The notes under the pieces are model-generated. The model was given only the letters and a program-made list of their open reading frames with translations. It was not told the origin of the DNA and made no database searches. Both the position numbers and the translations under genes were made by a program. Below are positions 1-64,000 of a stretch of DNA of 64,000 bases, one piece after another (the stretch's first letter is position 1; the number at the start of each line of letters is the position of its first letter). Where the stretch lies: NCBI GenBank assembly GCA_964424305.1, contig CAYRHW010000001.1, positions 71,947-135,946 of the forward strand. The letters are read 5' to 3'. Source of the DNA: an uncultured Candidatus Saccharibacteria bacterium (GTDB lineage Bacteria > Patescibacteriota > Minisyncoccia > Minisyncoccales > Staskawiczbacteraceae).

Positions 1-110
1 AAGATATGGCTATTAAAAAGGGCATGGTAACAATGCACCAGGCTGGACTAATCGAAACAATATTGGGGGTCACCACACTAGATGAGGTGAAGAGAATTGT
101 CGGAGATTAA
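1..110 (+). CDS. 3' end of a GspE/PilB-family secretion/pilus ATPase (partial, 5' end outside window)
   Basis: Frame 3 is open from base 3 to TAA at 108-110: DMAIKKGMVTMHQAGLIETILGVTTLDEVKRIVGD*. This resembles the conserved C-terminal tail of type II secretion / type IV pilus ATPases (G.TT.EEV.RV). Absent from the ORF track because it is truncated. Confidence 0.45.
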   Translation, partial: DMAIKKGMVTMHQAGLIETILGVTTLDEVKRIVGD

Positions 111-124
111 TTTAACAAACAAAA

Positions 125-257
125 AACAGCTACTTTATTGAAGGCGTCCTTATGTCTGAGACATAAGCCAGCCCCACCTGAGGAATAATCGAGCCGGAGC
201 CAAATTACCCTAACTGAGGTGAAACCAATAACACACGCCCTCAATAAAAAAGCTGTT
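125..257. other. 133-bp element closed by a ~21-nt imperfect inverted repeat (candidate structured sRNA or MITE-like insert)
   Basis: ACAGCTACTTTATTGAAGGCG (126-146) pairs with CGCCCTCAATAAAAAAGCTGT (236-256) at 18 of 21 positions. Internal perfect hairpin CTTATGTC-TGA-GACATAAG (149-167). No ORF; locally GC-richer than flanks. Confidence 0.3.
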
Positions 258-305
258 TAATCTACTTTTATATTAGAACCTGTATTATATCAGTTTTATA
301 AACCT

Positions 306-1316
306 ATGTCAAGAGTTTTAGACAAAAAAGTGGCGGAAGACGAAATATTGGATTCTGCCCTAAGACCGAAGAGTTGGGATGAATACGTCGGCCAAAGCAA
401 CATTAAACAAAACATCAAAATTATTGTTGATGCGGCCAAAAAGAGGGGTCAGGCTCCTGACCACCTTCTTTTGTGCGGAAACTCTGGCCTAGGGAAAACA
501 ACATTGGCTTATCTAATAGCAAAAGAAATGGGAGCGCCGATAAGAGTCACCTCTGGCCCGGCGCTAGAAAGAGCGGGCGATTTAGTTGCTATTTTAACGA
601 ACCTGGCTGACGGCGAGGTCCTATTTTTAGACGAATGCCATCGAATTAATAAAACAATTGAAGAATATTTGTACCCAGCGATGGAAGAGTATAAATTGAA
701 CCTAATTCTGGGCAAAGGACCAATGGCAAGAACCATGGAATTAAAGGTACCAAGATTTACCCTGATCGGAGCGACCACAAGACCAGCGATGCTATCGGCC
801 CCACTAAGAAACAGATTTGGAGCAACATTCCAATTAAACTTTTATGAAAACGGAGATATTGAAAAAATTGTTGAAAGGTCTAGTAAATTACTAAAAATCG
901 CCATCAATGATGACGCCAAAGAAATCATCGCCCAAAGGGCTCGTTTTACTCCAAGAGTAGCAAATAGACTTTTAAAAAGGGTGAGAGATTTTGCTGAAGT
1001 GGAGGGAGATGGCGTTATCACAAGAGAAATTGCGGAAAAAGCACTAGGATCTTTGGAGGTTGATGAAATGGGGCTGGAACCGTCAGACCGAAGAATTATT
1101 GAAACAATAATTAATAAATTTAATGGCGGTCCAACTGGGCTACAGGCCCTAGCCGCCGCCATCCAAGAAGAGGAAGATAGTATTTTAGATATTAATGAAC
1201 CCTATTTAATGCAATTGGGATTTATTGAAAGAACCCCCAGAGGAAGAATGGCCACTAAACTAGCCTACGACCACTTTGGAATTAAATATAACAGGCCGCA
1301 AAACACCCTTATTTAG
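306..1316 (+). CDS. ruvB: Holliday junction branch migration ATPase RuvB
   Basis: 336 aa; LRPKSWDEYVGQ, Walker A GNSGLGKTTLA, LFLDECHR, arginine sensor TTRPAML..PLRNRF, C-terminal winged helix. Confidence 0.97.
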   Translation: MSRVLDKKVAEDEILDSALRPKSWDEYVGQSNIKQNIKIIVDAAKKRGQAPDHLLLCGNSGLGKTTLAYLIAKEMGAPIRVTSGPALERAGDLVAILTNLADGEVLFLDECHRINKTIEEYLYPAMEEYKLNLILGKGPMARTMELKVPRFTLIGATTRPAMLSAPLRNRFGATFQLNFYENGDIEKIVERSSKLLKIAINDDAKEIIAQRARFTPRVANRLLKRVRDFAEVEGDGVITREIAEKALGSLEVDEMGLEPSDRRIIETIINKFNGGPTGLQALAAAIQEEEDSILDINEPYLMQLGFIERTPRGRMATKLAYDHFGIKYNRPQNTLI

Positions 1317-1318
1317 CC

Positions 1319-1813
1319 GTGCTAATAAAATTCTCTCTAATTGCCCTTATATTTCTAACAGTTCCCCTAATAATTTTTGCTGTGGATGGGGTAGAAATTA
1401 ATACGGCGACGCTACAACAACTAGATGGAATAACAGGGGTGGGGCCGGCGATAGGCCAAAGGATAATAGATGCCAGGCCTTTTTCTTCGATTGACGATCT
1501 ATTAAGAGTGAAGGGTATTGGAGAAAAAACTTTACAAAAGATAAAAGACCAGGGGTTGGCCTATGTTGATGGTCAGATCGCGCAACCCATACTCCAAACA
1601 CCCTCTGAGGCGCCGATAGAAGCACCTTCTGCGACTCTAGCCGAGCCACTTGATATATCTCCAGCAGAAACGCCACTGCAAAATGTGGTCATCCCAATAG
1701 TTTATCCGACGGGCGTGGTGATAAATGAAATATTGCCTAGCCCAGAGGGAGCAGATGAACAAAACGAATGGATTGTCTCCACAATACAACTAATAATTTC
1801 AGCCTATTTGTGA
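1319..1813 (+). CDS. ComEA-like helix-hairpin-helix DNA-binding protein; 5' portion of a gene interrupted by the integrated element (last 13 codons are element-derived)
   Basis: N-terminal TM segment, then the ComEA HhH motif INTATLQQLDGITGVGPAIGQRIIDARPFSSIDDLLRVKGIGEKTLQKI. It ends ...VVINEILPSPEGADEQNEWI (start of a lamin-tail-domain motif), then unrelated residues and a stop. Confidence 0.85.
   Translation: MLIKFSLIALIFLTVPLIIFAVDGVEINTATLQQLDGITGVGPAIGQRIIDARPFSSIDDLLRVKGIGEKTLQKIKDQGLAYVDGQIAQPILQTPSEAPIEAPSATLAEPLDISPAETPLQNVVIPIVYPTGVVINEILPSPEGADEQNEWIVSTIQLIISAYL
1766..1773 (+). repeat. attL core (GAATGGAT)
   Basis: 8-nt identity with 15336-15343. It lies exactly where the ComEA/LTD reading frame diverges into element sequence. 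Confidence 0.6.
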
Positions 1814-1995
1814 CAACTTACCTCCCGGATAGGAATTATAGCAAAGAAAGAAATATGGTAGCCGTAGAATGAAGGAGTTAAAAGCCACCTTTTAATCGGG
1901 GTGGTTTTTTGTTCTAGCTTTTGGTATATTTATATAAAATAATGAGTTATCAACAGTTATAGTAATTTTATAAATTTACTATAAGTACCAAGTTT

Positions 1996-3348
1996 ATGAA
2001 CCCTATAAATTGGCAACAATTTGGCTTGAAGAAAAATCCTTACGACACCCTACCACTTATAGAGGGAGGAGATCTGCCCATAGATAAAGCATTCGTTGGA
2101 AGAGACGGAGAAAGGAAATTCCTTGATGGTCTTTTTTCTTCAAATAATAGAATATGTTTGACTGTCTGTGGGGGTGTTGGAGTAGGAAAAACAAGCTTAG
2201 CAAATTTTCACAAGTTTATATGGAAGTATACAAAAGAAAAATTACTTTTTTCTTTTAGGAGAGAAATTGAGGCCAACTATGACTTACTTAATAAAAAAAG
2301 TTTTTTGATAGAAATAATTGGTTCCATATTAAGAGAAATTAGATTGCTAGAACCAAACTTGTTAAAAAACGAATTATTGAAAAAACTCAATCAAATAGTT
2401 GATATTAGTCAGACCATGAGCATATCTGGTGGAGCTTCTTTCTATGGATTCGGTCTAGACGTGGGAGGAAGCAAATCACCGACAATTCCGATACAGTTAT
2501 CCGCTACGTTGCTTGAAGAACATTTTATATCTCTAGTTAAATTTATTAAAAATAATGAGATTAAATCTTTAGAATATTCTGGTTTGATAGTGCATGTAAA
2601 TAACTTTGACATAATCTTGTCGAATGAAGAAGGCATAAAAAAGGCGATTAATTTTTTTGATGAGATAAGAGATATTTTGCAAACCCCTGATGTCTATTTT
2701 TTATTTTTAGGCCCCGAAAATTTATTTAAGGACGTGATCTGTTCCCGTCAAAGAGTAAAAAGCATCTTTTATCCAACTCCATTAAAAATAAATCCTCTAT
2801 CCAAAAAAGAGATCGTAAAAGCATTTGAAGAAAGGATGGAGTTTTTAAAATCCGATGATGTCTCCTCTTACATAAAGCCCGTAGAGGATGATGTAATTTA
2901 TAAGATCTATGATTTATATAATGGAGATATCCGCTCAATAATGACAAGCACCATAGATATACTAGGACAATATTCAGATAAACTTGCGAAAGCTTTAACT
3001 ACTAATGAGGCCATGTTGCTTTTGGGGAAAGAACGCTGGGATAAGATTGAAAATGTCATGAGGCTAACTCATGAACAAAAAGAAATACTTAAATATTTAG
3101 CAAGTGCAGAAAAGTTTATCAGTCAAAAGGAAATAGCAAAAATGTTTAACAAACAAACATCAAATGTTTCTGGTTATTATTTTAAACCATTAAGAGATAA
3201 TAATATTATTGAAGAAAAGGAACGCATTAAACAAACCCCATATTATGGTTTAACATCTGATTATGTCCCCATAAAATGGTTAATAAAATCTCAAAATGAA
3301 GTTAAAAAAAGCATAGAATGTAAATCAAAACAACTAAGCTTGCTATAA
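1996..3348 (+). CDS. P-loop NTPase (AAA/ORC-Cdc6-like architecture) with C-terminal winged-helix HTH
   Basis: 450 aa; FVGRDGE...LTVCGGVGVGKTSLA Walker A; hydrophobic strand then D (GLIVHVNNFD) as candidate Walker B; C-terminal MarR-like wHTH (HEQKEILKYLASAEKFISQKEIAKMFNKQTSNVSGYYFKPL). Confidence 0.6.
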   Translation: MNPINWQQFGLKKNPYDTLPLIEGGDLPIDKAFVGRDGERKFLDGLFSSNNRICLTVCGGVGVGKTSLANFHKFIWKYTKEKLLFSFRREIEANYDLLNKKSFLIEIIGSILREIRLLEPNLLKNELLKKLNQIVDISQTMSISGGASFYGFGLDVGGSKSPTIPIQLSATLLEEHFISLVKFIKNNEIKSLEYSGLIVHVNNFDIILSNEEGIKKAINFFDEIRDILQTPDVYFLFLGPENLFKDVICSRQRVKSIFYPTPLKINPLSKKEIVKAFEERMEFLKSDDVSSYIKPVEDDVIYKIYDLYNGDIRSIMTSTIDILGQYSDKLAKALTTNEAMLLLGKERWDKIENVMRLTHEQKEILKYLASAEKFISQKEIAKMFNKQTSNVSGYYFKPLRDNNIIEEKERIKQTPYYGLTSDYVPIKWLIKSQNEVKKSIECKSKQLSLL

Positions 3349-3360
3349 AAATTTATTAAT

Positions 3361-3387
3361 AAAACAGTCTATATGTGCTGTTTTTTC
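3361..3387 (+). terminator. Rho-independent terminator candidate
   Basis: AAAACAG-N10-CTGTTTT followed by a T-run, directly after the ATPase stop. Confidence 0.45.
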
Positions 3388-3458
3388 TTGATTTTACTAT
3401 GCTTTAGCACTAAGGTTAAAATAACAACTTAATATTGAGCCTAAACCTATATTTTATA

Positions 3459-3582
3459 GGCATGGCACAAAACTCCAAGTGCATACTGAACCCGTCGTTC
3501 AGGCTCCATGCACTTGGTCTATATCCGAAAGGGTATAGGAGACGCAAGTCTCGGCCTAGCGGCGGGCTTTGTGTTATGCCGC
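3459..3582 (+). promoter_or_regulatory. Highly structured 5' leader (candidate riboswitch or cis-regulatory RNA) upstream of the secreted repeat protein
   Basis: Hand-folded helices: 10-bp CCAAGTGCAT/ATGCACTTGG (3475-3484/3508-3517) enclosing 6-bp CTGAAC/GTTCAG. 9-bp stem capped by a GAAA tetraloop (3518-3539). 5-bp GAGAC/GTCTC capped by a GCAA tetraloop (3539-3552). GCGGC/GCCGC (3559-3563/3578-3582). Ends 10 nt before the ATG at 3592. Confidence 0.5.
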
Positions 3583-3591
3583 TATAAAACT

Positions 3592-5424
3592 ATGAAAAAA
3601 TTTATCATCGCAGTCATTTTATTATTAACGCCTTTCTTTGCGTCTGCTTCCATAGATAAGAATTTATCTTATGGATTAAAAATTGACTCAGATGTTATGG
3701 AGTTGCAGGAGTTCCTAAAAGCCGATGGTTGTTATAATGGCTTTACGGGGGGGAATTTTCTGATGCTCACCCTTAAGGGTGTAAAATGTTTTCAAACAAA
3801 ATATCACGATGAAATTTCAGCTTTGGCCGGTTATTCTATAAAATCCTCTGGTTTCGTCGGCTCTGGAACAAGGACTTTTATTAATCAAAAACTTAATGAA
3901 GAACTCGCCGATTCCAATATAGATGCTAACCAAGAAGGAACAGTTGCCTGTTCTCCTTTTTGGAAATGTAGCAATTGGAGTGCTTGTGCGGGATCTCAAC
4001 AGACAAGAAGCTGTATTGATTCAAATAATTGCAAGGTTACAACTGGGAAGCCCAATGAAGCACAGGGGTGTACCACCGCTTGTACTCCGAATTGGCAGTG
4101 TACTTCCTGGGGTTCTTGTATTAACTCTCAATGGGTAAGAACCTGTAACGATTCTAATAGTTGCGGAATTACAACAGGAAAACCGAGCGAAACACAGTCC
4201 TGTACGGTTGCTTGCTCTCCTAATTGGCAATGCTCTTCGTGGAGCACCTGTGCAAATTCACAACAGACGAGAACCTGTAGTGATTCTAATAGTTGTGGGA
4301 CTATGACGGGAGAGCCAACTGAAGCACAGGTGTGTACGGTTGCTTGTAGCCCAAACTGGCAATGCAATGCATGGAGTACGTGTTCCAATTCTCAGCAAAC
4401 AAGAATTTGTAATGACGCCAATGGTTGCGGAGTTTTAACTAATAAACCGTTGATAGCACAATTTTGCACAGTTGCCTGTTCTCCTAATTGGCAATGTGGA
4501 GAATGGGGTATTTGCACAAACTCCCAGAAGGCAAGAACATGTAATGATGTCAACAATTGTGGGCTCGCCAGCGGTAAACCGAATGAAACAGATTCTTGCA
4601 TTGTATATTTTGTAGCAGATATATCCCTTGATAAATATACGCTTGCTAATAATGGTGTAGACTCTATTAAGGTCAACATAAAAACTAAGGATTCAAACGG
4701 TAATATCCTTCCCAACAAAACTGTTCAAATTACGACAGACAGTACCGTCAGCGCCACATCGGACTCTAATGGAGATATAAACACAACAATATCTACCACG
4801 GGATTACCAGGATCACGCAAACTTAAAGTTAGTGCTGATGGTTATTCGTATGATTCTAATAATTATGAGGTGATCGGAACGGGCGCAACCGCCATGGGCT
4901 CGGTTTGTTTCCCACAAACTGGTAACCTAACCAGACTTATGGCTCCCGGGAAAGATCAGGAATTACTTCAGATAGCACAATTGAGAAGTTTAGGAATAAC
5001 AAATTTGGGTTTAAAAAAGGTAAACTTTAAGGTGAGTGGTATAGATTCTACTTGGATAAGCAATATAAGGATTCAAAAATACCCACCACCTTGTAGTGAA
5101 TATTTTTGTTATCAGGGGAATATAACTGCGCCGAGTAATGCTGTGGGCACCATATCTAGTGATGGGATAATTAGTGTGGTCTTAGTAAATCCGTTGCCAA
5201 TTCGTAATGACGATCGTGTATATGTATATGCAGATTTGGCGAATCCAACCTCGCCAAGAACCGGTACGACATATACTAATGAATTTATTTCAGCGGAATT
5301 TACGGGGATGGTTGCAGGTTATACGTCAAATAGTATATCTTTTGGGGCATTTAATTGTATGAGCACAACTGATGGGTTGGGCGATCACGAAACATTTTTA
5401 AGTCAAATATTTAGGGGTAACTAA
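3592..5424 (+). CDS. Secreted protein: peptidoglycan-binding-like domain, 5 tandem Cys-rich repeats, bacterial Ig-like domain, C-terminal domain of unknown function
   Basis: Start moved to MKKFIIAVILLLTPFFASA (signal peptide); the track start at 3508 lies inside the RNA structure. PG_binding-like SDVMELQEFLKADGCYNG; repeats ACSPNWQC..W..C.NSQQTR.C.D.N.CG; Big_1-like SIKVNIKTKDSNGNILPNKTVQITTDS. Confidence 0.8.
   Translation: MKKFIIAVILLLTPFFASASIDKNLSYGLKIDSDVMELQEFLKADGCYNGFTGGNFLMLTLKGVKCFQTKYHDEISALAGYSIKSSGFVGSGTRTFINQKLNEELADSNIDANQEGTVACSPFWKCSNWSACAGSQQTRSCIDSNNCKVTTGKPNEAQGCTTACTPNWQCTSWGSCINSQWVRTCNDSNSCGITTGKPSETQSCTVACSPNWQCSSWSTCANSQQTRTCSDSNSCGTMTGEPTEAQVCTVACSPNWQCNAWSTCSNSQQTRICNDANGCGVLTNKPLIAQFCTVACSPNWQCGEWGICTNSQKARTCNDVNNCGLASGKPNETDSCIVYFVADISLDKYTLANNGVDSIKVNIKTKDSNGNILPNKTVQITTDSTVSATSDSNGDINTTISTTGLPGSRKLKVSADGYSYDSNNYEVIGTGATAMGSVCFPQTGNLTRLMAPGKDQELLQIAQLRSLGITNLGLKKVNFKVSGIDSTWISNIRIQKYPPPCSEYFCYQGNITAPSNAVGTISSDGIISVVLVNPLPIRNDDRVYVYADLANPTSPRTGTTYTNEFISAEFTGMVAGYTSNSISFGAFNCMSTTDGLGDHETFLSQIFRGN
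3946..4605 (+). repeat. Five tandem 132-bp (44-codon) coding repeats, 6 Cys each
   Basis: Repeat units ACSPFWKCSNWSACAGSQQTRSCIDSNNCKVTTGKPNEAQGCTT, ACTPNWQCTSWGSC..., ACSPNWQCSSWSTC..., ACSPNWQCNAWSTC... and ACSPNWQCGEWGIC... read directly from the translation. Confidence 0.85.
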
Positions 5425-5427
5425 ATA

Positions 5428-5745
5428 ATGAGTATATTTATAAAAGACAATTGGTTTAAAATTATAGCTACAATATTATTATTGTGGGCACTAGCAGATA
5501 ATCCTTACGGATATTATCAATTTCTAAGATGGGTTGTGGTAATAATCGCTGGCTATACTGCTTATGTCGCCTATAACAATCAGAAAATCGGTTGGGCATG
5601 GGTTTTTGGTATTGTAGCTATTCTGTTTAATCCTATTTTCCCTTTTTACCTCTCGAAGGGTAATTGGCAATTTATAGATGTGGTAGTAGCCGTGTTATTT
5701 TTAGTATCGTTATCTAAAACACAAAAACTTGAAAAAAGTAATTAA
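5428..5745 (+). CDS. Small integral membrane protein (3-4 TM)
   Basis: 105 aa and strongly hydrophobic (IIATILLLWALA, VVVIIAGYTAYVAY, WAWVFGIVAILFNPIF); 3 nt after the upstream stop. Confidence 0.65.
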   Translation: MSIFIKDNWFKIIATILLLWALADNPYGYYQFLRWVVVIIAGYTAYVAYNNQKIGWAWVFGIVAILFNPIFPFYLSKGNWQFIDVVVAVLFLVSLSKTQKLEKSN

Positions 5746-6106
5746 AATATTTTCCTTATTGTCGCTTCTATTAGTTCTTGGTGTATTGCCCATAGTCGTT
5801 GATGCTAGAAGCGGTTGTTGCTCTCATCATGGCGGAGTTTGTGGCTGTGGTTGTTGTGACGGGACTTCTCTTTCAGCGACTTGTGCCCCATACTATCCCG
5901 AGTGTAGTCGGAATGTTTATACTCCGACAACGAACACTAATTATAATCCCCCGGCCGATAACACTTATATCCCACCAGTAGTTAATAATAGTCAGGATAG
6001 TAATGCTGGAGAGAATAATGATAGTTCTGGTTGGTGGACATTAGGAATACTTGGCTTAGTTGGATATGGAATATATCGTTACGTAAAAAACAAAAATAAT
6101 AAATAA
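5729..6106 (+). CDS. Cys-rich secreted protein with C-terminal membrane anchor
   Basis: TTG start, signal peptide, SGCCSHHGGVCGCGCCDG cluster, Pro/Asn/Thr-rich linker, C-terminal TM WWTLGILGLVGYGIY. Confidence 0.6.
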   Translation: MKKVIKIFSLLSLLLVLGVLPIVVDARSGCCSHHGGVCGCGCCDGTSLSATCAPYYPECSRNVYTPTTNTNYNPPADNTYIPPVVNNSQDSNAGENNDSSGWWTLGILGLVGYGIYRYVKNKNNK

Positions 6107-6110
6107 ACTT

Positions 6111-6347
6111 ATGAAAAAAATATTACTATCAGTATTTATATTATCAATGCTATTTTTTGGTGGTTTTAATGCCGTTGATGCTAAAATTCTAAAGATAAAT
6201 GGCTATTATAAACCGAGTATCGGAAAGTACGTTCAACCATACTATAAGACCAGCCCGAATAAAACTAAAATTGATAACTATTCAACGAAAGGAAATTACA
6301 ATCCCTTTAATGGAAAGATCGGAACGATAAACCCCTATAAGTTCTAA
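6111..6347 (+). CDS. Small secreted protein
   Basis: 78 aa, signal peptide MKKILLSVFILSMLFFGGFNAVDA, Lys/Tyr/Asn-rich mature part. Confidence 0.55.
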   Translation: MKKILLSVFILSMLFFGGFNAVDAKILKINGYYKPSIGKYVQPYYKTSPNKTKIDNYSTKGNYNPFNGKIGTINPYKF

Positions 6348-6357
6348 TACTAAATCT

Positions 6358-6528
6358 ATGAGTCTCTCAAAAGAATCCATAGATGAATTTAAGCGAATCT
6401 GGAAGAAACACTTTGGTACTGATATTTCAGATGAGAAAGCTCGGGAAGATGGAGGGAGGCTTCTTCGGCTAGTAGAAATAATTTATAAACCCATGACCCA
6501 GAAAGAGTACGATATATATAGTAAGTAA
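6358..6528 (+). CDS. 56-aa hypothetical protein (paralog of 12726-12896); absent from ORF track
   Basis: ATG 6358 to TAA 6526-6528: MSLSKESIDEFKRIWKKHFGTDISDEKAREDGGRLLRLVEIIYKPMTQKEYDIYSK. About 60% identical to a second copy on the other strand; conservation at protein level supports coding. The antisense track ORF 6389-6715 is probably spurious. Confidence 0.55.
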   Translation: MSLSKESIDEFKRIWKKHFGTDISDEKAREDGGRLLRLVEIIYKPMTQKEYDIYSK

Positions 6529-6539
6529 TAAGCAAATTT

Positions 6540-7529
6540 ATGAAACAAATATCTAAGATTGTAATAACTTTATTAATTGTTTCTTTTATCGTCCCGCAAG
6601 TAGCATTGGCGTCTTGGTGGAATCCCCTTAGTTGGAATATCTGGGGTGGTATTTTCCATAAAACTGATTCTAAAACACAAATATTAGAGAATCGTGTGAA
6701 AGAGCTTGAAAACAAGTTAAATAGTCAACCCACCTCTACAACTACAAAAACTGATAATACTAAACAGTCAGTCATCACTAAACAAACAGAACCTAAGTCA
6801 GAAAACAATATTAATAAGCCAACAACAGAAACTACTAAAACAACCAACAATACACAAGCTACAACGATGAAGCTTTCGGTCTATAATTCATATATAGATT
6901 CTGCAATAAAAGCATATCAAGAAAATATCACTAACTATAATCAGATGGCGAGCTATATACAAGGCACAAAAGATGGATTGGATCGGGAAGAATCTTTGCT
7001 CTTAGAACTCAAGGCATCGGAAACCGATTCTTGGTGGAAGGGTGCTTGGCAATTAGTAATTGATAAGGCGGTTGTCCCGCCAAGAGAACGGTGTAATCAA
7101 TTTTTGGATAATTTTAATAAAAATATTCAGGCAATAAATTCAAATATTGCTATTCTTAGAAATGAAAAGGATAAAAATAATGTTTCTGCTCCAGTCAGCA
7201 TTGAACAATATATAGCGTATTTTGACAAATTGAATAGTTTGATTATCATTGATAAGTTTTCACAAGATGTAGATAGCACTTCTTTATTACTTGAACCATT
7301 TAATCAAAAGACTTTTGTCGACCTTAAGGGTGCTGTTAAAATATTTGCTGACAAACAAACGGAGCTTTACTATAAATCTATTGGCACTGCCTATGTTCCA
7401 AGTCAAAACACATACAACCAAATAAATAATTATTATGTTCCGCCAGTATTCCCCACGATTCAAGTACCACAAACAACGCACTGCACAATGATGCGTACGA
7501 TCAACGGAGCAACTATGGATTGCTATTAG
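6540..7529 (+). CDS. Secreted protein with Thr/Asn-rich linker and helical domain
   Basis: 329 aa, signal/TM IVITLLIVSFIVPQVALA, low-complexity TTTKTDNTKQ...TTETTKTTNNTQ region. Confidence 0.65.
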   Translation: MKQISKIVITLLIVSFIVPQVALASWWNPLSWNIWGGIFHKTDSKTQILENRVKELENKLNSQPTSTTTKTDNTKQSVITKQTEPKSENNINKPTTETTKTTNNTQATTMKLSVYNSYIDSAIKAYQENITNYNQMASYIQGTKDGLDREESLLLELKASETDSWWKGAWQLVIDKAVVPPRERCNQFLDNFNKNIQAINSNIAILRNEKDKNNVSAPVSIEQYIAYFDKLNSLIIIDKFSQDVDSTSLLLEPFNQKTFVDLKGAVKIFADKQTELYYKSIGTAYVPSQNTYNQINNYYVPPVFPTIQVPQTTHCTMMRTINGATMDCY

Positions 7530-7539
7530 TTTACTAAAT

Positions 7540-7562
7540 AAGCCCTTTTTGGAGGGCTTTTT
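7540..7562 (+). terminator. Rho-independent terminator
   Basis: AAGCCCT-TTTTGG-AGGGCTT followed by a T-run, 11 nt after the stop at 7529. Confidence 0.65.
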
Positions 7563-7564
7563 GG

Positions 7565-7594
7565 TTGGAAAAAACATCAAAATCGTGATATAAT
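7565..7594 (+). promoter_or_regulatory. Extended -10 promoter candidate
   Basis: TTGGAA (7565-7570), 18-nt spacer, TG-n-TATAAT (7586-7594), 33 nt upstream of the ATG at 7627. Confidence 0.4.
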
Positions 7595-7626
7595 TTAAGC
7601 GAAATTAATGAAAATTTAAGATAAAA

Positions 7627-8835
7627 ATGAGAGAGAAGTTTAAAAAACCAAAAAATAATCTAGGAGCTGACAGCTTATTTTTTAATAATCCCCTGGCATA
7701 CATAGACGAAAAAGGAAGATTTATTTATAAGGCGAGCGGTTTTTTTCGTCTCGAAAAGATATATGGAGCTTCTTATGGTATAGCCGGTGAGGTTTCTAGA
7801 CCATTAGATTTTGATACTGTATATAAGTGGCCGAACTTGAAGCGGGATGGGTACGAACTGATAAGCGAGCCGAACGAAATAACTATTTGTGGGGGTGGCA
7901 AGGTTACAAGGATTGATAATGCCTTATCTTTTAAAGATATTGAAATAAAATTTAATAATCGGAAGGATTTAGTCAATTTGTGTTCTTATATTGATGACAA
8001 GAAATCTTCACTGGAAATCTTTATCAATGTTGCCAGCGTTCTATCTGAACAAGGAGAAATCGATTTTGCAAACGAACAGAACAATTACTTAAAAATTAAG
8101 TCTGAAAAAATAAGCTCGCTTTTAAGCTTCGGGTCTACTTTTATAATAAAAAATAAATCAATGGAAGTAAAAGGCGGGGATAGATATATTTTTGAAAGCG
8201 ATGAACTAATTGATCAGCTAACCATTTCAACGCTTCTATATTTTGCCAAGAAAGAGCACATACCATCTCACAATATATTAATAGCTCTTCTTTTGGACGG
8301 ATTAAAAAAATTTCTAAGAAGTTATACAGAAAACATTGATGAGTATGAAAAAGATATATTAACAAATGAGGCGTTAGAGTTAATAAGCCTTGTTATCCTA
8401 AATAAGAATAAGAGATTTGTGTTTAATCCAAATAATAGACAATCCTTACAGCATTATTTTTTTGGAACTGGTCATCCTGTTACGACCAATAAAGGTGGCT
8501 GGATACCTAAAATTCAGGAGTATTTGAAAGATAAAAATTTAGAGAAGCATAGGTTAAAGGAGGAAGCTACTGTGGTTGAGAGCAGAATTGAGGATAAAGA
8601 TTACGATAAAATATACAGTGATTGGGGTGCTTTTTTAAGAATGGACCAATCGGCCCAGACGGCATTAATAAAAGATAAAACTAAGGATTGGCCAGCAAAA
8701 GATCGGGATATATTGTATATGCATTATTTAGAGGGAAGTACCCTTGAAGATATTGGTAAAAAATATGGTGTAAAAAAAGCCCGAATTTCTCAGATTTTAA
8801 ACAAACTAGTAAAAAAACTAGGCACTATGCATTAA
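7627..8835 (+). CDS. Protein with C-terminal sigma-70 region-4-type HTH (element-encoded regulator or sigma-like factor)
   Basis: 402 aa; C-terminus DRDILYMHYLEGSTLEDIGKKYGVKKARISQILNKLVKKL matches the region 4.2 pattern. The N-terminal ~330 aa is unrecognised. Confidence 0.65.
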   Translation: MREKFKKPKNNLGADSLFFNNPLAYIDEKGRFIYKASGFFRLEKIYGASYGIAGEVSRPLDFDTVYKWPNLKRDGYELISEPNEITICGGGKVTRIDNALSFKDIEIKFNNRKDLVNLCSYIDDKKSSLEIFINVASVLSEQGEIDFANEQNNYLKIKSEKISSLLSFGSTFIIKNKSMEVKGGDRYIFESDELIDQLTISTLLYFAKKEHIPSHNILIALLLDGLKKFLRSYTENIDEYEKDILTNEALELISLVILNKNKRFVFNPNNRQSLQHYFFGTGHPVTTNKGGWIPKIQEYLKDKNLEKHRLKEEATVVESRIEDKDYDKIYSDWGAFLRMDQSAQTALIKDKTKDWPAKDRDILYMHYLEGSTLEDIGKKYGVKKARISQILNKLVKKLGTMH

Positions 8836-8871
8836 ACTTTTTCACATAACCCTCCATTTATTATACTAATA

Positions 8872-8896
8872 GCCCCATTTATTGGGGTTTTGTTTT
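8872..8896 (+). terminator. Rho-independent terminator
   Basis: GCCCCA-TTTAT-TGGGGT followed by TTTTGTTTTG. Confidence 0.6.
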
Positions 8897-9049
8897 GAAA
8901 AAAAATGGAGAATTATTCTACTTATACTGCGAGGCAGGGAGCGCATACTCCAAAAAACAACGCAATATTTGAAGTGGTGGTTCTAGCCTCAAGCTCACCA
9001 TACGAAGAGCGAAAAAAGAAAATGCAGAAATGGATTAATTATTTTTGCT

Positions 9050-9325
9050 TTGAATCAGGAGAAAGTATTAACGATGAGAAAAAATAAACCTATGCAACAA
9101 TACACCGGCCAGTTTCCAAAGTACGAATTTAGCGAAACCCAAAGACTTAATCCTTGCTGGAGCTCCCTAATTTGTTTTCACGAAGTAATCAAAAACAGAA
9201 AGGCGCTGCATCCACGCTTAATCAGAAAATGGTTTTATAAATTAGTTGATAAAGATGACTATGTAGTAAAAGACAAGGATGAAGTTTTAAGCTATGCCCT
9301 AAAGTTAGCGAGAGGCGAAGCATAG
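9050..9325 (+). CDS. Hypothetical protein (true start possibly at 9074, MRKNKPMQQ)
   Basis: 91-aa ORF with no recognisable motif; coding status supported only by length and context. Confidence 0.4.
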   Translation: MNQEKVLTMRKNKPMQQYTGQFPKYEFSETQRLNPCWSSLICFHEVIKNRKALHPRLIRKWFYKLVDKDDYVVKDKDEVLSYALKLARGEA

Positions 9326-9432
9326 GGGGGGGTGAATTCCCCTAATAAAAAAGACAAAATATGCCACCAGCAGGCAGAGAAACAGAATGGCGGTAAAAGG
9401 TACATCTAAACACCCTTTCCAGCCCAAAATCT

Positions 9433-9729
9433 ATGAAATTACAAAATTTAACAATAAGTGAAATTAATGTAATACCAGTTAAACCAAACGAGGGGCTAAT
9501 TGGATTTGCCTCTTTTGTTTTAGACGAAAGGTATTATGTTGGCTCGGTTGCAATCTATACAAGATTAGATGATTTTGGTTATAGGTTAGTTTATCCAACC
9601 AAAAAGGTAGGAGATAAAAATATAAATATCTTTCACCCCATTACCCAAGAAGTTGGCGGGGTTATTGAGGAAGAAGTAATAAAAAAATTAAGTGAAATAT
9701 TTGATGAAGATTATGGACACAGAAAATAA
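9433..9729 (+). CDS. spoVG: SpoVG-family nucleic-acid-binding protein
   Basis: 98 aa; pattern I.V.PVK..EGLIGFASFVLDE.YYVGSVAIYTR.D...YRLVYPTKK....INIFHPIT matches SpoVG (MK..V.I......LKA.ASV.LD..F.V.......G..GLFV.MP). Confidence 0.8.
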   Translation: MKLQNLTISEINVIPVKPNEGLIGFASFVLDERYYVGSVAIYTRLDDFGYRLVYPTKKVGDKNINIFHPITQEVGGVIEEEVIKKLSEIFDEDYGHRK

Positions 9730-10771
9730 CAAAAAATTAAGTGAGGGACTAGAAGAGTTTGTAAAAGAGATTGCATATAATAATTTAGTTCCTACTGGTT
9801 GGGAGGTTATAAAAGGTGAACATCTTTTGAAAATGGAAATATCAAAACGAGAATTTCTGATAGATGGTCTTCTTCCATCTCAGGGGATCATCATTTTATC
9901 CGGTAACCCCGGCTGTGGTAAAAGTTGGCTGGCAATTGAGATCGCAAGGGTTATCTCTTCGGCCAGCTCTTCATTGTTCAATAAATTTGAAGCCAAAGAC
10001 GGCTCTGTACTTTATATTGATGAAGAATCAAATATTCAAGAAATGCAAAGGAGGTGGAAGGCGTTGGGAGCAGATATTCTTTCGTTTACTGATTTTACGT
10101 TCCTTCGTGGGTTTAAAATTGATAATAGAGAGGAAAGAGAAAAATTACTAGATTTTGTTAGCCACAAAAAATACTGTTTAGTTATTTTTGATAGTTTAAG
10201 AGATATCCATAGTAAGAATGAGAATGACTCCCAACAGGCGCAGGAGTTGATAGATTATTTTCGTGAACTAATAAAAATGGGCTCTACTGTATTAATTTTG
10301 CATCACAACAGAAAAGAGAGTTTTCTTAATTCTAAAGATCCTTCTCAATTATTGCGTGGCTCAACAGCTATTTTAGCGGGCCTAGATTGTTTAATTTCGG
10401 TTGAAAGCAAAAAAATAAATGACCGGGTTATTGAGTTCACTATAAGTCAACCAAAATTAAGACAGGGGAAACCAGTATCCCCATTCAAATTAAATCTAGT
10501 TGAAGAGGAGGGTAAGATAAAATTTGAGTATGTGGGAGAGATAGAAGAAGAGGCTACAAAACTTCAGAAGGCCAAAGAGGCTATACTAGAACTTCTTAAA
10601 GACGGAGAGAAATATCACGGTGAAATCGTCCAAACCCTAATCTCGCTTTACTTTGCAGAGAGAACAACCAATAGAGCCATAAAAGAACTAAAGGAAGGCA
10701 AAAATATCCAACCAAGAAAGGATGGCAAGAAGATTTATTACACTATTGGTGCCATGGTGCCAAGTGATTAG
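9692..10771 (+). CDS. RecA-fold AAA_25/RepA-like replicative ATPase with C-terminal wHTH (start may be 9713, MDTENN)
   Basis: Walker A LSGNPGCGKSWLAIEIA, Walker B VLYIDEE, VIFDSLRD, LILHHNRK. This is typical of plasmid/phage RepA/DnaB-like helicase loaders. C-terminal winged-helix-like region. Confidence 0.75.
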   Translation: MKYLMKIMDTENNKKLSEGLEEFVKEIAYNNLVPTGWEVIKGEHLLKMEISKREFLIDGLLPSQGIIILSGNPGCGKSWLAIEIARVISSASSSLFNKFEAKDGSVLYIDEESNIQEMQRRWKALGADILSFTDFTFLRGFKIDNREEREKLLDFVSHKKYCLVIFDSLRDIHSKNENDSQQAQELIDYFRELIKMGSTVLILHHNRKESFLNSKDPSQLLRGSTAILAGLDCLISVESKKINDRVIEFTISQPKLRQGKPVSPFKLNLVEEEGKIKFEYVGEIEEEATKLQKAKEAILELLKDGEKYHGEIVQTLISLYFAERTTNRAIKELKEGKNIQPRKDGKKIYYTIGAMVPSD

Positions 10772-10928
10772 TGCCAATGGCACACGTTCACCCTTAAAAC
10801 CTTCTAAAGAAAGGTGGGGATTAGTGCCAAACACCCCCTTTAGGGGGTTGGCAGTAATACCTTTCTTAGAGGGTTAAATAAATTAATTATAAAGGGCGCC
10901 CGTCCTTTAAACCAAAGGTTGGTGCCAA
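10749..10928 (+). repeat. Five GTGCCA(A/T) iteron-like repeats plus hairpins (candidate element origin or regulatory region)
   Basis: GTGCCAT 10749, GTGCCAA 10757, 10771, 10824 and 10922. GTGCCAATGGCAC is a near-palindrome (10771-10783). CCCCC-TTTA-GGGGG hairpin at 10834-10847. Confidence 0.45.
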
Positions 10929-10935
10929 ACAATAA

Positions 10936-11568
10936 ATGGAAAAAGAAATACAAAAAGAAGAGAACAAGTTATTAATTAAAAAATATACGCCAGAGAAGGC
11001 CAAAGAGTTTGTTGTGGATTGTTTTGTGCTCCCCGGAATAGATGCGAACCATAATTTAAGAATTATTGCCAATGAAATAATGCCAAAGTTTTTCAGCGAT
11101 AATAAGGAAGAACAGGAAGAGGGGCAAAAGAGAATAAATGAAATTTCCTTAAATGTTCTAAGGGCTTTTGAGACTGAAACTTATATAGGATTGATGGAGG
11201 CAGTTAGCGAACAATACAGATCTTTAGCCAAAGAACTAACCATTCAAATTATTAAAGATTACGCTTGCAAAACAAGCATAGAAAAACTTATTGCTGAGGA
11301 TGTTGTTCATTCATATATTAAGGTGCTTGATAGTTCACGAAGATTAAATAGTCAGCTTAATAGCGGAAATACAACCTCACTTTTAAATACATATATGGGC
11401 ATACTGAGTAAACAGGCAGACAGAGCCCATAGGCAATTCCTTAATGCCCTAATGACACTTAAGCAAATAAAGACTCCCTTAATTGAAATGAATATAAAAA
11501 CAAATAATGCTTTTGTTGCTCAAAACCAACAAATTAATGCAGACAAGAAAATCAATGAAGCTAAATGA
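10936..11568 (+). CDS. Hypothetical protein (helical)
   Basis: 210-aa ORF with no diagnostic motif; co-directional and adjacent to the replication module. Confidence 0.55.
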   Translation: MEKEIQKEENKLLIKKYTPEKAKEFVVDCFVLPGIDANHNLRIIANEIMPKFFSDNKEEQEEGQKRINEISLNVLRAFETETYIGLMEAVSEQYRSLAKELTIQIIKDYACKTSIEKLIAEDVVHSYIKVLDSSRRLNSQLNSGNTTSLLNTYMGILSKQADRAHRQFLNALMTLKQIKTPLIEMNIKTNNAFVAQNQQINADKKINEAK

Positions 11569-11890
11569 TTTAGGAAATAAATTATTAGTTGAGAACTGCC
11601 AAAAGATCTCTATTAATACCTTTTCCAGACAAGCAAATAAAAAACTAAAAGAGATGTTTTTATCTTCCCAATTTGAGATAACAAGCAGGAATATTGAGCT
11701 CACTACCTCTAGTGTTCATTTTGGTGGTATCAGGTATTGGTTTAAATGCCCCTTGTGCGAGAAAAAGATGGGAACCCTATTTATTCACCCCCTTAACCAA
11801 CAGGTCGGCTGTAGGGGCTGTTTAGGGCTTGAGTATAGAAAAAGAAGATATAAAGGAATGGTTGAGGGAGAGGTTATCAACACCACTTAG
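11555..11890 (+). CDS. Zinc-ribbon protein
   Basis: Start set at MKLNDLGNK (overlaps the upstream stop by 14 nt). CPLC...GCRGC four-Cys motif. Confidence 0.5.
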   Translation: MKLNDLGNKLLVENCQKISINTFSRQANKKLKEMFLSSQFEITSRNIELTTSSVHFGGIRYWFKCPLCEKKMGTLFIHPLNQQVGCRGCLGLEYRKRRYKGMVEGEVINTT

Positions 11891-12072
11891 CACATAACCA
11901 AAAAGCCCTCCGTTTTGGAGAGGACTTAGTGGGAGCTGTTAAATTGTACTTTTTATCATTTCAAATACTCCAGGATAAATCCAACTTACTACTTTAACGG
12001 AAACAAACGGAAATAAAAACAGCAGGAAAATTGTTAAAATTATTGTGTAAATTATTTTCTTGAAAGACACTT

Positions 12073-12411
12073 TTAAAACTTAAAAATAAAACCCAGTATG
12101 GCTATCACGATAAGGACAAGGATTAGATATAGCAATGGACCAAGCCAAAAGGTAAGAAAACCTACTCCTATACCCAAACCCACCTTTCCTGCTTTCTCCG
12201 CCAGACTGTCTTTCTTGTTTCTCTGTCCATTATACTGGTTGTGCTTAACATAATATCTAGTAGCCACCACCTTAAAAACATGCCTCGCCTCTTCTTCGTT
12301 CAGTCCACCTTCAATTAATTTATTTACCCATTCGGATTTGTTAGTCGGATTAAATGAATAGTCTGCAAACAACTTTTCGGTAGCAACCTTAATGTTTTCT
12401 TTTTCTTCCAT
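12073..12411 (-). CDS. Membrane-anchored hypothetical protein
   Basis: 112 aa with a C-terminal double TM (VGLGIGVGFLTFWLGPLLYLILVLIVIAILGFIF). Confidence 0.55.
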   Translation of the reverse strand: MEEKENIKVATEKLFADYSFNPTNKSEWVNKLIEGGLNEEEARHVFKVVATRYYVKHNQYNGQRNKKDSLAEKAGKVGLGIGVGFLTFWLGPLLYLILVLIVIAILGFIFKF

Positions 12412-12415
12412 AAAT

Positions 12416-12715
12416 TTATTTTTTAATCTTGGATTTGAATGGACTCATAAGGACATTACCTATCATTTGCGGTAGCGGAATAAATGCAGAGGCATAATAA
12501 ATAATAACTCCCAAAAAAGCCACTTTCCAATTTATAAATAAAATAGCTATCCACGTTCCTATGCCAATCCAATAAAAAAGTAATGTCCACTTAGGAAGAT
12601 TTGGCTCATTTGTTGGAATATCCCCAAACTTTTTAGCTTTTGCTAAATCTAAATCAAAAAGAATTATTGATAATGATAGAAAGAATAAGATGACTAACAG
12701 AATTAATATATCCAT
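12416..12715 (-). CDS. Small integral membrane protein
   Basis: 99 aa, three hydrophobic segments. Confidence 0.55.
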   Translation of the reverse strand: MDILILLVILFFLSLSIILFDLDLAKAKKFGDIPTNEPNLPKWTLLFYWIGIGTWIAILFINWKVAFLGVIIYYASAFIPLPQMIGNVLMSPFKSKIKK

Positions 12716-12725
12716 AGATTATAAA

Positions 12726-12896
12726 TTATTTACTAAACTTGTCGTATTCTTTCTGGGTCATTGGTTTATAGATTGCCTCTACCAGCTGAATAAGCTTGCT
12801 ACCACTTTCTTGAGCCTTCTCGTCTGAAATGTCTTCTCCGAATTTCCTCTTCCAGATTCGTTTAAATTCATCTAGCCGTTCTTTAGAGATTATCAT
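12726..12896 (-). CDS. 56-aa hypothetical protein (paralog of 6358-6528); absent from ORF track
   Basis: Reverse strand from ATG (12896) to TAA (12726-12728): MIISKERLDEFKRIWKRKFGEDISDEKAQESGSKLIQLVEAIYKPMTQKEYDKFSK. Confidence 0.55.
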   Translation of the reverse strand: MIISKERLDEFKRIWKRKFGEDISDEKAQESGSKLIQLVEAIYKPMTQKEYDKFSK

Positions 12897-12899
12897 AGG

Positions 12900-13061
12900 T
12901 TATTTTTTATTTTCTATTTCTTCACAAAAAAAGAACCCGAGCCAAAAATATGCAAAAATTATAAAGCATGTCCCAAAGGTGAAATAACCGTTTCCAACAC
13001 CGATTAGAGAAAATGGAGCGAGACTAATAGGAAGATATAAAATTAGATTTATAGCTTTCAT
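12900..13061 (-). CDS. 53-aa small membrane protein (tentative)
   Basis: Reverse-strand ORF MKAINLILYLPISLAPFSLIGVGNGYFTFGTCFIIFAYFWLGFFFCEEIENKK. It fills the gap between flanking co-directional genes. Confidence 0.35.
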   Translation of the reverse strand: MKAINLILYLPISLAPFSLIGVGNGYFTFGTCFIIFAYFWLGFFFCEEIENKK

Positions 13062-13065
13062 GGAT

Positions 13066-13296
13066 TTATTTGGTTTTGTGCTTCATTATCATGATGCCGA
13101 TAGCAATTAACATTGCTCCAACTGAAATAGCCATAAGAACATCTTCTGAATAATAATAGTAATTAGCGCTACCACCGAATGTATGATAAAAATTAAAGGC
13201 ATTATAAGAAAAAACCCCAATTCCTATTATTGTTAGTAACTCTCCTAAATACTTCTTGATAAATACTGTTATTTTATTCGTTGTTATTTTATCCAT
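13066..13296 (-). CDS. Small membrane protein (2 TM)
   Basis: 76 aa; LLTIIGIGVFSYNAF and AISVGAMLIAIGIMIM. Confidence 0.5.
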   Translation of the reverse strand: MDKITTNKITVFIKKYLGELLTIIGIGVFSYNAFNFYHTFGGSANYYYYSEDVLMAISVGAMLIAIGIMIMKHKTK

Positions 13297-13300
13297 ATAT

Positions 13301-13474
13301 TTATTTCTTATGTTTCTTAATAAAACTATTCAGATCTTTTCCATCAATACGAAAATGCTGGTCAGTCAACTTAAGAACCTTGAGCCTTTTGGACTCAATA
13401 TAACGATAGATAGTCTTCTTACTTACACGGAGGTAGTCAGCAACCTCTTGTATGGTTAGAAATTTGTTAGACAT
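13301..13474 (-). CDS. Excisionase-family (MerR-like) HTH DNA-binding protein
   Basis: Start set at MSNKFLTIQEVADYLRVSKKTIYRYIESKRLKVLKLTDQHFRIDGKDLNSFI, the canonical Xis-type HTH pattern. Divergent from the integrase. Confidence 0.75.
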   Translation of the reverse strand: MSNKFLTIQEVADYLRVSKKTIYRYIESKRLKVLKLTDQHFRIDGKDLNSFIKKHKK

Positions 13475-13558
13475 TAATTCAATATAATACCAATGGAAAC
13501 AACAATCAATACCTGTCCACACTTGACACGCCATCTCAACACGAGGTACAATTAAACC

Positions 13559-13664
13559 GTTGAAGATAATAACCAGATTCTATAGTTATTTATTTTATAA
13601 AACTATATAATAACTACGGGGACGGAACTGGTTATCTTCAACAAATAACTATAGATTCCGTCCC
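13559..13664. promoter_or_regulatory. Interleaved inverted repeats in the xis-like/integrase divergent intergenic region
   Basis: A GTTGAAGATAATAACCAG (13559-13576) vs A' CTGGTTATCTTCAAC (13628-13642). B TCTATAGTTATTT (13579-13591) vs B' AAATAACTATAGA (13643-13655). C GGGACGGAA (13619-13627) vs C' TTCCGTCCC (13656-13664). Confidence 0.5.
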
Positions 13665-13681
13665 TTTTAGTTTATAAAAAT

Positions 13682-15355
13682 ATGAAAACAACATTACAAA
13701 ACTATAATATAGGTCAAGGAGTGACCCTCAAAACTAAAAGAGCGGCGATTTATATTAGATGCTCATCAGATGAAGCTGGGAAGGAAGGATACAGCCCTCA
13801 AACACAACGAGATAAAACAATGGATTTTATCAGAGCAAACAATTACCAAATAAATGAAAGATTTATTTATACAGATATTGGCTGCTCAGGGAGCACGGAC
13901 AAAAGACCAGACTTCCAAAGATTTTTAAAAGACGCTAAAAACAAAGAATTTGATGTGGCTGTCGTTTATAGAATGGATAGGTTTTTTAGAAACCTGAGGC
14001 TGCTTTTAAACACCGTGGCCGAGCTCAGAGACATCGGAATAGAGTTTAAGTCAGTAACAGAGCCCTTTGATACTTCAACTCCCACAGGAAGGGCAATGTT
14101 TGCGAATGCGGGTGTCTTTGCAGAGTGGATGAGAGAGGTTGGGTTAGAATCAAGGAATGAGGGGATGGTGAAAGCAATGAAAGAAGGTAAATATTTAGGC
14201 GGAACCCCTCCCTATGGATGTAAAATTAACAAAGAAACACAAAAATTAGAGATTGAAAAAAACGAAATTAAGGTAGTAAAGATGATATTTGGATGGCTTG
14301 TGGACGAAGGGCTGAGCGAGTATAAAATACAGCAAAGGTTAAATACAATGAAAGTTCCTACTAAGTTTGATTTAGTGGGAAGGAAAAAGAAAACTGGGAG
14401 TACGTGCTGGTGGAATAGAAAAACCGTAGACAGGGTATTGAGCAATGAAGTATACACAGGAACATTCTACTACAGAAAATATTTACATCCTGGCAGGACA
14501 AGAAATGAAAATAATTTTAGACCCAAGGAGGATTGGATAAAGGTTGAAGATAAGTCTCTAATGGTTATATCTAGGGAAAGATTTGAAAGAGGACAAAAAC
14601 AATTAAAAAAGAACAAAGAACAGGCGGCTAGAAACACAAAAGAATTATACGCCCTACAACATAAAATAGTCTGTGGTGTGGATGGTTACAGATACCAGTG
14701 CGGGATTAGGCGCTACCAATCAACAAAAACTGGCAATAAAAGATCAACTAAATATTACTTTTGTGTGGGTACAAGATCATATATGGCCGCCAGAAGGTGC
14801 CACGTCCCGACAATAAGTGAATCCAGGATAATACCACCCGTGTGGAATAAATTAAAAGAAATTTTTCTCAACCCAGAAATAGTTCTAAAAGAAATTGAGA
14901 CCTGTAAAAACCAAAATGCCGGGAGTAGTGTGTCTGATCGGCTAGAGATTGTTAAAAAAGAGCTTGCCTCCCAAGAAGAAAAGAAAGAAAGATATGCTGA
15001 ATTATATGCAGAGAAATCTATCAATAAAAATTTCTATGATAAAAAAATAAAAGAATGCACCGATAAAGCTGAAAAAATGCAAGAAGAGGGAATAAGGCTG
15101 GGAAGACTTGCAACATCTGAAGACGAGAAAAAAACTCAATTAATGTCTATAATAGAACTTTATGGGCGATTGAAAAATGGACTTGAAAATGCTACCTATG
15201 AGCTAAAGAGAGAAATTCTCCAGGACCTAGTAGAAAGGGTTGTAAAAACCGATAATAAGCTTGAAATAGAATTCCTTATACCGTTATTAGGAGAAAGGGA
15301 CCAGGAGAATCAGTCGGGTTGTAGTGACAACCCAAGAATGGATAGAAATATATAA
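13682..15355 (+). CDS. Large serine recombinase (integrase)
   Basis: 557 aa. N-terminal resolvase domain AAIYIRCSSDEAGKEGYSPQTQRD with catalytic Ser and VVYRMDRFFRN; recombinase domain; Cys-rich zinc ribbon (C..DGYRYQC...YYFC); C-terminal coiled coil. The stop lies 12 nt beyond the attR core. Confidence 0.95.
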   Translation: MKTTLQNYNIGQGVTLKTKRAAIYIRCSSDEAGKEGYSPQTQRDKTMDFIRANNYQINERFIYTDIGCSGSTDKRPDFQRFLKDAKNKEFDVAVVYRMDRFFRNLRLLLNTVAELRDIGIEFKSVTEPFDTSTPTGRAMFANAGVFAEWMREVGLESRNEGMVKAMKEGKYLGGTPPYGCKINKETQKLEIEKNEIKVVKMIFGWLVDEGLSEYKIQQRLNTMKVPTKFDLVGRKKKTGSTCWWNRKTVDRVLSNEVYTGTFYYRKYLHPGRTRNENNFRPKEDWIKVEDKSLMVISRERFERGQKQLKKNKEQAARNTKELYALQHKIVCGVDGYRYQCGIRRYQSTKTGNKRSTKYYFCVGTRSYMAARRCHVPTISESRIIPPVWNKLKEIFLNPEIVLKEIETCKNQNAGSSVSDRLEIVKKELASQEEKKERYAELYAEKSINKNFYDKKIKECTDKAEKMQEEGIRLGRLATSEDEKKTQLMSIIELYGRLKNGLENATYELKREILQDLVERVVKTDNKLEIEFLIPLLGERDQENQSGCSDNPRMDRNI

Positions 15356-15860
15356 TCAAAACCCGACTGCAGTAGATTTATCTGGATGGAAAATATCTGA
15401 CACCGAAGGAAGTAGCAATGTCTACACCTTCCCAATTGGTTCAAAAATACAAAGCAATGGTTATTTAGTCCTGGGAAGACCCGCGACAAAGATTGTTTTG
15501 AATAACGCCAAAGACGGCCTAATAATTAAAAACCCAGCGGGGGTAATATCAGATGAAGTTAGCTACACGAAAGCCCCAACAAATCAATCATATAATAGGC
15601 TAAATTCTGTTTGGGCTTGGAGTAAGACCTTGACTCCTGCCTCAAAAAATATTATCTCTACAGAAAGCGGGGGAAGCACCGATATCGCCTCCCAAGAAAC
15701 CGAAACCATTGGTGAAGAGGCCCTATTGGCATCCCTAGAAAAAGGAATCCCAGAAAAGAAAAACTTCGCCCCTACCCTCTTATTCGGAATTATTGTTTCT
15801 CTATTTTTAGTAATATCTTTTTACTTTTTAAAAACAAAATTAACCAATAAAAATCTATGA
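15324..15860 (+). CDS. Lamin-tail-domain (LTD) protein with C-terminal TM anchor; 3' portion of the interrupted comEA-LTD gene
   Basis: ...QEWIEIYNQNPTAVDLSGWKISDTEGSSNVYTFP...GYLVLGR is the LTD signature. The GTG start in the track is probably fortuitous. C-terminal TM LLFGIIVSLFLVISFYFL. Confidence 0.8.
   Translation: MTTQEWIEIYNQNPTAVDLSGWKISDTEGSSNVYTFPIGSKIQSNGYLVLGRPATKIVLNNAKDGLIIKNPAGVISDEVSYTKAPTNQSYNRLNSVWAWSKTLTPASKNIISTESGGSTDIASQETETIGEEALLASLEKGIPEKKNFAPTLLFGIIVSLFLVISFYFLKTKLTNKNL
15336..15343 (+). repeat. attR core (GAATGGAT)
   Basis: Identical to 1766-1773; same codon phase (GAA TGG AT.) in the LTD reading frame. Confidence 0.6.
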
Positions 15861-16579
15861 GCGGACATAGTCATTTCAAAACAATCAAAGCCCAAAAAGA
15901 AGTAAGTGACGCAAAGAAGGGAAAAGCATTCTCTAAGGTGGCGAAGCTAATCATAATAGCAGCAAAAGAGGGTGGAGACCCAATCACTAACCCAAAGTTA
16001 AGGGTAGCCATTGATTTAGCCAAGAGCGTTAATATGCCCAAGGATAATATTGAAAGAGCTATCCAACGAGGGACTGGAGAATTGGCTGGAGACAATTTAG
16101 TAGAGGTTGTCTTCGAGGGATTCGGTCCAGGAGGAACGGCAATTATTATCGAGGGTATCACAGATAACACCAATAGAACGCTGAATGAAATAAAGCAGAT
16201 TTTGGGTCAGCATAACAGCAAAATGGCTGGTGAGGGGGCGGTTAGGTGGATGTTCGAAAGAAAGGGCGTAATCACCATCACCATTGACCAACCGGGGATC
16301 AACAAAGAACAGCTAGAGATGATGGCAATCGAAATCGGCGCCGAGGATATTGCTCTCCAGGAGAATTATTTAAACATATTCACGAAGCCAGAAGATTTAG
16401 AAACCGTAAAGAAAAACCTGGAATCAAAAAACATTGCCATCGAGGCCTCCTCTCTGGGATGGATCCCAAAAGACAAGGTGGCCGTAGAGGAGAAAGAGAT
16501 GGCAAAATGCCAAACATTGTTTGAGGCCCTAGATGAAAATGATGCTGTCCAGGAAATATATTCTAATCTAAAAGACTAA
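15857..16579 (+). CDS. yebC: YebC/PmpR-family transcriptional regulator
   Basis: MSGHSHFKTIKAQKEVSDAKKGKAFSKV..KEGG.DP..NP.LR.AI..AK..NMPKDNIERAI is the family signature. Confidence 0.95.
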   Translation: MSGHSHFKTIKAQKEVSDAKKGKAFSKVAKLIIIAAKEGGDPITNPKLRVAIDLAKSVNMPKDNIERAIQRGTGELAGDNLVEVVFEGFGPGGTAIIIEGITDNTNRTLNEIKQILGQHNSKMAGEGAVRWMFERKGVITITIDQPGINKEQLEMMAIEIGAEDIALQENYLNIFTKPEDLETVKKNLESKNIAIEASSLGWIPKDKVAVEEKEMAKCQTLFEALDENDAVQEIYSNLKD

Positions 16580-16582
16580 CCA

Positions 16583-17056
16583 ATGATTATACTAGGCGTC
16601 GACCCAGGGACAGCAACAACGGGTTTTGGTGTAATTAGAAAAGAAAAAGACAGGAAGTTTACTTCTATCACCTACGGCTGTATCTTAACCGACCCGAAAG
16701 CTTGCCCGGGAGATAGATTAAAAAAAATTGCAGACGAGCTAGAAAAAATAATCAAAAAATACAGCCCTGCGTTAATTGCTGTTGAAAATATATATTTCTT
16801 TAAAAACCTTAAAACAGTTATCCCAGTTAGCCAAGCCCGCGGAGTAATATTACTCACAGCGGCTAAAAAGAAAATCCCAGTTTGTGATATCACCCCCCTC
16901 CAGATGAAAATGGCCATCGTCGGCTATGGCCGGGCTGAAAAAAAGCAGGTTCAGCGGATGGTTGAAACGCTTCTAGATTTAAAAAAACCCATAAAATCCG
17001 ATGATGCAGCAGATGCGTTGGGCATCGCCATCTGTGGAGGATTAAAAAATTATTAG
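16583..17056 (+). CDS. ruvC: Crossover junction endodeoxyribonuclease RuvC
   Basis: MIILGVDPGTATTGFGVI, AVENIYFFKN, DAADALGIAIC catalytic acidic residues. Confidence 0.95.
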   Translation: MIILGVDPGTATTGFGVIRKEKDRKFTSITYGCILTDPKACPGDRLKKIADELEKIIKKYSPALIAVENIYFFKNLKTVIPVSQARGVILLTAAKKKIPVCDITPLQMKMAIVGYGRAEKKQVQRMVETLLDLKKPIKSDDAADALGIAICGGLKNY

Positions 17057-17075
17057 CCCCGGACTTCTCCACATC

Positions 17076-17103
17076 TTGACAAACCTTCGGATAAAAATAC
17101 AAT
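17076..17103 (+). promoter_or_regulatory. Sigma-70-type promoter candidate
   Basis: TTGACA (17076-17081), 16-nt spacer, TACAAT (17098-17103). Confidence 0.45.
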
Positions 17104-17178
17104 GTAGTAAATAATAATAATTAATTTACTAAAGGTCGAATAAATCTTTAAAAATTATAACAAATTAGCACAAAGACA

Positions 17179-17331
17179 ATGGTTGAGGAATATTTAACTC
17201 ACTTCGTAAATCTTGATGAGGAAGATGACTTAGACGTAACACTTGACGATGAAGAGCTAGAGGGCGACGAGAAGGACGCCGATGCCGAAGAAGACGACGA
17301 TACAACGGTAGCCCCAGAAGAAGATATTTAA
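17179..17331 (+). CDS. 50-aa extremely acidic protein (absent from ORF track)
   Basis: MVEEYLTHFVNLDEEDDLDVTLDDEELEGDEKDADAEEDDDTTVAPEEDI*; flanked by its own promoter-like motif and a strong terminator. Confidence 0.5.
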   Translation: MVEEYLTHFVNLDEEDDLDVTLDDEELEGDEKDADAEEDDDTTVAPEEDI

Positions 17332-17337
17332 AAAAGG

Positions 17338-17364
17338 AACTCCGCCCGTGGGGCGGAGTTTTTT
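17338..17364 (+). terminator. Rho-independent terminator
   Basis: AACTCCGCCC-GTG-GGGCGGAGTT (10 bp) followed by TTTT; 7 nt after the stop of the acidic ORF. Confidence 0.85.
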
Positions 17365-17412
17365 GTTCCTTCCATTATTTACTTTTTTATTGTTTAATAG
17401 TAGGTATATACA

Positions 17413-19626
17413 ATGAAAAACTATTTTACATTAATTCTCAAAAAACTAGGCTTTAAAAAAGACGCAAACAAGAAAACCGGCCCGCGAAATTTGTGGTGGG
17501 TTTTTCTTTTAATTATTAAATACATCGTAATCGCCATATTATTATTAATCCTCGCCATTTTTGTATTATTCATATACTACGGCCGAGACTTGCCTCGCCC
17601 AGAGAAATTCACCGAGAAACCCTTTATCCAATCGACAAAGATATATGACAGAACTGGGAAGATTCTTCTCTATGACATCTACGGCGAAGAAAGGAGAGAG
17701 CTCGTGACCCTAGACCAAGTATCTCCGAACCTAATAAATGCAGTGATAACATCCGAAGACTCTAGATTTTACCAACACTCGGGGGTTGATTTTAAGGGCA
17801 TTGTTAGGGCAATTTTGACTGATTTAAAATTGGGAAACCGTAGCCAAGGAGCATCTACCATAACCCAACAGCTTATTAGATCTTCTTTTCTAACGATGAA
17901 GAAAACCATTGATAGAAAAGTAAAAGAAGTCATATTAACTCTAGAATTGGAAAGAAGATACTCAAAAAACCAAATTTTAGAATGGTATCTGAATCAAATA
18001 CCATTTGGAGAAAATTGTTATGGGATAGAAGCTGCTAGCCAAACCTACTTCACAAAATCGGCCAAGGATTTATCCTTAGCCCAATCGGCCGTGCTAACAG
18101 CCATGATCCCGGCTCCTAGCTATTATTCCCCCTACGGCCAAAACAAAGAAAAATTGTTAGACCGTAAAGACTATATTTTAAACAGAATGGCCAGGGCTGG
18201 TCTTATTGACCAAGCCCAGCTAGAAAGTAGTTTAAAGGAAGAATTGGTATTCGCCGACACCTCGAAAACAATAAAGGCCCCTCATTTTGTTTTTTACATA
18301 ATTAACTACCTAGAAAATACCTATGGGGAAGACTATTTAATTGAAAAGGGCCTCAAGGTTTACACAACACTAGATTGGGATTTACAACAACACATGGAGG
18401 CCGTGATTACAGAAAAAACTAGTGTCAACGAAAGCTTCAATGCTAATAACACTGCCGCAGTAGCATTAGACCCTAAGACGGGCGAGATTTTGGCTTTGGC
18501 GGGTTCTAAAAACTACTTTGGCAAATCATATCCAGAGGGATGTAATTCCCGCCAAGGAAAGTGTTTATTCGACCCTAAATTCGACGTAGCCACATTGGGG
18601 AAAAGGCAGCCAGGGTCTGCCTTTAAACCCTTCGTTTACGCCACTGCTTTTAATAAAGGGTACACCCCGAATACTACTTTATGGGACACCCTAACAGAAT
18701 TTAATACGAGTTGTAGCCCAAATGCCAACCAAAGCAAAGATATCTACGGATTAAATTGTTACAACCCACGTAATTATGATGGAGCATTTAGGGGAAAAGT
18801 TTCTTTACGACAAGCGCTAGACCAGTCTCTTAACGTCCCCTCTGTAAAGCTTTTATACCTAGCTGGAATCGACAATAGTCTTAAAACCGCACAAGATATG
18901 GGGATGACGACCTTAAACGATCCTACGCGCTACGGATTGTCTCTGGTGCTTGGTGGCGGAGAGGTTAACCTTTTAGAAATAACATCTGCCTATGGGGTCT
19001 TTGCTGATGATGGGTTGATGATCCCACCTGTAAGCATTTTAAAAATTGAAGATGCCGATGGAAATATAATTAAAGAGAATAAAAAAGAGGCAAAGAGAGT
19101 TTTGCCGCAGCAAACAGCCAGATTGATGAATGATGTTTTATCTGATAATGATGCTAGGGTGCCGGCCTTCTCCAGAGACAACCCATTGTTTTTCAACGGT
19201 TACCAGGTTGCCGCTAAAACAGGGACAACCTCGAGTTATGTTGATGTTTGGACAATAGGATATACCCCATTCGCCGTTGTCGGCGTTTGGGCTGGCAACA
19301 ACGACAATTCACCAATAAACAAAAAGTCTGGGATTGGGTTAGCCGCCCCAATTTGGAGAAAAATTATGGAAAAGATAATTACCACTCACCCCGTTGAGAA
19401 TTTTATAAAACCAGAGCCGCTCACAACAACAAAACCAATGGTAAATGGACCAACTCCAGCGGGGGAAAATCACGATATATTATATTACGTTGACAGAAAT
19501 AATCCCCTGGGAGACCCCCCACAAAATCCTGCAGCTGATCCTCAATATTTACCATGGGAAGTTGGTGTTGAAAATTGGTTACTATCCCATCCTCAGCCCG
19601 TCCCGACCCCTATTCCTGCTCAGTAA
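17413..19626 (+). CDS. Class A penicillin-binding protein (PBP1A-type transglycosylase/transpeptidase)
   Basis: GT51 motifs EDSRFYQHSGVD, GASTITQQL and RKVKE; transpeptidase SAFKP (SxxK), SLN (SxN) and KTGT. Confidence 0.93.
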   Translation: MKNYFTLILKKLGFKKDANKKTGPRNLWWVFLLIIKYIVIAILLLILAIFVLFIYYGRDLPRPEKFTEKPFIQSTKIYDRTGKILLYDIYGEERRELVTLDQVSPNLINAVITSEDSRFYQHSGVDFKGIVRAILTDLKLGNRSQGASTITQQLIRSSFLTMKKTIDRKVKEVILTLELERRYSKNQILEWYLNQIPFGENCYGIEAASQTYFTKSAKDLSLAQSAVLTAMIPAPSYYSPYGQNKEKLLDRKDYILNRMARAGLIDQAQLESSLKEELVFADTSKTIKAPHFVFYIINYLENTYGEDYLIEKGLKVYTTLDWDLQQHMEAVITEKTSVNESFNANNTAAVALDPKTGEILALAGSKNYFGKSYPEGCNSRQGKCLFDPKFDVATLGKRQPGSAFKPFVYATAFNKGYTPNTTLWDTLTEFNTSCSPNANQSKDIYGLNCYNPRNYDGAFRGKVSLRQALDQSLNVPSVKLLYLAGIDNSLKTAQDMGMTTLNDPTRYGLSLVLGGGEVNLLEITSAYGVFADDGLMIPPVSILKIEDADGNIIKENKKEAKRVLPQQTARLMNDVLSDNDARVPAFSRDNPLFFNGYQVAAKTGTTSSYVDVWTIGYTPFAVVGVWAGNNDNSPINKKSGIGLAAPIWRKIMEKIITTHPVENFIKPEPLTTTKPMVNGPTPAGENHDILYYVDRNNPLGDPPQNPAADPQYLPWEVGVENWLLSHPQPVPTPIPAQ

Positions 19627-19628
19627 AC

Positions 19629-19657
19629 AAAAACCCCGTTATAACAACGGGGTTTTT
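19629..19657. terminator. Bidirectional terminator between PBP1A and dnaN
   Basis: AAAAA-CCCCGTT-ATAAC-AACGGGG-TTTTT. Confidence 0.8.
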
Positions 19658-19666
19658 GTTTATTAA

Positions 19667-20791
19667 TTAAGTTGCTTTTATCGGCATCGCGACATAGAGA
19701 TAACTCGCGTCTCCGACTGGCCTTAATATACAAGGCCCATCTTCTCCGCTGATCTCAAAAAGGATTTCTGAGCTTTTTATATTCATAATCCCATCTATCA
19801 AGAATTTGTAGTTGAAGGAGACCTCTATCGGCGATCCGTCTATCTTCGCGGGAAGCGTAGAATTGCTTTCTCCGATGTCTGGATTTTTTGCTAAAACCTC
19901 TATATTTTTTTGATCTGGTTTCACAACAAACTTTATTTCACTAACCTTGCCACTGAATAATGATGCTGCCTTTATTTGATTAATAAACTCGTCTCTTTTC
20001 ACGGTGACAGTTGTCTTAAACTTCTTCGGAATGATTTCTTTATAATTTGGGTATTCCCCCTCTACCAATCTAGAGAATATTTGTATTTGGGGATGATCCA
20101 CTTCTTTCATTGGGAGTTCAAATAAGGTTTGGTTGGTAGAAAAACAGATTTTAAGCTTGCCCTCTTTATCCCCAAGGGTGTTTATTATCTCCCGTGCTGA
20201 TTTTTGAGGGATAATAAAGGAATATTCTTTTCCTTTTTTATTCTCGATGCTGATAGTTTTTTCTCCCAACCTGAAGCTATCTGTTGCCACCATTTTTAAA
20301 CTATCTTTTGAGAATAGTAAGAAAATTCCCGCTATTTCTGGCCTTGTTTGAGAGGAAGAACACGCGTCTATAATTTGCTCTAACCCTGCACAAAATTTCT
20401 TATTATCAATAACCAAAGACTCGTGGTCTTTTATCTCGGGGATTAATGGGAATTCTTCTGGGTTAAACCCTTGTATTTGGTTTTTGTAGTTTTTACATTC
20501 AATTAATAAATTCTGCTTCTTTTCCTCAAAAGATATTTTATCTTCTGGCAGTAAGGAGATGAAACTAGATAAAAATTTAACGGGGACAACAACGCTTCCT
20601 TTTTTTGTTATCTTAGCCATCGCCCAATACTTTATAGCAGTTTCTAGGTCTGTCGCTGTTAATAGTAGAAAAGTATCTTCGGCGGTTATTAAAACATTAT
20701 CTAAAATTGGGAGGGTTATATTTTTCCCGACAATTTTTTCGACAACACTTAATCCAGTTTTTATGTTGTTTTTTAGAATTTCTATTTTCAT
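19667..20791 (-). CDS. dnaN: DNA polymerase III beta sliding clamp
   Basis: 374 aa, directly downstream of dnaA, three-domain clamp pattern (MKIEILKNNIKTGLSVVEKIV.....PIL..VLI). Confidence 0.93.
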   Translation of the reverse strand: MKIEILKNNIKTGLSVVEKIVGKNITLPILDNVLITAEDTFLLLTATDLETAIKYWAMAKITKKGSVVVPVKFLSSFISLLPEDKISFEEKKQNLLIECKNYKNQIQGFNPEEFPLIPEIKDHESLVIDNKKFCAGLEQIIDACSSSQTRPEIAGIFLLFSKDSLKMVATDSFRLGEKTISIENKKGKEYSFIIPQKSAREIINTLGDKEGKLKICFSTNQTLFELPMKEVDHPQIQIFSRLVEGEYPNYKEIIPKKFKTTVTVKRDEFINQIKAASLFSGKVSEIKFVVKPDQKNIEVLAKNPDIGESNSTLPAKIDGSPIEVSFNYKFLIDGIMNIKSSEILFEISGEDGPCILRPVGDASYLYVAMPIKAT

Positions 20792-21019
20792 ATTAATTAA
20801 TATATTAATATATTTATATTTATTATTACTATTAGTATTTGATATTTTAAAAAGTGATTGTGTTTGTTTAAGATCAAATTTTCTGTGGATTAATTGTGTA
20901 AAATATGTATTACCGAACTGGGTATTAAAATATTTTTTAAACTGTCAGTATTTTTTAAATTCTTATACACAGTTTTTCTCCACTCTTTTATTAATACTTT
21001 TTCCCACTAGTTATCCACT
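20792..21019. other. Candidate oriC segment (AT-rich DUE plus DnaA-box-like sites) between dnaA and dnaN
   Basis: ~220-bp very AT-rich spacer. TGTGGATTA (20884-20892), TTATACACA (20963-20971) and TTATCCACT (21011-21019) are each one mismatch from TTATCCACA/TGTGGATAA. Confidence 0.5.
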
Positions 21020-22372
21020 ATATACTCTCTGTTTTATGAGGTTAATTTCTTCGGTTAACTTGTTGTTATTATTAAACTCTTGCCCTATTTTTTTACATGC
21101 ATAAATAGCGGTCGTGTGGTCTTTGCCGCCGAACTTTCTGGCGATTGCTGGGAAGGAATATTTTAATTCTCTTCGTAATAAAAACATAGCTATTTGTCTT
21201 GGGCGGACAATTTCTCGTTTCCTTGTTGCCTCAAAAATATCTTTTTCCTCTAAATTATAGAATTTAGAGACAGCTTCTATTATTTTTTTGTAGTTAGCTA
21301 CGTCAAATGGAGAGAATATGTAGCTTTTTAATAGTTTTTTGGCAGTCTCTAAATTGGGGATACTATTATTAAGCTTAGAATAAATTAAAAGACGGTTTAG
21401 GGCCCCTTCTAACTCCCTAATATTCTTTTTTACATTTGATGCGATATAATCTAGAACGTCTTCAGATATGTCTAGGTGCTTTTCTTGAAGTTTATTCTTC
21501 AAAATGACTAACCTTGTCTCATAATCAGGGAAACTGATGTCTGCTATCATTCCTCCCTCAAAACGCGACCTAAGGCGTTCCTCGAGCTCTGGGATGGCAT
21601 TTGGTGGGCGGTCCGAGGAAAGTATAATTTGTTTATTCTTCTCGTATAGGGAGTTGAAGGCGTGGAAGAATTCCTCTTGGGTCTTATTCTTCCCAGCTAA
21701 AAATTGGACATCATCAAGTATTAACACATCGATCTGAGAAAGGGTGGATTTGAATACATCGATATTGTGGTTCCTAATAGCATTCACAATGCCAGTGATG
21801 AATTTTTCAGAAGAAATATATCTTATTTTTTTCTTTTTAGAGTTCTCAACAATTTTATTGCCAACCGCCTGTAATAAGTGAGTTTTCCCCAGCCCTACCC
21901 CACCGTATATAAACAAAGGGTTATATGTTAGACCAGGGTTCTCAGAAACCGCCCAAGCCGCTGCATGGGCCAACTCATTGAAAGATCCTACAACAAAATT
22001 ATCAAAAGTGTAGCGAGGATTAAGATTAGTCTCTTTGTCTATTTTGAACTCTTCGAAGTTGAGTTGTTCAATATTTGCCTTCTCGGCGTCCACATTGCTG
22101 TTTTTAGGAGGGATAATAACAGCGGCCTGTGGTTTTATTATATATTCAACGTCTTTTATCCTGTCATCCAGTCCGTGGAGAATTTTTAAAATAGTTTTAT
22201 TATATTTGTTGCTTAACCATTCCTTTGAAAAAGCGTTGGGCACAGAAACAACAACTTTCTCCTCTTTTATAAAGATAATTTCGGTATTTTGAAACCACGT
22301 GGCGAAGTTTGCTTTAGAGATATCCAATTGGATTTGGGATAGCGTTGACTGCCAAAGCTCTTTGATGTCCAT
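21011..22372 (-). CDS. dnaA: Chromosomal replication initiator DnaA
   Basis: 453 aa; YTFDNFVVG, Walker A GGVGLGKTHLL, LILDDVQFL, and the C-terminal domain IV DHTTAIYACKKI. Confidence 0.97.
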   Translation of the reverse strand: MDIKELWQSTLSQIQLDISKANFATWFQNTEIIFIKEEKVVVSVPNAFSKEWLSNKYNKTILKILHGLDDRIKDVEYIIKPQAAVIIPPKNSNVDAEKANIEQLNFEEFKIDKETNLNPRYTFDNFVVGSFNELAHAAAWAVSENPGLTYNPLFIYGGVGLGKTHLLQAVGNKIVENSKKKKIRYISSEKFITGIVNAIRNHNIDVFKSTLSQIDVLILDDVQFLAGKNKTQEEFFHAFNSLYEKNKQIILSSDRPPNAIPELEERLRSRFEGGMIADISFPDYETRLVILKNKLQEKHLDISEDVLDYIASNVKKNIRELEGALNRLLIYSKLNNSIPNLETAKKLLKSYIFSPFDVANYKKIIEAVSKFYNLEEKDIFEATRKREIVRPRQIAMFLLRRELKYSFPAIARKFGGKDHTTAIYACKKIGQEFNNNNKLTEEINLIKQRVYSG

Positions 22373-22630
22373 ACTTTACTTTTTAAAACAATTAATAAAC
22401 TAAGTAGTGAAAAATTCAACTTGGTTCCATTATACTAGATGTCAAATATTGAGGGAAATAAGCTCAAATAGTCCAAGGGTGTTAATAAGGTGGGGATAAC
22501 CTGTGGTGCCGTCCTTTTATTTAAAAATTTTGGTTGACTACGGCGTGTTTATATAATATACTAATTCATATATTAAATACAATAATTGCGACTGTATTTA
22601 ATGTGCTAAAGCATTTCATAATATAAAAAA

Positions 22631-22765
22631 ATGAGTTTTACCTACAAACCAAAAAAGAAAAAAAGGAGAAAAACCCATGGGTTTTTAAAAAGATCGAAAA
22701 CCCAAGACGGGAGAAAGGTAATAAAAAGGAGAAGGCAGAAAGGAAGAAAAAAACTGACGGTGTAA
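22631..22765 (+). CDS. rpmH: 50S ribosomal protein L34 (absent from ORF track)
   Basis: [44 protein letters not shown]; canonical position upstream of rnpA. Confidence 0.9.
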
Positions 22766-22833
22766 AAATCCGTCAGTCTTTGTGTCGGCTTCTCAATATT
22801 ATCTATAAAGGAATTGGTAGATTAACCGTGGAT

Positions 22834-23166
22834 ATGTTAATTAAACAAAATAGACTTACCAAAAAAAGGGATTTTGAAAATATCTTTAAAAGGGGGTTTG
22901 GAGTGAAGGCGGGGTTTCTCCTTTTAAAATTTATTCCTAATAAGTCTGACAGTACTAGATTTGCTTTCGTTGTGAGCCAAAAAGTTTCTAAAAAAGCGGT
23001 CCAAAGGAATAAAATTAGAAGATTTCTGAGAGAGGAGGTCCGGAAGAGAATGGCGCAGGTGGAGAAGGGATTCGATTGCATTTTAGTGGTTCTCCCGGGC
23101 CTTAAACTAGAGACGGCTGAGGGAACATTAAATGATTTATTAAAACAAGCAAAATTAATAATTTAA
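22834..23166 (+). CDS. rnpA: Ribonuclease P protein component
   Basis: Start set at MLIKQNRLTKKRDFENIFKRG....; VSKKVSKKAVQRNKIRRFLRE is the RNR motif. Confidence 0.9.
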   Translation: MLIKQNRLTKKRDFENIFKRGFGVKAGFLLLKFIPNKSDSTRFAFVVSQKVSKKAVQRNKIRRFLREEVRKRMAQVEKGFDCILVVLPGLKLETAEGTLNDLLKQAKLII

Positions 23167-23171
23167 ATTAA

Positions 23172-23900
23172 ATGATTGCATTCCTTGTAAAAGCATTCGA
23201 CGTAGTCTTATACCAACCACTCTTTAATTTTTTGGTTTTAATATACAATTATTTCCCGGGGCATGATTTTGGTATATCAATTATAATTTTAACTTTAGTA
23301 ATTAGATTTGTATTATACCCCTCCACGGTAAAAGCCATTAAAACCCAAAAGGCCCTTGGAGAGATTCAGCCGAAACTTCAAGAAATACAAAAAAAATACA
23401 AAGACGACAAAGAAAAGCAAGTTAAAGAGACCCTGGATCTTTATAAGCAAGCCAAAATTAACCCACTGGGGAGTTTACTACCAACATTAATACAGCTTCC
23501 GCTTCTAATCGCCCTGTACCGCGTATTTTGGAACGGCTTCAAACCAGAGGCGCTAGTGAACTTATACGGGTTTGTTTTTAACCCGGGATATATTAATGCT
23601 AGTTTTATAGGTTTAATTGATTTGTCTAAACCAAGCTTGATTTTAGCAGTTATTGCTGGTATATTTCAGTTTATCCAAAGTAAAACAGCGATGCCCATCA
23701 CTAAGAAAAAAGATGGCAGTGGCCCCGATTTCGCCAATATTATGCAGAAGCAGATGATCTATTTCTTCCCCTTCTTAACAGTAATTATCTTAATGGGGTT
23801 GCCTTCCGCGCTTGGACTTTATTGGGCAGTTGGTAGCGCGTTTATGATTGTTCAACAGTATCTTATTTTCAAAAAACCAAAACTAGAGGGGATAAAATAA
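23172..23900 (+). CDS. yidC: Membrane protein insertase YidC (short form)
   Basis: GISIIILTLVIRFVLYP, QPKLQEIQKKYKDDKEK, NPLGSLLPTLIQLPLLIALY, PSALGLYW. Confidence 0.93.
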   Translation: MIAFLVKAFDVVLYQPLFNFLVLIYNYFPGHDFGISIIILTLVIRFVLYPSTVKAIKTQKALGEIQPKLQEIQKKYKDDKEKQVKETLDLYKQAKINPLGSLLPTLIQLPLLIALYRVFWNGFKPEALVNLYGFVFNPGYINASFIGLIDLSKPSLILAVIAGIFQFIQSKTAMPITKKKDGSGPDFANIMQKQMIYFFPFLTVIILMGLPSALGLYWAVGSAFMIVQQYLIFKKPKLEGIK

Positions 23901-23901
23901 T

Positions 23902-24411
23902 ATGATAAACGCAGAAGACATCAAAAATATTAAAGAGATTATAGGGGCGTTTTTTGATAAAATGACGGTTGCCGCAACTTTTGAAATAAATTCAGGGGTT
24001 TCTAGTTTGGATGATATTTTGTCTAAAGATAGCGAGGGAGGGAGACAAGAGAGGGATACGATAGAGGTGGTGGTAAGGACCGATGACCCCCAAATCCTTA
24101 TTGGTGAGAAGGGCCAAACGCTGAGTGAAATCCAAAAGATCTTAAAATTTGTTATAAGCAAAAGGTTAAGTAAAAATGTTTATTTAAACCTTGACATCAA
24201 CGAATATAAAAAGAAAAAGACAGAATATCTCAAGAATTTTGCCAAAGAGCTAGCTGACGAAGTTTCTTCGACAAAGGAAAAAAAGATTTTATCTCCAATG
24301 TCTTCTTATGAAAGGAGGATCATCCACGCGGCCCTATCCGATAGGGACGACGTAAGAACAGAAAGTGACGGAGAGGGAGAAGAAAGAAAAGTAGTCATAT
24401 TCCCTAAATAA
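23902..24411 (+). CDS. jag: Jag/KhpB RNA-binding protein (KH + R3H)
   Basis: GEKGQTLSEIQ (KH GxxG) and SPMSSYERRIIHAALSD (R3H); conserved position after yidC. Confidence 0.85.
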   Translation: MINAEDIKNIKEIIGAFFDKMTVAATFEINSGVSSLDDILSKDSEGGRQERDTIEVVVRTDDPQILIGEKGQTLSEIQKILKFVISKRLSKNVYLNLDINEYKKKKTEYLKNFAKELADEVSSTKEKKILSPMSSYERRIIHAALSDRDDVRTESDGEGEERKVVIFPK

Positions 24412-24420
24412 TAAACACTT

Positions 24421-24453
24421 AAAAACCACTCCGTTCTCTGAGGAGTGGTTTTT
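24421..24453. terminator. Bidirectional terminator
   Basis: AAAAA-CCACTCC-N9-GGAGTGG-TTTTT between convergent jag and the pilin-fusion gene. Confidence 0.75.
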
Positions 24454-24477
24454 AATTACAGTTGTATCTCTATCCCA

Positions 24478-25647
24478 TTAAAGAGGAGACGACACAATTG
24501 GGAAGATAGCCACCCTGTTGGGGATATCTCCATATTTGCGTATGTAGTCCCATTTCATTTCTTTGGGGCCAATAAGGTTTAGGTCTTCGGGTGTCGGGAA
24601 TATTTGGCAATTGCTCCACTTATATGGGTTGGGGCCGCTGGCGGAACTGTGTCCACCCACATAGAAAAATAATACAATATAGTCTCCATTAGTTTCTATT
24701 GAATTAATGTTTTCCATCGTTACTTTTGGGCACCTTCTCGAATCTTTTGCACATTGGCCAGTGGGTTCCCACTTTATGCAGTCTTGTTCCTCCTCGGGGA
24801 CAGTGCAGTCTCCCCCATCGCCGTCAAATGTTATGTCACCAAGGGCGAATTCTTCGGCATTTATTCTAACCCATCCACCGGCTTCATTAAAATATGGTTT
24901 TCTATAAAACTTGACGCCATCTCCCATGCCACCGGTATAGAATTGGTATATGCTCATAGATGAGGCTTCAGCGGTGGGCTTAGCCGGGCTTGTTACATTC
25001 AGGCACACTTGGTTGTTGGGATCAATTTGCTCACAGCCTCCTAGAAAATTTGGTAGTTCATGGAAAAACATAATATATGATGAGGCCCCCTGGACAATCT
25101 TGCCAGACTTTAATTTATATTTCATTTCTTTCAAATTTGTTTCCGATTTGGTATAGCGCGTGTAGGTGGGCTCTTTTGAAGGATCTTTGGGGGTGGTTTC
25201 TTCCGCGCAGTCAGCTGTAGTATATAGGTATACACCAGGGGAGAAAATTTTAGTGGGAGGGCGCGGAGGAGTCGGGGTTGTGGATATGGGGTTGTAGTGG
25301 AATATGCCTAAGTCTGGGCTAATAGTTGTGATGATTAAATAAGTGAAGGCTAGAAGCAAAAATCCGGTTATTGCCCCAGAAATTCTATCGGAAGCAATGG
25401 CCTTCAATTTGGGGTGGGCAGAGGATAGCACCCAAAGAACCCCACCAACCGCGAGGGTAGCCACAACTATCAACATTCCCAGCCCCATTCCCAAATCAAA
25501 AATATATTTAAAGGATTGGGGAAGAGTGGCGTCTCCTCCTAGTCCCGGGTTAGATCCTATCTGCGGGTATTGTACTTCCAGCGCTTGGGCGCGGCTATAA
25601 AAAAACAAACAAGATAGGATAAAGCTTAAAAAAAGGCGTTTTTTCAT
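24478..25647 (-). CDS. Pilin-module fusion protein 3 (signal peptide + VirB2/TrbC-like two-TM module + ~270-aa extracellular domain)
   Basis: N-terminus ...GMGLGMLIVVATLAVGGVLWVLSSAHPKLKAIASDRISGAITGFLLLAFTYLIITTISPDL parallels the modules of 25690-27048, 27063-30098 and 45887-46255. Last gene of the VirB4 operon. Confidence 0.6.
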   Translation of the reverse strand: MKKRLFLSFILSCLFFYSRAQALEVQYPQIGSNPGLGGDATLPQSFKYIFDLGMGLGMLIVVATLAVGGVLWVLSSAHPKLKAIASDRISGAITGFLLLAFTYLIITTISPDLGIFHYNPISTTPTPPRPPTKIFSPGVYLYTTADCAEETTPKDPSKEPTYTRYTKSETNLKEMKYKLKSGKIVQGASSYIMFFHELPNFLGGCEQIDPNNQVCLNVTSPAKPTAEASSMSIYQFYTGGMGDGVKFYRKPYFNEAGGWVRINAEEFALGDITFDGDGGDCTVPEEEQDCIKWEPTGQCAKDSRRCPKVTMENINSIETNGDYIVLFFYVGGHSSASGPNPYKWSNCQIFPTPEDLNLIGPKEMKWDYIRKYGDIPNRVAIFPIVSSPL

Positions 25648-25689
25648 TATTTAATGCTGTTTTAAACTGTTAATCGGAAAGTAGCGGAG

Positions 25690-27048
25690 CTATCTTTTCC
25701 CCTCTAATATTTCTATGCTTTTTAATTTCCTGCCGTCTCCGAAAAGGGTCTTGTTGTCTTTGTAAAAATCTTGGACATCGCTAGAAAAAACCAAACAATA
25801 GGGGGCCGGCTTGGGGGTCGCATCGCCCGGGTATTCAGCCTTAAGTTTTACCACATAGTTTCCTAAAACCTTAGCAGAGCCCGGGCAATTTTGTTGGCCC
25901 AAAGAGGAAAGATCTTTACAAACATCTTTTATGGCTGGTAGTGTGTCGGGAATTTTAGAATAGTCGAATGTGGTGTTTTTTACGTCGGAGACCGTATGGG
26001 TTGTGCCGAAGCCTTTTATTTCAGCTACCCCCCCCTTGTTTTCAGTATCTTGCCAAAATTTAATCCCGTCGCCAGAAGAAGATTCAGCTTTTTGGACTAT
26101 AGTTAAAGAGGCCGGACTAGTGACGCCCGGGGCAGAGGCGCCCAATTTTTTGCATGTGCCGACCCCGCTAAAGGTCAATTGGTAAAAATCAGAGCAGCTT
26201 CCTTGGTAGTCCTTACTTTGGTGTTCTGCCACCACAAAAGTTGACGTCTTAGAAAGAGCAGCGCCAAACCACCCATAATGGACAACGACGATGGATTTAG
26301 CCGAACCAATATCTTCGATAGAGGCAGTCAGCGGGTTTTCGCTCACGATATCATTACAGGTGGCATCGTTAAAAAGATAAACGCCAACCCTTATCGTTAC
26401 AAGTTTGTAAGATTTAAAGGCTCCTAGTGGAACTCCATTGGTGTTGCCACACTCTAACACTGTTTTGGTGGCGGCGCCTTTATAATTTTCGTCAGCGTAT
26501 CTTATTAAAAAGTATTTTGTATATCTTTCCGGATCGACCCCATTCGGACAAACATAACTAATAGTTGTATAGCCCGGCCAATTTAAAAGGGATGGGACCG
26601 AGAGAGAGTATTGCGTTAAAACCTCTGGGGCGCCCGCACTGGCGGGTTTTGTTAAAAGAACGGAAGTGCCGGGAGGACCAGCGTCAACGGGGGTCGTCCC
26701 CACTGTTTCAAATTGGGGGTTTATCGACCTCAGGATTATAAGGGACCCAAGGGTTAGCGTTACCCCCAAAATGGCGCTTATCATTTTACTCTTTCCTTCA
26801 CCGGCGGTTGTTGGGTTCCCCGACGAGGCCATATATTGGACAGCTCCAATGATAAATGCTATCCCCGCCAACCCTCCCACCACCATCATGGCAATATCAA
26901 ATATTTTTTTTGTAAACGAACCGAGCCCTTCTACGTTTTTAAACTCATCCACCTCAGCCCCGAATGCAGTAGTGGCGAAGGCGATCCCAATAGTTAATAA
27001 AAGAAAAATTAGAAGACTGGCCCGTAGATAGTTGTGTTTTTTTTGCAT
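25690..27048 (-). CDS. Pilin-module fusion protein 2 (VirB2/TrbC-like module + ~340-aa extracellular domain)
   Basis: ...MMVVGGLAGIAFIIGAVQYMASSGNPTTAGEGKSKMISAILGVTLTLGSLIILRSINPQF, then a Cys-containing beta-rich domain. Confidence 0.6.
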   Translation of the reverse strand: MQKKHNYLRASLLIFLLLTIGIAFATTAFGAEVDEFKNVEGLGSFTKKIFDIAMMVVGGLAGIAFIIGAVQYMASSGNPTTAGEGKSKMISAILGVTLTLGSLIILRSINPQFETVGTTPVDAGPPGTSVLLTKPASAGAPEVLTQYSLSVPSLLNWPGYTTISYVCPNGVDPERYTKYFLIRYADENYKGAATKTVLECGNTNGVPLGAFKSYKLVTIRVGVYLFNDATCNDIVSENPLTASIEDIGSAKSIVVVHYGWFGAALSKTSTFVVAEHQSKDYQGSCSDFYQLTFSGVGTCKKLGASAPGVTSPASLTIVQKAESSSGDGIKFWQDTENKGGVAEIKGFGTTHTVSDVKNTTFDYSKIPDTLPAIKDVCKDLSSLGQQNCPGSAKVLGNYVVKLKAEYPGDATPKPAPYCLVFSSDVQDFYKDNKTLFGDGRKLKSIEILEGKR

Positions 27049-27062
27049 GTTATAATAAATAT

Positions 27063-30000
27063 TTAATTTTCTTCTTGCTGTTGTTTTTCACAACTGAACC
27101 AGTTGTCTAATAATAAATTTCCTGGCTGCAGATAGGCGCTTACTTTTTCTCCATAACAATACCCAGGAATCTTTTTATTATTTATTACCACATCGTCGTT
27201 AATGATAGTGGGGAAGAGTTTGTTCTGGATTTGGTAGCAGCTGAAAATAGAAATGGTTTTGTCCGGGGTTATTTTTATTTTAACACTATTTTCATCCATT
27301 TTCTTGCGAGAATAACTCAGTCTTTTTAATACTTCTGCCCGAGCCAAGGGTAAAGAAGAATTTTTCAAAGAAGCAAGAGATTCGGAAATTTTGTTCGCGT
27401 AATCTTTAATTCCTTTATATTCCGTTCCTTTCGGGCACTTATCCTCGGCTTTTTTTCCAAGCATTAAGTTAAGCATTTTTTGGCAGGGACTCCCATCACA
27501 GTTTGATTTGACACACGCACAATTTACGCCAATTGTATCTCCATTCTCATCTGATGCCGGTGTCTCAGATAAGTCGCACGTTGCTTGGCAGGCAGTTTTG
27601 CCATCTCCACAGGGGCTGTCGCATTTACAATAATCCCTTTCGTCAGCGATTTGTTTAATAAGCTGTACCAGGGCGCTAGTTTTTTGGCGAAAAGCTGCGG
27701 CGTATTTTTCCAATTCGTTCCCCCAGGCAAGGGCCCCGTCAACGGTTTGCCCCACTGGAACTTCGGTATTTTTTTGACAATACATGTCGGTTTGGCGGTC
27801 CCATATATCTTGCATCCATTGGGTCGCGGTATGGGCACTGGGGCAATAGTATGTCAACGGTTCTCCGCTATAGGAAAATTTTTCACAGGTACTACTGCAA
27901 TTAAGTAGATTAAGGTCCAGGGCTCCTGGGGTACATGCATCATCAGTACACGGAGCCTTTGGAATATATGAGCAAGAAGGGCCCTTCCAACATTCTTGGA
28001 ATTGTTGGATGCCGCTAGTTGTGGCTTTTTTTGTTGTAGGGTCAATCTCTACTTTTCCAGTTGCCGGATCTATCTTTTGTGTGCAATTTGGACACTTTTG
28101 CTGAGATTGGTGGTTATAGAAATATAGGGAAGAGTAATCTCCGTTGTTAGGCATCATGGTAGCTGGCCAAACTGGGTCTTTAAAAACATCGGGGTCTCCA
28201 GGATTTTGGTTAGAACAATATCTCCCCTGTAATGCAAACTCCGCACATCTTTTAAACTGGGGAAAGTCGCTAAAGTTATCGGCGCATGTTTTAATGTCAG
28301 TGGTAGCAAGATAGGTTCTATCTCTGTTGGCGATAAGACTTTTTGAATTTGCGACACAGGCATCTTTGCATTCCTTAAGGGCATCGGGGCAATTCGAATA
28401 CTTTGCATCGCAATCTTTTGAGCAGGAAATTTTACAAGCGCCTACACAATATTGTTTATTTTCTTCGCCATTCGCGGCCGCCTCTTTGTAAAAACCATTG
28501 AAGCCCGACTCTTCTGTGCAGCTTGCATTGTTAATGCAATCACTAAGACATTTTTTTTGATTTGTAACGCATGTTTTGTATGTCTCAGTATTTTTATCCC
28601 CAGTACAAGAAGAGCAATTTTTAAAGCACTGTTGTCCCGCCTCGGTTATGGGGTCGCATGTTTTTTGGCAGTAATAGAAGCAACTGGAGTTGCTATAGCC
28701 GAAGCCTTCGCAATATTTCGAAATGTCCACTGGTTTTTTAGTGACTTGGTCTGTAAACCCATTGTTGGTAGAAGTGGTAAACTTTTCTTTGTTGATAGTC
28801 GCCGAATCTATTAGAAATTTCACGGCTGAACTCCCAAAATAGCAGTTGTTGTTTACTTTTGTTTTAGCGGTTTTTAAATTATTCAGATCTTTTTCTAAAT
28901 TGATGTCTTTTATTTTTTCGCTAAGATATTTCAATTTGTCAACTAACCGCAATTTTTTCCAAGCCTCTTTGTCAATAATTTTTATTTTTTCGTCGCTACC
29001 ATCAACTTCGATTTCTTTTTCAACGGCATCTAAAATGGCAGAATCAGCGAACTGACTCCTAAATTCATCTAACCCCGCGTATTCGCAAGCTTCTTTACAC
29101 GTATCTGCGCATGCCTTTTTACACTCTTGTCCGCACTCTTGGCCAGTGCGGGTTTTGAAGTTCTTTTCACAATCTGATTGACAAGTTTGGCAAGTTCCCC
29201 CACAACCGTTATCGTCTAGGGTCATGGGGCCGTGTTCCATTTTTTTAATTGCGTCCGCACTACAACATTGCTTCCCAATACACGGTTTGGATTCACAATC
29301 TGAGGGGCAAGTATTCGGGACACAAGAGGCACCCTTCTGTACCGCGGCTCCCGGATAGCTACAGTTGCAACCTCCTGCGAGCTTACAATCTCCTCCACCC
29401 CCTCCGCAAGAGCAAGTGTTCATTACTTCGGCTATCTTTTCAGACAATAAGTCAAAAAGTTTAGCTTTTTTTTCTACTGCTTCCGCCAGCTTCAAAACGC
29501 AATCCATTCTATCGTGGTTGAAGAAAGTTGGCTCCCATTCGTCAGCAGTGGACACATCTCCGTCGATTGGTTCTCCGCTACCATTAAAATCATAACAACG
29601 CATGCCCCTTGCCACAAGATTCTCGGCTAAAACCCCAATTGGTATTTCGTCAAAGGATAGATTTTGGGTTGTCCCCCGGGTCACCGGCGGATCAACGTGG
29701 ATCCACGGGATTTGGATGGGGACCCACGATATTTTTGCGAAAGATAGGATCTCGGGATTTATCGCTTTAACGAAGATATAGGCGCCAGTGGTAAGGATTA
29801 AACCGAATAAACCTGCTTTAACCCACTCTTTCCCTTCGTTAGTAACCTTGCTCATTCCCAAAGAAACCAACCAATATAGTCCGCCGATGGTTATAACTAG
29901 AATAGATAGTGACGCCGCAGATAGCATTATCGTATTTAAAACGAACGCGACATATTCTGGTATGGACGTTGTTCCCGCTAACTCAGCAACTTCAGCGGCT

Positions 30001-30098
30001 TTGGCTGTTAATGGAACAAAAAAAGTCAGACCCATGCTTAAGCAGGCAGAAAGAAAAAAGGGAGCAAAGAACAAAAATTTGCTTTTTTTTGTTTGCAT
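27063..30098 (-). CDS. Pilin-module fusion protein 1: 1011-aa, extremely Cys-rich extracellular protein
   Basis: N-terminus ...LSAASLSILVITIGGLYWLVSLGMSKVTNEGKEWVKAGLFGLILTTGAYIFVKAINPEI, followed by ~870 aa with about 68 Cys (hand count), e.g. CSCGGGGGDCKLAGGCNCS and CGQECKKACADTCKEAC. Confidence 0.65.
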   Translation of the reverse strand: MQTKKSKFLFFAPFFLSACLSMGLTFFVPLTAKAAEVAELAGTTSIPEYVAFVLNTIMLSAASLSILVITIGGLYWLVSLGMSKVTNEGKEWVKAGLFGLILTTGAYIFVKAINPEILSFAKISWVPIQIPWIHVDPPVTRGTTQNLSFDEIPIGVLAENLVARGMRCYDFNGSGEPIDGDVSTADEWEPTFFNHDRMDCVLKLAEAVEKKAKLFDLLSEKIAEVMNTCSCGGGGGDCKLAGGCNCSYPGAAVQKGASCVPNTCPSDCESKPCIGKQCCSADAIKKMEHGPMTLDDNGCGGTCQTCQSDCEKNFKTRTGQECGQECKKACADTCKEACEYAGLDEFRSQFADSAILDAVEKEIEVDGSDEKIKIIDKEAWKKLRLVDKLKYLSEKIKDINLEKDLNNLKTAKTKVNNNCYFGSSAVKFLIDSATINKEKFTTSTNNGFTDQVTKKPVDISKYCEGFGYSNSSCFYYCQKTCDPITEAGQQCFKNCSSCTGDKNTETYKTCVTNQKKCLSDCINNASCTEESGFNGFYKEAAANGEENKQYCVGACKISCSKDCDAKYSNCPDALKECKDACVANSKSLIANRDRTYLATTDIKTCADNFSDFPQFKRCAEFALQGRYCSNQNPGDPDVFKDPVWPATMMPNNGDYSSLYFYNHQSQQKCPNCTQKIDPATGKVEIDPTTKKATTSGIQQFQECWKGPSCSYIPKAPCTDDACTPGALDLNLLNCSSTCEKFSYSGEPLTYYCPSAHTATQWMQDIWDRQTDMYCQKNTEVPVGQTVDGALAWGNELEKYAAAFRQKTSALVQLIKQIADERDYCKCDSPCGDGKTACQATCDLSETPASDENGDTIGVNCACVKSNCDGSPCQKMLNLMLGKKAEDKCPKGTEYKGIKDYANKISESLASLKNSSLPLARAEVLKRLSYSRKKMDENSVKIKITPDKTISIFSCYQIQNKLFPTIINDDVVINNKKIPGYCYGEKVSAYLQPGNLLLDNWFSCEKQQQEEN

Positions 30099-30099
30099 T

Positions 30100-31902
30100 C
30101 TATTGCGCTGCTTGTTTTCTGGCTTCCTTCATTTTTAATATCTCTTCGGGTGAGGTGGTGACAATTTTATCTTCTGTCGGGCTGGCAACTATCTGGATTG
30201 CTACGTGTTTACTACCAGCAAAAAATATTCCTTCGCCGACAGCCGATTCTAATAGTAAGTATTTTTCTTGTTCGGTTAAGTTGAATACTTTTTGGACGGC
30301 ATCAATTGTTGCTGGCGATTGTTTTAATAGAATGGACATAGAGGAATTTGTGATAATGGGCTGGCCATATTCTGATTTCATAAAATCAGCAACATCTTGA
30401 GTAATCGTTGTTACCCCTAAATAGTATTTTCTAGAACGTTTAACTAGGCCGAATAGAAAGGATGCGCCTTCTGGAGTTTGCATCATCCACCAGGCCTCAT
30501 CAATAACTAAAATTCTCTTCTTTAACTTTGATCGGACAATGTTCCAGATGTACCGCATAATGATATACAGGGCCATTGGTTTTAGGGCCTCCTCCATGTC
30601 TCTAATTCCAAAAACGATCATATTCTTTTCCATGGTGATATTGGATTTCTGGTTGAAGAAATCGGCGTATGTTCCTTTTGTAAATTTTCTGATTCTTCTT
30701 ACTAAAGACTCTGCTCCAGTCATACTTTCTAAAATTTCTTCAAAATCAGACATCAGTGGTATGTTCTCTTGCCACGTTATGGGGTCTGAGGTTGCCGTAA
30801 TATCTTTTATGGCGTATGTTTCGGTCAGTGCTTGATCAATAATGCTATCCTCTTCTGGAGTTAACCCACCTAACATAATCCTTAATAACCCGACCAAGTT
30901 TATAATATTAGATCTTAATATGTCTTCTTTATTTTCTTCTTCTCCCGGGATCGGTAGATCAAATGGGTTTAGTTGGTGGGCCGATGTTAGGGAAATTTTG
31001 AAATATGATCCGCCGACAGCATCTCCCAGCGTCTGGTATTCATTCTCTGGATCGATGACAATAACATCGACTCCCTGCATCAAGTACCTTAAAATTTCTA
31101 ATTTAATGGCATATGATTTTCCACTTCCTGATTTTGCAAAAACAACAGAGTTTGCATTTTCCAAGCTAAATCTGTCAAAAAGGACAAGAGAATTATTGTG
31201 GCGGTTAACGCCATAAAGAATTCCTTCATTGGAACTTAGGTCGAAAGATATAAAGGGAAAGGAGGTAGATAATGGAGCGGTGTTCATTGGGATATGTACC
31301 CCAATCAAATCTAACCCATAGGGGCTACAAGAGATGAATCCCTCTTTCTGTTTATATAGGGCAGGTTTAATATATATTAGTCGCGCCTCAAAGATTGACC
31401 TTAATGTGAACTCAGTATCTTTTAGGGCTTTTAAATTATCTTCATAGACAGTTATATATAATCCGAAGCGGAACATTCTTTCTTCCGCTGATTGTAATCT
31501 GGTTCTTAGGGCTTCGATATTTTGGTAGGCCATTTCCAGGGCCGGATCACGAACCAAGCCCTTATCTCCCCTCTCTAATAACTCAGCAGACACTTCGGTA
31601 ATTTTCTTCCTTAACTTTTTTAAAATTAATTCTGTGCTGATCGGCGATATATGGAAGGCTATGTCCATCGGCGAATTCAGATTGATTACTGGGGACAGCC
31701 ATCCAGTGTTTAGATATCTGGGGTAAGAAAAAATAAAAAAGGAACGGCAAAGTCTTTCGCCAAGCACAATGTGGTCTGGGTTCACTCCAATGTGCGGGGG
31801 CGAAATGATGTCTCGTACATCAAAAGCCTCTTCTTCAAATATTTTTTCTTCAAGAAGGTCGTTTTTTTTGGGTAATAGTTTATCTAAAAATGGTATCTTC
31901 AT
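30100..31902 (-). CDS. virB4: VirB4/TrbE/PrgJ-family type IV secretion ATPase
   Basis: 600 aa; Walker A VFAKSGSGKSYAIK, Walker B RILVIDEAWWMM, GVTTITQD motif; N-terminal CagE/TrbE/VirB-type domain. Confidence 0.9.
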   Translation of the reverse strand: MKIPFLDKLLPKKNDLLEEKIFEEEAFDVRDIISPPHIGVNPDHIVLGERLCRSFFIFSYPRYLNTGWLSPVINLNSPMDIAFHISPISTELILKKLRKKITEVSAELLERGDKGLVRDPALEMAYQNIEALRTRLQSAEERMFRFGLYITVYEDNLKALKDTEFTLRSIFEARLIYIKPALYKQKEGFISCSPYGLDLIGVHIPMNTAPLSTSFPFISFDLSSNEGILYGVNRHNNSLVLFDRFSLENANSVVFAKSGSGKSYAIKLEILRYLMQGVDVIVIDPENEYQTLGDAVGGSYFKISLTSAHQLNPFDLPIPGEEENKEDILRSNIINLVGLLRIMLGGLTPEEDSIIDQALTETYAIKDITATSDPITWQENIPLMSDFEEILESMTGAESLVRRIRKFTKGTYADFFNQKSNITMEKNMIVFGIRDMEEALKPMALYIIMRYIWNIVRSKLKKRILVIDEAWWMMQTPEGASFLFGLVKRSRKYYLGVTTITQDVADFMKSEYGQPIITNSSMSILLKQSPATIDAVQKVFNLTEQEKYLLLESAVGEGIFFAGSKHVAIQIVASPTEDKIVTTSPEEILKMKEARKQAAQ

Positions 31903-31904
31903 TT

Positions 31905-32579
31905 TTACTTAATTAGCTCTGGTAATATTTCTGGGTAATAACCAATTTCTGCTTGGTCTGGGTGATGGATCGCCCAAAATAATTCTATAAGTTCTGCTGT
32001 GGTTAGGGGGATAGATTCTATTCCACATCGTCTTAGCCCCATGGCCAGAAATTCCATTCTTTGCCAAAGTTGGGTTCGAGCTCTTTCAAACTCTTCGTCA
32101 GACATCGCTTTTTGAGCTGGGGTTTGGCCCTTATTCCCACCGAGAATTCCCCCAAGGTTAAAACCCTTAATGGCTGATTTAACACCGAGGGCCTCCATGA
32201 GAGAATAGGGGACGACGAAATAGAAATTCTTTACCATAATAGTTTCTCCCTGCACTAGACTTTGTATATATTCTCGGTAAGAAGCGGTTTGTATTTTTAA
32301 AAGGTCATTAGTGTGTTTCTCTTCCAAGGTTTTTAGACTATCTAAATACGGTGTTATATTTATTCGTTTTGATTGAAGAATAATTTGGCAGGGAAAATCC
32401 AAGCTGTTTAAAAAGTTTTGGTAAGCAAAAATAATGGCGGTTTGCTCGTCTTCAGATTTCAAAGCAAAATTTAAGGAAGAGACCATTAGAACCCCGCGGA
32501 TACCCTGGTTTTTTAAAATCAACACTCCCTCTTTAATATCTCGGACTTCTAAAAAATCTTGTGTCGAAGATTCTGGCAT
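31905..32579 (-). CDS. T4SS-associated protein resembling the N-terminal (non-ATPase) domain of VirB4
   Basis: 224 aa. FLEVRDIKEGVLILKNQGIRGVLMVSSLNF...FPCQIILQS parallels FDVRDIISPPHIG..IVLGERLCRSFFIFSYPRYL...MDIAFHISP of the adjacent VirB4. No P-loop; 2-nt gap to virB4. Confidence 0.45.
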   Translation of the reverse strand: MPESSTQDFLEVRDIKEGVLILKNQGIRGVLMVSSLNFALKSEDEQTAIIFAYQNFLNSLDFPCQIILQSKRINITPYLDSLKTLEEKHTNDLLKIQTASYREYIQSLVQGETIMVKNFYFVVPYSLMEALGVKSAIKGFNLGGILGGNKGQTPAQKAMSDEEFERARTQLWQRMEFLAMGLRRCGIESIPLTTAELIELFWAIHHPDQAEIGYYPEILPELIK

Positions 32580-32585
32580 TTTTTA

Positions 32586-32996
32586 TTATTTTGTTTTTAG
32601 TTCAACTTGAGTTTTTAAACTTTTTAAAGCACTGGCCCGGCCCATGCCTAGTTTTTTCTCTTCAACGACAAATTTTAGCGGTGCTTTCTGTATGGTTTTA
32701 AATGGGTAAAGAGATTCTTTCTTTTTCCATGTGTAATTTTTTGAGCTGCCCAGAAACCCGATAGAATTCAAAATAACCGTTAAGGCGGGAATCCCGTCCA
32801 TTTTGTAAAAAGCTAAACCAGCCGTTCCCACTCCGATTATGAGGGCCAGAATTATAAACAATGAAAATGGGAGGAAGGAATAAAGCAAAAAGATAACAAC
32901 GCCAGCGCCAACTAAATAGAGGAATTGTTTTGTAGTAAGAAAAGAAACAATTTTTGATTCTTCTTCGATAAATTGTGGTACCGAGTATTGTTCCAT
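32586..32996 (-). CDS. PrgI/VirB3-like small T4SS membrane protein
   Basis: 136 aa; MEQYSVPQFIEEESKIVSFLTTKQFLYLVGAGVVIFLLY followed by a second TM. Pattern and position (upstream of VirB4) match the PrgI family. Confidence 0.6.
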   Translation of the reverse strand: MEQYSVPQFIEEESKIVSFLTTKQFLYLVGAGVVIFLLYSFLPFSLFIILALIIGVGTAGLAFYKMDGIPALTVILNSIGFLGSSKNYTWKKKESLYPFKTIQKAPLKFVVEEKKLGMGRASALKSLKTQVELKTK

Positions 32997-33040
32997 GTTT
33001 TATTATTATAACATAACAAAAAAATGGAAACAAAAACGGG

Positions 33041-33081
33041 TGTCAATATCTATTGACATATAGAATTGTAAATGGTATAAT
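33041..33081 (+). promoter_or_regulatory. Perfect consensus sigma-70 promoter with palindrome over the -35
   Basis: TGTCAATATCTATTGACA palindrome (33041-33058); TTGACA (33053-33058), 17-nt spacer, TATAAT (33076-33081). Leader hairpin GTTGGGA-N5-TCCCAAC at 33093-33111. Confidence 0.65.
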
Positions 33082-33168
33082 ATAAGAGTGATGTTGGGAG
33101 TGTTTCCCAACAAATGGATCGGACATTGACATCAAAGATGTCTAAAAGAAAACGTGAAGGAGACTGTC

Positions 33169-34518
33169 ATGAAGAATTGGAAAAAATGGTTGGTAATGGG
33201 GATGCTTATCTGGGTGTGGCTACTGGGGCTCTATGTTTTGTGGGCCCTCGGTGGAACGTTCCAGAGGATCATCACAGTCGTGTTGGCCCTGATTATGGTC
33301 AACTGGCTGGCGCATGGATTCACGATTGTCAAAGAGGCGACGGCCAAGTTGGTCGTGTCTTTCGGGAGCTTCAGCCACTGTATGATGGCCTGGAAAGATC
33401 ATGATTTCCGGAGGAACCTTCCGGACCCGCGCAATCTTATCACTCCTGACAACGAGTGGGATGTGATCGACGCCCCTGGTAAACAGTCGGCCTGTGGGTT
33501 GCGCTGGATTGGGCTTTGGCCCGTGTATTCGGTCGTCAAATACGACCTCAAATACCGGGTCATAGAGTTGGTGGAGGGACAGGAAGTGGTCGAAACCTAT
33601 GATCTAAGAGGGATCGATTTCTTCACCCTCAAGCAGCACATGAACTGGTTGGATTTGCTTGATGCAGAGTCAGCTGGTGAGGAAGACGGCACCGGAGCGT
33701 TGAAGTTTGATCTGGAGTTCCTTCTTGGGCTCCAGATCATCAATCCCTATAAGGCTCATTACGGGGCCCCGGGGGATTGGAACACGAACACGGTGGCGCG
33801 TCTGAGTTCTTTCTTGAGAAACTGGGTGACAAGTAAGTCCCCCAAGCAGCTTCTGACCATGAGTCGGTTGCCGAAACGGGCTCGCAGGGCTGTTGGAAGT
33901 GTCACCCCCAGAGTGCCCACCCTCTATCAGGAACTCCTGAAGGATCCCGTCGTCAAGGACATCGAACGGAACTGGGGCATCAAGGTGATCGAGAACGGAA
34001 TCGATGTCCGGGATATCGGGATGACCGAGGAGCTCCAGAAAGCTTTTGCTGCTGAGCAAGAGCAGAAGCTGTTGGCGAAAGGACTCGCCGCACAGACGGC
34101 TGACCCAGTCATGCAGTATCTTTCGGCGATGACCGGGAAGACTGTCCGCGATCTCCAGGTGGAGTACAACGCAGACCCGGAAGTCTTCAACGGGAGATAC
34201 GCGCGACAGATCTCCAAGGCCGAAGAAATGGCGGAGCAGGTTCTACCATTGGCACAAGGGAGATCACAGCATATGTTCCCGGGTGCTGATGGTATCGGGA
34301 AGCTACTTCTCGGGCTAGTAGCAACGGCCCGAAGTGGTGACCAGGGTGGGGACAATACTCCACCCCCGGCACCCGTAACGACCCCCCCCGTTCCGCAACC
34401 AACTGGAGGAGCAGGACAGCCCGTGGTGTCACCACCTGCTGGCGTTCCGATGACCACCGAGGAGGCAGAGGCCTTCCATGCGGAGATGGAGGAACTATTG
34501 GCGAGAGGAGGAAAGTGA
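33169..34518 (+). CDS. SPFH/Band-7 (prohibitin-like) domain membrane protein with Pro-rich C-terminus; GC-rich, likely horizontally acquired
   Basis: Start set at ATG 33169, 7 nt after AAGGAG. N-terminal TMs, IVKEATAKLVVSFGSF, GIKVIENGIDVRDIGMTEELQKAFAAEQEQK (SPFH-like), PPPAPVTTPPVPQP tail. Hand-counted lines are 45-67% GC vs ~35% in flanks. Confidence 0.75.
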   Translation: MKNWKKWLVMGMLIWVWLLGLYVLWALGGTFQRIITVVLALIMVNWLAHGFTIVKEATAKLVVSFGSFSHCMMAWKDHDFRRNLPDPRNLITPDNEWDVIDAPGKQSACGLRWIGLWPVYSVVKYDLKYRVIELVEGQEVVETYDLRGIDFFTLKQHMNWLDLLDAESAGEEDGTGALKFDLEFLLGLQIINPYKAHYGAPGDWNTNTVARLSSFLRNWVTSKSPKQLLTMSRLPKRARRAVGSVTPRVPTLYQELLKDPVVKDIERNWGIKVIENGIDVRDIGMTEELQKAFAAEQEQKLLAKGLAAQTADPVMQYLSAMTGKTVRDLQVEYNADPEVFNGRYARQISKAEEMAEQVLPLAQGRSQHMFPGADGIGKLLLGLVATARSGDQGGDNTPPPAPVTTPPVPQPTGGAGQPVVSPPAGVPMTTEEAEAFHAEMEELLARGGK

Positions 34519-34536
34519 AAAGGGGCTTACAAGCTC

Positions 34537-34568
34537 AAAAAAGGCGAGACACACGTGTCTCGCCTTTT
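34537..34568. terminator. Bidirectional terminator
   Basis: AAAAAA-GGCGAGAC-ACACGT-GTCTCGCC-TTTT between convergent genes. Confidence 0.8.
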
Positions 34569-34580
34569 CACTTACTTTTT

Positions 34581-35156
34581 TTAATTAATCGGCTCCCTGT
34601 AGGCATCATCTTTTTTTGGTTCTGTCGGTGGTTGTTTCTCCGTGTTTTCTTTTTCGGGAAATTGGGTGGATGGTGTTTGAATCTCGTCATCAGTAGGCCC
34701 CGGTTCCAGCGGCACATTTTGCTCAATTGGTTTTGGTGGGAGCACCGAGAGTTGACTTAAATCTTCCCGAGAATCAGTTGTTGCTTCTAATATGGGATCT
34801 TGCTCGTGTTCTAAAGTAGAGGGTTTTTCTTGTTCGGCGATTTCCTCTGGGGTTGCCCTTCTTGCTCCTAAAAGTAGTTTTTCCTTAACATCAGCAGCAA
34901 GTCCTTGGGCTGTTTGATCGGATACCATTAATCTCTCCTTAATTAAGGAGACTAAGTCATTTTCTTGGGTTGTCCCAAGAACAATTTCTTCAACTATCGT
35001 TAGAATTAAATCTCCGTTGAGTAATTCCTCCCTTTCTAGTTTATCGGAGATCTCATCGGGTTTCTCCTCTAAACCATACTTCTGAAGAATTTCGGCAATA
35101 GTAGTGGCAGTGTCTCTGTCAAAAAGTACTTTGCCGTAGTTATTAGTGTCATTCAT
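34581..35156 (-). CDS. Hypothetical protein (acidic, disordered C-terminus)
   Basis: 191 aa, 3 nt downstream of the VirB6-like gene; no recognisable motif. Confidence 0.55.
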   Translation of the reverse strand: MNDTNNYGKVLFDRDTATTIAEILQKYGLEEKPDEISDKLEREELLNGDLILTIVEEIVLGTTQENDLVSLIKERLMVSDQTAQGLAADVKEKLLLGARRATPEEIAEQEKPSTLEHEQDPILEATTDSREDLSQLSVLPPKPIEQNVPLEPGPTDDEIQTPSTQFPEKENTEKQPPTEPKKDDAYREPIN

Positions 35157-35159
35157 ATT

Positions 35160-37511
35160 TTATTTTTTAGGAAGATTAAAAAATGTTGATTTTGGAGGAT
35201 TCTTTGAAATATTTGAAATATGATCAGCATCTCGGCTTATTGATTGTGAGTGGGCGTCGTCCGCTGGTTGTTGTGAGGTTCTCCCTGACGCTGCGTTGTA
35301 TCCCCTTTTGAAGGTGCCGGCTATTTTCCTTCCTGCTTTTTGAAACCCTTTTCCTGTTCCCCTCAATGTTTTTCCCCCCACATTTTTAATTTGTCCTGGC
35401 AATCTTTTAGTTGCGTTTTTGGTTGCGTGACCTGCTTTCCTAAGAGCAGCAGGAACAGCTGTTTTGACTGTGCTTCCTGCTCTTGCTGTTGCGCCAACCG
35501 CCCTTTTCCCAGCCCCATATATTGTTTGCGCTACCTTCGGGGTGGTAACCGCGCCATATGCTGCGCCAGCTCCAACCGTTACGCCCTTCGCTGCTGCGCC
35601 CACTGTTCTGGCGGCGCCAGTTACTGCGGTTTTTGTTACATTGGCTACCTTGCTCGCAGTAGACACCGGTGTAGTGGGTGATTTGTAGTATGCGGGCCTG
35701 CTGGTTCGGATTGTCTTTATGTTCGTCATTAAATTTCTATGTTCGCCATCGTAGCGATCTGCTTCGGCAGTATTCCCGGCGACTCTCGCGGCAGCAGCTT
35801 TTGTTTTAAGTACCTTGCCGTAAGCTATCTGATTTTTTAGTCCTCCACCTCCGCCGCTAACAGAATCGTACATTTTTTTCTTATCGGCTGGGCTTGCTTT
35901 AGATAACGCGAGCCCAACATTTTTGCCACTCATTGCAGCAAGACCATGGGGGCTACCCTGGGTAAGAGCCTTTGCTTTTTCTCCGGGAGTCTTTAAGCTA
36001 TTAATATTGTGCCCTACTTGATCTAATTCAGCGACAGTCGGATTTTTCTTATTCTTTATCGCGCTGTCAGCAGAAAGTTTGGTGAGTACATCGGGTTGCA
36101 CTCCACGGGCAGCAGCTTTCTTAGCAAGGTTGGGGAATTTTGCAGAGTTAAGAGTTCCAGCGCTTCCTCTACTCGCTAATTCTTTCATTCCACCAGCGAC
36201 AACACTGCTAGAAGCCCCTCTTCTTTCAACGGCTTTTTTAATTTCAGTGTCAGACATGCTCTTCATTTGTTCTTGGGCAGCATTGGTTCCCTTGGCTTGT
36301 TTTGCAGCGGTTACCCCAACCTTTCTTAAGCCAACACTCTCTAAGAATCTTCCACCAGACGCAGAAACTTTAGATGCAGCATTTGATACTGCACCGGCAC
36401 CTGGAATTTGTCTGGCCATTGCTCCGGCAACCCCCGCGGCTGACCCACCAACTGATTTAACGGCACCCATTGCCCTACCGGCAACGGTAGCTCCTGCCGC
36501 CATTGCCATTGCTCCTGCTGCTCCGCTACTTTTCATTGCTAGTTTGAGGCCGACATAGAGGAACATACAGACTATAAAGACAGCAGGAAGCATGGCCGAA
36601 GCGGTTGTCCCCTTTGGTATAGCCTTGAAAACATCACCAGCAACTTTTATACAAAACATCACTCCTACCCCCACAAAGGCCCATTTTAATAGAGCCCCCA
36701 TCCACTCGTCAAAATATTTTTTAGAAAATTCGAAAGTGATACAAAAGAATGCAAACGGTGACATTATGAATAGCAATATCAGTAGTGCCCATCTTGCCAA
36801 CATAACCCCAGCCAAAAGGAAATATATGAAAGCCGAAAAAACGTAAAAAATAGCGCCGATTATGCAGAGTTTCAAATATTCGAAAGGCTCTATCCCCATC
36901 TGCGTACATTCGCCCATGCTTCTTCCCCTTATCTTGGTTCTTAGTGGTGTTAATATATCATTTTCATACTTTTCTATCGGCCCTCTTATGCTATCACCCT
37001 GAAGCCCCTTCATAATTATGTAAGAAGTATCTATAATTAGTCCGCACATTAGTGGAGTAAAGTTTATCAGGATAGCAACTATTATCAGCTTCCCCAATTT
37101 TCTTTGAGCAGCATATTCTTGAATCCTTAGCGTTGTGGCAATGCCGATGAATACAAATCCCAAAACAACCCCCATGTTAGCGATATCTCTCACTGAGGAC
37201 CATATTTTATAATAGTCAGGGTTACCAGTGATGTTATCGTGGTTAGTCATGGTCTTAAGAAAGGTAGGACTTGACACTGTTGAGAATAAGCTGATCGCCA
37301 TGTCGGCGATATAATAGGTATATCGGATTAAATCCGCAGTAGCGGTTGTGATCATCCCCAACATTTGCGTTCCTAAGCAGTCATACCATGCGGCATTGGT
37401 TATATTGGGTATTGCAATAAATAAAAAAGCAAAAAGAAAAATCAGAGATACAGAAATAATAATTGATTTTTTCTTTTTGCCCGAGAGGAAGTCTTTAATT
37501 TTTTGGAACAT
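35160..37511 (-). CDS. VirB6/TrbL-like polytopic T4SS membrane protein with ~450-aa Ala/Gly/Lys-rich tail
   Basis: 783 aa. The N-terminal ~330 aa has at least 6 TM segments in a TrbL/VirB6-like arrangement. The C-terminal part is low complexity (AGATVAGRAMGAVKSVGGSAAGVAGAMARQ...KGVTVGAGAAYGAVTTPK). Confidence 0.55.
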   Translation of the reverse strand: MFQKIKDFLSGKKKKSIIISVSLIFLFAFLFIAIPNITNAAWYDCLGTQMLGMITTATADLIRYTYYIADMAISLFSTVSSPTFLKTMTNHDNITGNPDYYKIWSSVRDIANMGVVLGFVFIGIATTLRIQEYAAQRKLGKLIIVAILINFTPLMCGLIIDTSYIIMKGLQGDSIRGPIEKYENDILTPLRTKIRGRSMGECTQMGIEPFEYLKLCIIGAIFYVFSAFIYFLLAGVMLARWALLILLFIMSPFAFFCITFEFSKKYFDEWMGALLKWAFVGVGVMFCIKVAGDVFKAIPKGTTASAMLPAVFIVCMFLYVGLKLAMKSSGAAGAMAMAAGATVAGRAMGAVKSVGGSAAGVAGAMARQIPGAGAVSNAASKVSASGGRFLESVGLRKVGVTAAKQAKGTNAAQEQMKSMSDTEIKKAVERRGASSSVVAGGMKELASRGSAGTLNSAKFPNLAKKAAARGVQPDVLTKLSADSAIKNKKNPTVAELDQVGHNINSLKTPGEKAKALTQGSPHGLAAMSGKNVGLALSKASPADKKKMYDSVSGGGGGLKNQIAYGKVLKTKAAAARVAGNTAEADRYDGEHRNLMTNIKTIRTSRPAYYKSPTTPVSTASKVANVTKTAVTGAARTVGAAAKGVTVGAGAAYGAVTTPKVAQTIYGAGKRAVGATARAGSTVKTAVPAALRKAGHATKNATKRLPGQIKNVGGKTLRGTGKGFQKAGRKIAGTFKRGYNAASGRTSQQPADDAHSQSISRDADHISNISKNPPKSTFFNLPKK

Positions 37512-37526
37512 ATTTTATTGAGTATC

Positions 37527-38381
37527 TTATAATTTTGTAATTATACCACGATTAGAAATAATAGGAAAAGTTTTTGTCAAAGTTACCCAGGCATTTATAG
37601 ATAGAGTTTCCGCTCTTCGGTCAACCTCAATGTTGTTTTGTAAAAGCCACGCTTGAACCTCTACTTTGTTTAATTTTAATCCTTTGGCAAGATTTCCTCC
37701 AATTTGTTTTCTTGGCTGGGAGAACCCAGCTTTCAAAATTTGGAAAAATAGCTTGGTATTAATTTCCGGGTTGTGTATGTTTGTTATTTTTAATATCGCG
37801 CTATCAACTTTTGGCATTGGCCAAAAAGAACCAGCCGAAACTTTACTAATAATTTCTGGCTTTCCGTATATCTGTACAGAAATTGATAAAATACTCATTT
37901 CTGGTGGTTTGGCGCAGATCCTTTGGCCAACCTCTTTCTGAACCATTAGTGTCATTGATCCCGGTTGTTTCCCGAGTGGCGGATTCTCTAAAAACATTCT
38001 AATAATTGCCGTAGCGACGTTATACGGAAGATTAGCAACCACTTTATAGCCAATCGGGAGAGAGAAGTTAATGGAAGATAGTTTCAGGGCGTCCGCGTGG
38101 ATAATCTCAACATTCTTTAAATCCTTTAATCTTTCCTTTAATATCTCTACCATCTTTCGGTCTTTTTCCACCGCGATAACCCTTTTCGCCTTTTTTGCCA
38201 GCTCCATCGTTAAAACTCCAAGCCCGGGGCCTACCTCGACGATAGTGTCGTCTTCTTTTATATCAGCAGCCCGGACGATCTTATCTAAGATCCCCCTGTT
38301 AATCAAAAAGTTCTGTCCAAATGATTTGGATGGTAGGATGCCGTAGGAATTAAGAATGTCTTTGGGAGAATTTAAGCTCAT
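37527..38381 (-). CDS. rsmA: 16S rRNA (adenine1518/1519-N6)-dimethyltransferase
   Basis: PSKSFGQNFLIN, VVEVGPGLGVLT SAM motif, ANLPYNV. Confidence 0.93.
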   Translation of the reverse strand: MSLNSPKDILNSYGILPSKSFGQNFLINRGILDKIVRAADIKEDDTIVEVGPGLGVLTMELAKKAKRVIAVEKDRKMVEILKERLKDLKNVEIIHADALKLSSINFSLPIGYKVVANLPYNVATAIIRMFLENPPLGKQPGSMTLMVQKEVGQRICAKPPEMSILSISVQIYGKPEIISKVSAGSFWPMPKVDSAILKITNIHNPEINTKLFFQILKAGFSQPRKQIGGNLAKGLKLNKVEVQAWLLQNNIEVDRRAETLSINAWVTLTKTFPIISNRGIITKL

Positions 38382-38587
38382 TTGGTCTATTATACAGGGG
38401 ATTCCCCTTTATTGGAGGGTGTGGATAAAATCTTGACTTGACCCCTCTTTAATGATATCTTAATGATAAGACCTTGACCCTGATAATAAGGGAAAAAGGG
38501 CATTAAAATATTTATAATCAACCTTTTCACAAACTGAGAAGTAAGATATTAGCTGTTGGCCGCTATATATGGGAAAGAGTAGGATTC

Positions 38588-39682
38588 TTGGCCGAATTCA
38601 AGGGGTTTTGCAAGACACCTTGTTTTTATTATAGTTTAATTTCTTTGGTTGTGCTTGCTATAATATTTTTTGGCATTAACAAATTTCCTAAAACAGTAGC
38701 CCTAACACGGGCGGGTTATGTTAGCGTTGCAGAGGCTTCATTTTTTACGCCCGTTTTAGCCAATGTGGATGATTCAAAAGAGGGGGTCTTCTTCTTTAAC
38801 CAAAGTCAGTTTCGTAGTTTAGAGGCGCCTGAATTAAAAATTATCCAAAATGATTGCTTGGCTGCTTTCTCCACCCCAAGAGTATTGTCGCCGAAGGTTT
38901 TAGGAGCAATTTTCGGACAAGGGCCACAAATTAGGAAAGAGGTTGTAGAATATGAAATTAAAGCTGGAGATACGTTTAAATCTATTGCCGCCAGCTATGA
39001 TATATCTTTAGATACGTTATTATTAGCAAACGACCTAACAAAATCTTCAAAAGTAAAAGTTGGGCAAAAATTGATTATTTTGCCAGTAACCGGTTTAGTC
39101 CACATAGTAAAATCCGGGGACACCTTAACTGCTATTGCTAAATTGTACAAAGCCAACGTGGACGAAGTCGTCGAGACCAATGATCTCTCCGACGAACTAG
39201 ATGTATATGTTGGTGATATCTTAGTCGTTCCCAACGGCACCATGCCGAAGAAAGCGCCTGTCTACGCGCAAGCATATCTACCAGATAGCTATTTCAGTTT
39301 CCCAGTTCAAGGAAGAATTACCCAGACCCTGCATTGGTACAATGGCGTGGATATTGCCAATGAATGTGGAACTCCAGTTTATGCTTCAGCCCGGGGAGTA
39401 GTTCTAAAAGCTAAATTGGATACAATCACCGGTGGGGGTAACGTTATTACAATAAGACATGACAACGGAGTTGTGAGTTGGTATGGGCATTTAGAAACGA
39501 TGCTGGTAAAAGTGGGTGATGTGGTCGGTCCGGGGGACAGAATCGGTTCAGTGGGTGGTAAGCCTGGGATGGCAGGAGCTGGTATTTCGACTGGTTGTCA
39601 TTTGCACTTCACTATTATCGGTGCCAAAAATCCATTTGCCAAACTACCCTTCGGATACCAGATGAAATATGTCTCGAGTTAG
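38588..39682 (+). CDS. LysM-domain M23 family metallopeptidase
   Basis: Two LysM repeats (YEIKAGDTFKSIAASYDISLDTLLLANDL; HIVKSGDTLTAIAKLYKANVDEVVETNDL) and an M23 core (NGVDIA..GTPVYA...GCHLHFTI). TTG start per track. Confidence 0.9.
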   Translation: MAEFKGFCKTPCFYYSLISLVVLAIIFFGINKFPKTVALTRAGYVSVAEASFFTPVLANVDDSKEGVFFFNQSQFRSLEAPELKIIQNDCLAAFSTPRVLSPKVLGAIFGQGPQIRKEVVEYEIKAGDTFKSIAASYDISLDTLLLANDLTKSSKVKVGQKLIILPVTGLVHIVKSGDTLTAIAKLYKANVDEVVETNDLSDELDVYVGDILVVPNGTMPKKAPVYAQAYLPDSYFSFPVQGRITQTLHWYNGVDIANECGTPVYASARGVVLKAKLDTITGGGNVITIRHDNGVVSWYGHLETMLVKVGDVVGPGDRIGSVGGKPGMAGAGISTGCHLHFTIIGAKNPFAKLPFGYQMKYVSS

Positions 39683-39715
39683 ATACACCTGCCCGGATAG
39701 ATGTTAGATAGACTC

Positions 39716-39748
39716 AAAAAAGCAGGGAGACCCCCTGCTTTTGTTTTT
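39716..39748. terminator. Bidirectional terminator
   Basis: AAAAA-AGCAGGG-AGACC-CCCTGCT-TTTGTTTTT. Confidence 0.8.
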
Positions 39749-39760
39749 CACAATCTGTTT

Positions 39761-40114
39761 CTATTTACACTTGATACAGAATTTTGCCTCTGGGCAGGCC
39801 TCTAACCTTTCGGCGTCCAGTTCTTTGCCACACCTTTCGCATATCCCGTACGTTCCTTTCTTTATTTTTTCTATGGCTAGGTTTACATCTCTTAGCCTCT
39901 TCTCTAGGCTATACTCAACGGATAACAATTTCTCGTATTCTTGAACCTCATCGGCCTCAGATTCCATGCCACCGCCCTCAAACTTCGGGAATTTTGTTGC
40001 CCAATCGCCCTCTGGCTTGAAATCTTCTTTCGCGAAAGAATTGAGCTCTTTTTCTAAAGATTCTTTCTCTGACAGCAGTTTTTTCTCAAGCGTCTCTTTT
40101 TCTGTTTTTGTCAT
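39761..40114 (-). CDS. DksA/TraR-family C4 zinc-finger protein
   Basis: C-terminal GTYGICERCGKELDAERLEACPEAKFCIKC, preceded by a coiled coil. Confidence 0.8.
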   Translation of the reverse strand: MTKTEKETLEKKLLSEKESLEKELNSFAKEDFKPEGDWATKFPKFEGGGMESEADEVQEYEKLLSVEYSLEKRLRDVNLAIEKIKKGTYGICERCGKELDAERLEACPEAKFCIKCK

Positions 40115-40128
40115 TTTATTTAGGTATT

Positions 40129-41172
40129 TTACTGTTTCTTTTGTACTTTATCTTCTTCTGCCCATTCGTCGATCCTTTTTAGAAATTTTTGTCTTTCGCT
40201 TTCTTCTTCTGCGGCACCCTGGTGCATTTTTTGGGCTAACCTTTCTTTTTTCTGTTCATCTTCTACACTATTTAACACAGGAACTTCTTTGTTTATTCGT
40301 TCCTGTCTTCTAATCTCTTCTTTCTTTTTTCCCTCTATCTCTGCGCGGCGCACTGCCTCTTGATCCCGTTGTTCTTTTTTAGCCCTAATGTTTTCCTGTT
40401 CCCTTAGCATTATCGTCTCGTAGGTGGTTCTCAGCGTTTCGGTAATGGTTGTAATCCTGTCTCTTAGCGTTTTTTGTTGAGCCAGGAGTTTCTGGTATTC
40501 TCCTTCTGTTGTTTTTATCTTTTCTTCGGCGGCTTGTAACTCTTGTTCGATTGCCCATCTTTTTTTCTCTAACCCCTCTCTCTCTGCCTCTAGGCTCCAT
40601 CGTTTCTTTTCCAAGTCTTTTTTGTCTTGGTTAACATTTGTGTTTCTCTCGCTTTCTTCCACAAACTTTTGTTCTTGTTCCAGTTTTTTCTCTTCTTCAA
40701 CAAAAACCTTAAGCTTATCCTCCGCATCATTCCTCGTAAGCATCTCCCTGTTTTTTTGTAACTGTAGGGGAGGTTCTTGCTCCTGTTGCAGAGATAATAG
40801 TTCCTTCTCTAGATTACTTTTTTCTGTTTCGAGATAAAAGATTTGTTGACGCTCTTCTTCGGTCGCACTTTCCTTTATTTGAGAAATGGCAATTTTCTCT
40901 TCAGCGGTTTGTTTTTGGGCGATTTCTTCCCGGGCTACCTTTTGCTTTTCAAAGTCTGCTTTTTGTATTTGTTCTTGTTTCGTTTTCTCCAGATTTGCCT
41001 TTTCAATCATTTGCTCTTCCGGAGTTTTAATCTTTACGATCTTGTCTCTTTGTTTTAACGCAATATTCTCCCTTAATTTTTGAAGATCCTTTTTCATCGT
41101 TCTAATCTCAGATCTATTCAAAAATTCCTTTAATTGTGTCTCTTCTTCGTTTTGTTGAGGAGTATTTACCAT
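40129..41172 (-). CDS. Glu/Lys/Gln-rich coiled-coil protein
   Basis: 347 aa, highly charged heptad-like sequence throughout; no catalytic motif. Confidence 0.6.
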   Translation of the reverse strand: MVNTPQQNEEETQLKEFLNRSEIRTMKKDLQKLRENIALKQRDKIVKIKTPEEQMIEKANLEKTKQEQIQKADFEKQKVAREEIAQKQTAEEKIAISQIKESATEEERQQIFYLETEKSNLEKELLSLQQEQEPPLQLQKNREMLTRNDAEDKLKVFVEEEKKLEQEQKFVEESERNTNVNQDKKDLEKKRWSLEAEREGLEKKRWAIEQELQAAEEKIKTTEGEYQKLLAQQKTLRDRITTITETLRTTYETIMLREQENIRAKKEQRDQEAVRRAEIEGKKKEEIRRQERINKEVPVLNSVEDEQKKERLAQKMHQGAAEEESERQKFLKRIDEWAEEDKVQKKQ

Positions 41173-41208
41173 AATTTGTGTGTTATTGGATTATGGATTA
41201 CCTAATTC

Positions 41209-43326
41209 TTATTTCTTCGGCTTAAATCCGGCCTCTATGGCAGAAAGATTTATCCTTCCTAGCTCGTCTACGGAGATTACTTTGACGGGAACAATGTCCC
41301 CAACCTTTAGTACTTCTTCAACACTTTTTATGTGGTAGGGAACTATTTTTGATATATGTACCAACCCATCTGTCCCTGGTAGTATCTCAACGAAAGCTCC
41401 AAAGTCAGTAGTTTTTTGTACTTTTCCCTGGAAGACCTCGCCAACCTGTACTTCTCTGGTGATCCCCTTTATCTGTTGGATTGTTGCTTCCACTGCGGCA
41501 TCGTCTGTTCCGGTGATAAAGACCAAGCCACTGTCCTCTATATCAATACTAACATTATATTGTTCAATTAACTTGTTAATTACGCTTCCTCTCGGGCCAA
41601 CAACCTCGCCGATCTTAGCAGGATCAATCTGTACTGTTCTAATTTTAGGCGCCCAGATGGAAAGTTTTTCTCGTGGAGCTGGTATTACCTTTTTGATTGT
41701 ATCAAGAATTTCTAATCTTGCTCTCTTTGCTAGGGCCAAAGCATCTTTCATCAAATCTTTATCTATACCATCAGTTTTGGTATCCATTTGGATGGCAGTA
41801 ATGCCATTTTTAGTTCCAGCCACCTTGAAATCCATCCCCCCCAAATGATCTTCTGGGCCCTGGATGTCTAGCAAGAGTTCATTTTTTGATGGGTCCTCGT
41901 GCTCCGCTAATCCAATGGATATTCCGGCGCAGGGTTCTTTAATTGGTACGCCAGCGTCCATTAGGGCCAATGTAGCGCCACAAACTGAAGCCATTGATGT
42001 TGATCCATTGCTAGAAACCACCTCAGACACAACTCTTATGGTATATGGGAATTGCTCGGCATCTGGGATTAGTGGCAGTAAGGCTTTCTCAGCTAAAGAT
42101 CCGTGTCCAATTTCTCTTCTTTTTGGTCCACGAGAGAACCCTACTTCTCCGGAAGAGTACGATGGGAAGTTGTAGTGGTGCATAAATCTCTTCTTCCCGA
42201 TAAATTCCATTCCTTCTAGTAGCTGGGAATCTCTTGGGCTACCAAGGGTTAAAATTGAAAGCACGCGAGTTAGTCCCCTCGAAAAGATGGCGGAACCATG
42301 GGTTCTTGGTAAAACCCCGACTTCTCCGTAAAGTTTTCTCAGCTCGTCCTTTTTCCTCCCATCCGGTCTTTTATTGTTCTCTATGATATTTTTGTAGACA
42401 GCTTTTTTTATCTCTTCTTCAAAATATTCGAGAGCAAGTTTTGCTTTGTTCTTGTCGGGATATTTTTCTGTAACTGTTTTTTTAAATTCCTCTCTTAGGT
42501 CATCAACGGTGGAAAGGCCCTTCTCAGTTTCTTTCATCCCCCTAACGGCTTTCTCTAGTTTGTCTTTGGCAAAATCCTTAACTTCTTTTTGTAATTGGTC
42601 GTCTGTTGTTACCGGCAAAACGATCTTTTCTTTGCCGACTGCTTTTGCGATTGTATTTTGAAAATCAATTAGTTTTTTTAACTCCACCTCGGCTGCCTTG
42701 GTTGCTTCCATTATGTCTTCTTCTGTTATCTCTTTGCCACCCATTTCAACCATATTAATTAATATCTTTTTGTTTATTTCAATGGCAGCCAATGTTAAAT
42801 CAACATCACTTTTCGCCCTTTCTGCGTAGGTAGGGTTAAATATCCACTGGCCATCTACGCGGCCAACTCGGACGATGCTTACGGGTCCGGAGAAAGGAAT
42901 GTTGGAGATAGATAGAGCAGTTGAAGCTGCAATTAGTCCCAAAACATCTGGATCATTTTCTCCATCCCAAGAAAGGCAGGTAACAACTACTTGAGTCTCT
43001 CTTTTAAATTCTTTTGGGAATCTCGGTCTTATTGCTCTGTCTATCATTCTCCCAGTTAAAACCGCATCATCGGTCGGTCTGCTCTCCCTTCTTACAAAAC
43101 GAGAACCGAAGATCCTCCCAGCAGCATAATACCTTTCTTCGTAGTCAACGGTTAAAGGAAAGAAGTCTTGATCTTCTTTCTCTACATTGGCCATCACTGC
43201 CGTGGCTAAGACTTCGGTGTCTCCCACTTGTACCAGACAAGATCCAGAGGCTTGTTCAGCCCAGTTCTTCATCTTTACCTGCAGTGTCTTATTTTGTATC
43301 TCTATTTTAAACGTTTTTTCTTCCAT
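41209..43326 (-). CDS. pnp: Polyribonucleotide nucleotidyltransferase (PNPase)
   Basis: 705 aa; two RNase PH domains, GGMDFKVAGT, KH (VVGPRGSVINKL) and S1 (GEVFQGKVQKTTDFGAFVEI). Confidence 0.97.
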   Translation of the reverse strand: MEEKTFKIEIQNKTLQVKMKNWAEQASGSCLVQVGDTEVLATAVMANVEKEDQDFFPLTVDYEERYYAAGRIFGSRFVRRESRPTDDAVLTGRMIDRAIRPRFPKEFKRETQVVVTCLSWDGENDPDVLGLIAASTALSISNIPFSGPVSIVRVGRVDGQWIFNPTYAERAKSDVDLTLAAIEINKKILINMVEMGGKEITEEDIMEATKAAEVELKKLIDFQNTIAKAVGKEKIVLPVTTDDQLQKEVKDFAKDKLEKAVRGMKETEKGLSTVDDLREEFKKTVTEKYPDKNKAKLALEYFEEEIKKAVYKNIIENNKRPDGRKKDELRKLYGEVGVLPRTHGSAIFSRGLTRVLSILTLGSPRDSQLLEGMEFIGKKRFMHHYNFPSYSSGEVGFSRGPKRREIGHGSLAEKALLPLIPDAEQFPYTIRVVSEVVSSNGSTSMASVCGATLALMDAGVPIKEPCAGISIGLAEHEDPSKNELLLDIQGPEDHLGGMDFKVAGTKNGITAIQMDTKTDGIDKDLMKDALALAKRARLEILDTIKKVIPAPREKLSIWAPKIRTVQIDPAKIGEVVGPRGSVINKLIEQYNVSIDIEDSGLVFITGTDDAAVEATIQQIKGITREVQVGEVFQGKVQKTTDFGAFVEILPGTDGLVHISKIVPYHIKSVEEVLKVGDIVPVKVISVDELGRINLSAIEAGFKPKK

Positions 43327-43329
43327 AGT

Positions 43330-43836
43330 TTATTGGTCTTTATTAAGAAGGAATTTTGGTAATTCTTTATCCATGTCGATTACTTCATCGGCCACCTCTC
43401 TAAGCCTGGATGAAGTAGTTTTCCCGAATGCCATAATTTCAACTCTCTTCCCTTGGTTTTTTAAATATTCAACTAACGGTACAAAATCTCCATCTCCGGA
43501 CACCAGTATCACAACATCTATCCCGGGAGAAGTTCTAATGGCATCAACAACAATACCCACATCCCAATCGGCTTTTTTTTGGCCATCATAGAATTCTTGG
43601 AGATCTTTTATCTTTGTTTCAATGCCTAATTTCGTTAAAGCCTCAAAAAACGGCTCCTCGGCGCCGGTTTTAGTTCTAACGACATAGGCAAAGGCTCTTA
43701 TGAATTTTCTTCCGGCGATTGCCTCCTTGAGTACTTCTTTGAAATTAACTTTAAGATGATAGAGATTCCTTGCAGAATGATAGAGATTCTGAACATCTAT
43801 TAAAACTTCTACTCTCTGCTCTTTTGGTTTTGCCAT
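43330..43836 (-). CDS. NYN/LabA-like domain protein
   Basis: VEVLIDVQNLYHSA, DVGIVVDAI, VVILVSGDGDFVPLVEYLK..GKRVEIM. Confidence 0.8.
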   Translation of the reverse strand: MAKPKEQRVEVLIDVQNLYHSARNLYHLKVNFKEVLKEAIAGRKFIRAFAYVVRTKTGAEEPFFEALTKLGIETKIKDLQEFYDGQKKADWDVGIVVDAIRTSPGIDVVILVSGDGDFVPLVEYLKNQGKRVEIMAFGKTTSSRLREVADEVIDMDKELPKFLLNKDQ

Positions 43837-43856
43837 ATATTAATGAGTGAAAACTT

Positions 43857-44123
43857 TTAGCCCTTCTTTTTTGGTGCCTTCGATGTGTTTTTTATCTTTC
43901 TGTCGGCTTCTTTTTTCAGGTAGGCTAATAGTTTTTTTCTCTTAACTACCATTTTAATTAAACCCCTTTTTGAGTGGAGATCCTTGGGGTGCTTTTTTAA
44001 ATGCAAGACTAATTTGTCGATTTCTTCTGTGAGTAAACCAATTTGAACCTCAGGAGATCCTGTGTCTGTTTCGTGGGTACCGAGTTTCTTTATTATCTTT
44101 GTTTTTTCTGCAGTTTTTAACAT
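43857..44123 (-). CDS. rpsO: 30S ribosomal protein S15
   Basis: [36 protein letters not shown]. Confidence 0.95.
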
Positions 44124-44193
44124 ATTGTGTTTTATTGTGTTTGTTTTGCTATTAGAAATGAAAAAAAGCCGGAGCTCTATTTATTTGATTTTA

Positions 44194-44222
44194 ACTATAG
44201 ATTATTAGAGGGCAGTTGTCAA
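44194..44222 (-). promoter_or_regulatory. Sigma-70-type promoter candidate for rpsO
   Basis: Minus strand TTGACA (44222-44217), 17-nt spacer, TATAGT (44199-44194). Confidence 0.5.
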
Positions 44223-44272
44223 TTGTGGGGAGGAACCCGGAAGCACTGGCAGAGGCCATAGGGGGCCTGGAA

Positions 44273-44302
44273 AGTAAAAAAAAGTAGAGGGATTGGCTCT
44301 AC
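44273..44302 (-). terminator. Rho-independent terminator of the TolB-like gene
   Basis: Minus strand GTAGAG-CCAATCC-CTCTAC followed by an 11-nt T-run. Confidence 0.75.
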
Positions 44303-44322
44303 ATTTCTTCAAATGTGCAACT

Positions 44323-45636
44323 TTATTTTCCAAGTTCTGACTCGAGACTTTTTTGAGCCAGGGCTTGTTTTTTCTCTTGTTCCTTTTGGGCTAGCTGTAC
44401 TAGCTTCGTCCTTTCGAAGGTCAATTGTTTCTGGGTAGTGCCATTTATGCTCACTTTCCAGATTTCATTGTCTTTTCCGACGAAGGCAATCGTTTTGTTG
44501 TCGGGAGACCATGACCAACGAGGCCAATAGAGATAACTTCTTGGTCGTATCTCATTGGCTTCCACCGGCGAAAGGTTGGGCACCTTCAGCCGTGAAATGA
44601 CTGCTCCCGCGGGGATTGTCTCGCCATGTTTGGCTATATCATTGGCAACCAATTTATTCACATTGAGAATTTGGACGTTGTCGTCCTTAACAACTGCCAC
44701 CATCTGGCCGGTCAGCCCCAATATGCTTGGTAGCCTGCTCGATCTGTCCCCGTAAATAGGCGCGGTTGTCGGCTGGCTTCCGTCTGGTTTCGCCACATTC
44801 AAACGGGCCGTATTGGTGCAAAAAATATATTTTGAATCCGGCGATACGGCGATGTCTTCAAGCATTGAGAAGGCGCCCTCGCTTGGATTCTTTACCTCTG
44901 TAAGGTTTTTGCCGTCAACATCAATAATGAAAAATGAGCATTGGCTTGGTTCGCCAGTGGCGAACGTAATTCTCTTGCTATTTGGGAACCAAACTGGGTT
45001 GAACCCGTCTGTGAGCTTGAACCAGAATTTTCCTTGTGCATCTGCAATCCAGATTTGAAATTCACCATCCTTGACAGAAAAGGCAAGCTTTGTCCCATCG
45101 GGCGACCAAGCAAGGTAGCCGTATTCTGCCCGCACGTGTTCTTTGTGATTTGTTATCTGAACGCGCGCTTTGGTGGCAAGATCGATGGTGTAGATGTTGC
45201 TATCGTTGGGATCATTTTCGACGAAAGCAATTTTTTTGCCGTCAGGTGACCAGCAAAAGTTTCTAAAGGAGTTTGATATTGAGGCAATTACCCTTGGATT
45301 GTCACCGTTTTCTTCGATGACATATAGTTGGCGCGCGGCCGGGTCATTGTCCCAGACACCGCTTTCTAATCTGATAAAAGCTATTTTGTTTCCAAGGGGA
45401 GACCAAACAGGGCTTCTCGCCATTACCTTAATATTTTCCACCTTAATCGGATCAGTCGGAGACGGCAACTTTTTGGGTCCGGCTGATGAGGATAAATCTT
45501 CAGTTGCAGTCGGGGAAGGCGTTTTCTGTGGCGCTTTCCACGAGTTTGATGGTATATTTTGTGCTATCACGTTGTCGGCTGATAGCAGTAAAGCGGCAAA
45601 GAAAGCAAAAACAACTAAGGTACCCATGTTTTTCAT
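44323..45636 (-). CDS. TolB-like beta-propeller (PD40/WD40-like repeat) secreted protein
   Basis: Signal peptide; repeated WSPDGKKIAF, WSPDGTKLAF and WSPDNKTIAF PD40 motifs; C-terminal coiled coil. Confidence 0.8.
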   Translation of the reverse strand: MKNMGTLVVFAFFAALLLSADNVIAQNIPSNSWKAPQKTPSPTATEDLSSSAGPKKLPSPTDPIKVENIKVMARSPVWSPLGNKIAFIRLESGVWDNDPAARQLYVIEENGDNPRVIASISNSFRNFCWSPDGKKIAFVENDPNDSNIYTIDLATKARVQITNHKEHVRAEYGYLAWSPDGTKLAFSVKDGEFQIWIADAQGKFWFKLTDGFNPVWFPNSKRITFATGEPSQCSFFIIDVDGKNLTEVKNPSEGAFSMLEDIAVSPDSKYIFCTNTARLNVAKPDGSQPTTAPIYGDRSSRLPSILGLTGQMVAVVKDDNVQILNVNKLVANDIAKHGETIPAGAVISRLKVPNLSPVEANEIRPRSYLYWPRWSWSPDNKTIAFVGKDNEIWKVSINGTTQKQLTFERTKLVQLAQKEQEKKQALAQKSLESELGK

Positions 45637-45797
45637 GGCTTCCTCCTTGTGGGGTTGGGGAGATTAAAATTGAAAGGTACAAGAACAAGATTCGCTAAGT
45701 TTATTCTAAAATTATGCAGAGAGAGTGTCAAGGAAAAGTATCGGGAGAATATGTTTGTTAAAATAAAAACATCTATTTACGATGTTCTATTTTTCTG

Positions 45798-45872
45798 TGG
45801 TGCGCCCGGCGGGACTCGAACCTGCAACCTTATCCTTAAGAGGGATCTGCTCTGCCATTGAGCTACGGGCGC
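45798..45872 (-). tRNA. tRNA-Lys (anticodon CTT), CCA encoded
   Basis: Minus strand GCGCCCG-TA-GCTC-AATGGCA-GAGC-A-GATCC-CTCTTAA-GGATA-AGGTT-GCAGG-TTCGAGT-CCCGC-CGGGCGC-ACCA. One A-C mismatch in the T stem and one G-A at the base of the anticodon stem. Confidence 0.85.
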
Positions 45873-45886
45873 GTAGTATCCTGATG

Positions 45887-46255
45887 CTATATCGGTGTTC
45901 CTCCTAGTGCAGTTAGAACGGTATTAACAATCACCGCGGCCCCATATGCCAAGAAACCTCCAATAAGCGTTGCGAAAATAATTTTTTTACCAAGAGCCAA
46001 CAAATTTGGACTTCCTCCCGAGAAAAGCATTACAAGTCCGCCGATCGTTATCAACAGAATGGCTACTGGCAAGATAAGGTTATCTTTAATCCAATTAATA
46101 ATAACAACCGGCATGCCAGTTAAGTCGCTGAATTTGCACCTGGCATTTGGGCTGTCGCCAGTTCCGCAATTAACAATCGCACCAGCCGCTAATATCATAG
46201 TGGGTAGTAGCACAAGGGAGAGGAGGGTTATTAAAAATAATTTTTTCATAAACAA
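45887..46255 (-). CDS. Stand-alone VirB2/TrbC-like T4SS pilin candidate
   Basis: 122 aa; signal peptide, then ...PVAILLITIGGLVMLFSGGSPNLLALGKKIIFATLIGGFLAYGAAVIVNTVL. Same module as the N-termini of the three fusion proteins. Confidence 0.55.
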   Translation of the reverse strand: MFMKKLFLITLLSLVLLPTMILAAGAIVNCGTGDSPNARCKFSDLTGMPVVIINWIKDNLILPVAILLITIGGLVMLFSGGSPNLLALGKKIIFATLIGGFLAYGAAVIVNTVLTALGGTPI

Positions 46256-46308
46256 AGTATTAAGCTTCTTTTAATATACAATAAAACCGCAAAAAAGAAA
46301 GACTAATG

Positions 46309-46380
46309 TGCCCCCGGCAAGAATCGAACTCGCATCCCTGGGTTCGAAGCCCAGTACTCTATCCGTTGAGCTACGGGGGC
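46309..46380 (-). tRNA. tRNA-Arg (anticodon TCG), no encoded CCA
   Basis: Minus strand GCCCCCG-TA-GCTC-AACGGATA-GAGT-A-CTGGG-CTTCGAA-CCCAG-GGAT-GCGAG-TTCGATT-CTTGC-CGGGGGC-A. Confidence 0.85.
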
Positions 46381-46460
46381 AAATTTCATCTAAACTTTAA
46401 CACAAATTTAAGGTAAAATCAATTGAAATTACTTGGTCTTTAAGATAGAATTACAGAATC

Positions 46461-47924
46461 ATGGTAATCCCAAAAGAGGTAAAAAAAGTAATCACGGAGT
46501 TGAAGGGCAATGGTTTTGAGGCATATATTGTGGGCGGATGTGTCCGAGATTTTTTGCGTAATGTCGAGCCGAAGGATTGGGATGTTACAACCAACGCTAC
46601 TCCAGAAGAAATTCAAAAAGTATTCACAGAAAGTTTTTATGAGAATAAATTTTTGACGGTGACTGTTAAAACAGGAAGCAAAAAGGAGGGGCTAGGAGGA
46701 ATTGAAGTTACAACCTATAGGTTGGAGGGGCAGTATTCTGATAATCGTCATCCAGACCAGATAAGTTTTGCTAAAACGTTGGGGGAGGACTTGGCTCGTC
46801 GAGATTTTACAATAAACGCAATTGCCCTAGATATTCCGGTTAGTGGGAGCAAGAATAAAGTGGTAGATCTTTTTGGAGGACAAGAGGACTTAAAAAATAA
46901 AGTTATTAAAACTGTTGGCAAGCCGGAAGAAAGATTTTCAGAAGATGCTTTAAGGATGATGAGGGCGGTTAGGTTCGCCACAACCCTAGATTTTAAAATT
47001 GAGCCTTCTACTCTTGGGGGGATAAAAGATAATGCGACAAGATTAAAAGATATTTCTGCAGAAAGAATAAGGGACGAATTTTTAAAAATCATTATGTCAG
47101 AGAGAGCCGACCAAGGGGTAGACCTGTTAAGAGAAACCGGGTTGTTAAAATTTATCGCTCCAGAAATATTGGAGGGATTCGAATGTGGGCAGAACAAACA
47201 CCATATATATGATTGCTATCGGCACTCTGTGCTGTCTTTGAAATATGCTGCGGGAAAAGGCTTTAATCAAAATGTAAGGCTAGCTGCTTTATTCCATGAT
47301 GTTGCTAAGCCAAGGGTTAAAAGAGGAAACGGTCCAGATTCCACCTTTTACAATCACGAAGTGGTTGGGGCCCAAATAACGAGTTCCATATTAGAAAGAT
47401 TAAAATTTTCTAAAAAAGATATCGAAAAAATTGTAAAATTAGTTCGTTATCATTTGTTCTATTACAACACCGACGAGGTAACCGACTCTTCGGTTAGAAG
47501 GTTAGTAAGAAATGTCGGGCCAGAGAGTATGGAGGAGCTTTTACAGGTTCGTATGGCGGACAGGATTGGTTCCGGGGTGCCTAAAGCTGAGCCATACAAG
47601 CTAAGACATTTAAAATATATAGTTGATAAGGTGGCCCAAGATCCGATTTCTGCCAAGATGTTGAAGATTACGGGGAACGATGTAATAAAACTTTTAAAAA
47701 TTGAACCCGGGCCAAAGGTTGGTCAGATTTTAGATATATTATTGGGGATTGTTTTATTAGATCCAAAAAAGAATAAAAAAGAATTATTAACCAAAGAAGC
47801 AATAAGCCTCGGAAAATTATCCGATTCTGGGCTTCAAGGAAAGGCTGGTAGTGCTAGAAAGGAAAGAGAAAAAACAGAGACAAAGCGAGACGAAATGACG
47901 AAGCAAAAGTATTGGGTGAGTTAA
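46461..47924 (+). CDS. cca: CCA-adding tRNA nucleotidyltransferase (PolyA-pol head + HD domain)
   Basis: YIVGGCVRDFLR, DWDVTT, RDFTINA, and the HD region HDVAKP...H...G. Confidence 0.9.
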   Translation: MVIPKEVKKVITELKGNGFEAYIVGGCVRDFLRNVEPKDWDVTTNATPEEIQKVFTESFYENKFLTVTVKTGSKKEGLGGIEVTTYRLEGQYSDNRHPDQISFAKTLGEDLARRDFTINAIALDIPVSGSKNKVVDLFGGQEDLKNKVIKTVGKPEERFSEDALRMMRAVRFATTLDFKIEPSTLGGIKDNATRLKDISAERIRDEFLKIIMSERADQGVDLLRETGLLKFIAPEILEGFECGQNKHHIYDCYRHSVLSLKYAAGKGFNQNVRLAALFHDVAKPRVKRGNGPDSTFYNHEVVGAQITSSILERLKFSKKDIEKIVKLVRYHLFYYNTDEVTDSSVRRLVRNVGPESMEELLQVRMADRIGSGVPKAEPYKLRHLKYIVDKVAQDPISAKMLKITGNDVIKLLKIEPGPKVGQILDILLGIVLLDPKKNKKELLTKEAISLGKLSDSGLQGKAGSARKEREKTETKRDEMTKQKYWVS

Positions 47925-47929
47925 AATAA

Positions 47930-48001
47930 CGGGGCATAGTGTAACAGAAACATGCACGCTTCGGGAGCGTGTGACTCTGGGTGCAAGTCCCAGTGCCCCG
48001 A
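47930..48001 (+). tRNA. tRNA-Pro (anticodon CGG) with non-canonical D and T loops, no encoded CCA
   Basis: CGGGGCA-TA-GTGT-AACAGAA-ACAT-G-CACGC-TTCGGGA-GCGTG-TGACT-CTGGG-TGCAAGT-CCCAG-TGCCCCG-A. C1:G72 and G37 fit bacterial tRNA-Pro. The D loop lacks GG and the T loop reads TGCAAGT. Overlaps the false N-terminus of track ORF 47952. Confidence 0.7.
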
Positions 48002-48008
48002 CAAATAT

Positions 48009-48758
48009 ATGCCATATCTTTTCGAAATACCATCTCACAAATTCTTAGCAGGCGTAAAGGTTCTTACTGGGATATCAGATAAGAAGATTTTAGCGTTCAG
48101 CCCTCATTCCGATGATTTGAGTATTGGTGCTGGTGGGTTTTTGGCGCATCTCTCGAAGACTAATAATATTAAACCAGTTTTGGCATACACGGGCTGGCGA
48201 GGTGTAAAAGACAATAACCCAGTGGCAGGGGCGATTAAGACAAGGGAGAAAGAGATGGAACAAGAGACGCACATTTTGGGGATAAAGGAACCCATTTTTC
48301 TTCATTTGTTAACCTATGAGAATGATAATAAAGAGGACAGGAAGAAAGATGCTATAAAGATAAAGGAAGTCATTAGGAGAGAAAAACCAGATATTATTTT
48401 TCTTCCCAACGAAAAAGACATACATCCGAGGCATAAGCTACTTTCTTTTCTTATCCTCTCCGTGCTTAAAGAATTGGAAATAAGCATTGAGCTTTTTTTC
48501 TATGAAATACCTTGGTCTGTTTTTTCTGGAGAGGAATTTAACTTTGTTGTGCCACTTTCTAATAAATTAGTTAGCAAAAAGATAAATGCAATAAAAGTAC
48601 ATAAATCTCAATTGGCGAGAACAAACTTTGTCCGGTTGAGTAAGGCCCTCCTATCTTTGAGGGCAGGGATGGTCCCAGAGCAAAAGATAGCAGGTTATGG
48701 GGAGAGTGTCTCCTTGGGTAATTGGGTAGAAGTCTATAAACATAAACTTTTGAAATAA
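48009..48758 (+). CDS. PIG-L/LmbE-family deacetylase
   Basis: Start set at MPYLFEI (the upstream part is the tRNA). ILAFSPHSDDLSIGAGG and HPRH motifs. Confidence 0.8.
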   Translation: MPYLFEIPSHKFLAGVKVLTGISDKKILAFSPHSDDLSIGAGGFLAHLSKTNNIKPVLAYTGWRGVKDNNPVAGAIKTREKEMEQETHILGIKEPIFLHLLTYENDNKEDRKKDAIKIKEVIRREKPDIIFLPNEKDIHPRHKLLSFLILSVLKELEISIELFFYEIPWSVFSGEEFNFVVPLSNKLVSKKINAIKVHKSQLARTNFVRLSKALLSLRAGMVPEQKIAGYGESVSLGNWVEVYKHKLLK

Positions 48759-49474
48759 TGCAAATTTTTATTGAGGACAATTATGAAGCAATGTGTAAAA
48801 AGGGATCAGAGCTGATTGCCTCTGCTATAAAAGAAAATCCAAATATTGTTTTGGGTTTGGCAACTGGGTCTACGGTAGTTGGGGTATATAAGGATTTGGT
48901 AGAAAAATACGAGAGAAAGGAAATAGATTTTAGCGGGGTAACGACGTTTAATTTAGATGAGTATGTAGGAATCAATCCCGACGATGAGAAAAGCTATCAT
49001 AGCTATATGAAGGATGTCCTTTTCTCTAAGACCAATGTAGATATTAAAAATACTTTTTTCCCCAGTGATTATTCCGAAGATTATAGTAAGTTTGAAGATA
49101 AGATAGAAATATTGGGGGGAATAGATTTGCAGGTTTTGGGCATAGGTGGCAATGGTCATATTGGTTTTAATGAGCCAGGGTCAAGCTTCGGCTCGAGGAC
49201 AAGAGAGATCACACTAACCGCTGGGACAATAAAGGATAATGCAAGATTTTTTAATAGCGAAGATGATGTTCCTAAGAAAGCAGCAACAATGGGTATGGGG
49301 ACAATTATGGCGGCCAGAAGAATCGTTTTCTTCGCCAATGGGGAGAAGAAAAAAGATATTGTCAAAAAGGCATTACAAGGGTCAGTGACGGAAGACATTC
49401 CAGCTTCAGTCTTACAGAACCATAAAAATGTTATAATAATCTTAGACAAAGAAGCAGCCTCAGAGCTAGAATAA
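48758..49474 (+). CDS. nagB: Glucosamine-6-phosphate deaminase
   Basis: LGLATGST, FNLDEYVG, LGIGGNGHIGFNEPGS. Confidence 0.93.
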   Translation: MQIFIEDNYEAMCKKGSELIASAIKENPNIVLGLATGSTVVGVYKDLVEKYERKEIDFSGVTTFNLDEYVGINPDDEKSYHSYMKDVLFSKTNVDIKNTFFPSDYSEDYSKFEDKIEILGGIDLQVLGIGGNGHIGFNEPGSSFGSRTREITLTAGTIKDNARFFNSEDDVPKKAATMGMGTIMAARRIVFFANGEKKKDIVKKALQGSVTEDIPASVLQNHKNVIIILDKEAASELE

Positions 49475-49491
49475 AAATAATATTCAATAAT

Positions 49492-50424
49492 ATGCAAGAA
49501 AAAGTAAAAATCTCGCCGAAGCATGTTTTTCTTCATCTTTTTTCAATAATAATGCTGTATGCAACAACCATTAGTTTGTTGACCCTAGCATTCCAATATA
49601 TTAATGTTCTGCTCCCAGATGCACTGGCCGATGCTGGGTTTATATCTACATATTCTTTTGATTTAATAAGAACCTCTCTGGCATCTATCCTGGTAGTTTT
49701 CCCTTTGTTAATTTTAGTTTCAGTATTTCTAAATAAAAGCTACAAAAAGGATCCAGAAGTGAGAGAAATGAAAAGTAGGAGATGGTTGATATATTTTACT
49801 CTTTTCGCAGCCGCGTTAATTATTGTCGTTGACCTAACAAGAATTATCTGGGTATTTTTAGGGGGAGAAATCACCCTAAGGTTTATATTAAAGTCAGTTG
49901 CCGTTTTACTATTAACTGGAATAATCTTCTTCTATTATCTACAAGATGTAAGGCAAGATAAGGCCATCCCAAGGGTAAAATATTTTGTTTTAGAAGTTTC
50001 AGCCATGGTTCTTCTAATGGTGGTTTCGGGATTCTTCATAGTCGGCTCCCCGCAGAAAGAAAGGATGAGACGTTTCGACGACCAGAGAATTAGTAGTCTA
50101 CAAAATATCCAATGGGAGATTATCAATTACTGGCAACGGAAGCAAGCATTACCAACCAAATTGGCAGATTTGAATAATGATATTTCTGGTTTCATGGTTT
50201 CTCAGGATCCTCAAACGGGGGAACCCTATGAGTACAATGTTCTGAAGAAGGATTCATTTCAATTGTGCGCTACCTTTGATCTATCAAGCGCGGGGCAAGC
50301 GGGGGCGGGAAGAGAACCGGTCTCCGTCCCGGTGGGGTATAGCCAAAATTGGGATCATGCGGCAGGCAGAGTTTGCTTTGATAGAACAGTAGACGCGCAG
50401 TTGTATCCCCCAATTAAGAATTAA
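49492..50424 (+). CDS. DUF5671-like polytopic membrane protein
   Basis: 310 aa. Four to five TMs in the N-terminal two thirds with a soluble C-terminal domain; the pattern is common in CPR genomes. Confidence 0.55.
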   Translation: MQEKVKISPKHVFLHLFSIIMLYATTISLLTLAFQYINVLLPDALADAGFISTYSFDLIRTSLASILVVFPLLILVSVFLNKSYKKDPEVREMKSRRWLIYFTLFAAALIIVVDLTRIIWVFLGGEITLRFILKSVAVLLLTGIIFFYYLQDVRQDKAIPRVKYFVLEVSAMVLLMVVSGFFIVGSPQKERMRRFDDQRISSLQNIQWEIINYWQRKQALPTKLADLNNDISGFMVSQDPQTGEPYEYNVLKKDSFQLCATFDLSSAGQAGAGREPVSVPVGYSQNWDHAAGRVCFDRTVDAQLYPPIKN

Positions 50425-50456
50425 AAAACAGCCCCAGTTACGGGGCTGTTTTTTTG
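50423..50456. terminator. Bidirectional terminator
   Basis: AAAAA-ACAGCCCC-AGTTAC-GGGGCTGT-TTTTTTT. Confidence 0.85.
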
Positions 50457-50462
50457 TTGCGC

Positions 50463-52685
50463 CTATTTACTCTTATAGAATTTCATCGATAGAGCATTTA
50501 AGACAACACTCACCGAAGAAAAGGCCATTGCCGCCGCTGCTATGGACGGGCTAAGAAGCCAACCAGTGGCGGGATAGAGAGCCCCAGCTGCTATAGGTAT
50601 ACCGACTATATTATAGAAGAAGGCCCAGAATAATCCTTGTTTTATCTTCTTTAAAGTATATTTGCTTAAATCAATGGCGACGACAACGTCTCTTAGATCG
50701 TCTTTTATTAAAACAATTTCTCCTGTCTCCATGGCAACGTCGGTCCCTGATCCAAGGGCGATCCCTAGGTCTGCTTGGGCTAACGCTGGCGCATCATTTA
50801 TACCATCTCCTACCATGGCAACTATATTTCCTTGGCTTTGTAGCTTTTTAATCTCTTCTGATTTTCCTTGTGGCAGTACCTCTGCTAAAACCCTATCGAT
50901 GCCCAATTGTTTCGCTATTGCTTGGCCGACCCTTCTATTGTCGCCCGTAATGATAGCTACTTGTTTCCCCATCCTATGCAGACTGTCTACGGCTTCTTGC
51001 GAATTGTCTTTTAATGTATCGGCAACGGCAATCAACCCCAGTATTTTTCCATCCACCCCCAAGATCATCGTTGTTTTCCCTTCCTCTTCAAGTGCTACAA
51101 TGTTTTTCTCTGCGCCTTGATAATCAATGTTGTTTTCTTCCATCAGCATCCTTGTCCCCAAAAGGATTTTTTGATTGTTAATATCGGCAGAAACTCCCTT
51201 GCCCGGGATTGCTTGGAAATTTTGTATCGGCAAAAATTCAACTTTTTCTTCTTTCCCTTTTTGGACAATCGCTTGGGCCAAGGGGTGTTCTGAGTTGTTC
51301 TCTATCGAAGCGGCAATTTGTAAAATATCCAGAGTTTTTCCAGAAACTTCTACGATGTTGGTGACAATGGGTTCCCCTTTTGTTAGCGTGCCGGTTTTAT
51401 CAAAGACAACCACATTCACCCTTTTGGCAATTTCTAGGGCTTTCCCCGTTTTGATCAAAATTCCTTTTTCTGCAGATATACCAGTCCCCATCATCACCGC
51501 TGCTGGGGTGGCAAGGCCAAGGGCGCAGGGGCAGGCGATGATTAATACAGCCACGAATATACTAATTGCAAAGGCGAAAGGTTGGCCCGTAACTAGCCAA
51601 ATGCCTGCGGCTAAAATCGCAAGGATAAAAACAGTGGGAACGAAGTAGAAGGAGACTTTATCGGCCAATAGTTGGATCGGTGCCTTTGAGCCCATGGCTT
51701 CCTCTACTATCTTTATTATCTGTGCCAACATTGTGTCTTTCCCAACTTTAAGGGTTTTTATTTTCAAAACCCCCGTTTTATTTATCGTCGCGCCGATTAC
51801 CTGATCTCCTATTTTTTTCTCGACAGGGATGCTTTCTCCGGTAATTGCTTTCTCGTCCACGCTAGAATATCCATCGACAACCATTCCATCTACTGGGATT
51901 TTCTGCCCAGGCTTTATTAAGATTATATCTCCAACTGCGACTTCAGATATGGGGATAATAATTTCCTTTCCGTCTTTTATAACAATAGCCTCTTTGGGTT
52001 GTAGTCCCATTAGTTTTTTAATGGATTCGTTCGTCTTCCCTTTTGTTATTGCCTCTAAATATTTTCCAAGGGAAATGAATATTAGGATGAATATCGCACT
52101 TTCGTAGTATAAGCTTTCTGGAAGCCTACTTGTTATCAAATAGATGATAGAAAGAATAACGCTGTAGAAATAGGCTACGCTGGTGCCAATGAATATCAAA
52201 GAATCCATATTCGGCGAGAGCGCTAAAAGTTTTTTTAAACCAGAGGACCAGATATTAAAACATGAAATAATCACCGCAGTGGCAAGTACAAGTTGGATTA
52301 TTAATCCGTACTCTTCAAATATTTTTGGCATTGGCAGGCCCAACATCTCTCCCATAACCATATAGATAATAGGAAAGCCAAAAATTAGGGAGAAGAGGAA
52401 TCTCTTTTTAAGTTTTTTCATTTCGGCTTCCTTGGCTATTTTATTGTGGTCGTCTCCCCCCGTCTCTTCCGATGCCCCATACCCCAGGTGCTTAATAGTC
52501 TTTTTGATTTTTTCTATAGTAGTCTGTTTCTCGTCTATTTCTAAATAAAGTTTTTCATTGGCAATATTTACATTGGCCGATATAACTCCTTTTTCTTTTT
52601 TCAGACCGTTTTCAATAACAGAAGAACAAGAGGCACAGTGCATCCCAGTAATAGAGAATATTTTTTTGTTTGGATTATTTTCCAT
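50463..52685 (-). CDS. copA: Copper-translocating P1B-type ATPase
   Basis: N-terminal [15 protein letters not shown]; CPC motif [11 protein letters not shown]; DKTGTLT; GDGINDAP. Confidence 0.95.
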
Positions 52686-52878
52686 TTAGGTCTTTTAATA
52701 AACCCTTTAAATCGAGATCATAGGCCGCACATATTTTTCCGATCTTCAATGTAGATATTTCCTGAGCTGCCATGGGGCAGGATAAACAGGGCAAATTGTA
52801 TTTTGCCAAAATTCCCTCTGCACCCGGGAGCTCCAGTATTTTTTCTAGGGTTGTGTCTTTCGTTATTTTTGTTTTCAT
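52675..52878 (-). CDS. DUF1858-like small redox/metal-associated protein
   Basis: Start set at [37 protein letters not shown], which avoids overlap with the upstream gene. Confidence 0.65.
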
Positions 52879-52888
52879 AAAATTAAAT

Positions 52889-54400
52889 TTAATTTCCGCC
52901 ACAGGTTCCACCAGATCCTCCTCCACCACAGCTACAGCCACTTGCTCCTGACGGGATAGTGTTCGCGTCGTCAGTAATGGCGGTAGCTGTAGCGGAGGTG
53001 GTGGTCACCGCACTACCGCTTACATTAACTACTTCTATCACCCCAGAGATCATCCCCATTGAACAGCTGAATTTGTATCTTCCAGGAGTTGTTGGAGTAA
53101 ATTCTTTAATAGATACTTGGCCTGGAGTTAAATTAATTGAGCCGGAGAAAAGACTTGTTGAAATAATTGATCCATTGCATCCCAATGAATTAGCGGCGGT
53201 GATTTCCCATTTTACCGGGATCCCTGCCCTAACTTTGATGTAATTCGGACTGTCAGAGGAAGCATAGGCTGTCATTTTAATAACCTGCTTTCCATCAACA
53301 ATTTCCGGTAGGTCTTTTAAATCTATCTTTGTGGTTTGGTTTGTGTTTGATATTTTAATATCACTAAGGCTAGTAACCCCAAGGACATTTAGTTGGGAAT
53401 TAACATTATAGATAGCAAAAAATAGTATTAAGACTCCGGCGACCTTGGAGAATCTTTCTGCGAGGTGAGGCTTTTGGGATATTTTAACGCTTGATAGGCC
53501 GATGGCTAAAAGTGGCAGTAAAGTTCCTAGGGCGAAAGATCCCATTATCAGAGCTCCCTGTATGGGGTTCCCAGATATTAATGCCATCCCTTGGGCAGCT
53601 ATAGTAAACCCGCATGGTAAGAAGAAAGTTAGGGCTCCCATTAAGAATGGCATATTCTTACCTTTAAAATTTCTTTCATTGGCGATATTTCTAGTTACGG
53701 ACTTTGGTAGACTAATCTGTAATTTTCTGAAGGCTTTTATCCCTAGCATCTGCAGGCCAATGAAAAACATCATTACGGAAATGGCGATTACCAGAAAAGA
53801 GGTGAACTTAATAGATAACTGGAATCCACTTCCTAAAAACCCCAACAGAGATCCAAAGAATATGTAGGATAATAGTCTCCCAGTGTTGAACATTATATGG
53901 GGCTGGAGTTTTTTGATCGTTGATGGTTCTCCGGCATATAGGTCAAGCCACTGTTTTGACATAGAAAGAATTAGTCCGCCCACTAAAGCCGCGCAAGTAG
54001 AAACGCCGGCCAGAAGGCCGAACATGAAAAAGGTGGGTAGAGAAGATTTTGAGCTCACATTCATCCAATTTGTTAAACCCAACTTACTAATAGCCATAAA
54101 GCCAGCAATAATTAAAAGGGCGATAAAAATACTTCCACCGATCTTTTTCCCATTTGCGCTTGTCTCCTGCTTGTTTATTCCATCAGAGAATGTATATCCC
54201 TCTTTCTCAAATAGGTTATTCAGTCTTGCTATTGCCGGTTTTCCCTCCTCGTATTCTATGAAAACCGTCCCCTTATTTGAAGAGGCGTCAACGGCTTTGA
54301 CCCCCTCGATAGCAATTAACTTCTGCTCTATTAATACCTCGCAAGAGGCACAATGCATCCCCTTTACCGAATATGTGTGTTCTTTGAATTTTTTTTGCAT
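52889..54400 (-). CDS. HMA domain + TauE/DsbD-like membrane domain + C-terminal cupredoxin-like domain protein
   Basis: GMHCASCEVLIE HMA; ~6 TMs; C-terminal GRYKFSCSMGMISGVIEV cupredoxin-like motif; Cys/Gly tail CSCGGGGSGGTCGG. Confidence 0.7.
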   Translation of the reverse strand: MQKKFKEHTYSVKGMHCASCEVLIEQKLIAIEGVKAVDASSNKGTVFIEYEEGKPAIARLNNLFEKEGYTFSDGINKQETSANGKKIGGSIFIALLIIAGFMAISKLGLTNWMNVSSKSSLPTFFMFGLLAGVSTCAALVGGLILSMSKQWLDLYAGEPSTIKKLQPHIMFNTGRLLSYIFFGSLLGFLGSGFQLSIKFTSFLVIAISVMMFFIGLQMLGIKAFRKLQISLPKSVTRNIANERNFKGKNMPFLMGALTFFLPCGFTIAAQGMALISGNPIQGALIMGSFALGTLLPLLAIGLSSVKISQKPHLAERFSKVAGVLILFFAIYNVNSQLNVLGVTSLSDIKISNTNQTTKIDLKDLPEIVDGKQVIKMTAYASSDSPNYIKVRAGIPVKWEITAANSLGCNGSIISTSLFSGSINLTPGQVSIKEFTPTTPGRYKFSCSMGMISGVIEVVNVSGSAVTTTSATATAITDDANTIPSGASGCSCGGGGSGGTCGGN

Positions 54401-54401
54401 A

Positions 54402-54674
54402 TTATTTATTAAATAATTTAGTTACCTTTAAAATTTCTTCGGTCATTCGTTTCTTTTTACGTGTATCTCTTGTCGCCATGGCTTTTTTAAAACAGGTGTT
54501 CAAATGATTCTCCATCAAATCTTCGTGGGCGGATCTTAAAAGCCCGATAACAGCTAAATTCTGTTGCATGATATTCATGCAATAGTGGTCATTTTTAACC
54601 ATACTGATTATGTTAGAGAGTAGGCTATGGGCCTTTTTGAAACTAATTAAAGTCTTTTGTTTTTTGTTATTCAT
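54402..54674 (-). CDS. csoR: CsoR/RcnR-family metal-sensing repressor
   Basis: 90 aa; DHYCMNIMQQ..A....L..AH..L...HL..C matches the C-H-C ligand pattern. Confidence 0.85.
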   Translation of the reverse strand: MNNKKQKTLISFKKAHSLLSNIISMVKNDHYCMNIMQQNLAVIGLLRSAHEDLMENHLNTCFKKAMATRDTRKKKRMTEEILKVTKLFNK

Positions 54675-54690
54675 GTCTTTATTTTATTAG

Positions 54691-54719
54691 ATACCATACC
54701 TGGGGGGTAGGTATGGTCT
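54691..54719. promoter_or_regulatory. CsoR-type operator
   Basis: ACCATACCT-GGGGGGT-AGGTATGGT (9-bp perfect inverted repeat around a G-tract), 17 nt upstream of the csoR start. Confidence 0.6.
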
Positions 54720-54799
54720 TATGATAGCAGAGTAGCAAAACCCTGTCAATGCTTTCGCTCTTGTGAGAAAACTGGTAAGATTAATTAGATAATAACGCC

Positions 54800-55252
54800 A
54801 TGGCAACAGAATTAGAAAAAATTAGGGACACGGAATTAATACTCAGCAGGAACTTGTATATTATTTGTGCCCTTGTAACATTCGTCACAATGGTGATGAC
54901 TGTTATGGAATTTTTTAGTCGTGGTATGTTTTTCCCAAACCATATGGACCTATTTTATCTTGGGATTTTGGCTATCTATGCTTTGCACAAGGAGCTAGTA
55001 AGGTGGCTCAGTCGTAGAAAGATAGAGAGGCAGGGAGAATATTTTGTGTATGCCTGGGTAATACTTACTACGGTTTTGTATATAATTAATTTTGTTTCTG
55101 GAGATTTCTATAACTATATGCCGCAGGGTGGCCCAGCCAGTTCTTTGAGGGATGCTTCCATTATGACCATAGAAGTACTCGGGATGTTCATATTGACTAG
55201 GTCCCTTAAGATTGTTAGTCTGGCGATAAAAGAGCACAAGATAAAGACTTAG
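54800..55252 (+). CDS. Integral membrane protein (4 TM), function unknown
   Basis: 150 aa with four hydrophobic helices. Confidence 0.55.
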   Translation: MATELEKIRDTELILSRNLYIICALVTFVTMVMTVMEFFSRGMFFPNHMDLFYLGILAIYALHKELVRWLSRRKIERQGEYFVYAWVILTTVLYIINFVSGDFYNYMPQGGPASSLRDASIMTIEVLGMFILTRSLKIVSLAIKEHKIKT

Positions 55253-55256
55253 TTTG

Positions 55257-55327
55257 GGGCCTATAGTATAGTGGCAGTACGCGGCATTCGCATTGCCGAG
55301 ACGCGAGTTCGACTCTCGCTGGGTCCA
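55257..55327 (+). tRNA. tRNA-Ala (anticodon CGC), no encoded CCA
   Basis: GGGCCTA-TA-GTAT-AGTGGCA-GTAC-G-CGGCA-TTCGCAT-TGCCG-AGAC-GCGAG-TTCGACT-CTCGC-TGGGTCC-A. The G3:U70 alanine identity pair is present. Confidence 0.8.
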
Positions 55328-55336
55328 TAAGTTAAA

Positions 55337-56017
55337 ATGACAAAAAATAAAATAATAGGAATTTTAGGCGGAATAGGGCCCGAATCAACGGGGAATTTTT
55401 ATTTGAATTTAATTTCAACACTTCAAAAAAATGGGTTGATTAATTCGAATACAGATTTTCCCCAAATTATAATAAATAGTATCCCCGCTCCGGAGTTAAT
55501 TTACGAGAAAATCACGGATAAAGATTTAGAATTATATATCAAGGGTTTAAAGGAATTAGATAAATTTGGAGTAGATTTTATTGTAATGGCTTGTAACACG
55601 ATTCACTTATTTCACGAAAAACTACAAAGGGAGGTTAAAACACCAATATTGGACATAAGGAAAGAGCTGAAAGACTTTCTTATAAAAAAAGGCATAAAAT
55701 CTATCGCAGTTTTGGGGACTCCAATGACAATGAATCAAGGGTTATATAAATTTGACGAATTCAAATATCTCGACCCAGAAGAAAGCGACGCGAGGCTTAT
55801 CACCGACGCTGTATTTAACTTTAATAAAGGATTTGAGAAAGAGAAACAAATTAAAATTATAGAAAATATTGCCAGGATGTGTGTTGGCAGGGGCGCAGAA
55901 ATTATAGTTTTGGGGTGTACTGAACTATCGTTGATGTTGGGAGACATTGATATTCCCAAAATAGACACGATGGAAATATTGTCGGCGGCCGTAATTAAAA
56001 ACCTATGGTCATCTTAG
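55337..56017 (+). CDS. Aspartate/glutamate racemase family protein
   Basis: GILGGIGPEST, MACNTIH and LGCTELS catalytic Cys motifs. Confidence 0.85.
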   Translation: MTKNKIIGILGGIGPESTGNFYLNLISTLQKNGLINSNTDFPQIIINSIPAPELIYEKITDKDLELYIKGLKELDKFGVDFIVMACNTIHLFHEKLQREVKTPILDIRKELKDFLIKKGIKSIAVLGTPMTMNQGLYKFDEFKYLDPEESDARLITDAVFNFNKGFEKEKQIKIIENIARMCVGRGAEIIVLGCTELSLMLGDIDIPKIDTMEILSAAVIKNLWSS

Positions 56018-56379
56018 TAAAGAAGAGAAGCAATATACACAAAATTGGTGTTTTCGCGAAAAGTTTTATCCCCAAGGGTTCGAAATTTTACATGCTCCCC
56101 CTGGGAAAGATATTAAATGCCCCAAAGAGAGGGTGTGCTCATGTCGGGAATAATAAGTATTTATCTGACGAGATAGTGTTAAACTGGGTGAACCATTCTT
56201 GCGATCCCAACAGCCGGTTGGACATTAATAGCAAAGAGCCATGTTTGGTTTCTCTGAGGGATATCAAGGTTGGGGAAGAGGTTACCTGTGATTATAGTAT
56301 AACTGAAGTAATGGGAACTAAGGTTAAATGTAATTGTGGAAAGAATAATTGTAGGGGATATTTTTTAAGGAAAGAATAA
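56005..56379 (+). CDS. SET-domain protein (putative lysine methyltransferase)
   Basis: NHSCDPN, GEEVTCDY, post-SET CNCGKNNCRGY. Confidence 0.85.
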   Translation: MVILVKKRSNIHKIGVFAKSFIPKGSKFYMLPLGKILNAPKRGCAHVGNNKYLSDEIVLNWVNHSCDPNSRLDINSKEPCLVSLRDIKVGEEVTCDYSITEVMGTKVKCNCGKNNCRGYFLRKE

Positions 56380-56432
56380 TTTTGCTAAATCAACGGGCCC
56401 CCTCCGTTTTTATTTTTTCTATTTTACTCAGC

Positions 56433-56475
56433 AAAAAAAAGACCCAAAACTGCACGCTAGGGCATAGTTTTGGGT
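56433..56475 (-). terminator. Rho-independent terminator of the T-box-regulated gene
   Basis: Minus strand ACCCAAAACT-N14-AGTTTTGGGT then C + 8 T. Confidence 0.75.
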
Positions 56476-56480
56476 ATAGT

Positions 56481-57329
56481 TTAGGAGATTGTTAGTCCAA
56501 GGAAGGACATTAATGTTTCAAAGTCCTTGAGGGCATTGTCATGGTTGCTAGTTTTTGTTCTTAGTTCGTAATAGCGCTCGTGGCACCAATCGTGTCCGGA
56601 AGTGGTTAAATCTGGTAGTAACGGCTCTCCTTCGAGAGGGATATAGCAAGGGGTTTTGCAAATTGTCATGAAGCGATCAGTCGGATTATTTTTCGTGCAT
56701 AGGTCGGGCCTTCGTTCTCGGAGGAATTTTCGTATTACCGCAAAGCGTTCTTCGGATTGACTCATCAGATTAACAAATTGGTATCCCATAGTGGGGTAGG
56801 ACCTTTTCCAAATCAGTGGATGATGCATGTCTAGCCAGGAGAACGGATGGGCAGCCATATACACGGTGGCGTTATTGGCTCCCGCGGTGCCTCCGTGTTT
56901 CTTCCCAGACGTTTTGATCCTTTGGACAATATCGGCCACCTTCCCGCCGGAAGAATGGTTTAGCTCCGCCCCAAGGGTTGCCATGACTTCTAGCGAATCC
57001 TGGTTGATTGGTTCGGCCTCGTCAAAAAAGAAATCAACGCCGTGCCTATTGAAAAATTCAGCAATTACCGCTTGAAACTGTGATTGTCTGGGTTGCCATC
57101 CATTACAATAATTAGCGATGGGGGTTGGATCAATCACCCGTATTATTGAGGTAAAACCAATTTGTTTAAGTCGCTTCGATAATTCGATGGCAGGGATCAA
57201 CCCAGCACAAAATCTTGCTGGTAGCCCCAGTTGGTGCTCATAGGCAACAATACTAATTTGCACGATTTCCCCAGGTTTGAGGGAAAGGTTTCCTATAATC
57301 AGCGGGGATTTGATAATGACGTTGTTCAT
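56481..57329 (-). CDS. Uncharacterised 282-aa protein under T-box control (GC-richer than genome)
   Basis: AAGGAG 7 nt upstream of the ATG. No motif I can assign with confidence. By-eye spacing of EHQLG / VIDPTPIA / LMSQSEE is faintly reminiscent of a class-I aaRS-like Rossmann core (speculative). Confidence 0.7.
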   Translation of the reverse strand: MNNVIIKSPLIIGNLSLKPGEIVQISIVAYEHQLGLPARFCAGLIPAIELSKRLKQIGFTSIIRVIDPTPIANYCNGWQPRQSQFQAVIAEFFNRHGVDFFFDEAEPINQDSLEVMATLGAELNHSSGGKVADIVQRIKTSGKKHGGTAGANNATVYMAAHPFSWLDMHHPLIWKRSYPTMGYQFVNLMSQSEERFAVIRKFLRERRPDLCTKNNPTDRFMTICKTPCYIPLEGEPLLPDLTTSGHDWCHERYYELRTKTSNHDNALKDFETLMSFLGLTIS

Positions 57330-57382
57330 GACGCACTCCTTCTTAGTAGATTAGATTTTAATGTGCTGGTCGGAAGTTTAAC

Positions 57383-57652
57383 AAAAAACTTCTCGTCTCT
57401 GCGGTGTAAATAGATTACACAGCAAGGACGAGAAGTCATATCTCGCGGTACCACCTTGATTCCCAATCCTCGAGGGGTCGGGCGCTTTATTGACTCCATC
57501 TTGCCTAGATTTCATCAACTATCCCATGGTTACGGGGGAATCCGGATCTCCACTTTTTGCAGAAATCACCTTGCCCCTTTCGGCGGGGCGAATCGGGCCC
57601 AACCTCGCGTTAGACGCGAGACCCGTTTCGTAGGTTTTGTAATTGTTAATAT
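57383..57652 (-). promoter_or_regulatory. T-box riboswitch leader (transcription-termination type)
   Basis: Minus strand T-box core AATCAAGGTGGTACCGCGAGA (57461-57441). Antiterminator: AAGG/CCTT lower helix, 7-nt bulge UGGUACC, CGAGA/UCUCG upper helix. Competing terminator ACTTCTCGTC...GACGAGAAGT (57436-57427 / 57397-57388) plus a U-run. Confidence 0.85.
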
Positions 57653-57658
57653 ATTAAC

Positions 57659-57687
57659 AATATAGCAAACTGCAGAATAGCTGTCAA
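57659..57687 (-). promoter_or_regulatory. Sigma-70-type promoter for the T-box leader
   Basis: Minus strand TTGACA (57687-57682), 17-nt spacer, TATATT (57664-57659). The 18-bp perfect palindrome TTGTTAATATATTAACAA (57643-57660) spans the predicted start site. Confidence 0.55.
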
Positions 57688-57829
57688 TTTTTTTGAAGGT
57701 CAGCATCATGGTGTTGACAGTAGGGATTAGTCTTGATAAGCTAATAATTAAAGTAATGACTGTTTAGAAACACTGTCCGTCTGACCACGGGCTTTTTTTA
57801 AAAATTAATTTCGTAAAATAATAAAAAAT

Positions 57830-59101
57830 ATGGAAATAGATATAAAGTCGTTTCATCGAGCCTTGGCTCAGATCGCCCAAGAAAGGGGCATCCCAGCTGA
57901 GAAAATTATAGAGACCCTAGAATCGGCCATGGCCACTGCATACAAAAAAGATTATGGTCAAAAGGGTCAAAAGATTAAAGCTAAATTTAATCCCGTCTCC
58001 GGAGAAGTTAAGTTTTGGCAGGTAAAGTTGGTAGTCGACAAAGACATGATCTATACCGAAGAGGAGATAGAACAACTAAAGGAAAAGAAAGAGATCTTCT
58101 TCGCTGAATCAGCAGAACATGAGGAGGGCAAGAAGGTAGTTTTTAATGCAGAAAAACACATAATGGTGGAGGATGCTAAAAAAGAAGATTCAAAATTAAA
58201 AGCAGGAGAGGAGTTGGAAATTCCACTGGTCCCCAAAACAGACTATGGGAGAATCGCTGCTCAGACAGCAAAGCAAGTCATATTACAAAAAATCAGAGAA
58301 GTAGAAAAGGAAGTTATTCTTAGTGAGTATAGGTCTAAAGAAGGAGAAATCGCTTCCGGTATTGTCCAAAGAATTGAGGGTCACTCCGTTCTTGTCGACA
58401 TAGGCAAGACACTGGGTGTTTTAAATAGGGAAGAACAAATTCCAGGAGAATTCTACAGACCTGGGCAACGTTTAAAATTTTACATTTTAAAAGTTGATGA
58501 AACCCCAAGGGGCCCCGCCGTTATATTATCCAGAGCCTACCCAAAATTGATCTCAAAACTATTTGAATTGGAGGTTCCAGAAATACCCGCAGGCACAGTT
58601 GTCATTAAGGGCATCGCCAGAGAGCCAGGATTCCGTACAAAGATAGCAGTTGCCTCAAACGCCGAAGGGATCGATCCTATCGGTAGTTGTGTTGGGCAGC
58701 GTGGCACCAGAATTATGGCAGTGATTAATGAGTTGGGAGGAGAAAAGATCGATGTTGTGGAATGGAGTGATTCCCCAGAGAAGTTCATAACCAATGCCTT
58801 GGCTCCAGCAAAAATTGTTGAGGTAAAAATTGATTCAAAAAACACCGCAAAGGTTTTTGTCCCCGGAGATCAATTGTCTTTAGCTATTGGTAAAGATGGT
58901 AGGAACGTTAGATTAGCAGCCAACTTAACTGGTTGGAAAATTGATATTGAAGGAGTAGAGGCGGGGGCGGTAGTCGAGGAGAAAGCAGAAGAAGAGCCAG
59001 TAAAAGAAGTAGAGAAAGAGAAGAAGGTTGCTAAAAAAACTAAAACTAAAAAATCTGCCAAAAAAGAAGTTAAGGCAGAAGAGGTCGCTAATAAAGAATA
59101 A
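57830..59101 (+). CDS. nusA: Transcription termination/antitermination factor NusA
   Basis: N-terminal domain, S1 (GEIASGIVQRIEGHSVLVDIG), two KH domains (GSCVGQRGTRI; LAIGKDGRNVRLA), Lys-rich tail. Confidence 0.95.
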   Translation: MEIDIKSFHRALAQIAQERGIPAEKIIETLESAMATAYKKDYGQKGQKIKAKFNPVSGEVKFWQVKLVVDKDMIYTEEEIEQLKEKKEIFFAESAEHEEGKKVVFNAEKHIMVEDAKKEDSKLKAGEELEIPLVPKTDYGRIAAQTAKQVILQKIREVEKEVILSEYRSKEGEIASGIVQRIEGHSVLVDIGKTLGVLNREEQIPGEFYRPGQRLKFYILKVDETPRGPAVILSRAYPKLISKLFELEVPEIPAGTVVIKGIAREPGFRTKIAVASNAEGIDPIGSCVGQRGTRIMAVINELGGEKIDVVEWSDSPEKFITNALAPAKIVEVKIDSKNTAKVFVPGDQLSLAIGKDGRNVRLAANLTGWKIDIEGVEAGAVVEEKAEEEPVKEVEKEKKVAKKTKTKKSAKKEVKAEEVANKE

Positions 59102-59149
59102 TTATTAACAAACAACGGTATTTTCATATCGTTGCTAATTTTCATTATT

Positions 59150-61159
59150 ATGGACAATAATATTTTAATACCAATAATCGTGTCGATCTTCACAATTGGT
59201 TTTGTTTTCTTCTTAATCAAAAAGGTTCAAAATGCTCCTGCCGGAGAAGGTAAGATGGTAGAGATCACAAAAGCCATCAGAGAGGGTGCTGTCTCGTATC
59301 TTAAGAGACAATATAAAACTGTTTCCATCGTTGCGGTAGTTATCTTCCTATTATTAATAGTCGTCTATAGTTTAAAAACGAATAATTTTAAAACCGGACT
59401 AATTACAGGAATTGGTTTTCTGATCGGCGCAGCTTTATCGGGGTTTTCTGGATTCATCGGGATGATGGTTTCCACACAGGCCAACGTAAAAGTAGCTCAA
59501 GCCGCTAAGAGTGGCCTAAAGCCAGCGCTGAAGTTGTCATTTATCGGAGGATTAATTACCGGCTTATTGGTAGTGAGCTTGGGCTTATTGGCGATAGCCG
59601 GATTTTATTGGATAACAAAGGACCTCAAGGCTTTAATCGCTTTGGGGTTTGGAGCAAGTCTAATTTCAGTCTTTGCTAGAATCGGTGGCGGTATCTATAC
59701 AAAGGCTGCTGATGTAGGGGCCGATTTAGTTGGTAAGGTTGAAAAGAACATTCCCGAGGATGATCCAAGAAACCCAGCCGTTATCGCAGATTTAGTCGGA
59801 GACAATGTCGGGGACTGTGCAGGTATGGCAGCTGATATTTTTGAAACATACGCCGTAACAATTGTAGCCACAATGATTCTTGGAGCATTGTTATTTCCAT
59901 TAACGCCTCAATTTATACTTCTACCATTGATGTTAAGTGCAACAGCAATTATCGCTTCGATAATTGGGAGTTACTTTGTCCGCTTGGGGAAAGGGAATAA
60001 TATTATGGGGGCTTTGTATAAGGGGATTGTGGTCACGGCAATTCTTTGTGCAGTTGGTTTCTATCCAGTTATCAATAGCATCGCAGGGAATCTGTCTAAT
60101 AAGTTATATTTTTCTACTTTAGTTGGTTTAGTAATTGCAGCTGGTATGTTTATCATCACCGAATACTATACCGCAAGAGATAGGGGTCCGGTAAAAAGCA
60201 TTGCTTTTGCTTCTCAGACAGGACATGCAACAAATGTTATCACTGGTTTGGCGATCGGCATGCAATCAACCGCTCTGCCAATCTTGTTGATATCAGCTGG
60301 TATAATTGTAAGTTATTCCTTCGCTGGCATATACGGAGTAGCTTTAGCGGCGTTGGCCATGGTTTCTTTGTCCGGTATCGTCGTCGGTGTTGATGCCTAT
60401 GGGCCAATAACCGATAACGCCGGAGGCATTGCAGAAATGGCTGGACTGAATGCAGAAGTAAGAAAAACAACAGATGCCTTGGATGCAGTTGGAAATACAA
60501 CAAAAGCAGTAACAAAGGGTTATGCTATCGCCTCTGCCGGATTAGCTGCTTTAGTCTTGTTCTCCGCCTATTCTCAAGAGCTTTTGGATCTTGGGAAAAA
60601 CATCCAATTCGTGTTAGCTGACCCTAAGGTTATCGCTGGATTATTCATCGGTGGCTTGCTTCCTTATCTGTTCGCTTCTTTGGCAATGAGTTCTGTAAGT
60701 AAAGCGGCAATGGGAGTAGTTGGAGAAGTAAGGAGACAGTTTAGAGAGATTAAAGGATTAATGGAGGGCACAGGGAAAGCCGAATATGGAAAGTGCGTTG
60801 ATATCGTTACAAAGTCCGCCATAAGAGAAATGATGCTCCCTGCTTTAATTCCAGTTATTGCTCCAATCTTAGTTGGATGGATATTGGGGGTTGAGGCATT
60901 GGGTGGATTATTAATCGGATGTATCGTTACTGGTTTGTTTGTTGGTATTTCAATGACTACCGGTGGAGCTGCTTGGGACAATGCGAAGAAGTATATTGAG
61001 ATAGGAAATTTTGGTGGCAAGGGTTCCCCTGCCCACCAAGCTGCAGTTACTGGTGATACGATTGGAGACCCATACAAAGACACTGCGGGTCCGGCAATTA
61101 ATCCGATGATTAAGGTTATTAATATTGTCGCCCTATTAATAGTTGCTTTCTTGGTCTAA
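59150..61159 (+). CDS. hppA: Membrane-bound proton/sodium-translocating pyrophosphatase
   Basis: Start at ATG 59150 (track uses TTG 59132). [53 protein letters not shown]. Confidence 0.93.
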
Positions 61160-61171
61160 CTCTTTCTGGAT

Positions 61172-61438
61172 ATGCTAGAAATAGAAGAAGTTAAAAAAGA
61201 AATAGCTCTAATAAAAGAAAGGAACAAAAGGGTTGAGATAGATAAGGCGTGGGAGACAAGCGCCCTCCGCATCTTTTCCGTTTTAACAATGACCTATATT
61301 GTCACTGCGGTTGTTTTCTATTTTATAGGAGTCAAGAATTTTTTATTGAGCGCGTTTATTCCGACAATTGGTTTTTATCTTTCCACTCAATCTCTGCCGT
61401 TTATAAAGAAATGGTGGGTCAGCAAATTTTATAAATAA
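61172..61438 (+). CDS. Small membrane protein (2 TM)
   Basis: 88 aa; charged N-terminus, then two hydrophobic helices. Confidence 0.5.
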   Translation: MLEIEEVKKEIALIKERNKRVEIDKAWETSALRIFSVLTMTYIVTAVVFYFIGVKNFLLSAFIPTIGFYLSTQSLPFIKKWWVSKFYK

Positions 61439-61441
61439 ACC

Positions 61442-62743
61442 ATGAAACACACAATAAAGAAGTTACCAAAATCGCAAGTTGAAATCGAAATCGAAGTTCC
61501 TTCAGAAGAACTAGAAGATTTCATATCCCACGCCAAAGAACATTTAGCAGAACATCTTAAAATAGATGGTTTTAGGCCTGGCAATGTTCCCAAGGAAATG
61601 GTTGAGGGCAAGATTGGAGCAGAACAGATTTTAGCTGAAGCTGCTGACATGGCAGTAAATCATTCTTACAAAAAAGTAGTTACAGAAAACAATCTGGAGC
61701 CCATCGCCCATCCAGAGGTTAAAGTTTTAAAATTGGCCCAAGGGAATCCCTTCATCTTTAAGATAACAGTAAATGTTTTACCGGAAGTTGAATTAGGTGA
61801 TTATAAGAAGATTGCTTCTCAGGCGAAGATAAAAGAAGTAGAAGCAACCGAAGAAGAGATTAAAGATTCTTTGGAATATATCAGAAAGTCTAGAGCGAAA
61901 TATTCTCAACTAGAGCGACCGGCGGAAGACAAAGACTATATTGAAATTGAATATGAAAGTCCCGAATTGGGGACCATGTCTGTCCTACCAGACGGGAAGG
62001 GAAGTAATAAAACGAGGGATCAATTCATCTTAAGTGATGGAGGTTTTATGCCCGGCTTTGAGCAAAACATTATCGGGATGAAAAATAATGAAGAGAAGGA
62101 GTTCTCCATCATTTTTCCCCAAGCTGCTCAAAGAAAAGACCTAGCCGGGAAAGAGGTCCATTTTAAGGTGAGGGTGATAAGTATCCAGAAGGTAGAATTA
62201 CCAGAAATTAATGATGAATTCGCAAAAACTTTAGGGAAGTTTGAAAATGTAGCAGATTTAATGGTTAGTGTTAAGGAGGGCATAAAAATGGAGAAGGAAG
62301 AACAAGAAAAACAAATTAGAAGAAATGAGACTCTAGAGAAGATATCTGAGAAATCAAAGTTTGATCTTCCTCAATCTTTGATTGATATGGAAAAGGAGAA
62401 CATATTTAAGAATTTCCAGAACAAGATAACGCAGAATTACAAAATAACATTCCAACAGTATTTAGCTTCTGTTAAGCAGGATGAGGCCACAATGAAAGAT
62501 TCCTTTGCTAAGGAAGCAGAGAAAAAGGTTAAAAACTATCTAGTATTGAAGGAAATTGGGAAAAAAGAGGGTGTCTCGGCTGACTCAGAAGAGGTGGAGA
62601 AACAGGTCAATTTAACCCTAGGTAATTACCCCAAGGAAACGATAGCCAAAATTGACATTAGTGAGCTAAAAGAGTACACTAAGGGAGTAATATTTAATGA
62701 AAAAGTTTTCCAAAAGTTGGAAAGCTTCATTGAAAAGAAGTAA
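61442..62743 (+). CDS. tig: Trigger factor
   Basis: 433 aa; N-terminal ribosome-binding [13 protein letters not shown] signature; position upstream of clpP. Confidence 0.93.
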
Positions 62744-62748
62744 TTATT

Positions 62749-63342
62749 ATGCCAATAGTACCAACTATTGTAGAGAAATCGCAACGTGGTGAGCGTGTCT
62801 ATGATATATTCTCTCGATTATTAGAGGAGAGGATAATTTTTCTTGCAGGCCAGATCACAGATGCTAACGCAAATGTGGTAATCGCTCAAATATTGTATTT
62901 GGCCTCAAGAGATGCAAAAAGAGATATTAAGATCTATATAAACAGTCCAGGAGGATCTGTTACAGCAGGTTTGGCCATTTACGATACTATGCAGTACGTA
63001 AAATGTCCTGTCTCCACTATTTGCGTTGGCCTAACGGGGTCAATGGCAGCTATACTTTTAGCTGCAGGCACAAAAGGAAAGCGCTTTGCATTGCCTAGCG
63101 CCGAAATTATGTTGCACCAAGTAGCGGGAGGAGTAAGCGGCCAGGCAAGCGAGATAGAAATTACTGCGAAACAGATAATGAAGTTGAAAGCGAGACTAAA
63201 CAAGATCTTAGTGCATCATACTGGTCAGCCAGTATCAAAGATAGAAACTGATACTGACAGGGATTATTATCTTACTGCAGAAGAAGCCAAGCAGTATGGT
63301 TTAATAGATGATGTTATAGGGACAAAGGAAAAGATAGACTAG
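62749..63342 (+). CDS. clpP: ATP-dependent Clp protease proteolytic subunit
   Basis: [24 protein letters not shown]; catalytic Ser in GSMAA and His in MLHQ. Confidence 0.97.
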
Positions 63343-63381
63343 TCCCATTCTTTTTCGTAATTCATAGACGCTAAAGTTAAG

Positions 63382-63403
63382 CTCACCCCGCTGGTGGGTT
63401 TTT
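63382..63403 (+). terminator. Rho-independent terminator after clpP
   Basis: CTCACC-CCGCT-GGTGGG followed by TTTTTG. Confidence 0.6.
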
Positions 63404-63477
63404 GTTGTTTAGGTGCTAGGGGCAAGATATTAGAATTGATATCTTGCCCGTAGAACTTAATTAATAAAAGAAAAATT

Positions 63478-64000
63478 ATGGATTTAATAATATCAATCGT
63501 ATTAGCAATCGTCGCCCTAGCCATAGGCGCGATTATAGGGTACTTGGCGCGTCAGTCCATCGTTAAAAAAAGAGCAGGAAATATAGAGACAAAGCTTCAT
63601 CAAAAAATGGAGCAAGTTAAGTCAGAAAGTGCAGCTATTTTAAAAAATGCTCAAGAAAAAGCATTTAATCTAACATCAAAAACGGAGAAAGAAATTGACG
63701 AAAGAAGGAGAGATTTCCTTAAGTCCCAACAGATACTATTAGAAAGAGAAAATCTTTTGGATAAAAAGATGTCTTCTTTTGATGTAAAAGAGGAAGAGTT
63801 CCACCAGAAAGCCGAAAAATTAAAGGAGATAAAAGAGAGTCTAGAAAACTTGAGGAAAGAGGCAGAAGAAAAATTGGAGAAGGTGGCCAGTTTATCGCGG
63901 GATGATGCGAAAAAGGAGCTGTTGGCTTTAGTCGAGATAGAGAGCCAAAGAGAGCTTTTAGAAAAAGAAAGAAAGTTAAAAGAGGCCGGCATAGAGAAGT
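63478..64000 (+). CDS. rny: Ribonuclease Y, N-terminal part (runs off window end; absent from ORF track)
   Basis: MDLIISIVLAIVALAIGAIIGYLARQS (N-terminal TM) followed by a long coiled coil, ...LSRDDAKKELLALVE. Matches RNase Y N-terminal organisation. Confidence 0.85.
   Translation, partial: MDLIISIVLAIVALAIGAIIGYLARQSIVKKRAGNIETKLHQKMEQVKSESAAILKNAQEKAFNLTSKTEKEIDERRRDFLKSQQILLERENLLDKKMSSFDVKEEEFHQKAEKLKEIKESLENLRKEAEEKLEKVASLSRDDAKKELLALVEIESQRELLEKERKLKEAGIEK

Follow-up and report, generated by a model that had tools for sequence, protein, structure and literature searches.

The window analyzed here, i.e., the whole 64-kb stretch of DNA, contains a gene flanked by ruvB and yebC, at a distance of about 7 kb from dnaA, that is divided into two parts by a segment of 13,570 bp (positions 1774 to 15343; this and all other features are on the forward strand unless stated otherwise). 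ORF, Pfam and orthologue analysis showed that the 5′ part of the gene (1319 to 1773; codons 1 to 151 plus 2 nt) encodes a TM/signal segment, a ComEA-like HhH domain, a linker and the first strand of a lamin tail domain (LTD), and that the 3′ part (15344 to 15860) encodes the remaining LTD, a linker and a C-terminal TM anchor, with its stop codon overlapping the yebC start (15857). In the integrated state, the 5′ ORF extends to position 1813 via 12 codons encoded by the element; this 164-aa ORF (1319 to 1813) reads ...NEILPSPEGADEQNEWI before it diverges into these unrelated codons and a stop, as described by an earlier, sequence-only reading of this DNA, which had however counted 13 codons rather than 12. 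The ORF at 15324 to 15860 (178 aa) reads MTTQEWIEIYNQN... The octamer GAATGGAT is present at both junctions, attL (1766 to 1773) and attR (15336 to 15343), and is in codon phase GAA TGG AT at both. This octamer is found four times in the 64 kb when both strands are counted, and by itself it is not significant; the significance of the split site is due to the context of the octamer. A 34-nt degenerate pattern for both junction types matched the window twice, only at these junctions, with zero matches expected from shuffles. Removal of positions 1774 to 15343 leaves 972 nt, i.e., 323 codons and a stop. From the symmetry of the site and from a related locus (L019), we infer GA at 1766-1767/15336-15337 as the probable crossover dinucleotide. 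The GC content is about 0.33-0.37 in the element vs. about 0.40-0.43 in its flanks.

Joining the two gene halves produces a protein with a single Pfam LTD match (PF00932; residues 132-227, E 2.7e-19, 70 bits vs. a cut-off of 34.3) that runs unbroken over the joint at residue 151/152 and appears only once the halves are rejoined, and with an HhH match (HHH_3, PF12836; E 4.7e-16) above cut-off. A profile of intact orthologues aligned with the left piece through position 149 and with the right piece starting at position 145. Comparison of 13 orthologues demonstrated that residues E150, W151, I152, E153, N156 and N158 at the joint are invariant or nearly so, with an N-E-[WF]-[IV]-E-[IL]-x-N LTD motif invariant across orthologues, and both gene halves retain every invariant residue. 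These findings bear out what the sequence-only reading had proposed for the junctions, namely an octamer present at both ends in equal codon phase (all coordinates verified), an uninterrupted 323-codon ORF upon deletion (recomputed), and joined halves that form the start of an LTD; its structural claim, of an HhH+LTD gene that is split by an LSR-bearing element and would be restored in frame by precise excision, is supported. Its label of "ComEA" applies only to a ComEA-like HhH domain (HHH_3); the NCBIfam ComEA models score under their cut-offs (TIGR01259, 53 bits vs. 152; TIGR00426, 41.5 vs. 53.1).

A search with the joined protein identified 501 homologues at E<=1e-10, including intact orthologues of 310-330 aa by the hundreds in Parcubacteria, and both HhH and LTD are present, at a length of 290-390 aa, in nearly all of the 120 matches listed. 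The fused architecture is therefore the norm, and full-length identity to one such protein (P0003) is 61%. Rather than separate ComEA and LTD genes, the close relative L023 (RuvB 95.5% identical) contains an uninterrupted gene, i.e., an empty site, within identical synteny (ruvB-gene-yebC-ruvC-PBP-dnaN-dnaA). The two observations that the sequence-only reading had named as counting against it, separate genes in related genomes and a lack of fused homologues, were thus not borne out. With integration, the host protein would lose its LTD and C-terminal anchor, leaving an anchored HhH fragment. Since the 5′ fragment keeps its membrane anchor and the complete HhH domain, the effect of integration may be to shorten the protein and not to eliminate it.

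A split gene of this kind could be an artefact, with the element misjoined to the chromosome during assembly, and other assemblies do fragment the element, with breaks at window positions 2545, 12572/12671 and 12993. We regard such a chimera as extremely improbable, as two independent assemblies cross attR at 100% identity, the two junctions share a codon of a single gene, this architecture is found again in at least seven unrelated genomes, and the contig breaks are inside the element and away from the att sites. The location of these breaks also led us to reject the idea that they reflect presence/absence heterogeneity at the att sites. The attL of the 13.57-kb element was observed in the window alone. 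Our analysis confirmed that a 13.6-kb LSR-inserted element cuts a conserved surface DNA-binding-type gene exactly in two, and our preferred reading, to which we assign a probability of about 85%, is that this is a 13.57-kb integrative element of Parcubacteria (Ca. Staskawiczbacteria-like), inserted by an LSR into a conserved gene for an HhH (ComEA-like)+LTD surface protein.

Domain searches and alignment of the gene at the right end of the element (13682 to 15355) identified a large serine recombinase (LSR), 557 aa in its integrated form, with Resolvase (PF00239; E 3.8e-33), Recombinase (PF07508; E 4.8e-19) and zinc-ribbon (PF13408; 26.2 bits vs. a cut-off of 25.3) domains. The catalytic residues S28, R26, D99, R100 and R103 do not vary among 25 homologues, the TP901-1 catalytic domain is matched at E 6.7e-18, and residues 63-520 match the SPbeta integrase, which is the nearest in both sequence and fold among solved structures. 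An AF2 model of a 56%-identical homologue (P0142) contains long helices at 385-508, and its best fold matches are the SPbeta, Bxb1 and phiC31 integrases. Judged by its sequence, the enzyme is an LSR, having the catalytic domain, the Recombinase domain and zinc ribbon with an embedded coiled coil, and a short attP. The sequence-only reading had this gene ending at the right junction; it does reach the junction but crosses it, with the final three codons and the stop (15353-15355) being host DNA. The leader of the gene (13523 to 13668) consists of a promoter-like TTGACA-18-TACAAT (13523-13552) followed by a GC-rich hairpin and U run (about 13617-13668), which ends right ahead of the int ATG and is a possible attenuator.

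As read from the DNA, the attP of the element can be rebuilt as TTGTAGTGACAA-CCCAAGAATGGA-TTGTCTCCACAA, in which a left half-site arm (15319 to 15330) and a right half-site arm (1773 to 1784), each of 12 nt and together forming an imperfect inverted repeat (10/12), surround a 12-nt spacer (15331-15342), with the same geometry as in loci L003 and L019. The identity between attB and attP is 8 bp. Immediately inside the left junction (1774 to 1872) is a detached int 3′ end of 32 codons (CLHNTTNNFSLFVTTYLPDRNYSKERNMVAVE) and a TGA, which on circularisation is in frame with 13682-15343 to give an integrase ORF of 586 aa with its stop at 1870-1872. A terminator-like hairpin (1880 to 1909; 12-bp stem and U run, dG -16.7 kcal/mol, z -3.5) is located 8 nt past the TGA of this reconstituted ORF and, in the integrated state, would in addition terminate read-through out of the truncated host gene. 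This reconstruction shows that the int ORF spans attP, so that integration replaces its last 32 codons with three host codons and a host stop.

Homologues show the same two forms of the enzyme. About 45 end 0-7 residues past the R-M-D crossover, and about 15 unintegrated homologues retain a tail, C-x-H-N-x-T-x-x-F-x-[IML]-F-V-T-T, that matches the detached tail in the window. This tail is under purifying selection (dN/dS 0.24), with the remaining long tail 73/116 aa identical at saturated dS; in relatives it measures about 155 aa and includes a DUF5655-like domain, against 32 aa in the window element. The canonical LSR fold is complete without the tail, both in the match to the SPbeta integrase and in the AF2 model of P0142, where a disordered linker past this fold contains the attP crossover. 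A second complete case is L019, where in-silico circularisation gave an in-frame int ORF of 674 aa with the same arm-12 nt-arm geometry; in another relative (P0123/L011), the int end appears frameshifted. Our literature search found no report of an attP within a serine-integrase gene. In the Myxococcus phage Mx8, attP is inside int and integration creates a new 3′ end (PMC6070905). Mx8 Int and the split integrases of SSV-type archaeal elements are alike in having the attachment site in the integrase coding sequence and a C-terminus altered on integration, but these are tyrosine recombinases acting at tRNA-type sites, whereas here a serine recombinase has its crossover in a disordered linker past the fold. 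The likeness is thus one of analogy and not of membership, with attP inside int in both and the tyrosine-recombinase class absent here.

We tentatively propose, as an idea that we ourselves rate as unlikely, that the splitting and rejoining of int acts as a state sensor, in which the full-length tail favours or licenses integration, and the tail-less integrated enzyme differs in activity, stability or directionality. If so, directionality control of this serine integrase would not be left to a separate directionality factor alone and, together with the clade-wide specialisation on an LTD codon, the system would be a ready-made attB/attP/integrase toolkit for genetically intractable CPR bacteria. 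The attP-inside-int layout is also a natural experiment on whether the C-terminal extension of a serine integrase affects directionality.

The remainder of the element is plasmid-like in its cargo, with an AAA_25 helicase, an HTH_17 protein, a sigma-70 region 4 protein, secreted and membrane proteins and a LOOT RNA. From left to right, we identified a 450-aa P-loop NTPase (1996 to 3348) with a winged-helix-like C-terminal region and no family match in Pfam, PHROGs, PADLOC or NCBIfam scans; a LOOT RNA (Rfam RF03000; 3438 to 3552) heading a series of genes whose products are secreted or membrane proteins; and a secreted protein (3508 to 5424) with Cys-rich repeats of ~44 aa, a weak Big_1 Ig-like Pfam match and a 132-nt tandem repeat at 4137-4431, whose translation probably begins about 84 nt further downstream, at the MKKF... 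codon. These are followed by small membrane/secreted proteins (5428 to 7529, comprising a DUF6804 protein at 5428-5745, a Cys-rich protein at 5729-6106, and ORFs at 6111-6347 and 6540-7529), a 402-aa protein (7627 to 8835) with the sigma-70 region 4 domain at its C-terminus (Pfam, PHROGs, NCBIfam), a small SpoVG-like protein (9433 to 9729; Pfam) 72% identical to its L011 counterpart, and an AAA_25 (RepA/DnaB-like helicase-type) ATPase (9692 to 10771; Pfam, PHROGs). This ATPase, homologues of which adjoin the integrase in L018 and L019, is the likely replication protein of the element, and we infer that the free element replicates or persists plasmid-like by means of it and not as a virion. Divergent from int, on the reverse strand, is a gene for an HTH_17 (excisionase/AlpA-like) protein (13301 to 13534; Pfam, PHROGs), a candidate regulator or recombination directionality factor, although this role is a guess.

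No ORF within 1774-15343 has a Pfam or PHROGs match to a terminase, portal, capsid, head or tail protein, and no ORF could be assigned a virion or defence function by Pfam, PHROGs, PADLOC or NCBIfam. This bears on whether the element could instead be a small temperate phage or a phage satellite, spreading by transduction and with its unannotated ORFs encoding or hijacking a virion. Many ORFs of the element do carry no annotation, divergence may hide the virion genes of CPR phages from detection, and the closest integrase outside this population (77% identical; L004/L021) is encoded next to genes for a primase and a large terminase (phrog_2, E 1.7e-27) on a contig that IMG/VR lists as viral. 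We nevertheless consider a phage or satellite doubtful, since Pfam and PHROGs detect no head, tail, portal or terminase genes, the P-loop NTPase alone has the size of a terminase or portal but has no match to terminases, a length of 13.6 kb is low for a tailed phage, and relatives in the attP form contain TraG/VirD4-like, UvrD-like and toxin-antitoxin genes. The attP-form contigs (L001-L003) have no terminal overlap by which circularity could be demonstrated.

Our scan of species-representative genomes, which used two peptide patterns and is not a census, identified 10 integrase loci. In at least seven other Patescibacteria elements, a related integrase adjoins an LTD fragment beginning at the same E-[W/F]-I-E codon (same-codon insertions L004/5, L006/7/14, L008/9/12, L011, L013, L015, L016 and L021), and the core co-varies with the host sequence, being GAATTTAT/EFIE in Doudnabacteria. 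The integrases converging on this coding site are 33-80% identical, and elements inserted at it carry quite different cargo, one of them with a terminase. This integrase clade probably targets the LTD motif because it is a stretch of almost invariant DNA present in nearly every host genome. A survey of isolate genomes showed that LSR targets are enriched in competence genes and that some LSR clusters have one conserved target site (Durrant et al. 2022, PMC10083194); the elements described here are alike in that distantly related LSRs use one conserved coding site in a putatively competence-related target. Our literature search found no report of the LTD motif as an LSR target, nor of this CPR clade. 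Together, the integrase, attP and attB, the last being an almost invariant motif in hundreds of Parcubacteria genomes, define an integration system at the sequence level and are a plausible starting point for CPR genetic tools. To our knowledge, almost no such tools exist at present.

Genes split by an LSR and restorable by excision include comK, spsM and sigK, and the feature described here is of this known kind, with a new host group, a new target and the attP-inside-int layout. The sequence-only reading had likened it to A118, SPbeta and skin; this comparison holds for the mechanism, which is analogous, but not for the type of element, as a prophage is not demonstrable without virion-gene matches. 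The Listeria A118/phi10403S prophages in comK are alike in having an LSR-inserted element inside a coding sequence that is competence-related (here putatively so), a short core and an ORF restored by precise excision. They differ in that here there are no virion-gene matches, the host belongs to the CPR (Parcubacteria), attP is within the integrase ORF and the target is a surface HhH+LTD protein, whereas there the target is a regulator and regulated excision is known. Likewise, SPbeta (SprA/SprB) in spsM and skin (SpoIVCA) in sigK of Bacillus show LSR interruption with potential gene reconstitution, but their excision is developmental, takes place in the mother cell and uses a known directionality factor, whereas here there is no sporulation and we found no SprB-like factor.

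For excision of the element, the integrase would have to act with a directionality factor, for which the divergently transcribed HTH_17 protein is the most plausible candidate; both the host gene and full-length int would then be regained. A search of JGI metagenome contigs with the 34-nt degenerate attL/attR/attB/attP pattern found attR only, on one 2.5-kb contig, and a collection of 5.8 billion proteins contained neither the 323-aa rejoined form nor the 586-aa circular form, with only split forms present at 100% identity. A look-up of the SpoVG-like gene returned only fragments of the same integrated element, and exact-protein look-ups of the 450-aa cargo gene and the 164-aa left fragment returned no records, probably due to differing start calls. 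As assemblies report the majority state only, missing attB and attP contigs are weak evidence.

The observation of the integrated form alone, in three assemblies, is what would be seen if the insertion were fixed, i.e., an immobile, stranded remnant with a permanently truncated host gene on its way to becoming a pseudogene; virion and conjugation genes were also not found in Pfam and PHROGs searches, and the int end of the relative P0123/L011 looks frameshifted. We consider this unlikely, as we saw no decay in int, in its 32-codon tail ORF, in the terminator, or in either the att arms or the gene halves, and the majority state reported by assemblies makes the absence of attB and attP weak. The same intact parts (gene halves, integrase, and detached tail ORF with its terminator) would permit the opposite, an active lysogeny switch in which cue-driven, reversible excision restores the HhH+LTD gene and re-integration follows without cell death, and the excisionase-like HTH_17 gene, the structured int leader and the LSR precedents in comK, spsM and sigK are in keeping with such a switch. 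This possibility, raised by the sequence-only reading, is in our view distinctly improbable: none of the assemblies searched contains an excised or rejoined junction, the use of one site by elements with quite different cargo fits a selfish choice of safe harbour better than a host-adapted switch, and with the HhH domain staying in the 5′ fragment there may be little to switch.

For the integrative element that we favour, a possible extra gain from its location is that, with DNA uptake impaired, transformation would be less able to remove it. As CPR bacteria are believed to obtain nucleotides through DNA uptake, the cost-benefit balance of inserting into a putative uptake gene may differ in these hosts. 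A conflict between mobile elements and transformation, through "chromosomal curing", has been described for pneumococcal prophages in comYC and transposons in comEC (PMC12637031). These insertions are alike in that location in the uptake machinery could shield the element from deletion by transformation, and our findings would extend this theme to organisms thought to be uptake-dependent, in which element and host should be more sharply at odds. In addition, they tie LOOT, an orphan RNA, to a defined class of mobile element and a defined host group.

The octamer GAATGGAT is present at both junctions of the element, at 1766-1773 and 15336-15343, and in the same codon phase (GAA TGG AT), as the sequence-only reading had proposed. 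Since this octamer is by itself not rare, occurring four times on the two strands of the 64-kb window, the case for the junctions rests on their context. In the left ORF (1319-1813) a TM segment and an HhH domain are joined to the first part of a lamin-tail domain (LTD); this ORF diverges after ...NEWI as had been claimed, with 12 rather than 13 unrelated codons following; the right ORF (15324-15860) starts within element DNA and reads ..QEWIEIYNQN.... Deletion of 1774-15343 (13,570 bp) yields an uninterrupted 972-nt gene, i.e., 323 codons and a stop, with the predicted attB junction ...GATGAACAAAACGAATGGATAGAAATATATAATC.... In Pfam searches the joined protein gives a single LTD match (PF00932, residues 132-227, E = 2.7e-19), within which the joint at 151/152 lies, as well as an HHH_3 match (E = 4.7e-16). 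When compared with a profile of intact orthologues, the left piece aligns as far as position 149 and the right piece from 145 onwards. A 34-nt degenerate pattern describing both junction types identified only attL and attR in the window, and nothing in shuffled sequences. The HhH region is best described as only ComEA-like, since the NCBIfam ComEA models match it below their cut-offs, and a role of the HhH+LTD protein in DNA uptake is presumed.

At E≤1e-10 we found 501 homologues of the rejoined protein, in Ca. Staskawiczbacteria and other Parcubacteria, and nearly all of the 120 matches listed are 290-390 aa long and contain both HhH and LTD. Thirteen orthologues align co-linearly, with E150, W151, I152, E153, N156 and N158 at the joint invariant or nearly so. 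Our search of related genomes also found an uninterrupted orthologue in matching synteny: the close relative L023 (GCA_964395515.1; RuvB 95.5%, RuvC 87% and YebC 84% identical) contains, with no insert, ruvB, an intact 327-aa gene, yebC, ruvC, PBP, dnaN and dnaA, and its DNA at the empty site reads GAATGGATAGAAAT. The flanks of the window match this order, with RuvB at 306-1316, YebC at 15857-16579, RuvC at 16583-17056, PBP at 17413-19626, DnaN at 19667-20791 and DnaA at 21011-22372. The fused homologues and this empty site with the same flanks thus exclude both separate ComEA and LTD genes with unrelated genes between them and a lack of any homologue with the fused architecture. What is demonstrated is an insertion of the large serine recombinase (LSR) type at a defined codon, precisely reversible at the level of sequence.

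The HhH+LTD protein is only ~60% identical to its orthologue P0003 in the same genome pair in which RuvB, RuvC and YebC show the identities listed for L023; it evolves much faster than its neighbours, with the integrase target motif nonetheless invariant, a pattern that would fit diversifying pressure on a protein exposed at the cell surface. The insertion site is also near the replication origin, since it lies ~7 kb from dnaA/dnaN and the rpmH-rnpA-yidC cluster (15344-22400), as it does in L004, L006 and L023.

The integrase gene int (13682-15355) encodes a complete protein with Resolvase (E = 3.8e-33), Recombinase (E = 4.8e-19) and Zn-ribbon matches in Pfam, a PHROG integrase match (E = 6e-100), catalytic residues that are invariant in an alignment of 25 homologues, and the SPbeta integrase as its best solved-structure match (residues 63-520); judged by its sequence, it is an LSR in every feature open to examination. 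Its leader (13523-13680) combines a near-consensus promoter-like TTGACA-18-TACAAT with several inverted repeats and with a GC-rich hairpin and U run ending 14 nt ahead of the int ATG (fold z -3.1); it matched no Rfam family, and resembles an attenuator or operator region. In the databases the nearest relative of the integrase is P0123, 80% identical and located on a 383-kb Staskawiczbacteria contig (L011, near 11500-11660), with a C-terminal end that is divergent (…NRVPNTPKRRKWPGATVGL) yet gives a tblastn match through residue 554, probably reflecting a frameshift, i.e., decay of this copy or a sequencing error. A few integrases of the same clade (P0172, P0181; loci L017, L020) are also found in bins labelled Nanoarchaeota, Nitrososphaerota, Atribacteria or Methanomethylicia; this may reflect misbinning of short contigs, or the clade may truly extend beyond Patescibacteria.

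When the two ends of the element are joined, right to left, attP is rebuilt as ...GTGACAACCCAAGAATGGATTGTCTCCACAATAC..., with a left arm TTGTAGTGACAA (15319-15330), a 12-nt spacer CCCAAGAATGGA and a right arm TTGTCTCCACAA (1773-1784). The two arms form an inverted repeat in which 10 of 12 positions agree, and this arm-spacer-arm layout is typical of the sites used by serine integrases. At the centre of the spacer stands GA, the first two nucleotides of the octamer. The 8.6-kb relative L019 is complete, its single contig of 8,872 bp including both gene halves, and it shares the arm-12 nt-arm geometry, with GA at the corresponding position and attL/attR mismatches on either side of it, and crossover at this GA rebuilds the canonical ..SENEWIEL.. 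motif. The variant cores GAATTTAT (Doudnabacteria, EFIE) and GAATCTAC (L001, an attP-form contig) retain GA as well. Based on the spacer centre, the L019 mismatches and the GA kept in variant cores, we infer that strand exchange takes place at GA, 1766-7 / 15336-7.

The att site lies within int, and examination of this region demonstrates that the int ORF is remodelled by integration. The int stop codon (15353-15355) is host DNA; in the circular form the frame would run into 1774-1872, adding CLHNTTNNFSLFVTTYLPDRNYSKERNMVAVE before a TGA stop, with a hairpin of a 12-bp stem and a U run located 8 nt past this TGA (dG -16.7 kcal/mol, z -3.5). Among the 120 integrase homologues listed, ~45 end 0-7 residues past ...D-[NS]-[RP]-R-M-D with a stop derived from host codons, e.g., GAATGGATTGA, and ~15 continue as C-[PRL]-H-N-x-T-x-x-F-x-[IML]-F-V-T-T-..-L-P.., matching the detached tail of the window; in the long-form loci L001/L002 and L003 no LTD gene adjoins int. 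The first 35 tail codons of L001 versus L003 have a dN/dS of 0.24 (core, 0.12), and in the remainder of their 155-aa tail 73/116 residues are kept with synonymous sites saturated. Circularization of L019 in silico likewise gives an in-frame ORF of 674 aa. The detached tail frame is thus not one that is open by chance. An AlphaFold model of the 711-aa integrase P0142 (mean pLDDT 79.6) shows a canonical LSR fold ending in a beta-hairpin (523-540), followed by attP-encoded residues as a disordered linker (541-567, pLDDT <50) and then a strand, a helix and a folded domain (614-710). Since the LSR fold ends before the attP-encoded linker, the model indicates that the enzyme is complete in both states, and that integration takes off an add-on module. 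The extension of ~155 aa past attP (residues ~560-711) is present in the unintegrated integrases P0127, P0129, P0142 and P0195; in the AF2 model it is a folded alpha/beta domain, with a DUF5655 match at or just below the Pfam threshold, and in L019, which is integrated, this domain has been left behind at the opposite end of the element (147-614).

Eight further locus sets contain an integrase whose 3′ end abuts an LTD fragment starting at profile position 145/146, the E-[W/F]-I-E codon: L004/L005 (Staskawiczbacteria), L006/L007/L014 (Nealsonbacteria), L008/L009/L012 (Doudnabacteria), the single loci L011, L013, L015 and L016, and the IMG/VR contig L021. In the contigs reaching far enough for comparison (L004, L006/L007 and L008), the downstream synteny of yebC, PBP, dnaN, dnaA and usually ruvC is kept. 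In L019, whose integrase is more distant (38% identity), the same motif is targeted but in reverse orientation. In the IMG/VR contig L022 (4223-6010), a 52% identical integrase is inserted in a larger multi-domain LTD protein, not an HhH+LTD gene, which makes the LTD motif, and not one particular gene, the target. Cargo varies widely within this clade; for example, L004 contains Prim-Pol, methylase and terminase genes, L006 and L008 contain methylase and helicase genes, and the attP-form contigs L003 and L001 contain TraG/VirD4-like and UvrD-like genes and HepT/MNT toxin-antitoxin genes, respectively. The window element shares its module at 8.9-11.9 kb with L011, and an AAA_25 gene with L018 and L019.

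Mechanistically, the element resembles A118 in comK as well as the Bacillus elements SPbeta and skin. The SSV-type archaeal integrases are a precedent for attP located inside int. This layout has also been described for Mx8 (PMC6070905), where the enzyme is a tyrosine integrase, in contrast to the serine integrase studied here. Our literature search, of incomplete coverage, found no description of a serine integrase with this layout, of LTD-motif targeting or of the present CPR integrase clade.

We observe no decay in the integrase, the detached tail ORF and its terminator, either att arm or either host gene half. Searching JGI contigs with a four-way att pattern identified attR only, with no attL, attB or attP; two other assemblies contain the same attR at 100% identity, with element fragments collinear with the window; and neither the rejoined host protein nor the full-length integrase was found in the protein collection. 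The element is thus seen in the integrated state only, which is compatible with low-level excision, since assemblies show the majority state, and which gives no support to the regulated switch that had been raised as a possibility. Integration would be an attP x attB exchange at GA, and excision would require the integrase and a directionality factor, with the divergent HTH_17 protein as sole candidate for the latter; the promoter-like site and terminator-like hairpin of the leader may govern expression of int. The 5′ fragment of the host gene would keep its anchor and HhH, with the LTD and C-terminal anchor lost, and int transcription could read into the LTD fragment and yebC-ruvC, since there is no terminator between them. 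The LTD target was probably picked because its DNA hardly varies and is present in almost all host genomes. Impaired DNA uptake could further shield this element from loss through transformation (PMC12637031), an idea that fits the enrichment reported for LSR targets in competence genes (PMC10083194).

The remaining genes of the element, which has a GC content a few points below its flanks, encode a P-loop NTPase (1996-3348), a Cys-rich repeat secreted protein (3508-5424), several small membrane and secreted proteins including a DUF6804 protein, a sigma-70 region 4 protein (7627-8835), a SpoVG-like protein (9433-9729), an AAA_25 helicase-type ATPase (9692-10771), via which the free form would replicate, and the HTH_17 excisionase-like protein (13301-13534, minus strand), divergent from int. 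No other element ORF matched terminase, portal, capsid or tail families in Pfam and PHROGs, and none matched a defence system. With no match to virion or packaging genes, the sole testable mark of a prophage, we read the element as plasmid-like and integrative rather than as a prophage; this reading is uncertain, because a 77%-identical integrase in L004/L021 adjoins a large terminase (E = 1.7e-27). The secreted protein (638 aa) contains ~six copies of a ~44-aa repeat with four Cys each (..C.PNWQC..W..C.NSQQTR.C.D.N.CG..; tandem repeat at 4137-4431), for which no family match was found, followed by a weak Big_1 Ig-like region.

A LOOT RNA (Rfam RF03000) is present at 3438-3552 on the plus strand (75.9 bits, gathering score 46.4), and also in L006 at 7431-7544(-), L011 at 4359-4479(-), L015 at 5415-5536(-) and L019 at 3179-3302(+), with scores of 68-92 bits in these relatives. 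It could act as a 5′ leader, an sRNA or a replication RNA. In this integrase-element family the RNA is always upstream of small membrane or secreted protein genes, and its recurrence links an orphan RNA motif to mobile elements of Parcubacteria.

Follow-up and report, generated by a model that had tools for sequence, protein, structure and literature searches.

LOOT RNA ahead of a gene on a Patescibacteria mobile element: a catalogued orphan RNA as a candidate two-state leader

The 11-nt receptor for GAAA tetraloops occurs in group I and group II introns, in RNase P and in the c-di-GMP-I (GEMM-I) riboswitch, and GEMM-I itself precedes a varied range of surface genes and of phage or mobile-element genes. 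In a preliminary description of a 64-kb stretch of DNA from a Patescibacteria genome (hereafter the window), a structured region at 3459-3582 was likened to GEMM-I and proposed as a riboswitch candidate. Another RNA with which this region can be compared is LOOT, listed in Rfam as RF03000 under the type 'Gene; sRNA'. The LOOT motif was first reported in the survey of Weinberg et al. 2017 (PMC5737381), the Rfam 14 paper (PMC7779021) lists it as a 'metagenomic-based RNA', and Rivas (PMC7657543) describes it as having about 43 base pairs, six helices and an unusual number of 'cross-covariations'. A literature search covering the main text of the discovery paper found no paper on LOOT function. 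Here, we identify the structured region at 3438-3552 (+ strand) as a LOOT RNA with near certainty. From a comparison of its homologs we propose, at a probability of roughly 0.5, that LOOT is a cis-acting antiterminator/terminator leader with two states, able to switch off the gene behind it.

Scanning the whole window with cmscan against Rfam 15 returned RF03000 at 75.9 bits (gathering cutoff 46.4, E = 1.7e-12) over model positions 1-121 of 121. It was the only match other than tRNAs, and no further LOOT-like copy was found in the 64 kb. When 3340-3640 alone was searched against all 4,227 Rfam families, at E<=10 and with filters set permissively, LOOT came out at E = 8.1e-15 and no riboswitch was found; the other five matches, with E from 0.8 to 9, were to miRNA or sRNA models, and on this basis c-di-GMP-II (RF01786) and all other Rfam riboswitches were set aside. 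The window copy is a typical family member with no departure from the family features. Its P1 internal loop, CCUAAAC (3440-3446) opposite GCAUGG (3460-3465), and its AAAA linker (3469-3472) are identical to the consensus, a GAAA-capped P3 abuts a GNRA-capped P4, and P2 is long, with a perfect 10-bp stem in the window and a covarying stem in the family (Table 1).

Much of the preliminary description is borne out by these results. The helices that it named are all present in the sequence where it placed them, and the region is GC-richer than its surroundings, with 46-49% G+C versus 22-30% on either side. Its view of a compact multi-helix functional RNA with GNRA tetraloops, rather than a plain terminator, is supported. 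The stretch 3430-3600 folds at -64.7 kcal/mol, compared with -40.7 ± 3.8 kcal/mol for shuffled sequences (z = -6.3), and 0 of 200 shuffles were as good. The 5' boundary at 3459 was misplaced, as the first hairpin, P1, had been missed. The element runs from about 3424/3438 to 3575 and is longer on its 5' side than the region first described.

The assignment to GEMM-I did not hold, and we regard a GEMM-I riboswitch or a close variant of one as highly improbable. Neither RF01051 nor RF01786 matched at E<=10 under permissive filters, whereas LOOT scored 75.9 bits on the same bases. The RNA consists of four tandem hairpins and a tail instead of a three-helix junction closed by P1, and the upstream GGCAAA element of GEMM-I is absent, as had been remarked from the beginning. 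Both RNAs do contain a GAAA tetraloop and a receptor-type internal loop, but this combination is common to many unrelated RNAs and is not diagnostic. The gene downstream also encodes a secreted protein, with an Ig-like Big_1 match that is sub-threshold (30.6 bits versus a cutoff of 34.9). The earlier impression of a GEMM-I core is explained by the shared block of a GAAA tetraloop and an 11-nt-type receptor.

Homologs were gathered by a fixed P1 loop pattern from contigs of one genome per species, which gave at least 120 places. Among the 80 pattern matches listed, 49 come from named CPR lineages, and the set is overwhelmingly Patescibacteria. The closest proteins to the RuvB encoded in the window, at 79-83% identity, are named Patescibacteria or Ca. 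Staskawiczbacteria. The pattern search also recovered three real LOOT copies in IMG/VR contigs, and all 18 homolog loci that were sampled are LOOT by the Rfam cutoff. For the comparative analysis, 116 distinct copies were aligned with MAFFT from model position 1 to 173 nt downstream. Pairing between the P2 apex and the 3' tail (segments c and d, Table 1) was scored on this alignment, which was fitted to no structure. Stems were tested by an alignment-free partner-swap that compares cognate with swapped partners, a choice made because pairs in the variable stems were poorly consistent when the structure of a single sequence was transferred to the MAFFT alignment.

Table 1 Coordinates of the LOOT element and its surroundings in the window.
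Feature	Position	Strand	Basis or remark
Integrated mobile element carrying LOOT, 13.6 kb	1766-15343	.	Absent from relatives
Candidate sigma70-type promoter	3388-3422	+	Two overlapping candidates
5'-terminal motif ACAACTTAAT, consensus ACAAYUnAAU, likely first RNA bases	3424-3433	+	Upstream of Rfam model
P1 hairpin	3438-3467	+	cmscan alignment
A-rich linker CAAAACU, P1 to P2	3468-3474	+	AAAA invariant or nearly so
P2 hairpin	3475-3517	+	Sequence and family partner-swap
Segment c, apical part of P2, 5' strand of c/d helix	3488-3505	+	Duplex energy and family covariation
P3 hairpin, GAAA tetraloop 3527-3530	3519-3538 (8-9 bp, 3518/3519-3538/3539)	+	cmscan alignment
P4 hairpin, GAGAC 3539-3543/GUCUC 3548-3552, loop GCAA 3544-3547	3539-3552	+	cmscan alignment
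Conserved 3' tail, segment d 3553-3569, then U-tract	3553-3575	+	Outside Rfam model
Optional P5 hairpin, GCGGC 3559-3563/GCCGC 3578-3582, U-tract in loop	3559-3582	+	Sequence
Downstream gene, 610-aa secreted protein with Cys-rich repeats	3592-5424	+	ORF list

The canonical 11-nt receptor reads CCUAAG/UAUGG, and natural variants at its G-U position have been discussed (bioRxiv 10.1101/2024.03.11.584472). In LOOT P1 the CCUAA and AUGG parts are identical, and the loop has CCUAAA/CAUGG, with A.C where the canonical receptor has G.U. Judged by sequence, we take the P1 internal loop to be a variant 11-nt GAAA tetraloop receptor in which A.C replaces G.U. The loop bases are invariant in the 116 homologs, although they were part of the pattern by which the homologs were collected and are therefore fixed in the set. 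The loop of P3 is GAAA in about 110 of the 116 homologs (~95%) and probably docks on the receptor-like loop of P1, and P4 carries a GNRA loop that varies across homologs.

A pairing of GGCAT (3459-3463) with ATGCC (3576-3580) had been put forward as closing the structure. Both strands are there, but the pairing itself is not supported, because GGCAT forms the 3' strand of the P1 internal loop and the pairing would compete with this conserved helix. The ATGCC strand sits in a stretch that is unconserved in the alignment of homologs. We rejected the pairing as window-specific, and on the same grounds rejected the closing helix of the minimum-energy fold (3448-3470 with 3565-3593), which likewise destroys the conserved P1 and has an unconserved 3' partner.

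The lower stem of P2 is formed by CCAAGTGCAT (3475-3484) and ATGCACTTGG (3508-3517), and its apical region (3485-3507) holds a local hairpin of CTGAAC (3486-3491) and GTTCAG (3497-3502). In the partner-swap test the lower stem gave -18.0 kcal/mol with cognate and -5.1 kcal/mol with swapped partners, and the cognate partner was the best of 31 in 101 of the 116 copies. The apical hairpin gave -6.6 versus -4.0 kcal/mol; column by column it is 54-69% paired, which is less consistent than the c/d helix.

The most conserved long-range pairing, between 3488-3505 and 3553-3569, was missing from the preliminary description. After P4 the family has a tail of CUGGCGGCGAGC-UUUGUGUU, and in the window 3553-3575 reads GGCCUAGCGGCGGGCUUUGUGUU, in which the U-rich tract UUUGUGUU (3568-3575) follows and overlaps segment d. 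The window duplex has an energy of -21.8 kcal/mol and consists of 16 pairs with a single mismatch and a single bulge: G3488.U3569 and A3489-U3568 are succeeded by nine pairs from C3491-G3566 through U3499-A3558, and beyond a bulged C3500 by five pairs from A3501-U3557 through U3505.G3553. In the family, 86% of cells are paired over 14 aligned pairs, and every pair shows double changes in the 116 copies, counted over related sequences with phylogeny ignored. One pair, for instance, is CG35/GC35/AU17/UG11/UA7, and a second is CG48/UA38/UG12. Covariation among homologous leaders, which had been named as a check on the first reading, is present in the c/d helix at all 14 pairs. Sliding the partner by 1-3 columns left 44-52% paired, none of 500 shuffles reached the observed values, and the partner-swap gave -23.5 versus -13.5 kcal/mol. 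At two positions the pair is U.G, in 87 and in 95 of the 116 sequences, so the pairing works only as + strand RNA.

Behind this helix, at least five U are found within the 8 nt after segment d in 111 of the 116 copies. The tail and U-tract resemble the downstream half of an intrinsic terminator, and the window's own terminators behind other genes, for example at 7540-7559, 8871-8889 and 11927-11903, share a GGGCUU-UUUGGUU style. In the window the 16-bp c/d helix abuts UUUGUGUU, but the 'loop' that it would close is structured and about 50 nt long. A complement to the 5' half of the tail lies downstream in many homologs, corresponding to the optional P5, and its partner specificity is modest (-10.4 kcal/mol for cognate versus -8.1 kcal/mol for swapped partners).

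The apical hairpin of P2 and the c/d helix share bases, and both are partner-specific. Hence only one of two folds can exist at a time: fold A, with P2 closed and its apex in the small hairpin, and fold B, with the apex paired to the tail. The linkers from P2 to segment c have medians of 3 and 2 nt around a helix of about 14 bp, which makes a full pseudoknot of P2 and c/d sterically implausible. Under constrained folding the mean energies were equal, at -55.4 kcal/mol for 'P2 closed, tail free' and -55.6 kcal/mol for 'tail helix formed'; in the window they were -46.9 kcal/mol for fold A and -53.5 kcal/mol for fold B. The energy difference has a standard deviation of 8.8 kcal/mol across the family, and this wide spread means that the tuning of the two folds is not tight. 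Two exclusive, conserved pairings, one of which is followed by a U-tract, make up the architecture of an antiterminator/terminator switch.

We infer that the LOOT transcript has its own sigma70-type promoter and starts at the A of ACAAY. The two candidates in the window are TTTACT (3393-3398)-18-TAAAAT (3417-3422), with 9/12 matches in a consensus scan, and TTGATT (3388-3393)-17-TAAGGT (3411-3416), which fits the spacing in the family and would place the start near A3424. When homologs are anchored on ACAAY (n = 91), TTG stands at -35 to -33, G at -14 and TAnAAT at -12 to -7. The ACAAYUnAAU motif precedes P1 by 5-23 nt in 91 of the 116 homologs and lies a fixed distance downstream of the promoter consensus. 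Its ACAA could possibly pair with UUGU of the tail, and the AAAA linker with the U-tract; the bases concerned are invariant in both cases.

A same-strand ORF follows LOOT in 113 of 117 loci, and the genes upstream are divided between the + strand (55) and the - strand (59). The distance from U-tract to start codon has a median of 36 nt (quartiles 25-46), so there is no room for a separate promoter; a promoter between tail and ATG was considered and rejected for this lack of room, and no conserved signal was found there either. A cis-regulatory role, already suspected in the preliminary description, is made plausible by the strand and spacing of the downstream genes together with the terminator-like alternative fold. 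In the window the real start is the ATG at 3592, 16 nt past the U-tract, and the protein opens there with the signal-peptide-like MKKFIIAVILLLTPFFASA. A Shine-Dalgarno motif is absent before 3592, and likewise before 40 of the 44 long ORFs in the window. No conserved upstream gene was found, the 450-aa ATPase of the window having no homolog in the other LOOT loci.

The ATG at 3508 is in frame with this ORF, and 3508-3591 could be read as a coding N-terminal extension with only incidental RNA structure. We give this reading next to no credence: at 116 loci the same conserved RNA sequence precedes unrelated proteins, the pattern of conservation is that of base pairing with G.U pairs included, and the protein from the ATG at 3592 already opens with a signal-peptide-like sequence. 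The doubt first expressed about the start at 3508 was therefore justified.

LOOT precedes genes for a wide variety of proteins. An N-terminal membrane or signal segment is seen in about half of them, and the set includes about nine DNA methyltransferases and about nine zinc-ribbon proteins as well as nucleases, proteases and Ig-like surface proteins; with such variety, no ligand is indicated. In 15 of the 116 copies the linker and the 5' strand of P2 are repeated directly before the start codon, compared with 1% in swapped controls. This start-site copy occurs in 8 of 10 methyltransferase leaders versus 7 of 106 others (Fisher p = 4e-7). A start-site copy in the window was rejected, as only AAAACU is shared there, and the window falls outside this subclass of ~13%.

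A different reading of these data, which we consider somewhat unlikely, takes LOOT as a stand-alone trans-acting sRNA of about 150 nt, from ~3424 to the U-tract ending at 3575. The c/d helix would then be its terminator or part of its final fold, and the adjoining gene would be a neighbour or expressed by leakage. The Rfam type fits such an RNA, as do the candidate promoter of its own, the terminator-like 3' end and a sequence and shape that are highly conserved, tail included. Fold B would, furthermore, leave the 3' strand of P2 single-stranded as a possible seed, which matches the start region of the adjacent mRNA in 15 members and could equally act in trans. An sRNA of this kind is harder to reconcile with the same-strand gene in 113 of 117 loci, at a median of 36 nt and with no promoter room, behind upstream genes of random orientation. 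The P2 sequence differs in almost every copy, 85% of copies lack a detectable match nearby, and the two exclusive, partner-specific pairings are hard to fit to one static fold.

The window copy lies on an integrated mobile element with the 8-bp direct repeat GAATGGAT at its two ends (1766-1773 and 15336-15343). A blastn comparison showed a comEA-LTD gene split by the 13.6-kb insertion. In relatives whose RuvB is 83-96% identical, RuvB is accompanied by a single comEA-LTD gene, YebC, RuvC, a PBP and DnaN, with comEA-LTD intact at the site and no insertion; the intact relative reads ...NEWIEIYN... across the insertion site. The element ends in a large serine recombinase (13682-15355; Pfam, and PHROGs integrase at 6e-100), and it also encodes an HTH_17 protein, a primase/helicase-like AAA_25 protein and a sigma70-region-4 protein. 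At least nine further LOOT copies have a serine recombinase homolog in their 8-kb locus, a raw count; together with the window's own element, this suggests that LOOT often travels with mobile DNA.

The same associations would suit a constitutive, non-switching 5' UTR module that travels with accessory genes on mobile elements and acts as an mRNA-stabilising cap, a processing signal, a protein-binding site or an antitermination element. Such a module would account for the position at the very 5' end of the transcript, for the link to methyltransferases, surface proteins, zinc-ribbon proteins and mobile-element genes, and for a compact fold with tetraloop and receptor. It leaves unexplained why a strong, conserved, terminator-like helix and U-tract should stand between promoter and gene, and it accounts neither for the two partners of the P2 apex nor for the start-site copy of P2. 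We judge it unlikely, more so than the sRNA.

The two-state leader that we prefer would work as follows. Transcription from the element's own promoter would begin near A3424, with P1, P2, P3 and P4 folding in order, and the GAAA loop of P3 would probably dock on the receptor-like loop of P1. In fold A, with the gene ON, P2 would be closed with its apical bases in the small hairpin, the tail would be free or held in P5, and polymerase would read through into the gene; P5 would keep the tail off segment c after read-through. In fold B, with the gene OFF, the P2 apex (3488-3505) would pair with the tail (3553-3569) instead, and this G+C-rich helix abutting the U-tract (3568-3575) would act as an intrinsic terminator. 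In the ~13% of the family with a start-codon copy of the P2 5' strand, the freed 3' strand of P2 could in addition mask the translation start. A small molecule, a protein, Mg2+ or the speed of transcription might tip the balance. Termination, read-through, docking and the ON/OFF assignment are inferred here.

Several points speak against a switch. It is unusual for a terminator to have a 'loop' of ~50 nt, here made up of the P2 3' strand, P3 and P4. In contrast to most riboswitch expression platforms, the tail has a strongly conserved sequence, which could instead reflect a single fixed fold, with a partial pseudoknot and an open top of P2. The Rfam type of LOOT is 'Gene; sRNA', and the downstream genes are too varied to hint at a signal. 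We therefore put forward the wider proposal only tentatively, as possible and plainly more doubtful than the two-state leader itself. It holds that LOOT is a previously unrecognised class of cis-acting RNA switch, specific to Patescibacteria and their mobile elements, in which the apical loop of P2 stores the 5' strand of a terminator within a fold stapled by tetraloop and receptor. A cellular signal would set read-through versus termination of accessory genes, among them those for surface proteins and DNA methyltransferases, and methyltransferase leaders would add translational masking.

For the window, a 'riboswitch candidate' becomes a catalogued orphan RNA, and the start of the downstream ORF should be moved from 3508 to 3592. 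For LOOT, reported in 2017 and filed as a small RNA, the comparison adds a probable transcription start, a conserved 3' strand missing from the Rfam model, two competing folds, a fixed position before genes and a link to mobile elements in Patescibacteria. The function of LOOT is now a concrete, testable hypothesis. If it is true, and if the signal is a small molecule, LOOT would add a new class of riboswitch, in a phylum for which almost no regulation is understood.

Compared with the Rfam LOOT model, which ends at P4 and has six nested helices, the element described here extends further on both sides, with the ACAAYUnAAU start at its 5' end and, beyond P4, the U-tract and the tail whose pairing partner is the P2 apex. 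It is also linked to a downstream gene. GEMM-I likewise has a GAAA tetraloop that docks on a receptor-type loop of a neighbouring helix, as is proposed for LOOT, but its helices are arranged differently, and LOOT shows no identifiable ligand pocket. The terminator/antiterminator leaders of the T-box, purine and SAM switches differ in other respects. Unlike in those leaders, the 5' strand of the putative LOOT terminator is the apical loop of a helix, and the terminator helix crosses P2 and has two complete hairpins inside it. In LOOT the tail is also as conserved as the 'aptamer', and the switching is putative. What LOOT has in common with these leaders is the exclusive pairings, a putative terminator 5' strand hidden in an upstream helix, the position at the 5' end of the mRNA and a U-tract directly after the alternative helix.

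The window's copy of the LOOT RNA lies within an integrative element that carries its own large serine recombinase and splits a comEA-LTD gene (see table). The direct repeat GAATGGAT stands at both flanks of this element, which is missing in relatives whose RuvB is 83-96% identical. The ruvB start codon in the window is overlapped by a perfect consensus promoter on the minus strand (TTGACA-17-TATAAT with an upstream TG, 12/12; 284-312), which is directed away from ruvB.

Coordinates of features in the window and at homolog loci with LOOT copies (L handles)
Feature	Position or loci	Remark
Integrative element	window 1766-15343	13.6 kb; inserted in comEA-LTD gene
comEA-LTD gene, split	window 1319-1813 (5' part); 15324-15860 (3' part)	
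Large serine recombinase	window 13682-15355	carried by the 13.6-kb element
AAAACAG-(10 nt)-CUGUUUUUU	window 3361-3386	immediately past 450-aa ATPase gene stop (3348)
Protein gene downstream of LOOT	window 3592-5424	about five Cys-rich repeats in tandem, each about 44 aa long
DUF6804 small membrane protein	window 5428-5745; L032 7099-7275; L092 7665-7829	
P1-only elements	L109 889 and 1787; L002 4777; L134 (minus strand)	
Methyltransferase loci with start-codon repeat	L006, L020, L022, L030, L089, L100, L005, L074	
tRNA genes (four)	window 45801-45872(-), 46309-46380(-), 47930-48001(+), 55257-55327(+)	

Upstream of the part covered by the Rfam LOOT model, where transcription is predicted to start, an ACAAYUnAAU motif is conserved in the window (3424-3433) and at 91/116 homolog loci. 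Further upstream, the element at 3361-3386 looks like an A/U-rich terminator and, if so, would set the ATPase gene apart from the LOOT promoter. The A-rich linker and P2 5' strand (9-18 nt) are duplicated immediately before the downstream start codon in 15 of the 116 LOOT copies. This repeat is strongly enriched in DNA methyltransferase leaders (8/10; p = 4e-7), and the non-methyltransferase loci that have it number seven. As for translation in the window more generally, an SD-like motif precedes just 4 of the 44 ORFs that are 150 aa or longer, and the leaders of long ORFs are A/T-rich; initiation in this organism therefore seems to proceed largely without SD pairing. The tRNA gene at 47930-48001 overlaps a mechanically listed ORF with its start at 47952.

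The repeats of the downstream protein follow the pattern C.P.WQC..W..C.NSQ..R.C.D.N.CG and give way to an Ig-like (Big_1) region that scores below threshold; at locus L043, the gene of a related repeat protein lies 1.5 kb downstream of LOOT. DUF6804 genes adjoin LOOT loci in three unrelated genomes. P1-only elements comprise the promoter-proximal motif, the hairpin with the receptor loop and the AAAA linker; a gene comes next, and P2-P4 are absent. Because the two in L109 are identical to each other and each stands in front of the same ORF, they suggest that a repeated or mobile gene was inserted into LOOT copies.

Three full LOOT copies (L124, L127 and L136) are found on IMG/VR contigs classed as viral, and L127 additionally encodes a tRNA and a homolog of serine recombinases. 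Other copies come under non-Patescibacterial record names, namely Bathyarchaeota (L004, L055) and several 'uncultured Gammaproteobacteria'. Given that the L004 copy hardly differs from two Microgenomates copies (L015 and L054), these names suggest that MAGs were mis-binned or mislabelled rather than that LOOT is more broadly distributed.

Follow-up and report, generated by a model that had tools for sequence, protein, structure and literature searches.

Three genes that follow virB4 in a type IV secretion system (T4SS) locus encode proteins of 1011, 452, and 389 aa, in which a VirB2/TrbC-type pilin module continues into a large C-terminal domain. The locus itself is a known system. The fusion is not peculiar to the window (the whole 64,000-nt stretch of DNA analysed), as most pilin genes linked to virB4 in a survey of related Paceibacteria genomes were fused. 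The appended domains evolve fast and are mostly without a known family. A fusion of the pilin module to large outer domains was not found described in the published literature.

The T4SS locus and its core genes

The region is the chromosomal T4SS locus characteristic of Patescibacteria (here of class Paceibacteria, near Candidatus Staskawiczbacteria), a locus type already published for this group (Wang 2023; Quinonero-Coronel 2025). ORF coordinates, lengths, and gaps were all as given in a first-pass annotation of the window. The minus-strand ORFs formed two units, and the whole locus was flanked by rsmA on one side and by jag-yidC-rnpA-dnaA on the other. Unit 1 contained the VirB6-like gene and, after a 3 nt gap, a 191-aa gene. 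A terminator-like hairpin with a 13-bp stem (34539–34568) followed the 191-aa gene, which probably closes the first transcription unit. Unit 2 contained PrgI/VirB3, TrsD, VirB4, and the three pilin-module genes, with intergenic gaps of 6, 2, 1, 14, and 42 nt from the PrgI-like gene to the last fusion gene; minus-strand promoter-like sites were observed in the intergenic region 32997–33153, upstream of the PrgI-like gene. Between the two units lay a plus-strand gene (33154–34518) whose ‘SPFH’ label was the weakest of all, with E-values of 0.17 for Band_7 and 7e-5 for HflK across 41 residues (37–77).

The VirB6/TrbL-like polytopic membrane protein (783 aa; 35160..37511, minus strand) showed about 6–7 hydrophobic segments within residues 13–329 in the hydropathy scan, followed by a long Ala/Gly/Lys-rich tail. 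The VirB6/TrbL label it had been given was weak from the window protein alone, as Pfam TrbL (PF04610) gave an E-value of 0.0054, below the cut-off; among 30 homologues taken from related loci, 8 matched TrbL (best E 4e-10). In 51 related loci a homologue lay in the same place, with rsmA and PrgI on either side, and a PDB search with the 783-aa protein returned no match. The acidic 191-aa protein (34581..35156, minus strand) gave no match in Pfam and NCBIfam scans. Its homologues, with ~30% identity, occupied the same position in only two of the related loci surveyed, L005 and L007.

The first gene of the second unit encodes a PrgI/VirB3-like small membrane protein (136 aa; 32586..32996, minus strand), which matched PF12666 with an E-value of 5.8e-9 and 36.8 bits (cut-off 27); in 71 related loci this gene likewise preceded TrsD and VirB4. 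The VirB4-type ATPase (600 aa; 30100..31902, minus strand) is MPF-FATA-like and scored 358 bits against NCBIfam conju_CD1110 (cut-off 325), covering only model positions 177–734, and also matched Pfam P-loop_TraG (1e-29) and AAA_10. VirB4 proteins of Staskawiczbacteria and other Parcubacteria were 75–91% identical to it. The part of the model missing from the ATPase, the N-terminal domain, was matched by the TrsD-like protein (224 aa; 31905..32579, minus strand), that is, the VirB4 N-terminal domain as a separate gene. This protein matched conju_CD1110 at positions 11–119, NCBIfam VirB4_plasma with an E-value of 1.3e-9 (model positions 103–235), and TrsD with 1.2e-3; its orthologue in the related locus L001 is annotated as PF26593 TraC-like, and the gene was present in 76 related loci. 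On these matches the earlier PrgI, VirB4-N-domain, and VirB4 labels hold, and profile searches together with synteny back the description of a minimal Gram-positive-type, MPF-FATA-like T4SS.

Component set and synteny matched the Patescibacteria T4SS as described in excerpts (here and below) of Wang et al. 2023 (Cell, PMC10633639) and Quinonero-Coronel et al. 2025 (Microb Genom, PMC12102498). The likeness extends to the MPF-FATA-like VirB4, separate TrsD, PrgI/VirB3, and a candidate VirB6, to a divergent PF18895 pilin array beside virB4, and to a chromosomal position adjoining dnaA, dnaN, rnpA, and ksgA/rsmA with no relaxase or coupling protein nearby. The novelty implied for the locus by the first-pass annotation is not supported, as these genes, pilin arrays, missing relaxase, and dnaA/rnpA/ksgA neighbourhood are already in print (PMC10633639, PMC12102498, and an excerpt of PMC12857230). 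In the excerpts of PMC10633639 and PMC12102498, VirB2 homologues are treated as small and fusions are not mentioned. Three array genes (SEML1_0017–0019) of Southlakia epibionticum, which has been studied experimentally, are 381–417 nt long (about 126–138 aa), compared with 389–1011 aa for the virB4-linked proteins of the window.

The pilin module and the appended domains

The 389-, 452-, and 1011-aa proteins and a stand-alone 122-aa protein had a common N-terminal module, consisting of a signal peptide and a two-helix hairpin, over which ~80 residues aligned; in the three fusions the signal peptide is of the cleavable type. Paralogue BLAST pairs gave E-values of 2e-10 to 3e-6, with similarity limited to the module. 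PF18895 (T4SS_pilin) matched the 452-aa protein with an E-value of 9e-8 and 32.5 bits, above the curated cut-off of 26.6, and the 389-aa and 122-aa proteins with 2e-4 each, below it; the 122-aa protein also matched TrbC/VirB2 (PF04956) with an E-value of 1e-3. The 1011-aa module had no Pfam match and was tied to the others by BLAST (E 1.7e-10 with the 452-aa module) and by an HMM built here, which is circular for the seed sequences. PF18895 was matched by 35 of 38 modules and TrbC/VirB2 by 5 of 38 (best 9.5e-5). Among 89 further fused proteins, PF18895 was found in 79 and TrbC in 4 (best 1.9e-28, a tandem relative). In the PDB, the top matches of the module profile were two Agrobacterium VirB2 entries with marginal E-values of 0.08 and 0.27. 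Profile searches and synteny support the earlier view of the common module as a VirB2/TrbC-type pilin, and for the window proteins themselves homology to canonical VirB2/TrbC is marginal.

Averaged over 76 modules, net charge was +1.2 in the hairpin loop and −0.1 and −0.5 in its two flanks. The C-terminal parts of the 389-, 452-, and 1011-aa fusions contained 8, 8, and 67 Cys, respectively, and the hairpins none. The earlier placement of the large domains outside the cell agrees with this predicted topology. The motifs GG...S, basic loop, and INP were conserved and common to fused and unfused forms; INP, which ends the second helix, was almost invariant, and the 122-aa protein is without this motif of the fused forms. 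A class III signal-peptide motif, as in type IV pilins, was not found in the module proteins, and an LPXTG-type sortase signal was present in 0 of 79. The 1011-aa protein had a lipobox-like LSAC, but such a motif occurred in only 2 of 79 module proteins and was missing from the 1011-aa orthologues. Sortase substrates and lipoproteins, identities that the first-pass annotation had set against its own pilin reading, were therefore rejected, and the relation of the module to T4SS pilins stood.

The 1011-aa fusion (27063..30098, minus strand) has a signal peptide, a hairpin at residues 46–117 (nt 29748–29963), and an 894-aa Cys-rich ectodomain. Full-length homologues were found in at least 17 protein clusters with 27–64% identity, and 22 Cys were invariant over 18 homologues. 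Homologues lay directly after virB4 in L001 and in the related loci L005–L008. The protein had no relative in Pfam or the PDB, and two of its homologues showed Peptidase_M23 inserts.

In the 452-aa fusion (25690..27048, minus strand), the hairpin occupied residues 42–112 (nt 26713–26925) and was followed by a 340-aa ectodomain. A weak match to the Mbov_0395 pilin-like ICE protein was also observed. Its ectodomain is a distant relative of the one in the 389-aa fusion (24478..25647, minus strand), which showed a hairpin at residues 42–113 (nt 25309–25524), a Pro-rich linker, and a 276-aa ectodomain. AlphaFold predicted helices 44–74 and 80–108 in the 389-aa protein with a pLDDT of about 70, and the remainder was below 50. 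Its orthologues in L001 and L005–L007 were always the last gene before jag.

AlphaFold gave no confident fold for the outer domains in two runs (pLDDT 37 and 32), and profile and PDB searches detected no adhesin or enzyme domain in the three window fusions. A beta/gamma-crystallin assignment for the 389/452 ectodomains was rejected. PDB 3hzb gave E-values of only 0.14 and 0.053, Crystall_3 reached 0.013 in 1 of 11 proteins, and hhalign probability against an approximate gammaB-crystallin sequence was 0.75%.

The 122-aa protein (45887..46255, minus strand) is encoded 16 kb from the T4SS locus, between tRNA-Arg and tRNA-Lys genes, and is a candidate for the ordinary (major) pilin. Window proteins resemble VirB2/TrbC pilins (T-pilus VirB2, PDB 8exh, 8cue; PF04956) in signal peptide, two hydrophobic helices, short basic loop, and gene position near VirB4/VirB6, with VirB2 as the top-ranked PDB match. 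They differ in the marginal similarity given above and in a monoderm rather than Gram-negative setting. VirB2/TrbC pilins have a hairpin-only mature protein of roughly 70–120 residues, a size that only the 122-aa protein shares. The window fusions are longer by 276–894 residues at the C-terminus, so that the intact protein cannot be cyclised head to tail.

Frequency and divergence of the fusions

In 80 related genomes, 58 of 72 virB4-adjacent pilin-module genes bore 100–1950 extra C-terminal residues. Module genes were located downstream of virB4 on the same strand in 58 of 82 loci (80 GTDB loci, 56 of them positive, plus L001 and the window). Across 1.84 billion representative proteins, about 29,000 clusters contained the module, and in many of these it was fused or repeated in tandem; tandem proteins had 2–11 hairpins in a single chain.

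Between the window and L001, identity was 91% for VirB4, 92% for DnaA, 83% for TrsD, and 77% for PrgI, and for the fusions it was 54%, 39% (452-aa protein), and 54%. Within the fusions the hairpin was 66–78% identical and the outer domain 40–57%. Outer domains of 69 genes fell into 39 BLAST clusters, including 32 singletons. SLT was present in 7 and Peptidase_M15_4 in 1 of the 89 fused proteins scanned, and peptidoglycan hydrolase domains (SLT, M23, M15) accounted for about a tenth of the added domains scanned.

Possible roles of the fusion proteins

The fusions may be modules for host contact that are exported, anchored by their hairpin, and handled by the T4SS, possibly in the role of minor or tip pilins; we hold this reading with belief and doubt in about equal parts. 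The Sec pathway would insert the hairpin so that its basic loop faces the cytoplasm and its two ends face outwards, and the disulphide-rich C-terminal domains would thereby come to lie on the cell surface. The VirB4/VirB6 machine would handle the fusions as it handles pilins. They would either stay anchored at the machine, or a few would be drawn into a tip complex or a short pilus together with an ordinary short pilin, for which the 122-aa protein is an example. In this way they might do the job of the VirB5 tip proteins or separate adhesins of other T4SSs, and the variable domains might bind or breach the host-cell surface on which epibionts depend. VirB2 pilins with solved structures are small, and by geometric reasoning a filament would have no room for a 30–95 kDa domain on each of its subunits, so at most a minority of subunits could be fused. 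The earlier idea of pilin-anchored display, if taken to mean display on a filament, is not supported as stated; pilus formation and the entry of fusions into a pilus are hypothetical.

Modular type IV pilins, for example PilB of Streptococcus sanguinis, are comparable, as a functional module is grafted on the pilin module of minor subunits and gives the filament or tip adhesive or enzymatic properties (PMC8179133). This is an analogy only: that filament system is unrelated, and its pilins have a class III signal peptide and just one helix at the N-terminus. The tandem VirB2/VirB5 variants of the Bartonella Trw and Anaplasma T4SSs (cited in the PMC12102498 excerpt) are likewise adjacent divergent paralogues in non-conjugative host-interaction systems, and are thought to widen host-surface recognition. 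Those are small pilins varying in sequence only, whereas the window paralogues vary in the large domains attached to them. Relatives in which the pilin module bears an SLT or M23 domain recall VirB1 lytic transglycosylases, and the proposed tip or contact role recalls VirB5. VirB1 and VirB5 of classical T4SSs are, however, separate soluble proteins, and no similarity to either was detected in the three window fusions.

Tentatively, the Paceibacteria VirB2-type hairpin might be a general T4SS carrier module for hypervariable binding domains, a conserved 900-residue disulphide-rich scaffold, and cell-wall hydrolases, also used in chains of 2–11 hairpins. If VirB4/VirB6 does extract the fusions into a heteropolymeric pilus or tip, they would be the first modular pilins of any type IV secretion system, and would point to a role for the essential Patescibacteria T4SS, namely to recognise and breach the host envelope.

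A somewhat unlikely alternative is that the hairpin is a membrane anchor only and that the fusions are fixed surface proteins or an outer channel cap, with a pilus never formed. Pili are normally absent from Gram-positive-type T4SSs (PMC12102498, excerpt), and the outer domains are too big for each filament subunit. Chains of several hairpins also resemble membrane-embedded arrays more than filament subunits, and cell-wall hydrolase cargo would act from a membrane tether. However, the same hairpin motifs in fused and unfused forms suggest a common handling step, and in S. epibionticum the pilin genes lie inside the T4SS cluster and are essential (PMC10633639, excerpt).

It is improbable that the proteins are polymorphic effectors, in which the module directs the protein to the T4SS and the variable C-terminal part is cut off after INP and released onto or into the host. 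Polymorphic toxin systems do combine a conserved N-terminus with a hypervariable C-terminus, as seen here, and the RP4 TrbC pilin loses a C-terminal peptide during maturation. The hydrolase domains (SLT, M23, M15) of relatives and the nearly invariant INP would also fit. The window array, however, showed neither a toxin or enzyme domain nor an immunity-like small gene, and the 1011-aa family scaffold, with its invariant Cys over the whole length, looks structural and not like a swapped toxin tip.

There is also a slim chance that the machine takes up host DNA or nutrients, ComB-like (Helicobacter), with the fused pilins as capture devices. Such import was proposed for Saccharibacteria, which cannot make nucleotides and in which competence genes are dispensable (PMC11665869, PMC12857230), but Pfam scans detected no DNA-binding domain in the ectodomains, and transport direction is not addressed by the window sequence.

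A conventional conjugative element or remnant, with relaxase and coupling protein beyond the window, is largely refuted and most improbable, even though VirB4 is nearest to conjugative CD1110-type ATPases, a serine recombinase gene is present at 13682–15355, and Patescibacteria genomes commonly encode coupling-protein homologues at other sites (PMC12102498, excerpt). The order rsmA ... jag-yidC-rnpA-dnaA around the locus was kept across many distantly related genomes, and this conserved order beside housekeeping genes indicates that the locus is inherited vertically and is no mobile island. GC content of the locus was not distinct from its surroundings, and relaxases were reported in only 103 Patescibacteria genomes of a published survey (PMC12102498, excerpt). 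Relaxase, VirD4, and VirB11 families were absent from the scanned window ORFs (all of at least 300 aa and a number of shorter ones), as the first-pass annotation had stated for the window, and the apparatus is, we infer, not a conjugation machine.

Beyond rsmA, a plus-strand gene (38588..39682) encodes a LysM + Peptidase_M23 protein (Pfam M23 1e-23, LysM 2e-23). It is a possible cell-wall remodelling partner whose membership of the system is uncertain, and 14 related loci had it at the same place with respect to rsmA and VirB6.

Gene set and putative transcription units of the locus

All ORF coordinates and lengths of the first-pass annotation were reproduced to the base. On the minus strand, a 783-aa VirB6/TrbL-like protein (35160–37511; a weak match) and a 191-aa protein (34581–35156) are followed, beyond a 454-aa plus-strand gene (33154–34518) that interrupts the set, by PrgI/VirB3 (136 aa, 32586–32996), a VirB4 N-terminal part or TrsD-like protein (224 aa, 31905–32579), VirB4 (600 aa, 30100–31902), and three pilin-module fusions of 1011 aa (27063–30098), 452 aa (25690–27048), and 389 aa (24478–25647). 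From the 136-aa gene onward the gaps are as short as had been claimed (6, 2, 1, 14, and 42 nt). A consensus scan detected weaker minus-strand promoter sites within the 32997–33153 spacer, together with a perfect TTGACA-17-TATAAT sigma-70 promoter with an extended −10 TG (33053–33081, plus strand) preceding the 454-aa membrane protein gene. Between the convergent 454-aa and 191-aa genes, the sequence can form a strong hairpin with a 13-bp stem and T-runs on both sides (34539–34568). Because of the promoter sites in the spacer and this hairpin, we read the locus as two putative minus-strand units rather than one. No obvious Shine-Dalgarno motif was seen upstream of any locus gene, and no repeats, inverted repeats, or shufflon-like structure were found in the pilin array.

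The public gene calls start the 389-aa and 1011-aa genes later (336 and 990 aa), so that the signal peptide is lost; orthologue alignments favour the longer starts. The related locus L004, considered as a strain variant whose gene at this position encodes 336 rather than 389 aa, was discarded, as its DNA is 100% identical to the window and the start-codon call alone differs.

The 600-aa protein matched the NCBIfam model conju_CD1110 with 358 bits (curated cut-off 325), aligned to model positions 177–734 only. The 224-aa protein matched VirB4_plasma (1.3e-9), positions 11–119 of CD1110, and TrsD (1.2e-3). VirB4 is therefore split, as the annotation had guessed, with the 224-aa protein supplying the N-terminal part absent from the 600-aa protein. 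The 136-aa protein was assigned to PrgI/VirB3 by PF12666 (36.8 bits, cut-off 27). The 783-aa protein on its own gave a TrbL match with an E-value of 0.0054, and 8 of its 30 homologues from related loci matched TrbL (best 4e-10). It has about 6–7 hydrophobic segments and then a long low-complexity tail, and its profile gave no significant PDB match. The ‘SPFH’ label of the 454-aa protein is the weakest of the set, its basis being a short HflK match and a Band_7 match with an E-value of 0.17. Only one related locus (L006) yielded a homologue of this gene, and we leave the gene out of the T4SS. Relaxase, coupling protein, and VirB11, reported as missing from the window, gave no match in any of the window ORFs scanned.

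The pilin module and the stand-alone pilin

The 1011-, 452-, 389-, and 122-aa proteins can be aligned over about 80 residues. The shared module consists of a signal peptide ending in A-x-A, usually followed by LEV.YP, a first helix ending in GG..Y..S, a polar loop with Lys or Arg, and a second helix ending in INP. The proposed kinship with T4SS pilins held in the profile searches, where PF18895 matched the 452-aa protein above its cut-off (9e-8) and the 389-aa and 122-aa proteins at 2e-4 each, and TrbC/VirB2 (PF04956) matched the 122-aa protein at 1e-3. Among 38 modules from related genomes, PF18895 was found in 35 and TrbC in 5; TrbC was also matched by 4 of 89 fused relatives (best 1.9e-28). 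When the module profile was run against 177,635 PDB sequences, Agrobacterium VirB2 (8exh, 8cue) ranked first, with non-significant E-values of 0.083 and 0.27.

The module sequences carry signals of a predicted out-in-out topology. Over 76 modules the mean net charge was +1.2 in the loop and −0.1 and −0.5 in the flanks, a pattern that fits a loop in the cytoplasm and both ends outside. The hairpins contain no cysteine, and the C-terminal parts contain 8, 8, and 67. Anchoring of the fusions as ordinary lipoproteins or sortase substrates, which the annotation had named as a result that would count against its reading, was rejected: there is no LPXTG signal, and the 1011-aa protein has the sole lipobox-like motif (LSAC), which its orthologues lack.

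The 122-aa gene lies within 45798–46380 (minus strand) between same-strand tRNA-Arg(tcg) and tRNA-Lys(ctt) genes, 15 nt from the downstream tRNA. The spacer that separates it from tRNA-Arg contains AT-rich promoter-like hexamers and a T-run, so co-transcription with the flanking tRNAs is not claimed. Its protein is divergent, has no INP, and has no close representative in the best 150 module matches. The window rpsO (S15) gene is at 43857–44123, and Southlakia epibionticum likewise has a non-essential extra pilin gene near rpsO. The 122-aa protein is a candidate for an ordinary pilus subunit.

Spread of the fusions and divergence of their ectodomains

Co-occurrence of pilin fusions with VirB4, which the annotation had suggested surveying, was examined in 80 GTDB genomes picked by VirB4 similarity, in which all ORFs were searched with an HMM built from the module (its E-values are circular for the 7 seed sequences and not for others). 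At least one module gene was present in 56 of the 80, with few exceptions downstream of virB4 and in its orientation; contig ends truncate many of the genomes lacking one. Fifty-eight of 72 virB4-linked module genes encode at least 100 residues beyond the hairpin (median 192, maximum 1952). The closest genomes (L005–L007) retain the series, with a protein of about 1000–1200 aa, one or two of 360–500 aa, and a 380–430-aa protein of the 389 type.

When the four window modules were searched exhaustively with HMMER against 1.84 billion representative proteins, 29,075 clusters were recovered at E ≤ 1e-3, of which 2,460 reached ≤ 1e-10. Among the best 150 matches, 78 are single-module proteins, 64 of them with at least 100 extra residues (median 325), and the other 72, within the range P0126–P0272, carry 2–11 modules per chain. 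One of these database proteins, P0156, has 11 hairpin modules in one polypeptide, and in another, P0126, an SLT lytic transglycosylase comes after four modules. In multi-module proteins the LE.P.G motif after the signal peptide is repeated ahead of each internal module. A word-index search returned very few relatives of the 389-aa and 1011-aa proteins and the exhaustive search many, and the two proteins joined as a single query returned relatives of the 1011-aa protein alone.

The outer parts diverge strongly. Between the window and its close relative L001 (GCA_964395515.1), identity was 92% for DnaA, 91% for VirB4, 83% for TrsD, 77% for PrgI, and 69% for Jag, and 54%, 39%, and 54% for the 1011-, 452-, and 389-aa fusions, respectively. 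Within the fusions, the hairpin was 66–78% identical and the outer part 40–57%. The outer parts of 69 genes fell into 39 BLAST clusters, 32 of them singletons. By these comparisons, the ectodomains evolve fast.

The ectodomains of the 389-aa and 452-aa proteins are distantly paralogous to each other. For the 1011-aa family, at least 17 full-length relatives were recovered at 27–39% identity; they have in common 22 invariant cysteines and conserved end regions that enclose variable middles. Two similar, nearly invariant motifs, DEIPIGxLxEN (residues 150–160) and xEVPVGQTVD (778–788), lie near opposite ends of this ectodomain. The three window ectodomains have no relative in Pfam, NCBIfam, or PDB, and both ectodomain families searched as profiles gave no significant PDB match. 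AlphaFold2 models from three-sequence alignments reached mean pLDDT values of 37 (389-aa) and 32 (1011-aa). A beta/gamma-crystallin fold for the 389/452 ectodomains was hinted at recurrently but non-significantly, received no support from hhalign, and is not claimed.

Hydrolase cargo was detected in relatives: SLT lytic transglycosylase in 7 of the 89 fused relatives, Peptidase_M15_4 in one of the 89, and Peptidase_M23 in two homologues of the 1011-aa protein. The database protein P0226 contains repeated Cys-rich and T-I-T-N-type segments, read by eye as adhesin-like.

Published systems, putative role, and other features

Both flanks of the locus consist of housekeeping genes, with dnaN, dnaA, rnpA, yidC, and jag on one side and rsmA, LysM-M23, a DksA/TraR-type zinc-finger protein, PNPase, and S15 on the other. 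The window VirB4 is 75–91% identical to proteins named Staskawiczbacteria or Parcubacteria. L001 has the identical order PrgI-TrsD-VirB4-954-461-385-jag-yidC-rnpA-dnaA-dnaN, and the order M23-rsmA-VirB6-...-PrgI-TrsD-VirB4-pilins-jag-...-dnaA was found again in more distant genomes.

In VirB systems, VirB4 dislocates membrane-inserted VirB2, VirB6 is the assembly site, and VirB5 reaches the tip. By analogy with these roles, we infer that the hairpin of the fusions would deliver the ectodomain to the machine and keep it there, whether in the membrane or within a short pilus made mainly of short pilin, where the fusion would be a rare subunit or the tip. For steric reasons, a homopolymer consisting of fused subunits alone seems impossible. 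The ectodomains would contact or open the host envelope.

The interpretation is supported in part: profiles and synteny uphold a T4SS locus with T4SS-pilin-type modules. The locus type itself is already known from the Patescibacteria literature. Wang et al. 2023 (PMC10633639) describe for S. epibionticum an essential T4SS and an essential pilin series, with no relaxase or coupling protein. The phylum survey of Quinonero-Coronel et al. 2025 (PMC12102498) reports a VirB4 clade allied to MPF-FATA with TrsD, PrgI, and VirB6, VirB2-like pilins found by PF04956 and PF18895 in arrays of 2–11 genes at ~25% identity, rare relaxases, and T4SS near dnaA, dnaN, rnpA, and ksgA in Paceibacteria. A 2025 review restates these findings. 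In the accessible parts of the published surveys, VirB2 homologues are counted and handled as small pilins. In S. epibionticum, three of the array genes, SEML1_0017–0019, measure 381–417 nt, compared with fusions of 389–1011 aa in the window. The full-text literature searched, whose coverage is incomplete, yielded no account of large domains fused to T4SS pilins, so that this is absence of evidence only. The fused pilins are a widespread variant with no published description found.

In the words of a 2024 perspective (PMC11665869), it is ‘completely unknown’ what role the T4SS has in Saccharibacteria, which are one class of Patescibacteria, although the only species tested cannot do without the system. 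Most virB4-linked pilin genes in the surveyed related Paceibacteria genomes bear large, rapidly diversifying extracellular domains, some of them peptidoglycan hydrolases. This offers a testable lead, that the machine may present modules for host contact and wall breaching, and raises the question whether PF18895 proteins act as subunits of a filament at all. The window itself adds one unexceptional case of an arrangement that is widespread, and its value is modest.

Elsewhere in the window, a 638-aa ORF (3508–5424, plus strand) with a weak Big_1/invasin-like Ig-domain match (30.5 bits, cut-off 34.9) overlaps at its start with a LOOT RNA (Rfam RF03000; 3438–3552, plus strand; 75.9 bits, gathering score 46.4). 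The cluster at 6540–15355 contains a sigma-70 region-4 protein (7627–8835), an AAA_25 ATPase (9692–10771), a large serine recombinase (13682–15355), and several ORFs with no family; it is probably an integrated element unrelated to the T4SS. At 50463–54400 (minus strand), a copper-type P1B ATPase adjoins a DsbD_2/CcdA-like membrane protein fused to HMA and cupredoxin-like domains, and these genes may have a bearing on how disulphides form in the many exported proteins that are rich in Cys.
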